From the NCBI GenBank assembly GCA_964447495.1, contig CAYUTF010000039.1:1-27794 (forward strand): a stretch of DNA of 27,794 nucleotides, in the 5' to 3' direction. This document shows positions 1-27,794 of the stretch, one piece after another. This stretch comes from an uncultured archaeon. GTDB lineage: Archaea; Asgardarchaeota; Lokiarchaeia; Sigyniarchaeales; SOKP01. Under the pieces are notes generated by a model. That model saw only the letters and a program-made list of their open reading frames with translations. It made no database searches and was not told where the DNA came from. Every line of letters starts with the position of its first letter. Position 1 is the first letter of the stretch. Made by a program: the position numbers and the translations under genes.

Positions 1-2140
1 CAGTTCCTGTACCTTTATAGAATTTAAAGAAAAATTCATAAAAGTGAAGTCGAATTGTATTGATAAAAACTAATACCCCTTCTAATAGGATCACAACAAT
101 GTTTCCTATTACTAATCCTACTATTTTTACTATGTCAAAAAAGATTCCTTCACCCTGAATTAGCCCGGATAATGCCTGTATAGATATCATTAAAGCGATG
201 TGAGCAAGGGCTAATGCTAATAATCGAATGTATGAAGCCACATTACTTAAAATGGAAAGTGCGGTTTCAAATGTTTCTACTGTACCTTCTCCCATCAGAG
301 CACCATAAGATTCTTTTTTTAAATAAGATACTCCAAATATTTTGCCAAAAGGTTTTAGTATTATTAATAAAATGCCGGGTACTATTACCAACAAAATAGG
401 ATAGGGAAAAGATAACCAAACTGTAAGATTTATACTATATTGGAAAATTAAATATGTCCCGCCTGTTAATAAACAAATTTTCATAAATGAATTAGTAATA
501 GCTAAAAATTTCTTTGATTGTCTTACGTAATTGATAAGTTCAAGTGCCCACCCTAAATTAATGTGTACTACTCCGATGAAAAGAGCAAATTTAAATACGA
601 TTTGAATATTTTGAAGTGGATTATAAATATTAATTGGACCTAAGAATGGAATATAGAAAAAAATTGGTTGTAAAGGAATGCCAAAGAATTCTTCGTTACC
701 AAAAAATTCACCATAAAATAATCCCCCAAGAGCTGCACCTATTCCACAATAGAATACTATCCAGCTGAATTTACCAATATTTTTTTTTCTAAAAATGATA
801 CCTCCAATAATACCTGCTATCATTAAACAAAAACCATGACCAATATCTCCAAACATTAATCCAAAAATAAAAGGAAAAGTAAACGCTAAAAATGGTGTTG
901 GATCGATTTCAGAATAGGACGGTATACCATACATTTTGGTAATCAATTCAAAAGGTCTGATAAACCATGGATTTTTCATAATTGTAGGAGCCTTTGCTCT
1001 AAAATCTTGCTGTTTTATCTCTTCTTCAAATTCTTCTTTTGCTATTTTAGAATCTGCTTGTTTGATTTCCTTTAGAGCTTTATCTTTTTCAGATTTAGGT
1101 TCTACTTGTTCCAATCCTTTCATTTCATGAAACCTAGGGATATCGATTATATCTAAGATAATATTATCTTTAAAAGTTTTGAATAATAGTTGTTTTACAT
1201 CTTCTCTTTTCCATGAAGGTATGTAAAATTTAAATGTTAGTCGATCGGGAGAAATTTTTTCAAATTGTCGTTCTGCCCAGTGGTATTCTTCGATATTTTG
1301 CACAACTTCATTTATAGCAGCAAATTTGTATAAGTTTAAATTTCTTAATCTGCTTCTTTCATTCTGGTATTTTGATAAAGTAGTAGAAATTATATCAATT
1401 TCATCGTTTATTCGTGTAAAGTTAATTGCTTCTGGAGTTAAATACTTCTTTAAAATTTGGACTTCTTCAGCATGAATAAGATTTATTCTTTCTTTTAAAT
1501 CATCTTCCAAATTTGTTGGATAAAAAATACAAAAAGTAATACGATCTTCTACTTTATACACATTTGGAAATAATTCGTCAGTTTGGTGGACATTTGGAAA
1601 GCTTGTAAATTTAAAAAGAGCATTAAAATTTTCGATATTCTTTTTAAAAGTTGTAAATACTTTAAAAGTTATATTTTTTAATTCTGATAAACTTTCTCTC
1701 GTCAAATTAAATTGCTCTAAAAAGGTATAACTGGATTTAATTATCTGTATATTCTCTATTTCAATCTTTGCTTTTGCGATATATCTATCTAATTCATTAA
1801 TTCGATTTATATAAAAATTAATCTCCTCTAGTGATTTATTTACCAATTCAGGTAAATTGTTTGCTACAAATTCAACTTTCTCATCAGGTCCCACTTTCTT
1901 TAGTTCTTGGAAATCACTTTCAGTAATATTGAGTTTATTTAACAATGAATCTAAATTTTGACGTAAATTTTTAATTTTGCCAAAAAAGGGATCTTTTTCT
2001 TCTGGAGTTTTATCTGAACCTTTCTTATCTTTGGTTTTTATATGAACATTTTTCATATTTGAAAGTGTATTTAAAAGTTGATCCTTGTAATCATCACCTA
2101 TGCTAATTTCGAATAAACTCATTTGAACTTTTTTTGTCAT
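1..2140 (-). CDS. atpI: A/V-type ATPase subunit I (a), partial; last few C-terminal codons lie beyond the left edge
   Basis: Not in the ORF track; start and several segments translated by hand. ATG at 2140 with AGGAG upstream (MTKKVQMSLFEISIG...). Contains APTIMKNPWFIRPFELITKMYGIPSYSEIDPTPFLAFTFPFIFGLMFGDIGHG, VASYIRLLALALAH (essential Arg) and IRLHFYEFFFKFYKGTG at the window edge, in the same frame as the ATG. Confidence 0.96.
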   Translation of the reverse strand, partial: MTKKVQMSLFEISIGDDYKDQLLNTLSNMKNVHIKTKDKKGSDKTPEEKDPFFGKIKNLRQNLDSLLNKLNITESDFQELKKVGPDEKVEFVANNLPELVNKSLEEINFYINRINELDRYIAKAKIEIENIQIIKSSYTFLEQFNLTRESLSELKNITFKVFTTFKKNIENFNALFKFTSFPNVHQTDELFPNVYKVEDRITFCIFYPTNLEDDLKERINLIHAEEVQILKKYLTPEAINFTRINDEIDIISTTLSKYQNERSRLRNLNLYKFAAINEVVQNIEEYHWAERQFEKISPDRLTFKFYIPSWKREDVKQLLFKTFKDNIILDIIDIPRFHEMKGLEQVEPKSEKDKALKEIKQADSKIAKEEFEEEIKQQDFRAKAPTIMKNPWFIRPFELITKMYGIPSYSEIDPTPFLAFTFPFIFGLMFGDIGHGFCLMIAGIIGGIIFRKKNIGKFSWIVFYCGIGAALGGLFYGEFFGNEEFFGIPLQPIFFYIPFLGPINIYNPLQNIQIVFKFALFIGVVHINLGWALELINYVRQSKKFLAITNSFMKICLLTGGTYLIFQYSINLTVWLSFPYPILLVIVPGILLIILKPFGKIFGVSYLKKESYGALMGEGTVETFETALSILSNVASYIRLLALALAHIALMISIQALSGLIQGEGIFFDIVKIVGLVIGNIVVILLEGVLVFINTIRLHFYEFFFKFYKGTGT

Positions 2141-2161
2141 TTAAAAACTCTCCTAAAATGT

Positions 2162-2812
2162 TTAATTTCTCTTCTTTTCGATTAAATCTTTAGTTTTTTT
2201 TAATCTAACAAAATTTTCTCGATCCAATTCTTCTAAAATTCCTTTAATTTTTTTAATATCCAATGAGAGAGAAGGTATAATTTGATTTTTCAATCCCGTG
2301 ATTCTTCGGTTTAATTTTTTAAAATTAATCACTAATAATAAAAATAAATCTTCAAATTCTGCGAAACTAATCATTAACTGAAAATATTCTTCTAATAAAG
2401 GCATTAACTCATCAATGAAATGACTCGTATTTTCAAATGAATATGCAGGAAGCCTTCCTGTTCGATTTAAGTCATATTGTATCTCATGGAACGTAATCCC
2501 AATATTTTTAGCATATGTGATATTAACTGTCGGTCGATATTGGATTTTACTTAAACTACTAATTAAAACTAAATCCCTCTTTCCCATTTCTTTATAAGCC
2601 TCATTCAAATAAACTAAAACCTTTTTAAACATCTTCAAAAATTGCATTAGTTTATCTTGATAAACAATCCCATTAGATTTAATTAATGAATTTAATTGTT
2701 CACGTTTAAATTCTAAAAATCTTGCTCCTTTTTCAGCAATATCTAACTTTTTCTTTAAATTGATTAAATTTGTTTTTGTAGGTTTTATTTCTCTAAAACT
2801 TAAGATAAACAC
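2162..2812 (-). CDS. atpD: A/V-type ATPase subunit D (central stalk)
   Basis: N-terminal IKPTKTNLINLKKKL...GARFLEFKREQL and C-terminal KKLNRRITGLKNQIIP...LEELDRENFVRLKK, in operon context. The exact start is uncertain because the GTG lies inside an AGGTG SD-like sequence. Confidence 0.95.
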   Translation of the reverse strand: MFILSFREIKPTKTNLINLKKKLDIAEKGARFLEFKREQLNSLIKSNGIVYQDKLMQFLKMFKKVLVYLNEAYKEMGKRDLVLISSLSKIQYRPTVNITYAKNIGITFHEIQYDLNRTGRLPAYSFENTSHFIDELMPLLEEYFQLMISFAEFEDLFLLLVINFKKLNRRITGLKNQIIPSLSLDIKKIKGILEELDRENFVRLKKTKDLIEKKRN

Positions 2813-4201
2813 CTATTGGGTATAAAATTTTTCAATAAATTCTTGATGAATTCTAAATAATTGATTTTTTGATAAATTTGAAAGCACTTTCCATGCAATA
2901 GTAAATGTATCAATAAAAGTTCTGTTTTCATTAGTTCCTTGATCTAAAAATTTCCTTTCAAATTCGTCCCCAAAAGTTAATAATTCTTTTTGATCATCAT
3001 TTAAACCATCCTCTCCAACAACAGAGAGGATGTCTCGAACTTCAAGAGCGTCAGAGTAGGAAGCTAATAATTGAGAACTAAGGTCCGCATGGTCTTCTCT
3101 AGTAGTGTCCTTTCCAATCGAATCTTTCATTAATCTTGAAATTGATGCTAATACTTCGAATGGAGGGTAAATTCCTTTTTTATTTAAATCACGGTTTAAG
3201 ACTAACTGTCCTTCAGTTATATATCCAGTTGTATCAGGGATGGGATGGGAAATATCATCATTCGGCATAGTTAAAATAGGTAATTGAGTAATGGATCCAT
3301 TCTTTCCTTTTAGTTTGCCAGTTCGTTCATAAATAGATGCTAAGTCAGAATATAAATATCCGGGGTAACCTTTTCTGCTGGGAATTTCTTCTTTCACAGA
3401 ACTTAATTCTCTTAATGCTTCAGCATAATTAGTCATGTCAATTAGTACTACGAGTACATGCATTCCTTTTTCGAATGCAAAATATTCTGCTGTTGTTAAA
3501 GCTACACGGGGAATAATTAATCTTTCCATGATTGGATCAGAAGCGAAATTAATAAAAGAAATGATATTTTGAATATTTCCACTCTCTCTAAAAGTATTTA
3601 AAAAATTAATTGCCTCATCTTCTATAATTCCGATACCACAAAAAATTATTAAAAAGGGTTCCTCCGTTAAGACCTTAGCTTGAGTTACTATTTGAGCCGC
3701 CAATTTATTATGAGGTAATCCCTGGGCACTGAAAATAGGTAATTTTTGACCTCTAATTAGAGTAAAAAGACCATCTATTACTGAGACCCCCGTTTGAATG
3801 ACCTCTGATGGATATTCCCTAGCATAAGGATTAATTGGTGCTCCATAAATATCTAATTCATGATCACCAATCACTTCTGTTTTTGAAATTTCTTTTGTAA
3901 AAATATTAAATGGCTTTCCAAAGGAATTGAAGGTTCCTCCAAACATATCATTATCAGAAATTCTCACTTTAAAAGAATCTTCAGTAAAAAATATTCTTGA
4001 ATTCTCACGAGATAATCCTTTTGTATCTTCAAAAACTTCAATAACGATTATTTCTTTATCCATTTTTACAACTTGACCTGTTCTAGTGATGCCATCTTCA
4101 GATTGAATTTTCACTATTTCCCCATATTGTACGTTATGTTGATTTTCCAAAAAAATTAATGGTCCTATTATTTTTTGTATATTTCTATAAGTTACACTCA
4201 T
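2813..4201 (-). CDS. atpB: A/V-type ATPase subunit B (non-catalytic)
   Basis: [67 protein letters not shown] overlap with atpA. Confidence 0.98.
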
Positions 4202-6036
4202 TTCCTTTTGCGCCCACCATATATTAATTTTCTGGATTGAATCTCCCTAAGTAATTCCTTTTTTATCTTTTCTATTTTCTCAAATTGATCATTAGGGATG
4301 GTTTGACTAACTCTTCTAATATCGTCTATTACTTCAAGAGATTTAACGTCTTCGAGCATATATCCTTGAGTAAGCAAATCTAACCCTTGATGGTACAGTA
4401 GTAAAATTAATTTAATATGCCCCAACAATTTAGTAAAGCTGGTAAATTTATCAATATTATCAAAAGCGTTTTGTATAAGGAAGCTTTCTCTTATTAATTT
4501 CCCAATAAAAATTATGAATTGTTGATCATCAGGTAAATTTTCTTCACCAACTAATTGGATAATATTTTTTAGCTCATTTTCCTTTGAAAGAATAGAGTTA
4601 ATCTCAGCTCTGCATTGATACCAATCAAGGTCAATTTCAGGCCAGGCAATATCTCTTTCAACCCACCATTGGGAGACGTATTCTGTATAATTTGAATAAG
4701 AACTTAACCAATTTATTGCAGGATAATGTTTTGAATAGGCAAGATTTGCATCTAAAGCCCAAAATGCTTGCACAAATCGTTTTGTAGTGGCAGTTACTGG
4801 TTCACTAAAATCGCCAGCAGGTGGAGAGACTGAACCAACCACCGTTAATGACCCAAACCTTTTTTTTTCTGAGTCATTCGTTCCTAATATTTCTACTTTT
4901 CCCGCCCTTTCATAAAAACTTGAAAGTTTGGAGGGCAAGTACGCAGGATATCCTTCCTCAGCTGGCATTTCTTCTAATAATCCGGAAATTTCTCTTAATG
5001 ATTCCGCCCATCGCGATGTGCTATCCGCTAGCACTGCGATATCATAACCCATATCTCTATAATATTCAGCAATAGTGACTCCTGAAAAGATACTTGCTTC
5101 ACGTGCCGAAACGGGCATATTTGAAGTGTTAGCTATAAGTACTAATCTTTCTATTAGAGGACGCCCACTTTTAGGATCTATTAGTTTTGAAAACTCTTTT
5201 AACACATCAGCAATTTCATTCCCTCTTTCTCCACATCCAACAAAAATAATTATATCAGCATTACACCATTTTGCTAAAGATTGCTGAATCACGGTTTTAC
5301 CTGTTCCAAAACCACCTGGTACAGTCACAGTTCCTCCTTTAACTATAGGAAAAAGTAAATCAATTATCCTTATTCCAGTTATTAAAGGTTCCTCTGATAA
5401 AATTCTCTCTTTGTAAGGTCGACTTCTCGTTATTGGCCATTTTTGTATCATGTTTAATGAAACTTCGTTTCCATTTTTTCTCAGTCTATATATTTCTTCC
5501 TCAATTGTATAATCTCCCTCATCAACAATAAAGGATAATACTCCTGAATAATTTATTGGAACTAATATCCTATGTTCTATTAAAGAAGTTTCTTGAATTG
5601 TACCAATTATGTCTCCCGGTTCGACTTTATCTCCTTTCTTTTTTCGGGGAATTAAATGCCATTTAATAGTTCTAGAGAGTGAGGGTATATCGGTACCACG
5701 TTGTATAAAAGAACTTTCAATCTTTTTATAAATTAAATTCAAAGGTCTTTGAATCCCATCAAACACACTTGTTAGAAGTCCCGGTGCTAATTCCATTGAT
5801 AAGGGCTCATTGAGACTAATAACTTCCTGATTTAATTTTAAGTTATTAGTATTTTCATAACATTGAACAATTACATGATTACTGTAAATTTGAATGACTT
5901 CCCCTAAAATATTCTGTTCTGAGACTTTAATTAAATCATGTAATTTGATTTGGTCTTCTAGACCTTCTATAATAATTAATGATCCATTTATCGCTGTTAT
6001 GATGCCTTTTTGAAAGGAATCATCCGATTTGTTCAT
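4198..6036 (-). CDS. atpA: A/V-type ATPase subunit A (catalytic), no intein
   Basis: Walker [67 protein letters not shown]. Confidence 0.98.
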
Positions 6037-6745
6037 ATTCTTTTAAATACTCCTTCATTTCTTGTTTTTTATTTTTAATAAATTTTTCAAACTCTTGCTG
6101 TAATTTTTCTGTTTCAGTCTCAGAAAAAATTTTTGCGATTTGTTCTTCAATAATGATCATATTTTTGGCTAATAGGTTATCTATAGAATAATTATAGCTA
6201 ATTTTATCATCTTCTATGATTGCTTTAAATCCACCAATAAATTCTTCTTCGGAAGAGAGAATCTCCACTTCATTTTTGAAAATTTCTTTAATTGTAGAGG
6301 AATTTTTGGCCATTGTTCTAAAATCTCTTTGATTCAATAATAGAATTACTTTTGGAGGTTTATCAATAAATTGTGTAGAACTTCTAATACTCTCGATTAA
6401 AAATTTTAAGTAATTTGAATAATTCTTTGAAATATTCTCTCTTAAATGGTTTAAGAATTCACTCTTTAAATCTTCAAGTACTTTATTTTTTAAATTTAAA
6501 ATAGATTGTTTAGCCTGAATTAAATTTGATGCTAACGATTTGTTTAAGAAATTATTGTAAGCTTCTCCAAATTGAGTTTTGATTCTAATTGAATTATCAT
6601 TGACTTTTTTTAAATAACTCTTTTTCAATTCTGCTTTTTGATAAAGCATTTGTTGGTTTAAATCTTTTATCTCTTCTTTTGCTTTGTTTATTAAATACAA
6701 TCCTAATCTGCCAAATTGTTCTTTAATATCTTTTTCATCAGAAAT
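6020..6745 (-). CDS. atpE: A/V-type ATPase subunit E (peripheral stalk); probable ATT start at 6745 (track start is TTG 6700)
   Basis: Coiled-coil N-terminus and C-terminal FIGGFKA...YNYSIDNLL. The frame is open upstream to TAG at 6752-6754 (ISDEKDIKEQFGRLGLYLINKAKEEI). GGGTGG SD at 6755-6760 lies 9 nt before ATT 6745. Confidence 0.88.
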   Translation of the reverse strand: MSDEKDIKEQFGRLGLYLINKAKEEIKDLNQQMLYQKAELKKSYLKKVNDNSIRIKTQFGEAYNNFLNKSLASNLIQAKQSILNLKNKVLEDLKSEFLNHLRENISKNYSNYLKFLIESIRSSTQFIDKPPKVILLLNQRDFRTMAKNSSTIKEIFKNEVEILSSEEEFIGGFKAIIEDDKISYNYSIDNLLAKNMIIIEEQIAKIFSETETEKLQQEFEKFIKNKKQEMKEYLKEYEQIG

Positions 6746-6759
6746 GTTAATCTACCACC

Positions 6760-7080
6760 CTATTCTATAATTTTTCTAAGGGACTTAAAAATTTCTTTAA
6801 CAAAAACGGTTTTATCTTCTTGTTTTGATGTAAAAATATTCGGGAGGAAAAAAACAAAAGGTTTCTTGTCGCTTAATTTGTGTTCTATTAGATTTTGAAT
6901 ATCAACATCTAACAAATCCATAGCTATAATTATCATCCCTATTGAAGTATCTTTCTTTAATCTATCGAATTCATTTAAAAATTCTTCTGGTTTATTAAGA
7001 ATTGTTCCATCGATCCCCAATAAACCCATCATCAAAATGATTTCCTCTTCACCAATTGCATAAATTTTTTGTTCAGGCAC
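6760..7080 (-). CDS. atpF: A/V-type ATPase subunit F
   Basis: KIYAIGEEEIILMMGLLGIDG, IGMIII, PFVFFLP; 106 aa; operon context. Confidence 0.92.
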   Translation of the reverse strand: MPEQKIYAIGEEEIILMMGLLGIDGTILNKPEEFLNEFDRLKKDTSIGMIIIAMDLLDVDIQNLIEHKLSDKKPFVFFLPNIFTSKQEDKTVFVKEIFKSLRKIIE

Positions 7081-7390
7081 TAAAATCTAATCCTAATTTT
7101 CTAATAATATCGTTAATTATTTTTAACCTATTTTTATTATAATCTTGTTCCCATTTTTCTAAAATCCTTGTTAAATTCTCCTTGAATTGCATAATTTCCT
7201 TATCTGCATCATTACTAACGGAATTTAAAGCTTTTTTAACCAATTTTTGTTTATGTTGCAACGATTCTTCGATTAATTTTTCATTTTCGACTTTTAATTC
7301 TTCAATTTCGTTTAAATTCTGATTCTTAGCCTCTTCTAATAATTCTTCATAGATTTTTTCTAGTTCTTTAGCCCAATCAAATATTTTCAT
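7073..7390 (-). CDS. atpH: Probable A/V-type ATPase subunit H/G (peripheral stalk coiled coil)
   Basis: 105 aa E/K-rich all-helical protein overlapping both neighbours; it is the only subunit otherwise unaccounted for. Confidence 0.75.
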   Translation of the reverse strand: MKIFDWAKELEKIYEELLEEAKNQNLNEIEELKVENEKLIEESLQHKQKLVKKALNSVSNDADKEIMQFKENLTRILEKWEQDYNKNRLKIINDIIRKLGLDFSA

Positions 7391-8420
7391 AATTATCTTT
7401 TAATTCCTCATATTTTTCATTAATAATTCTAATCACATTAGGCATTATATTAAATTTAATTTCTTTTTCTTTTTTTATTATCAATTCTAATATTCTGTAG
7501 ATTGTTAAATACTCAAAATCATCAGTTTTTAATTGAAATTTCTTAAAATAATAATTTTGATAAATTCCCTCAAAAGACCATCTTAAATGTCTTTTGTTTA
7601 TTGTAATTGGTATAAATGCTTCTTTTAATTCTCTTGAGGATTTTAAGAACCTTTCTAAATTAGTACTGAAATCTTCAATATTATCTATGTTTAATAAAAT
7701 CTGTATTTTATATTGATCCAAAAATAAATACTCATTAACTAAAAGTTGAGATGTTAGAGTTTTATCAAACTTGTTATAAATCGCACGGGATAACATTCTT
7801 AAGTTGTATACTTCAATTGAATAATCAATAAATAATGCTATCATATCTCTTTCTTTTCTATCATATAATGGTTTTGTTAATATTAGATTTTCGTAATATA
7901 ATTTATCTAAAAACGCCTCTAATACAAAAATTTCATTTGTATTTTTAAAGTAAAGGACGCCCTCTCGAATTGCCTTGTTATATCTAGTTTTCTTCATATA
8001 TAGTTGGATTTCATCCAAATTCGAGATTTCTAATAAATCTTGAATAAAGTTAGAATGCTCTAAATATTCTTCTACTAAAAAATTAATTCTTTTGGACTTT
8101 TCTGCCTTAGTCATGCCTACTATAGACCCAAGAATTATTTGTTTAATGTTAGAGATTTCATACTTTAATAGAATGGATCTTAAAAAAAGCCTCATATTCT
8201 CTGGAGAAAAATACATTATCTTACCAATTAATTTAATTAGTACATGAAACAGAGCTTGTTCGATTTCTGCTATAGTATAATCTGAAACTTTAATTTCTGG
8301 ATAATATGGAAGTATATATTCAATAAAATCAACAATAGTGTTGAAAGTTTTTAATTTTGGTAAGAATTCTTCTTCGATAATTAATCTCTTTAAATACTCT
8401 ATCTTTATATAAGTATACAC
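7377..8420 (-). CDS. atpC: A/V-type ATPase subunit C (d/AC39 family)
   Basis: 347 aa with KYEISNIKQII, LEAFLDKLYY and IEVYNLRMLSR repeats typical of subunit C. The start may lie a few codons upstream (frame open to TGA 8448-8450). Confidence 0.88.
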   Translation of the reverse strand: MYTYIKIEYLKRLIIEEEFLPKLKTFNTIVDFIEYILPYYPEIKVSDYTIAEIEQALFHVLIKLIGKIMYFSPENMRLFLRSILLKYEISNIKQIILGSIVGMTKAEKSKRINFLVEEYLEHSNFIQDLLEISNLDEIQLYMKKTRYNKAIREGVLYFKNTNEIFVLEAFLDKLYYENLILTKPLYDRKERDMIALFIDYSIEVYNLRMLSRAIYNKFDKTLTSQLLVNEYLFLDQYKIQILLNIDNIEDFSTNLERFLKSSRELKEAFIPITINKRHLRWSFEGIYQNYYFKKFQLKTDDFEYLTIYRILELIIKKEKEIKFNIMPNVIRIINEKYEELKDNYENI

Positions 8421-8507
8421 ATAAGAGGGAATTACTATACTCGTAAATCAACACCAATGTATGAATTTTATATGATTCTAACTCAAATTGTAAATGAATT
8501 CGATAGA

Positions 8508-8876
8508 TTATGCTACTGGGGGGGAAGGAATTTTAGTCCACAAGAGAATACCAACAATTAAACCGTAAACTGCTAACGCTTCCGCTAATGCAACCACTAA
8601 GAACGCTTTAAAGAATGTTTCTTCCCTCTCAGCAAGAGAAGAGATTGCTGCCGTCCCTACTGTTTTTATTGCCAATGCACTTCCTAACACTGAAGCACCA
8701 ACAGAAACTGCGGCGGATATAGCTAAGGCAGCTGAAGTACCAGAATTATAATAATCTAATGTAGTAGCTTGCGCTGCCACAAATGATACTAAACCATTCA
8801 CAGAGAAAAATACGGTAAAGACTAAGATTAGTTGAAAAAATCCAAGTAATATATAAAATTTCTTTTTTCCATTCAT
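8508..8876 (-). CDS. atpK: A/V-type ATPase proteolipid subunit K (c): single hairpin plus N-terminal hydrophobic/signal segment
   Basis: GASVLGSALAIKTVGTAAISSLAERE and FLVVALAEALAVYGL with the ion-binding Glu. Confidence 0.95.
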   Translation of the reverse strand: MNGKKKFYILLGFFQLILVFTVFFSVNGLVSFVAAQATTLDYYNSGTSAALAISAAVSVGASVLGSALAIKTVGTAAISSLAEREETFFKAFLVVALAEALAVYGLIVGILLWTKIPSPPVA

Positions 8877-8908
8877 TTTTACAACATTATGAAATATTTT
8901 AATTGAAT

Positions 8909-8926
8909 TAAATAAGAAAATATCTA
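8909..8926 (-). promoter_or_regulatory. Candidate archaeal promoter of the ATPase operon (CTTATTTA TATA-like box)
   Basis: Minus strand reads TAGA-TATTT-T-CTTATTTA, 33-50 nt upstream of the atpK ATG. The same CTTATTTA box precedes USP1 and glgP. Confidence 0.45.
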
Positions 8927-8967
8927 TAATTATGTAAAAAGTTTGCTTTATTTTTTTATAAGCACTA

Positions 8968-9615
8968 TTAAGAATATATTAATACTCTGATTTGATCTGT
9001 TAGGTCGTGGATTCTATCTGCTAAATTTTCTAATAAAACGATACTATCACGGATTCTAAGAATCATTCTTATATCAAAGTCGTTATTGGAGTATAGATAT
9101 TCAAGAAATTGCCGATAAATCATATCTATTTCGTTTTCTATTTCATGAATCTCAGTAGTATTTTCAAATACTGCTTTAGGATTATCTCTTAGATTTTTTA
9201 TAGTTTTTTTTAGGACATCTGCCATTTCTAATATTTTATTTATTAATTTAATATATCTTTCTTGAATATCTTTAAATGATTTCCCTTCTAATTTTATATT
9301 AGGGAGCATATCCACAAATTCTAAAGGATAATTGATAACGTTATCCATTCTTAGAATTAAAGCCATGTAATTACCTAGTCCTTGAGCTCCAGCTTCTGCG
9401 AAATTTTGAATCAATTTTATCTTAATTTCATCAGCTTCCTCTTCAGATAATTGCATTTTATTTTTCTTTTTTTCTAGACTCTTTTTATTAGATTCATAGT
9501 CTTCTGACCATCCAGTATAATATACTCCCATATCGCTAATTACAGAATAAATAATCCTGGAGTGATCGATAAGCATGGTAATTATTTCTTCTTTAATTTT
9601 TCTATTCGTTGACAT
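8968..9615 (-). CDS. DUF47 / PhoU-like putative phosphate-transport regulator
   Basis: Two helical repeats: SEEEADEIK...LILRMDNVIN and IHEIENEIDMIYR...LENLADRIHD. ATG 9615 is preferred over the track's GTG 9627. Confidence 0.85.
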   Translation of the reverse strand: MSTNRKIKEEIITMLIDHSRIIYSVISDMGVYYTGWSEDYESNKKSLEKKKNKMQLSEEEADEIKIKLIQNFAEAGAQGLGNYMALILRMDNVINYPLEFVDMLPNIKLEGKSFKDIQERYIKLINKILEMADVLKKTIKNLRDNPKAVFENTTEIHEIENEIDMIYRQFLEYLYSNNDFDIRMILRIRDSIVLLENLADRIHDLTDQIRVLIYS

Positions 9616-9842
9616 TTTAAGTTTCACTAAATTTTAAATATGCTATGAATATTATATGATTAAAAAAATAAAAATCATCAGTTTTCAAATTATCTTTTGC
9701 TAAAAAATTAATGAAAAAGCAAGTAAATTTTGAGATTTAAACTTATTAAAGATGGTAAATTCTAATTTTATGAAGCATTTAAGATTATAAAGATTATCTT
9801 CTCTGTTTATAAGATTTTAATTAAAGGTGTAATTTGTAGATA

Positions 9843-10625
9843 ATGGGAATAAAGCAATCCATACTGAAATGGCGTAAATATGCTGAAATGTCCGATTTGG
9901 GCATTATCGCCCGTAGAAAATTCTTTAATAACTGTTTTGACGGTGCATTGACTTGTGCTGGAATTGTGAGTGGAATATTTGTTCTTTTTTTAGCGGGTGT
10001 TAGCGAAAATACACCCGGTAGTATTGTTGTTTTAGGCTTTTCAACATCTCTAGCAATTGGTATTAGTGGACTATGGGGAGCATTTCTTTCTGAAGAAGCT
10101 GAACGCAAAAAAAAGATAATAGATCTCAAAAAAGAGATGGTATTACTCGATCAAGAGGATTCAGATGAGGATTTAGATGATATAGAAAAAGAAAAAATAG
10201 AATTAGCTAAAACTATATTAAAAGAGAAGTCAATAGAAAAAGCCATGCTTATTCCAATTAAACCTAATGAAGCTGGAAAAAAAAAAAAGATTTTAGTTCC
10301 AATTAAAAAAAAAAAAAAAAATGACAAAACTTTAATTGAGCAAGCAGAAAATTTTGCCACAATCATCGCTTCCCTTGTTGATGGAGGTGCTCCTGCCTTA
10401 GGATCAACACTCCCACTCATTCCGTTTTTCTTTGGTACAGAATTAGTACTTTTCCATTTTTTAGTTTCGTATATAATTCTTGTCGGTTTGCTTATATCTT
10501 TAGGGGTGTTCTTGGGTAATATTTCTGGTCAAGGTAAGGTAAAGTATGCTATACATCTTGTAACGGCAGGAGTTGTCACTCTTTTACTTTCTTTATTGCT
10601 TAGTCTTGCTACAGGAAATTTTTAA
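9843..10625 (+). CDS. VIT1/CCC1-family membrane protein (archaeal TIGR00267-like) with a charged insertion
   Basis: ARRKFFNNCFDGALT..GIVSG, AIGISGLWGAFLSEEAER, SLVDGGAPALGSTLPLIPF; five hydrophobic helices. Confidence 0.85.
   Translation: MGIKQSILKWRKYAEMSDLGIIARRKFFNNCFDGALTCAGIVSGIFVLFLAGVSENTPGSIVVLGFSTSLAIGISGLWGAFLSEEAERKKKIIDLKKEMVLLDQEDSDEDLDDIEKEKIELAKTILKEKSIEKAMLIPIKPNEAGKKKKILVPIKKKKKNDKTLIEQAENFATIIASLVDGGAPALGSTLPLIPFFFGTELVLFHFLVSYIILVGLLISLGVFLGNISGQGKVKYAIHLVTAGVVTLLLSLLLSLATGNF
10277..10321 (+). repeat. In-frame homopolymer runs A12 (10277-10288) and A17 (10305-10321) encoding poly-Lys
   Basis: Counted directly from the sequence. Confidence 0.9.
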
Positions 10626-10874
10626 ACCATTTTTTAATAGATTTAATTTAAAATTAAAAAATTTCATTTAAGACTTTAAAATAAAAATATTTTTCTCTTA
10701 AAAGAAGATTTATACAGACTTAAGAGCGTTAATAATTAAAAATATTCTCCAGATGGTTTTTAGGTATATAATAACGATTCTTATTTCATGCTTATTCTTA
10801 GGTAAAGGCTTTTAATAAAGTTAAAATCCTTTTCACAATTTCTTTATCCAAATTAGAAGGAGTTTAAAGAAATC

Positions 10875-11654
10875 TTGAAAACATTTATTGGGATTGATAT
10901 TGGATCTTTAGCCACAAAAATTGTTCTCATAAATGAGGGTAAATTATTAGATCACAGAACGGAACGTTCGACTTATGATTTTAAAAAAGTTGGTCATAAG
11001 CTTTTTGATGATATATTAGAAAAAAATAATTTACAAAGAAACGAGGTTTTTGTCATGAGTACGGGATATGGTCGCAATACTATCGATATTGCCGATGATA
11101 GAGTAACAGAAATTACTGCTCATGCAAAAGGTGCCCAATATTTCTTTCCTGATGCAAATTCGGTTATAGATATAGGGGGTCAAGATAGCAAGGCAATTGT
11201 TATGTCCAAAAAGACGGGAAATGTAATTGACTTTCAAATGAATGATAAATGCGCTGCCGGAACAGGTCGCTTCTTAGAAGTGATGGCACATGCTTTAGAG
11301 GTGCCAATAGAGGAGTTTGGGGTTTTGGCTTTGCAATCAAATAAACCCGCTTCAATAAGTTCCACCTGTACTGTATTTGCTGAAAGTGAAGTAATAAGTT
11401 TATTTGCAAGAGGTGCTTCAAAGCAAGATATTGCGAGTGGTATTCATAAATCAATCGCTCGAAGAGTAGCTGGAATGGCTAAACGTATCGGTGTATCTCC
11501 AAAATTGATATTTTGTGGGGGAGTTGCTAAAAATGAAGCGGTTAAGAAATACTTAGAAGAAGAGCTTGGCTTTGAAATAGTAAGACCAGAATATCCTCAA
11601 CTTACAGGGGCTATTGGAGCTGCAATAATTGCTGAAGAGAAGAACAATTCATAA
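10875..11654 (+). CDS. ATP-dependent electron-transfer activator (HgdC/BcrAD/BadFG ASKHA ATPase, [4Fe-4S])
   Basis: GIDIGSLATK, STGYGR, TEITAHAKGA, IDIGGQDSK, MNDKCAAGTGRFLE, SSTCTVFAESE, CGGVAKN, QLTGAIGAA. TTG start with AGGAG upstream. Confidence 0.95.
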   Translation: MKTFIGIDIGSLATKIVLINEGKLLDHRTERSTYDFKKVGHKLFDDILEKNNLQRNEVFVMSTGYGRNTIDIADDRVTEITAHAKGAQYFFPDANSVIDIGGQDSKAIVMSKKTGNVIDFQMNDKCAAGTGRFLEVMAHALEVPIEEFGVLALQSNKPASISSTCTVFAESEVISLFARGASKQDIASGIHKSIARRVAGMAKRIGVSPKLIFCGGVAKNEAVKKYLEEELGFEIVRPEYPQLTGAIGAAIIAEEKNNS

Positions 11655-11770
11655 AAATTTCCTGATTTATCTTTTTATATGTATCTAATCGGGATTATTT
11701 TTCAAATCGATAAATTTTTTGTAGCATTGACTCTTTTTGTTTGATTAATAATTAATTTATTCTTAAAAAA

Positions 11771-12913
11771 ATGGAAAATTTAGAGATACTTGAAGCCTTT
11801 TCTCTCTATTTAAAAGAGAAGAAAAGTGAAGGAAAAAAAGTTATAGCATTTATAGCACATGACAACATTCCTGAAGAATTAATAGATGCTGCAGACTTTA
11901 TTCCATTAAGGCTTATATTTGCGGGAAATGATGAGTTAATGGATGCGAGTCATGAATTTTTACCACCATCTACCTGTGCTTTTGCTCAAACATGCATCGG
12001 AATCTTTTCTTTAAAATCACGTCAATATGAATTTTTAGAATTAATTGATTATTTTATAGTATCTAATCATTGTGTTTCAGATATCTGTGCTTCTGAAATT
12101 ATTTGTAAATATTTCAATATCCCACGGTTGAATTTTTATATATCTTATCTAAGGAATGATAATAGTGAGCAATATTTCAAGATAGAATTATTGGAATTTA
12201 AAAAAGAGATGGAAAAAATAGTTGGTTCAGATATTACAGACGAGAAATTAATTGCTAGCATCAAGAAATATAATAAATTTAGAAAATCGATAGAAGAATT
12301 AAATTCTTTAGAAATCAAGGGAAGCGAGAAATTGAAATTAATGCAAAAGGCTTTCTTATTCGGGCCAAATTTTCTTCCAGAATTGAGAGAATTTATTAAT
12401 ATAAATAAAAATTCACCAAAAGAAAAAAATAGTAATTCAATTGATCTATTACTAACTGGCTGTTCAATATTTATAAATGATACTTTAATCAACTTAATCG
12501 AAGAAGCCGGTGGAAATATTATATTTTTTGATACATGGTTAGGATATAATTATTTTTCCCAGATATTTAATGAAGATTTAATTAAATCAACATTTGATCC
12601 AATTGATTTATTAGCGTTGAGATTTAGGAATAATATCTATGGTGATCATTCTGTTCCGAATTTTCTGCAAAATCGAATAGCTCACATTGAGGAAATATAT
12701 AATAGCTACAAAAAAAAGACGGGAAAAAGGTTAGGGATTGTAAATCATATCATAAAATTTTGTGATCATATCTCAATTATGTCATCATTTCTTAAGAATA
12801 AATTACAAGAAAAAGGGATTCAGGTTTTGAATATAGAAAGAGATTATTCAAGAGCGATTAGAGGACAATTATCTACACGAATAGAAGCCTATTTGGAGAT
12901 GTTAGCAGAATGA
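11771..12913 (+). CDS. 2-hydroxyacyl-CoA dehydratase / benzoyl-CoA reductase family subunit (HgdB/BcrC-like)
   Basis: IPEELIDAADFIPLRL, STCAF, NHC, KFCD, ERDY...GQLSTRIEAYLEML; adjacent to the activator. Confidence 0.88.
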   Translation: MENLEILEAFSLYLKEKKSEGKKVIAFIAHDNIPEELIDAADFIPLRLIFAGNDELMDASHEFLPPSTCAFAQTCIGIFSLKSRQYEFLELIDYFIVSNHCVSDICASEIICKYFNIPRLNFYISYLRNDNSEQYFKIELLEFKKEMEKIVGSDITDEKLIASIKKYNKFRKSIEELNSLEIKGSEKLKLMQKAFLFGPNFLPELREFININKNSPKEKNSNSIDLLLTGCSIFINDTLINLIEEAGGNIIFFDTWLGYNYFSQIFNEDLIKSTFDPIDLLALRFRNNIYGDHSVPNFLQNRIAHIEEIYNSYKKKTGKRLGIVNHIIKFCDHISIMSSFLKNKLQEKGIQVLNIERDYSRAIRGQLSTRIEAYLEMLAE

Positions 12914-14277
12914 GTATTATCGCAGATGAAATAATTCGGTTCTCTTCAGTATTGAAGATTGCTTATAATTTCTTAATGGGAAGGGATTATTTGAAAAGAA
13001 AAAAATTTAGAGAAAGACAAAAATTAGTATCTGTAGCCCTTCCATTTTCGGATTTACCCTTTGCTGCTGGAACAATCCCTGTTTTTCCAATTAGGATGCA
13101 TAAATTTAAGATAAATCAATATTTATCCTATTTAGGAACAGCATCCAATATTTTTGGATGGAAAGGGGTCTCAAATTTCTTAGGTTTTGTTAAAAATCTT
13201 GGTATTAGTGAAGTAAATAAAATTATTGATAATATTATCGAAGATGTTATCCAAACTATCAATGAAAAATATAATGAAATGTATGATTTAGGGATTGAGA
13301 GTGGAATTTCAAGTGATTTTTGTTATGGATTAAAAAGTCTTGTTGGTATGCATGTTTCAAAAAGTCGAAATGTAGATGCTTATTTAAACATAACTATCAG
13401 ATGTAGTGCGTTCAATAAGTATCTAGAGTCATTAAGCGCAATAAATAATAATCCTCGCCAAATTTGGATAGATATTCCTCCCAGAAATATCGGAAATGCC
13501 TTAGAACTTTTAACGGATAATATATCTAACGCTTTAAACGACTTTGAAGCATTAACAGGAAAGACAGTATCAGATAACATGCTTAGAAGTCACTTTAATA
13601 TTAGTAATCAAGTAAAAAAAGCATATAAAACAATCATTTATGAGATCAGCGCTTCTGATTTTTACCCGTGTAATCCTGCTACTTTTAGTGAGATAATGTC
13701 GCTATTAAATATTACGTTTCAAGATTATAATTCTAACGCAGTTCGATATAGAGATAATATGAATTCTCTCGTAAGTGAAATGCGAGAAAGGATTAGGAAA
13801 GGCATTGGTATGGATGTGTCGAATATGCCCCGAATATTTGTTACTCCTATATTCGGAGGATGGGAACCAAAGAGCCATGATTATATTTATGAATCAGGAG
13901 GCAGAGCGCTCTATGCTGATTGGGGACTGTTAAAACTACTGGAAGAAATACCTATTTCCCCAAAAAATAATCCCATTGAAGAATATGCACGTTTTCTTCT
14001 AAATGCTACAGAAACGGGTATAGGCTGTGATAATGATAAATTAACGGATTCATATTTGAGAATGGCAAAAGAACTGAATGCTGATGGCATTGTATTTTTT
14101 CAATTATTTGGTTGTCATTCAATTTCCAATTGTTACAGAATGCTTAGAGATAAGGTAAGAAGAGAACTAGAAATTCCCATAACAGCTATTACATTTAATA
14201 AAATCGGTGAGAATGTGGAACAGGTTAAGACGCGTATTGGCGCTTTTATGGAAATGTTTTATAAGAAACAGAAGTAA
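12910..14277 (+). CDS. 2-hydroxyacyl-CoA dehydratase / benzoyl-CoA reductase family subunit (HgdA/BcrB-like)
   Basis: SSDFCYG, IRCS..NKY, ADGIVFFQLFGCHS, QVKTRIGAFMEM. ATGA overlap with the preceding gene. Confidence 0.85.
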   Translation: MSIIADEIIRFSSVLKIAYNFLMGRDYLKRKKFRERQKLVSVALPFSDLPFAAGTIPVFPIRMHKFKINQYLSYLGTASNIFGWKGVSNFLGFVKNLGISEVNKIIDNIIEDVIQTINEKYNEMYDLGIESGISSDFCYGLKSLVGMHVSKSRNVDAYLNITIRCSAFNKYLESLSAINNNPRQIWIDIPPRNIGNALELLTDNISNALNDFEALTGKTVSDNMLRSHFNISNQVKKAYKTIIYEISASDFYPCNPATFSEIMSLLNITFQDYNSNAVRYRDNMNSLVSEMRERIRKGIGMDVSNMPRIFVTPIFGGWEPKSHDYIYESGGRALYADWGLLKLLEEIPISPKNNPIEEYARFLLNATETGIGCDNDKLTDSYLRMAKELNADGIVFFQLFGCHSISNCYRMLRDKVRRELEIPITAITFNKIGENVEQVKTRIGAFMEMFYKKQK

Positions 14278-14310
14278 TACTATTATTTATTATTAAGATA
14301 AAATCTAATC

Positions 14311-14324
14311 AAAAAAAGAAAAAA
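14311..14324 (-). terminator. Oligo-T tract downstream of USP1 in a convergent intergenic region
   Basis: AAAAAAAGAAAAAA on plus equals a T-rich tract on minus, about 40 nt after the USP stop. Archaeal terminators are typically U-tracts. Confidence 0.35.
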
Positions 14325-14360
14325 TATTTTGTATATAGGAAAATTCTAAATGCACTATGA

Positions 14361-14816
14361 TTATCTTACGATTAATACATCACAAGGTGCATTATTGATC
14401 ACTTTATCTGGTATCGTGCCTAAAATAGTTCTTTTTAATTTTGAATGTTTCCCTTTGCAACCCAACATTACCAAATCAAAATTTTCCTCTTCGGCTATTT
14501 TAATAATATAATCCTCGGGGGGTATATCAAAAATTAATCGTGTTTGAACTTTTTGACCTTCATTAGCAAAAAGCACTTCAGCTTCTTTTAGCACTTTTTT
14601 TCCTTCATTTACATAATCTTCATGAATTAAATAAGATACTGCACCATTAGAAGGACCAGAGAATGAAACTGATGGCATAACTTCAGATAAGTGGTGAATT
14701 ACTGAATGAAATACAATTATTTCACTATTATCTCTTTTACCAAGTTCTAAAGCTTTTTTTAATGCATCCATCGCATCTTGTGAATTATCAATACCAACCA
14801 AAATTTTTTTATACAT
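14361..14816 (-). CDS. Universal stress protein (UspA family), ATP-binding type
   Basis: MYKKILVGIDNS, IVFHSV, DLVMLGCKGKHS...LGTIPDKVINNAPCDVLIVR. ATG 14816 follows an AGGTG SD; the track's GTG start is part of that SD. Confidence 0.95.
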   Translation of the reverse strand: MYKKILVGIDNSQDAMDALKKALELGKRDNSEIIVFHSVIHHLSEVMPSVSFSGPSNGAVSYLIHEDYVNEGKKVLKEAEVLFANEGQKVQTRLIFDIPPEDYIIKIAEEENFDLVMLGCKGKHSKLKRTILGTIPDKVINNAPCDVLIVR

Positions 14817-14867
14817 AATATAAAACACCTAAGTACTGATTCTTAATAGTCATAGATCAAATACATT

Positions 14868-14884
14868 AAATAAGGGTATGCCTT
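14868..14884 (-). promoter_or_regulatory. AAGG-N5-MCTTATTT motif, copy 1 (upstream of USP1)
   Basis: Minus strand AAGG-CATAC-C-CTTATTT(A), 52 nt upstream of the ATG. Confidence 0.55.
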
Positions 14885-15003
14885 TCAAATTATAAAAAAT
14901 TCTTAATTATGGATAGTGATAAGTTAATTTTTGACCGAAATTTCTTTTAAATTTTTAATATCAGCCTAATTCTTATAACGTAAAAAAAATCGGTTATTGT
15001 TAT

Positions 15004-16257
15004 TTAAAGACTGTAATTTTTATCAAGACGTAAGATTAAATTTTTTACAATTATCAAAGTTTCTAATAATTCATGCGAATTTACTTTATTTGGTTGATCT
15101 TGCTTAGTATGAGAATATTTCGTAGCGCCAAGTGTTGAAAAATCTATAGTTTCTAATTTAAGCAAATGAAATGGTACTGAATCAGTATGAGCTCCGGATA
15201 ATAATGTGTGACCCTTGATCTTAATATGTTCTTCTTCAGCTATTTTACTTATTTTAGAAAGAAGTAGAGGGGAACTCCTTTTTCTAGGTAGAATCCCATA
15301 AGATTTAATGTATTCGACTCTATTCTCATTACTTTTACATGAAACCATATCAAAATTAATCTGGTATAGTTTATTATTTAAAAACTCTTCTTTATAGGTA
15401 TCAACAAAAATTCTCGAGCCCATTGTACCTATTTCTTCTGCTGAAAATTGGCAAAACCAGATGTTATAATGATTAAGGGGGTTATTTTTAAAAATTGAAC
15501 TCAATTCAAAAATCAAAGCCATTCCAGATGCATTATCTAAAGAACCAAGAGATTTATTTCCTGTTTTAATAAAAAATACCATAAAAATTGAAAAAATGGT
15601 TAAAATAGATGTTATTATTGTAGAAATTTCAAGAACTAACCATATAGATTTAAAAATATTGAGATATAAATCAATTAGAAAAGAAGTAATCAATATTAGA
15701 AAAAGAGTTATTCCAATCTCCCATATTGAAATAAAAATAACACGCCATTTCGTCTTAAAAGTTTGTGATTTGGAGTCTAAATGTGCAGATATAATTAGGT
15801 TTGCAGAATTATTAGCGGGAATATTTCTTGCAGGAATTTTAACGAATATATTTGTAGCTGAAATTAATGATCCAAAATGTTTTTCCCAAAAACCTCTATA
15901 TTCAGGATGTCTCAATACTTTTAACATTGAGAAAAACACTATTGCAATTATACATACAGTTATAATTACAAAAAAAGGGTAAAGATATTTAACTAATAGC
16001 AAAATGAGTATTATGAATAAATTCATCAATCCAATTATTTTTACAAGCTCTTCAGAATAAAATGTCGAAAAATTGAAAGTTTGGGTTATAATTTGATCTT
16101 TAGTAAAACCAAGGTCTTCAAATGATTGAATTGTCAGTTTAACGGCCTTTTTTTCTCCCGTTGTGCCTGCCAGACGAGGAAAACTAAATTTTTTCACATA
16201 ATCATATAATTTCGATACACTATCATCATTCTTTTCTTGAAAATTATTTTCCTTCAT
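15004..16257 (-). CDS. Membrane-embedded M28-family zinc peptidase/hydrolase
   Basis: FPRLAGTTGE, ISAHLDS, GSLDNASG, FSAEEIGTMGS, INFDMV, HTDSVPF, YSHTKQD; two hydrophobic hairpins; AGGAG SD. Confidence 0.9.
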   Translation of the reverse strand: MKENNFQEKNDDSVSKLYDYVKKFSFPRLAGTTGEKKAVKLTIQSFEDLGFTKDQIITQTFNFSTFYSEELVKIIGLMNLFIILILLLVKYLYPFFVIITVCIIAIVFFSMLKVLRHPEYRGFWEKHFGSLISATNIFVKIPARNIPANNSANLIISAHLDSKSQTFKTKWRVIFISIWEIGITLFLILITSFLIDLYLNIFKSIWLVLEISTIITSILTIFSIFMVFFIKTGNKSLGSLDNASGMALIFELSSIFKNNPLNHYNIWFCQFSAEEIGTMGSRIFVDTYKEEFLNNKLYQINFDMVSCKSNENRVEYIKSYGILPRKRSSPLLLSKISKIAEEEHIKIKGHTLLSGAHTDSVPFHLLKLETIDFSTLGATKYSHTKQDQPNKVNSHELLETLIIVKNLILRLDKNYSL

Positions 16258-16288
16258 TCCAATCTCCTAAAAATATTTTATTGCTAAT

Positions 16289-18028
16289 TTATATAAATAT
16301 GTGAATAATTGAGCCAATGCCTAAAATACTTGAAATTGCTGAACCAAAAAATACTTGAATAATAATAAAAGAACTAATTAATACAGAGCTAAATTTTCTT
16401 GTTTTTTCATATATTAATGAATTCATGATGATAACCGCTAGAAATATAAGGTAAGTAACGAGTACAGAATTGATTATTAACAATTGGAAAGAAAAGCTCA
16501 TTAAAATTGCAACATGAATAATCGCCATAGACGAAGTTAGCATCATTTTATTTGAATCGGATTTAATGAAATGTAGGCGTGGATAAATAATTTTTCTGTA
16601 AAATAATTCTATTGCTAAATAAAAGGGATATATCGAATATGTAAGTATGAAATCAATTAAATTTACTGGAGAAAAAAAGGCAAATGGGTATAAAAGTGAA
16701 AATGAGATATACAGACTTAAAAATATTAAAACTGAAAAGAAAGAAAACAAAATCACATTTTTATGAAATTGTGACTTTATTTCATCTTTTAAGTGCAATT
16801 TTATATAAGTTATTACTTTTTGACTTCTTTCTTCAGCTATGATTACATTTTTAAGCAAAAAAGCACAAAAATATATGAAAATTATTACAAGTGGTACTAT
16901 AATTATTCCAATTATACCCATAAGAATATAAAATATTAACCATAAGCTAATAAATCCACCATAATACAAAGAAATCTTTATTAATTCTTTTAGAATTATT
17001 TTTCTTTTTTTATCTCCAATTTGCAAATTAAATTTTAGATCTTCTTTATCCCTTGTAGCATCGATCGAAAAATATTTTAAACTATTTTTTATTAATCCTA
17101 GAGTTACAAGAAACAATCCGACTAATCCTAAGAATAACAAAACGAAAGAAGCCATGTATGTAAGTTGAATAGAGCCATTAAGTGTAGTTGAATTAAAAAA
17201 TTTTGATTCTATCCACTCAATTGAGTTTATTAAAACAGTATTGGATAATAAGAGATGGGGCCCTCCTAACAGATTTTCTGTTATATTAATGACTGGACAA
17301 TTCGTAAGTTTTTGAGCTACTAAGGCATTTTCCTTATATGGAACAGTAGAATCATAAATAGAGTGTATAACTAAAAGATTAGATGGATTTAAGCTATTAA
17401 TTATTTTTGAAGGAATATATTTCATGAAAGGATCAGTTTCACTTATATAAAATTCTTTTGCAGAAAAATTTACTAATCCTGCCCATGTGACTGTTACCTT
17501 GAAACGATTATCTAATGCTCCATTCATTAACACAACCATTCCCCCCAAAGAATGCCCTATTAGTCCGATTTGAGAGGAATTTATTCTATCATATACAGGT
17601 AAAGTTTCTATTGTATCTAATAATTTTGAACAATCTTGAGCTATAGCTGGCACGATAGTTCTATTTCTATATGATTGATAATTAATATCTAAAATATGAC
17701 CCGTGCTTTCACCATTACCACGATAATCTATTGAAGCAACATAAAATCCTCTCTTGGTAAATTCATTAGGTATTCTTATATCAAGATCTTTTTGACTTCC
17801 TAAACCATGAGCATAAATAATTAAGGGCGCTTTATTTTGGAAGGTTATTTGTTTGCTAGGATAATATAAATTTGCATAAATTTGAGCATCCGTCGATTCG
17901 AAACTAATTCTCTGATAATAAATATATGATTCAAATCTAGTTGAATAAAGTAAAACAAGAACAGTTATATAGAAAACAACTGCCAACAAAAGAAAATAAT
18001 GATGTTTTTCTTTAAGAAACCACTTCAT
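16289..18028 (-). CDS. Alpha/beta-hydrolase with N-terminal TM anchor and C-terminal multi-TM domain
   Basis: YAHGLGS, SIDYRGNGES, GHSLGG nucleophile, HSIYDSTVP, GPH; about 8-9 C-terminal hydrophobic helices. Confidence 0.88.
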   Translation of the reverse strand: MKWFLKEKHHYFLLLAVVFYITVLVLLYSTRFESYIYYQRISFESTDAQIYANLYYPSKQITFQNKAPLIIYAHGLGSQKDLDIRIPNEFTKRGFYVASIDYRGNGESTGHILDINYQSYRNRTIVPAIAQDCSKLLDTIETLPVYDRINSSQIGLIGHSLGGMVVLMNGALDNRFKVTVTWAGLVNFSAKEFYISETDPFMKYIPSKIINSLNPSNLLVIHSIYDSTVPYKENALVAQKLTNCPVINITENLLGGPHLLLSNTVLINSIEWIESKFFNSTTLNGSIQLTYMASFVLLFLGLVGLFLVTLGLIKNSLKYFSIDATRDKEDLKFNLQIGDKKRKIILKELIKISLYYGGFISLWLIFYILMGIIGIIIVPLVIIFIYFCAFLLKNVIIAEERSQKVITYIKLHLKDEIKSQFHKNVILFSFFSVLIFLSLYISFSLLYPFAFFSPVNLIDFILTYSIYPFYLAIELFYRKIIYPRLHFIKSDSNKMMLTSSMAIIHVAILMSFSFQLLIINSVLVTYLIFLAVIIMNSLIYEKTRKFSSVLISSFIIIQVFFGSAISSILGIGSIIHIFI

Positions 18029-18177
18029 AATTTTAGATTTAAATCTTAATTTTATTATTGGAATATAATCTTATTTTCAAACTTTTTAATAATTTCTCTA
18101 TATTAATAAATAATAACTTTTTATTTATAATCCAAAACGCGAGTAATTATATACATAATAATAGAATAGATATCTTT

Positions 18178-18215
18178 TGAATGTTCAACAAGGATTTCAC
18201 TTATTTGAACATTCA
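18178..18215. repeat. Perfect 11-bp inverted repeat (TGAATGTTCAA / TTGAACATTCA) with a 16-nt spacer
   Basis: Read directly. Lies about 50 nt after the hppA stop; an extra AAG/CTT pairing is possible inside the spacer. Confidence 0.8.
18190..18206 (+). promoter_or_regulatory. AAGG-N5-MCTTATTT motif, copy 2
   Basis: AAGG-ATTTC-A-CTTATTT(G), lying within the inverted repeat. Confidence 0.45.
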
Positions 18216-18265
18216 TATAATCCATTTAATTTCTTTATTTATTTAAATTTTTAGAACTTTATTGT

Positions 18266-20395
18266 TTACAAAATTATTAATCCTCCAAAATTTAGGAAGA
18301 TTGGAGCAAAAGCAATTGATACGGTATTTATTACTTTAACTAATATATGAAGAGATGGACCTGCTGTGTCTTTTAATGGATCACCAAAAGTATCCCCAAC
18401 AATTGAGGCCGAGTGTGCAACTGAACCTTTTCCTCCCATAAGACCTCCTTCAATAGCTTTTTTAGCGTTATCGAGGGCTCCACCTCCCGTATTTAACACA
18501 AATCCAAGAATAATTCCTGAGATGGTCCCAGAGATTAAAAAAGCGGCTAATGCTACGGGTCCAAATAAAAATCCTAATATTATCGGAGTTAATGTAGGGA
18601 GTAATGCAGGTATTATCATTTGCTTTAAGGCAACTTTTGTTCCTATATCAATACATTTTGCATAATCAGGTAAGGTCTTTCCTTCTAATATTCCAGGATC
18701 TTCTTTAAATTGTCGTTGTATCTCTTTAATCATACCATGTGCAGCCACCCCTGCGGATCTAATTGCTAATGCTGAAAATAAGTAAGGAATTACCGATCCT
18801 ATTAATAATGCGCATAAAACAATAGGAAGATAGATATTAACATCGAGCGTCTTAACTTCTTCTAAATAGGCTTCAAATAGTATAATAGCGGATAAGGCAG
18901 CACATGTGATACCAAAACCCTTTGCTAATGCTTTAGTTGTATTCCCAACTGCATCAAGCTTATCTAAATTATTTCGTACTTGTTCTCCTTGATGTGACAT
19001 CTCTGCAATTCCTGCTGCATTATCCGATACTGGTCCAAATCCATCGAAAGCTAAAATAATGGTTGTGATCGACAATAAGCCCATTGTTGTGACAGTTATT
19101 CCAAATACACCGCCTAAATACGGTTCAATAAACAAACTGGGTGGATTGCTCAGATTCCATGTATTGGCAAAAAGCTCACCAAGAAAAAAACTAATAATGA
19201 TTCCTGCAACAAATGAGATTACTGGAATAATTGGTGATTCTAAACCTAAAGAAAAACCACTTATCACATTGGTAGCCGCACCAGTTTCTGAACTTTTTAT
19301 GATACGTTTTACAGGTTTATATCTTGAGGATGTGTAATAATCGACGATAAAATAAGTTGATAGTCCTAATCCTATTCCTAAAATAGAACAGATGAATAAG
19401 AATAACCAACCTGTTTGAAAGCTAATAATTGTTAATATTAGAAAAGAAATAACATTAAAAATCGCTGTATAGATAAGACTTCTTTCGAAAGCAGCGATAG
19501 GAGATTTATCCTTTTTTTTAATATTAACAAAATGTCCTCCAAAAATGCCTGCGATATTACCTATAGCTCTTGAAATTAAGGAAAAAATAATGAATAAGGG
19601 ATTTTGTGTAGCAACACTTAATGTAACTCCTATTATCATTGCCGCAATATTATTTGCTGATGAAGATTCATAGAGATCTGCCCCTCTACCAGCGCAGTCT
19701 CCGACATTATCCCCCACATTATCTGCTATAGCTGCAGGATTCCGTATATCATCCTCAGGTAAGCCATGTTCTAATTTTCCGACTAAGTCCGCTCCTATAT
19801 CTGCTCCTTTTGTAAATATTCCTCCCCCCAATTGAGCGAATAACGCAGAGAATGAGGCTCCGAAAGCAAATCCAACAATATTTTGAGTGTTGAAATTAAA
19901 TATGATATATAAAATACTAATTCCTAATAAGGAAATTGAAATCACAGAAACCCCTATAACCATTCCGGCATTAAATCCTATCTTTAAGGCACTATTCAAA
20001 TCAGTTTTACAAGCTTGGGTTACCTTTACATTTGTTAAAGTGGATGCAACCATACTAATATAACTCGCGATTAATGATGTAATGGCTCCGATTAGAAAGG
20101 AAATCGCCAAGATTAGATTAACAAATATAAGAATAACAAAAATAATGGCTAATACAATTGAAATTGTTTTAAATTGTCTTTTTAAATATGTATTAGAACC
20201 CAATTTTATTAAATCATGGACTTTCTTCATATCTTCAGTACCGTCATCTAATCTTCTTAATTTCTTCATTATCCAAAAGATATAAGCCAATCCAACGATA
20301 GAAAGGACAATAACTAACAAAAAGAATATCCAATAGACGGAAGCAACAAAAGTACTAACTTTATTAAAATCAAAATCCTGAAACATTTTCTTCAA
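18266..20395 (-). CDS. hppA: Membrane H+-translocating pyrophosphatase, K+-independent type
   Basis: GGGIFTKGADIGADLVGK, EDDIRNPAAIADNVGDNVGDCAG, GPVSDNAAGIAEM, GNTTKA (Lys marks K+-independence), DNAKK, GDPLKDTAGPS. Start is TTG 20395 or ATG 20386. Confidence 0.97.
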   Translation of the reverse strand: MKKMFQDFDFNKVSTFVASVYWIFFLLVIVLSIVGLAYIFWIMKKLRRLDDGTEDMKKVHDLIKLGSNTYLKRQFKTISIVLAIIFVILIFVNLILAISFLIGAITSLIASYISMVASTLTNVKVTQACKTDLNSALKIGFNAGMVIGVSVISISLLGISILYIIFNFNTQNIVGFAFGASFSALFAQLGGGIFTKGADIGADLVGKLEHGLPEDDIRNPAAIADNVGDNVGDCAGRGADLYESSSANNIAAMIIGVTLSVATQNPLFIIFSLISRAIGNIAGIFGGHFVNIKKKDKSPIAAFERSLIYTAIFNVISFLILTIISFQTGWLFLFICSILGIGLGLSTYFIVDYYTSSRYKPVKRIIKSSETGAATNVISGFSLGLESPIIPVISFVAGIIISFFLGELFANTWNLSNPPSLFIEPYLGGVFGITVTTMGLLSITTIILAFDGFGPVSDNAAGIAEMSHQGEQVRNNLDKLDAVGNTTKALAKGFGITCAALSAIILFEAYLEEVKTLDVNIYLPIVLCALLIGSVIPYLFSALAIRSAGVAAHGMIKEIQRQFKEDPGILEGKTLPDYAKCIDIGTKVALKQMIIPALLPTLTPIILGFLFGPVALAAFLISGTISGIILGFVLNTGGGALDNAKKAIEGGLMGGKGSVAHSASIVGDTFGDPLKDTAGPSLHILVKVINTVSIAFAPIFLNFGGLIIL

Positions 20396-20620
20396 ATAAT
20401 AAATAATTTTATATTTAAAGTCAGAAATTTCCCTTTTTAAAGATATGGATAAAATTTTATAAGATATTTATAACTTGAAAATTAGACTTTTATTTAAACG
20501 CTAAATATTTAAGAAAGAAAAAAGAAAAATTTTAGTTCTATACATATCAGATTCAAAATTATATAAGTAAAGTTCTATAAATTGCTTCTTGAATACCCTC
20601 TTTTAGCATTAATGTTTTTT

Positions 20621-20637
20621 AAGGGATATACTTATTT
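20621..20637 (+). promoter_or_regulatory. AAGG-N5-MCTTATTT motif, copy 3 (upstream of glgP, in the hppA/glgP divergent region)
   Basis: AAGG-GATAT-A-CTTATTT(A), 60 nt upstream of the proposed ATT start. Confidence 0.55.
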
Positions 20638-20696
20638 ACTTAGAATTGATATTAATTTTCATTATTAAAGAAATATTAGGAAGGTGTTAGTTTAAG

Positions 20697-22406
20697 ATTA
20701 CTATTGAAGAGAAGAATCAAGAAATTGCATATTTTTCTATGGAAATTGCGTTAGAAAGCAGTCTTCCAATTTATTCGGGAGGATTAGGTATTTTAGCGGG
20801 AGATGCACTCCGCTCTGCAGCCGATATGGGATTACCCATGGTTGCTGTTACCTTAACTTATGATGCCGGTTATTTCTATCAACAAATTGGTCCTGATGGA
20901 AGCCAAATCGAAAAAGAAATGGAATGGACTTTTAGTGATGATTTTGAAAAACTCGATCAAGTAGTAATCCTTGAGTTACAAGATAAATTACTTAAAGTGG
21001 AAGCTTGGAAGTATGAATTAGTAGGGAGAAATGGACATATCATCCCGGTAATCTTATTAGACACTGATCTTGCTGAGAATGAACCATGGCAAAGAAAGTT
21101 AACTCATGTCTTATATGATGCCAAACCATTTGATCGAATTGTCCAAGAAATGGTTCTTGGTATTTGTGGTTGTAGAATGTTAAAAAAATTAGGTTTTGAT
21201 AATATAAAGACTTATCATCTTAATGAAGGGCATGCGGCATTTCTTATTTTTGAACTCTTAGAAAAATATAAAAATTTAGAGGAGGTTAAGAAACATTGCG
21301 TATTTACGACACATACTCCTGTCAGAGCAGGTCTTGAAGAATTTGATTATAATTTAGTGGATGATGTTTTTAGAAAACGCCTCCCAGAGAAGATTCATGA
21401 TTTTGCTGGAAAAGATAGGCTCAATATGACAATTCTTGCTTTAAATGCAAGTGGATTTGTGAATGGGGTTTCAAAAAAACATGCTGAAATCTCTAATAGA
21501 ATGTTCCCAAATTATAATATTAAACAAATAACAAACGGAATTCATCCTGGATATTGGCTATCACCCTATATGAGGGATTTTTTAAATGAAGAATTTTCAA
21601 GAGTCTGGCACCATAATTTTCACCTTTTCGATAATGCTTTAAATTTAGATAGCTATGAATTATGGAGAGCACATAATAAAGCTAAGAGCAGATTAATTGA
21701 ATATGAAAAATCGCATTCATGGATTTTGTTTGAGGAAAATTTGTTGACTATTGGATTCGGTCGCAGAATAGCTGAATATAAGCGACCGCTTTTGATTTTC
21801 ACTGATATAGAACGATTAGCTAAGACAATTAAGAAAAAAGCACAAATTATCTATACAGGAAAAGCTCACCCTGCAGATATACTCTCTAAATCTTACATAA
21901 AAAAGATTAGTGAGTATAGTACTTATTTATGGAATTCTTATGATATAGGACTTGTATTTTTAGAAAATTATGAAATTAATTTAGCAAAATTGTTGGTTAG
22001 TGGAGTAGATTTGTGGCTTAACAATCCTAGAAGATATTTAGAAGCAAGTGGGACAAGTGGAATGAAAGCTGCTATTAATGGAGTTCTTAATTTATCCACA
22101 TTAGATGGATGGTGGATTGAAGGTTATTATATGTCCGATAAAAAGGCAGGATGGGCGATAGGTCCTGAACCAACTGACCCAAAAGCCGAAAAATTAGATG
22201 ACTCTTTTGATGCTGATGATTTATATAATAAACTGGACAAAGAAATTATTCCATTATTTTACAAAAAACAAGATGAATGGCGAGAAAGAATGAAATATGC
22301 AATAAAATTAGGGACTTACTTCAATACGAATCGTATGATGGAAGAATATGCTTTGAAGTCTTATCAATTAGTAAAACAACCAATATGGAAAAGTAAGGTA
22401 ATCTAA
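20697..22406 (+). CDS. glgP: Alpha-glucan (glycogen/maltodextrin) phosphorylase, short GT35 type; probable ATT start at 20697 (track start is ATG 20739)
   Basis: IAYFSMEIALES..IYSGGLGILAGD, HLNEGHAA, FTTHTP, NGVSKKH, ITNGIH, RRIAEYKR, GKAHP, EASGTSGMK (PLP Lys), LDGWWIEG. The conserved IAYFS lies upstream of the first ATG; AGGAAGGTG SD at 20678-20686. Confidence 0.95.
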   Translation: MTIEEKNQEIAYFSMEIALESSLPIYSGGLGILAGDALRSAADMGLPMVAVTLTYDAGYFYQQIGPDGSQIEKEMEWTFSDDFEKLDQVVILELQDKLLKVEAWKYELVGRNGHIIPVILLDTDLAENEPWQRKLTHVLYDAKPFDRIVQEMVLGICGCRMLKKLGFDNIKTYHLNEGHAAFLIFELLEKYKNLEEVKKHCVFTTHTPVRAGLEEFDYNLVDDVFRKRLPEKIHDFAGKDRLNMTILALNASGFVNGVSKKHAEISNRMFPNYNIKQITNGIHPGYWLSPYMRDFLNEEFSRVWHHNFHLFDNALNLDSYELWRAHNKAKSRLIEYEKSHSWILFEENLLTIGFGRRIAEYKRPLLIFTDIERLAKTIKKKAQIIYTGKAHPADILSKSYIKKISEYSTYLWNSYDIGLVFLENYEINLAKLLVSGVDLWLNNPRRYLEASGTSGMKAAINGVLNLSTLDGWWIEGYYMSDKKAGWAIGPEPTDPKAEKLDDSFDADDLYNKLDKEIIPLFYKKQDEWRERMKYAIKLGTYFNTNRMMEEYALKSYQLVKQPIWKSKVI

Positions 22407-22472
22407 TTAAAAATACATTCTTGCTAAAAAAATAAAGATAATTTAAAAGAGTATAAAATCTTGCCTAAATTA

Positions 22473-22530
22473 AAGGAGGATCTATCTTTCCTTACGAATT
22501 ATTAAAATTAAAATCCCTTTTTTTTATTTT
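22473..22530 (+). terminator. Possible terminator after glgP (imperfect hairpin followed by a T-tract)
   Basis: AAGGAGGAT-CT-ATCTTTCCTT followed by CCCTTTTTTTTATTTT. Confidence 0.3.
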
Positions 22531-22642
22531 AATTTATAAATTTTATATAAAATATTTAAAAAGCTAACCTTCTGACCATAATTTGTATTATTTAAATTCC
22601 TGTTCAATTTTAAAATAAATTTATAATGATTTAAAATCTAAA

Positions 22643-25138
22643 ATGAGAAAAACCATGTCTAGTAATATTTTAACTTCAGAACAAGCAAAAACGATGACTA
22701 TAAATGATATATATTCACAACTTTCAACCAACGACAAAGGTTTGAGTGAGAACCAAGCCAAAGAGAGATTAGAGAAATATGGCTATAATGAAATTCCGGA
22801 AAAAAAGGTTAGTCCAATTCTAAAACTGCTCAAAAATTTTTGGGGACCTATTCCTTGGATGATTGAAATTGCTGCGATATTATCTATAATTATACAACCT
22901 CCACGCTGGGACGATTTCGCTATCATAGTTGCAATGCTATTAATAAATAGTATTGTTCGATTTTGGGAAGAAAATAAAGCAGATAACGCAATTGCATTGT
23001 TAAAAGAAAAGTTAGCTTTGAAAGCTGAAGTTCATCGAGAGGGAAAATGGCTTGAAATTGAATCTAGAGAATTAGTTCCGGGAGATATCGTACATCTTAG
23101 ATTAGGAGATATTATCCCTGCAGACATAAAACTTATTAATGGAGACTATCTCACTGTTGATGAATCGGTTTTAACTGGTGAATCCTTACCAGTTGATAAA
23201 AAGATTTCCGATATGGGCTATGAAGGGGCAATAATTCGTCAGGGCGAAATGGATGGAGTTGTAGTAGGAACTGCATTAAATACATTTTTCGGAAAAACAA
23301 CGCAATTAGTTGAACAAGCAAAAACAAAAAGTCATTTTCAAAAAGCAATTGTTAAAATTGGTAATTATCTTATCATTATAGCGGTGGTACTTGTCGCAAT
23401 AGTATTTATTGTTGGATTCATAAGAGACTTATTACCAGGCTCTCTGGTAATAAAGGAAAAAGAGAGTATTTACGGTTTACTCCAATTTACTCTAGTTTTA
23501 ATGATAGCCGCGATCCCAGTGGCATTACCCGCAGTTATGATGGTGTCAATGGCAGTAGGTGCAATGGAATTAGCCAAAAAGAAAGCAATTGTGAGAAAAT
23601 TACTTTCAATTGAAGAAGCTGCTAGTGTAGACGTTCTCTGCTGTGATAAAACGGGTACTTTAACGAAAAATGAAATTTCTATTGCTAAAGTTATACCATT
23701 TGGTAATTATTCGGAGAACGATATAATTCTCTATGGAGGTTTGGCATCAAAAGAGGAGAGTAAGGACCCTATAGATGACGCTTTCTTTGCTAAAATAAAA
23801 GAAGATTCAGAAATCAATTCATTATTTTCAAAATATAATCCTATATCTTTCAAACCTTTTGACCCCGTAAAAAAAAGGACAGAAGCAAAGTTAAAAGATA
23901 ATAACGATAAAGATATTCAAGTTTCTAAAGGAGCTCTTCAAGTTATTTTAGGTTTAGTTAAGAAAGATCAAGTTTTAGAAGATAAAGTCAATGATCAAGG
24001 GAAAGAATTTGCATCTTTAGGATTTAGAGCGCTTGGAGTAGCTAAGTCTGACAATCAAGAACCATGGGAGTATATAGGAATCGTTGCATTACATGATCCC
24101 CCAAGAGAAGATTCATTTGAGACAATAAAAACAGCAAAATCTTTGGGAATAAATGTAAAAATGGTAACAGGAGATCATATAGAAATTGCAAAACAAATAG
24201 CAGGAAATCTTGGAATTGGCACTAATATCGTTGTATCTTCAGAAATTATAGGAAAAGAAGATGAAAATACAATAAGTCTAGTTGAGAGCGCAGACGGTTT
24301 CGCTGAAGTTTATCCAGAACATAAATATCATATTGTAGAACTTCTACAAAAAAAGGATCATGTTGTTGGTATGACTGGTGATGGTGTAAATGATGCACCC
24401 GCTTTAAAGAAAGCCGATATTGGATTTGCAGTTTCCAATGCAACGGATGCGGCAAAATCTGCAGCAGATATTGTTTTAACGGATACTGGAATATCAGTAA
24501 TTATTAAAGCCACTACAGAAAGCCGAAAAATCTTTGAGAGAATGAAAAGCTATGCTGTGTATAGAATTGCAGAAACTGTTCGAATTCTTTTCTTTTTAGT
24601 GCTTTCAATTACAATTTTTGCCATTTATCCTATTACGGCTATAATGATCGTAATTTTAGCACTTTTAAACGATTTACCAATAATGACTATTGCTTTTGAT
24701 AAAACAAGAATAGACCCCTATCCAGTTAGGTGGAGAATGCAAAGAGTTCTCATTTTATCTACTGTTTTAGGTATTACAGGAGTTATTTTTAGTTTTACAA
24801 TCTTTTTAATTGGAAAATTTGTATTTCAACTGAGTTTAGCAGTGTTACAAACATTTATTTTCTTAAAATTAGCCGTCGCAGGACACATGACAATATATCT
24901 TACTCGTACAGAGGAGGATAACTTCTGGAAACGCCCCCTCCCTTCTAAAATCCTCTTTATTACATGTGAGACAACTCAACTAATAGCAACTATTTTCGCT
25001 GCTACAGGAATCTTCATGCCGGCAATAGGTTGGGGCTTAGCAGGCTTTATTTGGCTATTCGCTCTTGGTATGTTTTTCCTCACGAACTTTATAAAAGTTG
25101 CGGTGATCAAATTTTTAAGAAGAAAAGATAAAAAATAA
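22643..25138 (+). CDS. P3A-type plasma-membrane H+-efflux P-type ATPase (PMA1/AHA/MJ1226 family)
   Basis: FWGPIPWMIE, LTGES, IPVALPAV, CCDKTGTLT, PFDPVKKRT, DPPRED, MVTGDH, FAEVYPEHKY, TGDGVNDAPALKKAD, M5 YRIAETVR, M6 LLND proton acceptor. Confidence 0.96.
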   Translation: MRKTMSSNILTSEQAKTMTINDIYSQLSTNDKGLSENQAKERLEKYGYNEIPEKKVSPILKLLKNFWGPIPWMIEIAAILSIIIQPPRWDDFAIIVAMLLINSIVRFWEENKADNAIALLKEKLALKAEVHREGKWLEIESRELVPGDIVHLRLGDIIPADIKLINGDYLTVDESVLTGESLPVDKKISDMGYEGAIIRQGEMDGVVVGTALNTFFGKTTQLVEQAKTKSHFQKAIVKIGNYLIIIAVVLVAIVFIVGFIRDLLPGSLVIKEKESIYGLLQFTLVLMIAAIPVALPAVMMVSMAVGAMELAKKKAIVRKLLSIEEAASVDVLCCDKTGTLTKNEISIAKVIPFGNYSENDIILYGGLASKEESKDPIDDAFFAKIKEDSEINSLFSKYNPISFKPFDPVKKRTEAKLKDNNDKDIQVSKGALQVILGLVKKDQVLEDKVNDQGKEFASLGFRALGVAKSDNQEPWEYIGIVALHDPPREDSFETIKTAKSLGINVKMVTGDHIEIAKQIAGNLGIGTNIVVSSEIIGKEDENTISLVESADGFAEVYPEHKYHIVELLQKKDHVVGMTGDGVNDAPALKKADIGFAVSNATDAAKSAADIVLTDTGISVIIKATTESRKIFERMKSYAVYRIAETVRILFFLVLSITIFAIYPITAIMIVILALLNDLPIMTIAFDKTRIDPYPVRWRMQRVLILSTVLGITGVIFSFTIFLIGKFVFQLSLAVLQTFIFLKLAVAGHMTIYLTRTEEDNFWKRPLPSKILFITCETTQLIATIFAATGIFMPAIGWGLAGFIWLFALGMFFLTNFIKVAVIKFLRRKDKK

Positions 25139-25141
25139 TAA

Positions 25142-25151
25142 TTTTTTTTTT
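25142..25151 (+). terminator. T10 tract immediately after the P3A ATPase stop
   Basis: TAA-TAA followed by ten T residues, in a convergent intergenic region. Confidence 0.5.
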
Positions 25152-25304
25152 AATTTGAAATATTTAATATTAACATTGCTTTGTATTATTTTTTAAATTA
25201 AATTTTATCGAATTTATAAAATAAGTATTGGTATAAACCAAAGGTATAAAATTTAGTACTAATATATGAAAAAAAAGAGATATAAAATGAATATCAGTGT
25301 TAAT

Positions 25305-25778
25305 TCATCTTATAATTAAAATGTCACAAGGTATATGCCTTACAACTTTATCTGCGATGGATCCCAATAATATTTCCTCAAACATAGAATGAGACCCTTT
25401 ACTTCCTAATATAACTAGATCGACCTTTTTTTCCTTAACCATTTTACGGATATAAGAAAAAGGATCATGCTCATAAATTAATCTAGTTTCAATTGATACT
25501 CCCGCCTCCATAAAAACTTCCTTAGCTTTATCTAATATGGCTTGAGCATTTTTTTCATGCATTTCATTTGCCCTCTGAACATCTGGATCTTTAAGGGTAT
25601 AGATATAAGAAAGATCATATGCGGGATGTATTAACATCCCAGCTGTTCCTGTATAATGTTCTACTGAATGAAAAACAATTACCTTGCTTTTTTGACATTT
25701 TTGAATTTCAATTCCTTTTAAAAGGGCATTGTAAGAGTGTTCTGAACCATCAATACCAATTAATATTGTTTTATAAAT
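25305..25778 (-). CDS. Universal stress protein (UspA family), 157 aa, ATT start (track ORF is truncated by 47 aa)
   Basis: The frame extends upstream as (I)YKTILIGIDGSEHSYNAL...VIVFHSV, co-linear with USP1 MYKKILVGIDNS. GGTGAT SD lies 5 nt before ATT, with an in-frame TGA just upstream. C-terminus DLVILGSKG...LGSIADKVVRHIPCDILIIR. Confidence 0.92.
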   Translation of the reverse strand: MYKTILIGIDGSEHSYNALLKGIEIQKCQKSKVIVFHSVEHYTGTAGMLIHPAYDLSYIYTLKDPDVQRANEMHEKNAQAILDKAKEVFMEAGVSIETRLIYEHDPFSYIRKMVKEKKVDLVILGSKGSHSMFEEILLGSIADKVVRHIPCDILIIR

Positions 25779-25894
25779 ATTATATCACCATTTTGAATTT
25801 TATTTAAAATTCGTAAACTATTTTATTAAAAAGTATGGTCTAGGATTTTAATGATAATTATTTAAATTGATCCAAGAAAATTAAAAATTATATC

Positions 25895-27334
25895 TTAGTA
25901 ACCTAGTTTTAATTCTTTTTTTATATTATGAATCTTTGTTCTTAATTTTAGAGCTGACACAGCTTGAACTGCCTCCTCAATACTATGAAAAACGGGAATG
26001 TTTGAAAGTTCTAAAGCTTCAATTATCAATCCATATTTTTGAATATAAGGAATAAAACATATTAATGGTTTCTTTTTTTGAGCGATGATATTAGCTATTC
26101 TCCTCCCGATTTGGAATGAAATTGATGGAGCATATGGTAGAATGAGTAAAATAATACATTCAATACGATCTATATTGGAAAGATATTGAGTAATATTTTC
26201 AACATCTTCATCTTGGGCTGAACCAGTAAGGTCAATTGGATTATTAAATGAACCTATATAGCGAACAACGGGATTTACTGATTCTTTCATCTCATCTCTT
26301 TCCTTTTCAGTAAATTCTACAGCGGAAAGACCGTATTTTTTAAGTATGTCTACACAAATGACTCCATGCCCCCCTGAGAGGGACAATATAGCTACATTAC
26401 CATATATCATCATATTTTCTTCAAAGGGTTTTTTCTTCCGAGAGAGAATATTATATAATTTTAAAAATGTAAGCATCTCAATTTCTGAATTAGGTTGTAT
26501 GATTAAATTCTGTTTTAGAGCTGCTGAAAGAATCTTACTATCTCCAGATAAGCTCGCTGTATGAGATTTTGTTGCTCTCTTTCCTTTCTCCGTTAAACCG
26601 CCGAAAAAAGTAATTATCATATCTTCCGATTGTTTTGCTAATTCAAGAAAATTTCGAGCTCTATTTAACTTAAACCCTTCCAAATAAAATGCAATATTCG
26701 ATGTTTCTTTATCTTCTTTACTAAAATATTCTAACAACATTGTTTCATCAACAACAGCTCGATTACCAATAGATACCGCTGTGGACACTCCAATATTAAT
26801 TTCACTAAACTTGTGAAAGAATTGATCCACTAAAACACCTCCAGATTGGCTGATTAATGCAACAGATCCTTTTGGTGGTCGCGTTATTCGTTCTGTAGGC
26901 ATAAAAATGGTATCTAATAAAGGAGGAGAATAAACCCCTATGCAATTTGGACCTAATATAGCAATATCACTATCAAATGCGATTTTTTCTAACTTTCCTT
27001 GACGAATTATTCCTTCATTTCCTATTTCTGAGAATCCCCCTCCAATTATGATACAAGCTGGTATTCCTAAGTCAGCACAATCTTGCACATATTTTATGGT
27101 AACATCCGCAGGAATTGCAATAACTAAAAGATCGGGTATTTCGGGTAAGTCATCCAGTCTCTTATATAATGTTACTCCTTCAAGATTTCCTCCTTCGGGA
27201 TGGATTCCATAAACCTTTACCGTCATTTCAAACTCATTTTTTAAGAAAATAATTCTTCCAGGACTTAATGGATTCTTTTTGCTGATTCCAACTACAGCCA
27301 TCGATTCTGGTTTAAAGAGCTTTTTTAAATTCAT
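25895..27334 (-). CDS. ADP-forming acyl-CoA synthetase alpha subunit (CoA-binding plus two succinyl-CoA-ligase-like domains)
   Basis: LFKPESMAVVG, GGGFSE, LGPNCIG, ISQSGG, SIGN, YLEG, SHTASLSG (phospho-His), SGGHGV, NPIDLTG. Start is ATG 27334 or TTG 27340. Confidence 0.9.
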   Translation of the reverse strand: MNLKKLFKPESMAVVGISKKNPLSPGRIIFLKNEFEMTVKVYGIHPEGGNLEGVTLYKRLDDLPEIPDLLVIAIPADVTIKYVQDCADLGIPACIIIGGGFSEIGNEGIIRQGKLEKIAFDSDIAILGPNCIGVYSPPLLDTIFMPTERITRPPKGSVALISQSGGVLVDQFFHKFSEINIGVSTAVSIGNRAVVDETMLLEYFSKEDKETSNIAFYLEGFKLNRARNFLELAKQSEDMIITFFGGLTEKGKRATKSHTASLSGDSKILSAALKQNLIIQPNSEIEMLTFLKLYNILSRKKKPFEENMMIYGNVAILSLSGGHGVICVDILKKYGLSAVEFTEKERDEMKESVNPVVRYIGSFNNPIDLTGSAQDEDVENITQYLSNIDRIECIILLILPYAPSISFQIGRRIANIIAQKKKPLICFIPYIQKYGLIIEALELSNIPVFHSIEEAVQAVSALKLRTKIHNIKKELKLGY

Positions 27335-27495
27335 TAACAATCAACTTTTAGAATAACATTTTGAAGAAATTAATATTTAAATTAATTTTACATCCAATAG
27401 ATTATGAATGAATTAACTTAAATTCATATTTATTTTTGTGGATAATATTTTTTAATATTATTGTGTAATTTAAAGAGAGTATACAAATATTAATA

Positions 27496-27512
27496 AAGGA
27501 AATACCTTATTT
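27496..27512 (+). promoter_or_regulatory. AAGG-N5-MCTTATTT motif, copy 4
   Basis: AAGG-AAATA-C-CTTATTT(G) in the non-coding region upstream of the acyl-CoA synthetase. Confidence 0.45.
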
Positions 27513-27794
27513 GATTAATTTTTCATCAAAAGTAGTTAATAACTATTAAGGTATTGGTTTAAATAGTCTATTTTTTCTAAGCTAGTAAAATTCTATACTC
27601 TAATTAAGAGAAGGGAATAATAATTACAATTTTTATAAAAAATAAATTTGCCTTGAATCAATTTTTAGATTATGATAAATCGAAGCATCAATTATTTGAA
27701 AATATCTATTTAAAAGAGCAAAAATATGTAATAAAAATCCCTTTAAAGATTAATCATGATAATAATTCTAAGATAATTATTGAACATTTTGATC

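Follow-up and report, generated by a model that had tools for sequence, protein, structure and literature searches.

The 27,794-nucleotide stretch of contig analyzed here (the window) carries three distinct proton pumps within 25 kb in a Loki-type Asgard archaeon, with all named genes intact (Table 1). The window is probably composed of two adjoining units, the sole rotary ATPase operon of the genome with its flank, and a separate accessory module of a membrane PPase, alpha-glucan phosphorylase (glgP) and a P3A-type ATPase that likely serves proton export under stress or starvation. The first unit is best explained as a single housekeeping A-type H+-ATPase/ATP synthase operon accompanied by a conserved flank (the divergent DUF47a-VIT1 pair and hgdCAB), and the second as an accessory, Asgard-specific module in which a second, K+-independent H+-PPase is divergent from the alpha-glucan phosphorylase and the P3A H+-ATPase, with USP genes, an M28 peptidase and a hydrolase around it. 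Closeness of the two units is best explained by inherited gene order, with no shared operon, local rearrangement having brought them nearer to each other than they are in relatives. Two tempting readings would thereby be corrected, namely that the three pumps constitute one island and that the Asgard P3A protein is the sister of the eukaryotic pump.

Gene content of the window

Profile matches and open reading frames bore out the gene inventory of the initial annotation: the three pumps were found intact, and the VIT1/CCC1-like protein, the DUF47/PhoU_div protein, two USPs, the glucan phosphorylase and the acyl-CoA synthetase gene were all matched. The suspected Asgard host is likewise supported, as the closest loci are from Asgard archaea. 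Whether the clustering exceeds chance was judged from synteny in relatives and not from the window alone. No Rfam families or tRNA were detected in the window, no integrase-like family was found among the scanned ORFs, and composition along the window had no clear step. A 2-hydroxyacyl-CoA dehydratase set, the M28 peptidase and an alpha/beta hydrolase, all encoded between the pumps, had been passed over in the initial annotation.

Table 1. Features of the window, with positions, strand and basis of assignment.
Feature	Position	Strand	Basis and remarks
atpI (subunit I/a)	2..2140	-	PF01496 108.6 bits; C-terminal end clipped by contig end
atpD	2162..2812	-	PF01813 108.5 bits
atpB	2813..4201	-	PF00006 252 bits
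atpA, catalytic subunit, archaeal A-type	4198..6036	-	PF00006 + PF16886
atpE, peripheral stalk subunit E, 226 aa	6020..6700	-	fold only
atpF	6760..7080	-	PF01990 40.1 bits
H/G-like stalk subunit, 105 aa, by position	7073..7390	-	weak V-ATPase_G match, E = 0.02
atpC (subunit C/d)	7377..8420	-	PF01992 83.2 bits
atpK, c-ring subunit, predicted H+ type, N-terminal hydrophobic extension	8508..8876	-	PF00137
DUF47a (PhoU_div), divergent partner of VIT1	8968..9627	-	PF01865 39.7 bits
VIT1/CCC1-family membrane protein	9843..10625	+	PF01988 58.9 bits
2-hydroxyacyl-CoA dehydratase set (hgdCAB): activator + two D-component genes	10875..14277	+	PF01869 210.9 bits; PF06050 188, 134 bits
USP1	14361..14828	-	PF00582 93.3 bits
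M28 peptidase	15004..16257	-	PF04389; in 18/30 Asgard loci
Alpha/beta hydrolase	16289..18028	-	several hydrolase-fold families; in 11/30 Asgard loci
Accessory membrane PPase, Lys-type (GNTTKA), predicted H+ pump	18266..20395	-	PF03030 752.6 bits
Divergent promoter region, two separately kept TATA-like boxes	20396..20696	.	14-locus alignment
Alpha-glucan phosphorylase (glgP)	20697..22406	+	TIGR02094 508 bits; probable ATT start
Spacer, kept TATA-like box ~90-100 bases before P3A	22407..22642	.	15-locus alignment
P3A-type ATPase, predicted H+ pump, no C-terminal regulatory domain	22643..25138	+	TIGR01647 972.1 bits, cut-off 615.5
USP2	25305..25778	-	PF00582; true start = ATT codon at 25778
ADP-forming acyl-CoA synthetase alpha-like subunit	25895..27340	-	TIGR02717 295 bits, below cut-off 567; PF13607, PF13380

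The rotary ATPase operon and its flank

The A-type ATPase genes are ordered K-C-H-F-E-A-B-D-I on the minus strand, with the overlaps typical of one operon. The initial annotation had described a full A/V-ATPase operon, and this holds for the seven subunits matched by Pfam and for subunit E, recognized by fold, with the qualification that H is placed by position and a weak match and that I is clipped at the contig end. Sequence-based assignment of E and H was abandoned for want of a usable match, and of the two only E was rescued. Searches with the 226-residue product against Pfam, NCBIfam and PDB sequences were without match, whereas its AlphaFold (AF2) model (pLDDT 72) gave V/A-ATPase subunit E chains as the top Foldseek matches (E = 1.7e-5), which identifies the gene, by modeled fold, as subunit E. 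The 105-residue H/G-like product had no match in a PDB sequence search. In archaeal A1AO operons the usual gene order is H-I-K-E-C-F-A-B-D. The present operon resembles these in its apparent set of nine subunits, H being a tentative assignment, and in its A subunit, for which the best solved relative is Pyrococcus A (638 bits, versus about 525 bits to the eukaryotic V-type), and differs from them in gene order and in having E and H subunits too diverged for sequence models.

Sodium-type c subunits are marked by a Gln in helix 1 and a Ser or Thr beside the Glu. The K subunit of the window is a single hairpin with its carboxylate in AEALAVYG, lacking Gln in helix 1 and any Gln, Ser or Thr ligands, so that the absence of a Na+ signature noted at the outset was confirmed. 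Among solved structures it is closest to H+-type eukaryotic c''/c subunits (48-43 bits), with the Na+ NtpK of Enterococcus hirae at 22.7 bits, and the subunit is predicted to be of the H+ type. Judged by motif, all three pumps indeed appear to be H+-specific, as first proposed.

With one A/B pair, this is the sole PF00006-bearing rotary enzyme in the 98.4%-complete assembly; it does not belong to an island as a dedicated component. In relatives, atpI is followed by an additional A-subunit paralogue standing alone. Because atpA was matched twice per genome in these relatives, a tandem second ATPase operon was considered, and this was rejected when the second match proved to be that paralogue and a zinc-ribbon gene, unaccompanied by a B subunit.

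The DUF47a-VIT1 pair is conserved in G009, G017, G042 and G044, and VIT1 occurs as two tandem copies in relatives. In G017 the ATPase block is kept together with DUF47, VIT1 and hgdCAB in a genome having neither P3A nor the accessory PPase; in G019, which also has neither, VIT1 and hgdCAB are kept about 4 kb from atpA, to the end of the fetched stretch. VIT1 travels with the ATPase block, and not with the accessory PPase.

These observations bear on the more speculative proposal of an acidic storage compartment inside the cell, resembling an acidocalcisome and served by the ATPase, PPase and VIT1. The three families of the vacuole/acidocalcisome set (V-ATPase, V-PPase, VIT1/CCC1) do lie close together, within 12 kb, and the c and E subunits best match eukaryotic V-ATPase chains, in a structure bank dominated by eukaryotic entries. 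The proposal is nonetheless highly improbable, given a single rotary ATPase with none separate for an internal membrane, an A subunit nearest the archaeal A-type, the linkage of VIT1 to the ATPase flank, and the absence of matches to PF09359 (VTC) and PF02503 (PPK1), the two polyphosphate-synthesis families sought in the 98.4%-complete genome. The P3A pumps of eukaryotes reside in the plasma membrane, which also speaks against a storage compartment.

The accessory PPase

The PPase in the window is a second copy, 38% identical to a core PPase on contig C116, and spans positions 1-644 of the 645 in the PF03030 profile. The GNTTKA motif was read directly in its translation, in agreement with the initial classification. 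Opposite the Lys of this motif, 8b37 likewise has Lys and the plant enzyme 4a01 has Ala. Among solved structures the protein is closest to 8b37 (422 bits), a K+-insensitive H+ pump of Pyrobaculum, and its TM6 Glu is positioned as in that structure. K+-independent H+-PPases carry, as a companion signature, a Thr three residues past the Lys. The core paralogue has this Thr, whereas the accessory enzyme has Ala (GNTTKALA), and it differs further from the Pyrobaculum enzyme in being an accessory second copy and in the name given to its clade. Public annotation calls the clade sodium-translocating, a label that clashes with its Lys signature. This name and the Ala count against H+ pumping; from its other motifs the enzyme is predicted to be a K+-independent H+ pump. 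Labels in the clade are exclusively Asgard as far as 66% identity, below which identity drops to 51% or less.

The P3A pump

The P3A ATPase is intact, as had been claimed, and its product matches AHA2 at 622 bits and Pma1 at about 530 bits. It shares with AHA2, Pma1 and the Methanocaldococcus jannaschii P3A protein a full-length TIGR01647 match, the phosphorylated Asp (residue 335, in CCDKTGTLT), and equivalents of three AHA2 residues: D677, R647 and N102 align to D684 (TM6), R655 (TM5) and N106 (TM2) in 5ksd, residues with roles that are in part those described in PMC10654040. The protein ends near the end of the truncated AHA2 crystal construct and has no autoinhibitory R domain, a C-terminal difference from plant and fungal P3A pumps that is typical of prokaryotic members according to the review PMC10654040. 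It is predicted, on these features, to be an H+ pump. Movement of a substrate other than H+, for example another cation, which would make the module one of cation homeostasis, would be compatible with the statement in PMC10654040 that what prokaryotic P3A pumps transport is yet to be determined; such a substrate seems improbable in view of 972 bits to TIGR01647 versus 351 bits to the Mg-type P3B model (350.8, with a cut-off of 610.75), and of the retention of all three AHA2 residues named above, the TM5 Arg being absent from P3B pumps in the same account.

Passages of PMC10654040 place prokaryotic P3A pumps mainly in methanogens and leave Asgard archaea unmentioned. An Asgard-wide P3A clade was found, often with two or three copies, that lies nearer to bacterial than to eukaryotic sequences and groups with those of sediment bacteria. 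Comparison of the pumps with eukaryotic homologues had been recommended, and the P3A tree obtained does not place the Asgard proteins as sister to the eukaryotic clade; a tree forcing the two together was rejected (AU p = 0.013). The analogy initially drawn to the pump trio of plants and protists therefore survives as a functional one only, the P3A being nearer to bacterial sequences and the A subunit nearest the archaeal A-type. In adjoining a PPase and a glucan phosphorylase, the pump of the window further differs from the known P3A pumps (AHA2, Pma1, M. jannaschii). Neither the module nor Asgard P3A pumps were described in the literature searched, supplementary gene tables, which could list these genes, lying outside it.

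Conservation of the module

Conservation of gene order was evaluated in 30 Asgard loci having a P3A at least 60% identical to that of the window. In these glgP was present in 24, USP in 22 and the PPase in 15, counts that are not independent since the genomes compared share kinship; of the 12 loci with 5.5 kb or more of upstream flank, 11 have the PPase. Rearrangement has not dispersed the gene set in L030, L031, L033, L034 and L041, and the set persists to 62-67% P3A identity (L030, L034 and L041). Among 42 genomes of the genus, P3A occurs in 8 and the accessory PPase in 8, with both in 7 and neither in 33. The glgP of the module is, like the PPase, a second copy, 50% identical to a core GlgP on contig C13. 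The window has no DUF47b gene, which in relatives lies directly behind the PPase, a difference that weighs against the module reading.

In 46 bacterial P3A loci, glgP (sought with an archaeal-type query), USP and the full module were each found in none. A distant PPase lies 4-5 kb from P3A in two of the 46, both from Bacteroidota. Bacterial support for a PPase-P3A link was dismissed, since in one of these (L062) the interval holds a nuclease, a nucleoside transporter, thyA and folA, and the PPase was thus treated as coincidental.

Adjacency of the PPase, glgP and P3A could in principle be inherited gene order with no functional coupling. Module-bearing genomes all belong to related Asgard lineages, and one ancestral arrangement could thus explain many of the counts; in addition, the PPase, glgP and P3A each have a TATA-like box of their own (defined by alignment columns kept at 80% or more), and G067 carries its PPase and its P3A on separate contigs. 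This explanation is considered rather improbable, as the set survives several rearrangements, down to the lowest P3A identities given above, and PPase and P3A are jointly present or absent in 40 of the 42 genus genomes. A functionally coupled accessory module is thus preferred.

Linkage of the module to the rotary ATPase

The initial annotation had proposed a single pH/energy island, to be tested by synteny across relatives. Synteny holds for PPase, glgP, P3A and USP, which form a conserved neighborhood, and is only loose for the ATPase, which is no dedicated member of it. For the broader proposal, in which the whole 25 kb would be one co-regulated pH/energy-homeostasis island with the rotary ATPase, PPase and P3A acting together, there is the finding that ATPase and P3A lie 17-26 kb apart on the same contig in 6 of 14 genomes examined (G000, G009 and G041-G044), in at least two genera, the P3A-family gene of G009 being 42% identical, and a looser functional tie is thus conceivable. 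In 8 module-bearing species ATPase and P3A fall on different contigs. A DUF47 paralogue also adjoins the ATPase, in relatives another adjoins the PPase, and USP genes are dispersed across the region. Against co-regulation, G017 (and G019, over the stretch fetched) has the same ATPase block without P3A or the accessory PPase, and the rotary ATPase is the only one of the genome. In G044, the one relative with an annotated gap between ATPase block and module, the interval is occupied by glutamate-cysteine-ligase-like, GGACT, GATase, SPFH, CorA, TFB, two HTH regulator and small GTPase genes, unrelated to the pumps. The operon is inverted relative to DUF47-VIT1 in G009, no atpA is present in the 21 kb beyond the PPase in G023, and in the window itself the genes are on differing strands with separate promoters. 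One island is accordingly unlikely, and two adjoining units remain the favored arrangement.

In some Loki-type Asgard archaea, a eukaryote-style division of labor could be envisioned, in which glucan-fueled P3A and H+-PPase would energize the cell membrane, the A/V-type ATPase with VIT1 and DUF47 would acidify and load an internal compartment, and the 17-26 kb linkage would be functional; this is given very little credence.

Gene starts and transcripts

For glgP the first ATG is at 20739, and a conserved coding stretch upstream of it points to the ATT as the probable start. USP2, when read from its first ATG, matches PF00582 only from profile position 49 onward; the N-terminal USP motif is encoded upstream of that ATG, following GGTGA and 6 bases. 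In two salt-marsh RNA libraries, short exact-match contigs fall on the PPase, glgP and P3A and none on 7795-18466, a weak hint that the module genes are transcribed, with DNA carry-over possible. Since the runs were picked with the pump stretch and genes cannot be ranked from such contigs, the uncovered part is no evidence.

Proposed function of the module

Gene identities, motifs, synteny and the shared presence or absence of the module genes are observations; ion specificity, direction of transport, stress trigger and metabolic coupling are predictions. Under energy or acid stress, the phosphorylase would free glucose-1-phosphate from stored glucan, using phosphate, and fermentation of the released sugar would provide ATP. 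Protons would be pushed outward by the P3A pump with this ATP (1 H+ per ATP) and by the PPase with PPi derived from biosynthesis. Together these could hold the membrane potential and cytoplasmic pH where a rotary enzyme, moving several H+ for each ATP, could not, and PPi hydrolysis would hand phosphate back for phosphorolysis. P3A pumps are described in PMC10654040 as moving 1 H+ per ATP, at -100 to -250 mV. If the proposal is correct, a single-subunit pump of this stoichiometry, along with a PPi-driven pump, would be the stress-time membrane energizer in a fermenting relative of eukaryotes. An Asgard P3A clade that is gained or lost as a unit with a glucan phosphorylase and a dedicated, predicted H+-PPase, in one conserved module, also provides a testable context for prokaryotic P3A pumps.

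Elsewhere in the genome, glycogen synthesis is represented by one weak GT5 match (28.8 bits), which counts against the proposed use of stored glucan, and Rnf was not found. A complex-I/Mbh-like cluster is present on contig C17, and the organism is thus not confined to ATP- or PPi-driven pumps.

Gene content of the window

The whole of contig C39 makes up the window (GC content about 24-34%), its source assembly (G000) being 3.8 Mb in size and 98.4% complete. The cluster of rotary ATPase operon, PPase, P3A ATPase, VIT1, DUF47 and two USPs described in the initial annotation is confirmed, because the genes listed there were found in the window, and its readings of the individual pumps were borne out as well: the K (c) subunit lacks what we take to be the Na+ ligand motif of c subunits (its carboxylate lies within AEALAVYG, with Gln, Ser and Thr ligands absent), the translated PPase carries the GNTTKA motif, and the P3A ATPase scores 972 bits against TIGR01647 (cut-off 615.5). 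No tRNA genes or Rfam families were present across the window.

Gene order and coordinates in the window
Feature	Position	Strand	Placement
Rotary ATPase operon		minus	order K, C/d, 105-aa H/G-like gene, F, 226-aa gene, A, B, D, I
c (K) subunit	8508-8876	minus	in operon
DUF47/PhoU_div (DUF47a)	8968-10625 (with VIT1)	minus	first gene past ATPase operon
VIT1	8968-10625 (with DUF47a)	plus	next to DUF47/PhoU_div
2-hydroxyacyl-CoA dehydratase activator, two D-component genes			past VIT1
USP, M28 peptidase, alpha/beta hydrolase			between dehydratase set and PPase, in that order
Membrane PPase	18266-20395	minus	
Alpha-glucan phosphorylase (glgP), then P3A ATPase		plus	past PPase
glgP, stretch encoding NQEIAYFS	20697-20738	plus	before first ATG
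glgP, ATT codons	20697, 20703	plus	past in-frame TAG
Second USP (USP2), then ADP-forming acyl-CoA synthetase alpha-like gene			past P3A
USP2, ATT codon	25776-25778	minus	

The further proposals, that all pumps form a single island and that it might serve an acidic storage compartment, are weak readings; for the island, two related genomes (G017 and, within the stretch fetched, G019) have the ATPase block without the module. We favour, with some reserve, two adjoining units: the ATPase operon with its flank (DUF47a, VIT1, hgdCAB), and a PPase-glgP-P3A module that would export protons in times of stress, fuelled by glucan-derived ATP and by PPi. In this conserved accessory module, known pump families stand in a new arrangement.

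A recurrent PPase-glgP-P3A module

Recurrence was counted in 30 Asgard loci with P3A at least 60% identical to that of the window, within flanks of at most 10 kb. Near P3A were glgP (24 loci), USP (22), M28 peptidase (18), PPase (15) and alpha/beta hydrolase (11), with a DUF47 paralogue (DUF47b) directly behind the PPase in 8; VIT1 and ATPase subunits were near P3A in none. The synteny expected of an island held for the PPase-glgP-P3A-USP neighbourhood, which recurs in Asgard archaea, and held only loosely for the ATPase. Of the 12 Asgard loci with 5.5 kb or more of flank upstream, 11 carry the PPase. The genes are most often arranged as DUF47b(-) PPase(-) / glgP(+) P3A(+) / USP(-) M28(+) hydrolase(-) USP(+), and the set is kept despite rearrangement in five loci (L030, L031, L033, L034, L041). 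Around 46 bacterial P3A loci searched with the window queries, glgP and USP were found in none; a PPase (28% identical) lies 4-5 kb from P3A in two, both from Bacteroidota, and in the annotated one (L062) housekeeping genes separate the pair. Among 42 genomes of the genus, the P3A orthologue and the accessory PPase each occur in 8 (both in 7, P3A only in 1, PPase only in 1, neither in 33), counts that overstate independence because the genomes are related.

Alignments of 14 and 15 loci revealed separately conserved TATA-like boxes upstream of PPase, glgP and P3A, a pattern that points to three candidate transcription units and not one operon. Short exact-match contigs on all three genes in two salt-marsh RNA libraries fit with in-situ transcription. 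P3A is frequently duplicated in tandem in Asgard loci. A single in-frame TAA occurs in one accessory PPase copy (G067:C57:16803-18929) and in one P3A paralogue (G049:C2:11598-14042), possibly pseudogenes among duplicated module genes. In another relative (G044) a small Arf/Rag-like GTPase gene (locus L092, 17594-18148) immediately adjoins the DUF47b-PPase pair.

The P3A pump and the accessory PPase

The P3A protein keeps the phosphorylation Asp and equivalents of AHA2 D684, R655 and N106, motifs from which H+ specificity is predicted; it differs from AHA2 in having no C-terminal regulatory domain. Its closest loci are labelled Promethearchaeota or Candidatus Thor-, Odin-, Hermod- and Lokiarchaeota. 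A FastTree tree was built from 208 rows: the window protein, 76 proteins from the loci, and the 131 library representatives left from 150 once 19 shorter than 740 aa had been set aside. All 36 archaeal P3A rows fell into one clade with one Actinomycetota row, adjoining nine other bacterial rows (support 100). The eukaryote clade, with 50 representatives that include all four name-checked eukaryotes (Clydonella, Thecamonas, Gefionella, Corymbia), was placed elsewhere, adjoining other bacteria. IQ-TREE analysis of 60 sampled rows gave the same picture (SH-aLRT 100 for each group, 94 and 86 for the bacterial partners). A single Asgard-plus-eukaryote P3A clade was rejected by an AU test in which the constrained group had been chosen after the first tree was seen (cost 76.8 log-likelihood units, p-AU = 0.013).

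The accessory PPase aligns best with the K+-insensitive H+ pump 8b37 and has the TM6 Glu at the same position; unlike usual Lys-type enzymes it has Ala instead of Thr three residues past the Lys. To our knowledge, all characterised Lys-type membrane PPases are H+ pumps, and its motifs suggest that this one is likewise H+-specific. NCBIfam and public records name the clade 'sodium-translocating' or 'K+-stimulated sodium pump' even though its Lys signature is that of H+ pumps independent of K+. The genome holds two membrane PPases, the copy on contig C116 being the type found across the genus and the window copy being 38% identical to it. Homologues of the latter comprise about 59 protein clusters at least 66% identical, with organism labels all Asgard, after which identity drops to 51% or less. 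Together with the P3A trees, this pattern implies that parts of different affinities were brought together into the module within Asgard archaea.

Rotary enzymes move multiple protons per ATP. P3A pumps move 1 H+ per ATP, at -100 to -250 mV, according to the available text of a review (PMC10654040) in which Asgard archaea are unmentioned. A gear argument for the module would set P3A, at 1 H+ per ATP, against the multi-proton rotary enzyme. The available portion of a survey of five Asgard proteomes (PMC7997004) gives rotary ATPases, M-PPases and Ca- and Cu-type P-ATPases, with P3A unmentioned there, and that of another paper (PMC11210485) records for Lokiarchaeum an H+ m-PPase that is insensitive to K+. 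A literature search joining P3A and Asgard, its reach ending short of supplementary tables, found no paper.

The rotary ATPase operon

Neighbouring genes of the operon share a few bases in several cases, and the contig ends within subunit I. The 226-aa protein had no match among the sequence models searched; its AlphaFold model (four orthologues as input, pLDDT 72) gave as best Foldseek matches V/A-ATPase subunit E chains, the Pyrococcus E subunit among them (E = 1.7e-5). The 105-aa gene is assigned as a putative H/G-like subunit by operon position alone. The best solved relatives of the c subunit are eukaryotic H+ c''/c subunits (43-48 bits; Thermus 32, Na+ NtpK 22.7), and its motifs predict H+ specificity. 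It also has a hydrophobic N-terminal extension of about 40 residues before the two-helix hairpin, resembling a signal peptide or third helix. The A subunit is closest to archaeal A-type enzymes and least like eukaryotic V-type ones (Pyrococcus 638 bits, Thermus 570, Enterococcus hirae 555, eukaryotic V-type about 525). The initial annotation had likened the pumps to a eukaryotic trio; against eukaryotic homologues, P3A forms a clade apart and the A subunit lies nearest A-type enzymes. A PF00006 profile search of the whole assembly matched window atpA and atpB only, and this rotary ATPase is the housekeeping enzyme. A complex-I/Mbh-like cluster is located on contig C17 of the same genome, in which Rnf was sought and not found.

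The ATPase operon, DUF47a, VIT1 and hgdCAB recur as a block in G009, G017, G042 and G044, with VIT1 in two copies in relatives; the stretch fetched from G019 holds VIT1 and hgdCAB, and atpA follows at a distance of about 4 kb. Both P3A and accessory PPase are absent from G017 (completeness 98%) and G019 (91%). Phosphate permeases are the usual companions of DUF47. The G009 operon has the opposite orientation with respect to DUF47a-VIT1, and therefore DUF47a belongs with VIT1 and not with atpK; the two form a conserved divergent pair, likewise in L088, L091, L092 and L093. The second VIT1 copy of relatives (38% identity) is absent from the window. Directly after atpI in G017 (contig C3; L094 9604-11899) and most genomes of the genus lie a zinc-ribbon protein of 147 aa and an isolated A-subunit paralogue (59% identity) that keeps Walker A, has GEPGNE where atpA has GERGNE, and is accompanied by no second B subunit; in G000 this region falls past the contig end, and the paralogue was not found in the assembly. 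In G034:C65, G046:C83 and G049:C38 the atpA match is split inside a single open frame about 1140-1175 aa long, a sign that the catalytic subunit may contain an intein.

Linkage of the two units

Of 14 P3A-bearing genomes, six have the ATPase and P3A together on one contig, with atpA-to-P3A gaps of 16.6 kb (G000), 26.3 (G041), 23.2 (G042), 24.9 (G043) and 22.7 kb (G044). In the sixth, G009, a PPase-glgP pair lies 13.5 kb beyond the ATPase region, next to which comes a P3A-family gene of 42% identity, truncated where the contig ends, and the 76% P3A orthologue sits on a separate contig. The two are on different contigs, most of them short, in the other eight (G011, G015, G021, G023, G045, G046, G049, G067); in G023, the sequence past the PPase was free of atpA for 21 kb. 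The G044 gap holds glutamate-cysteine-ligase-like, GGACT, GATase, SPFH, CorA and TFB genes, two HTH regulators and a small GTPase. The corresponding site of G017 reads hgdB, GATase, CBS protein, then USP and an hgdB paralogue, a pattern compatible with a single segment having been lost from, or gained at, a fixed position. Compared with its relatives, the window is more compactly arranged, and it has no DUF47b.

Probable unusual start codons

The conserved N-terminus of USP2, YKTILIGIDGSEHS, is encoded ahead of the earliest ATG, GTG or TTG; an ATT, 6 bases past GGTGA and two codons past a TGA stop, is the one plausible start, and as read by standard gene callers the protein would shrink to 110 aa. 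In the glucan phosphorylase, the stretch encoding NQEIAYFS is conserved in 14 loci, and past the in-frame TAG there are only two ATT codons, 10 or 16 bases after GGAAGGTG; the genes of relatives have an ATG near the position of these codons.
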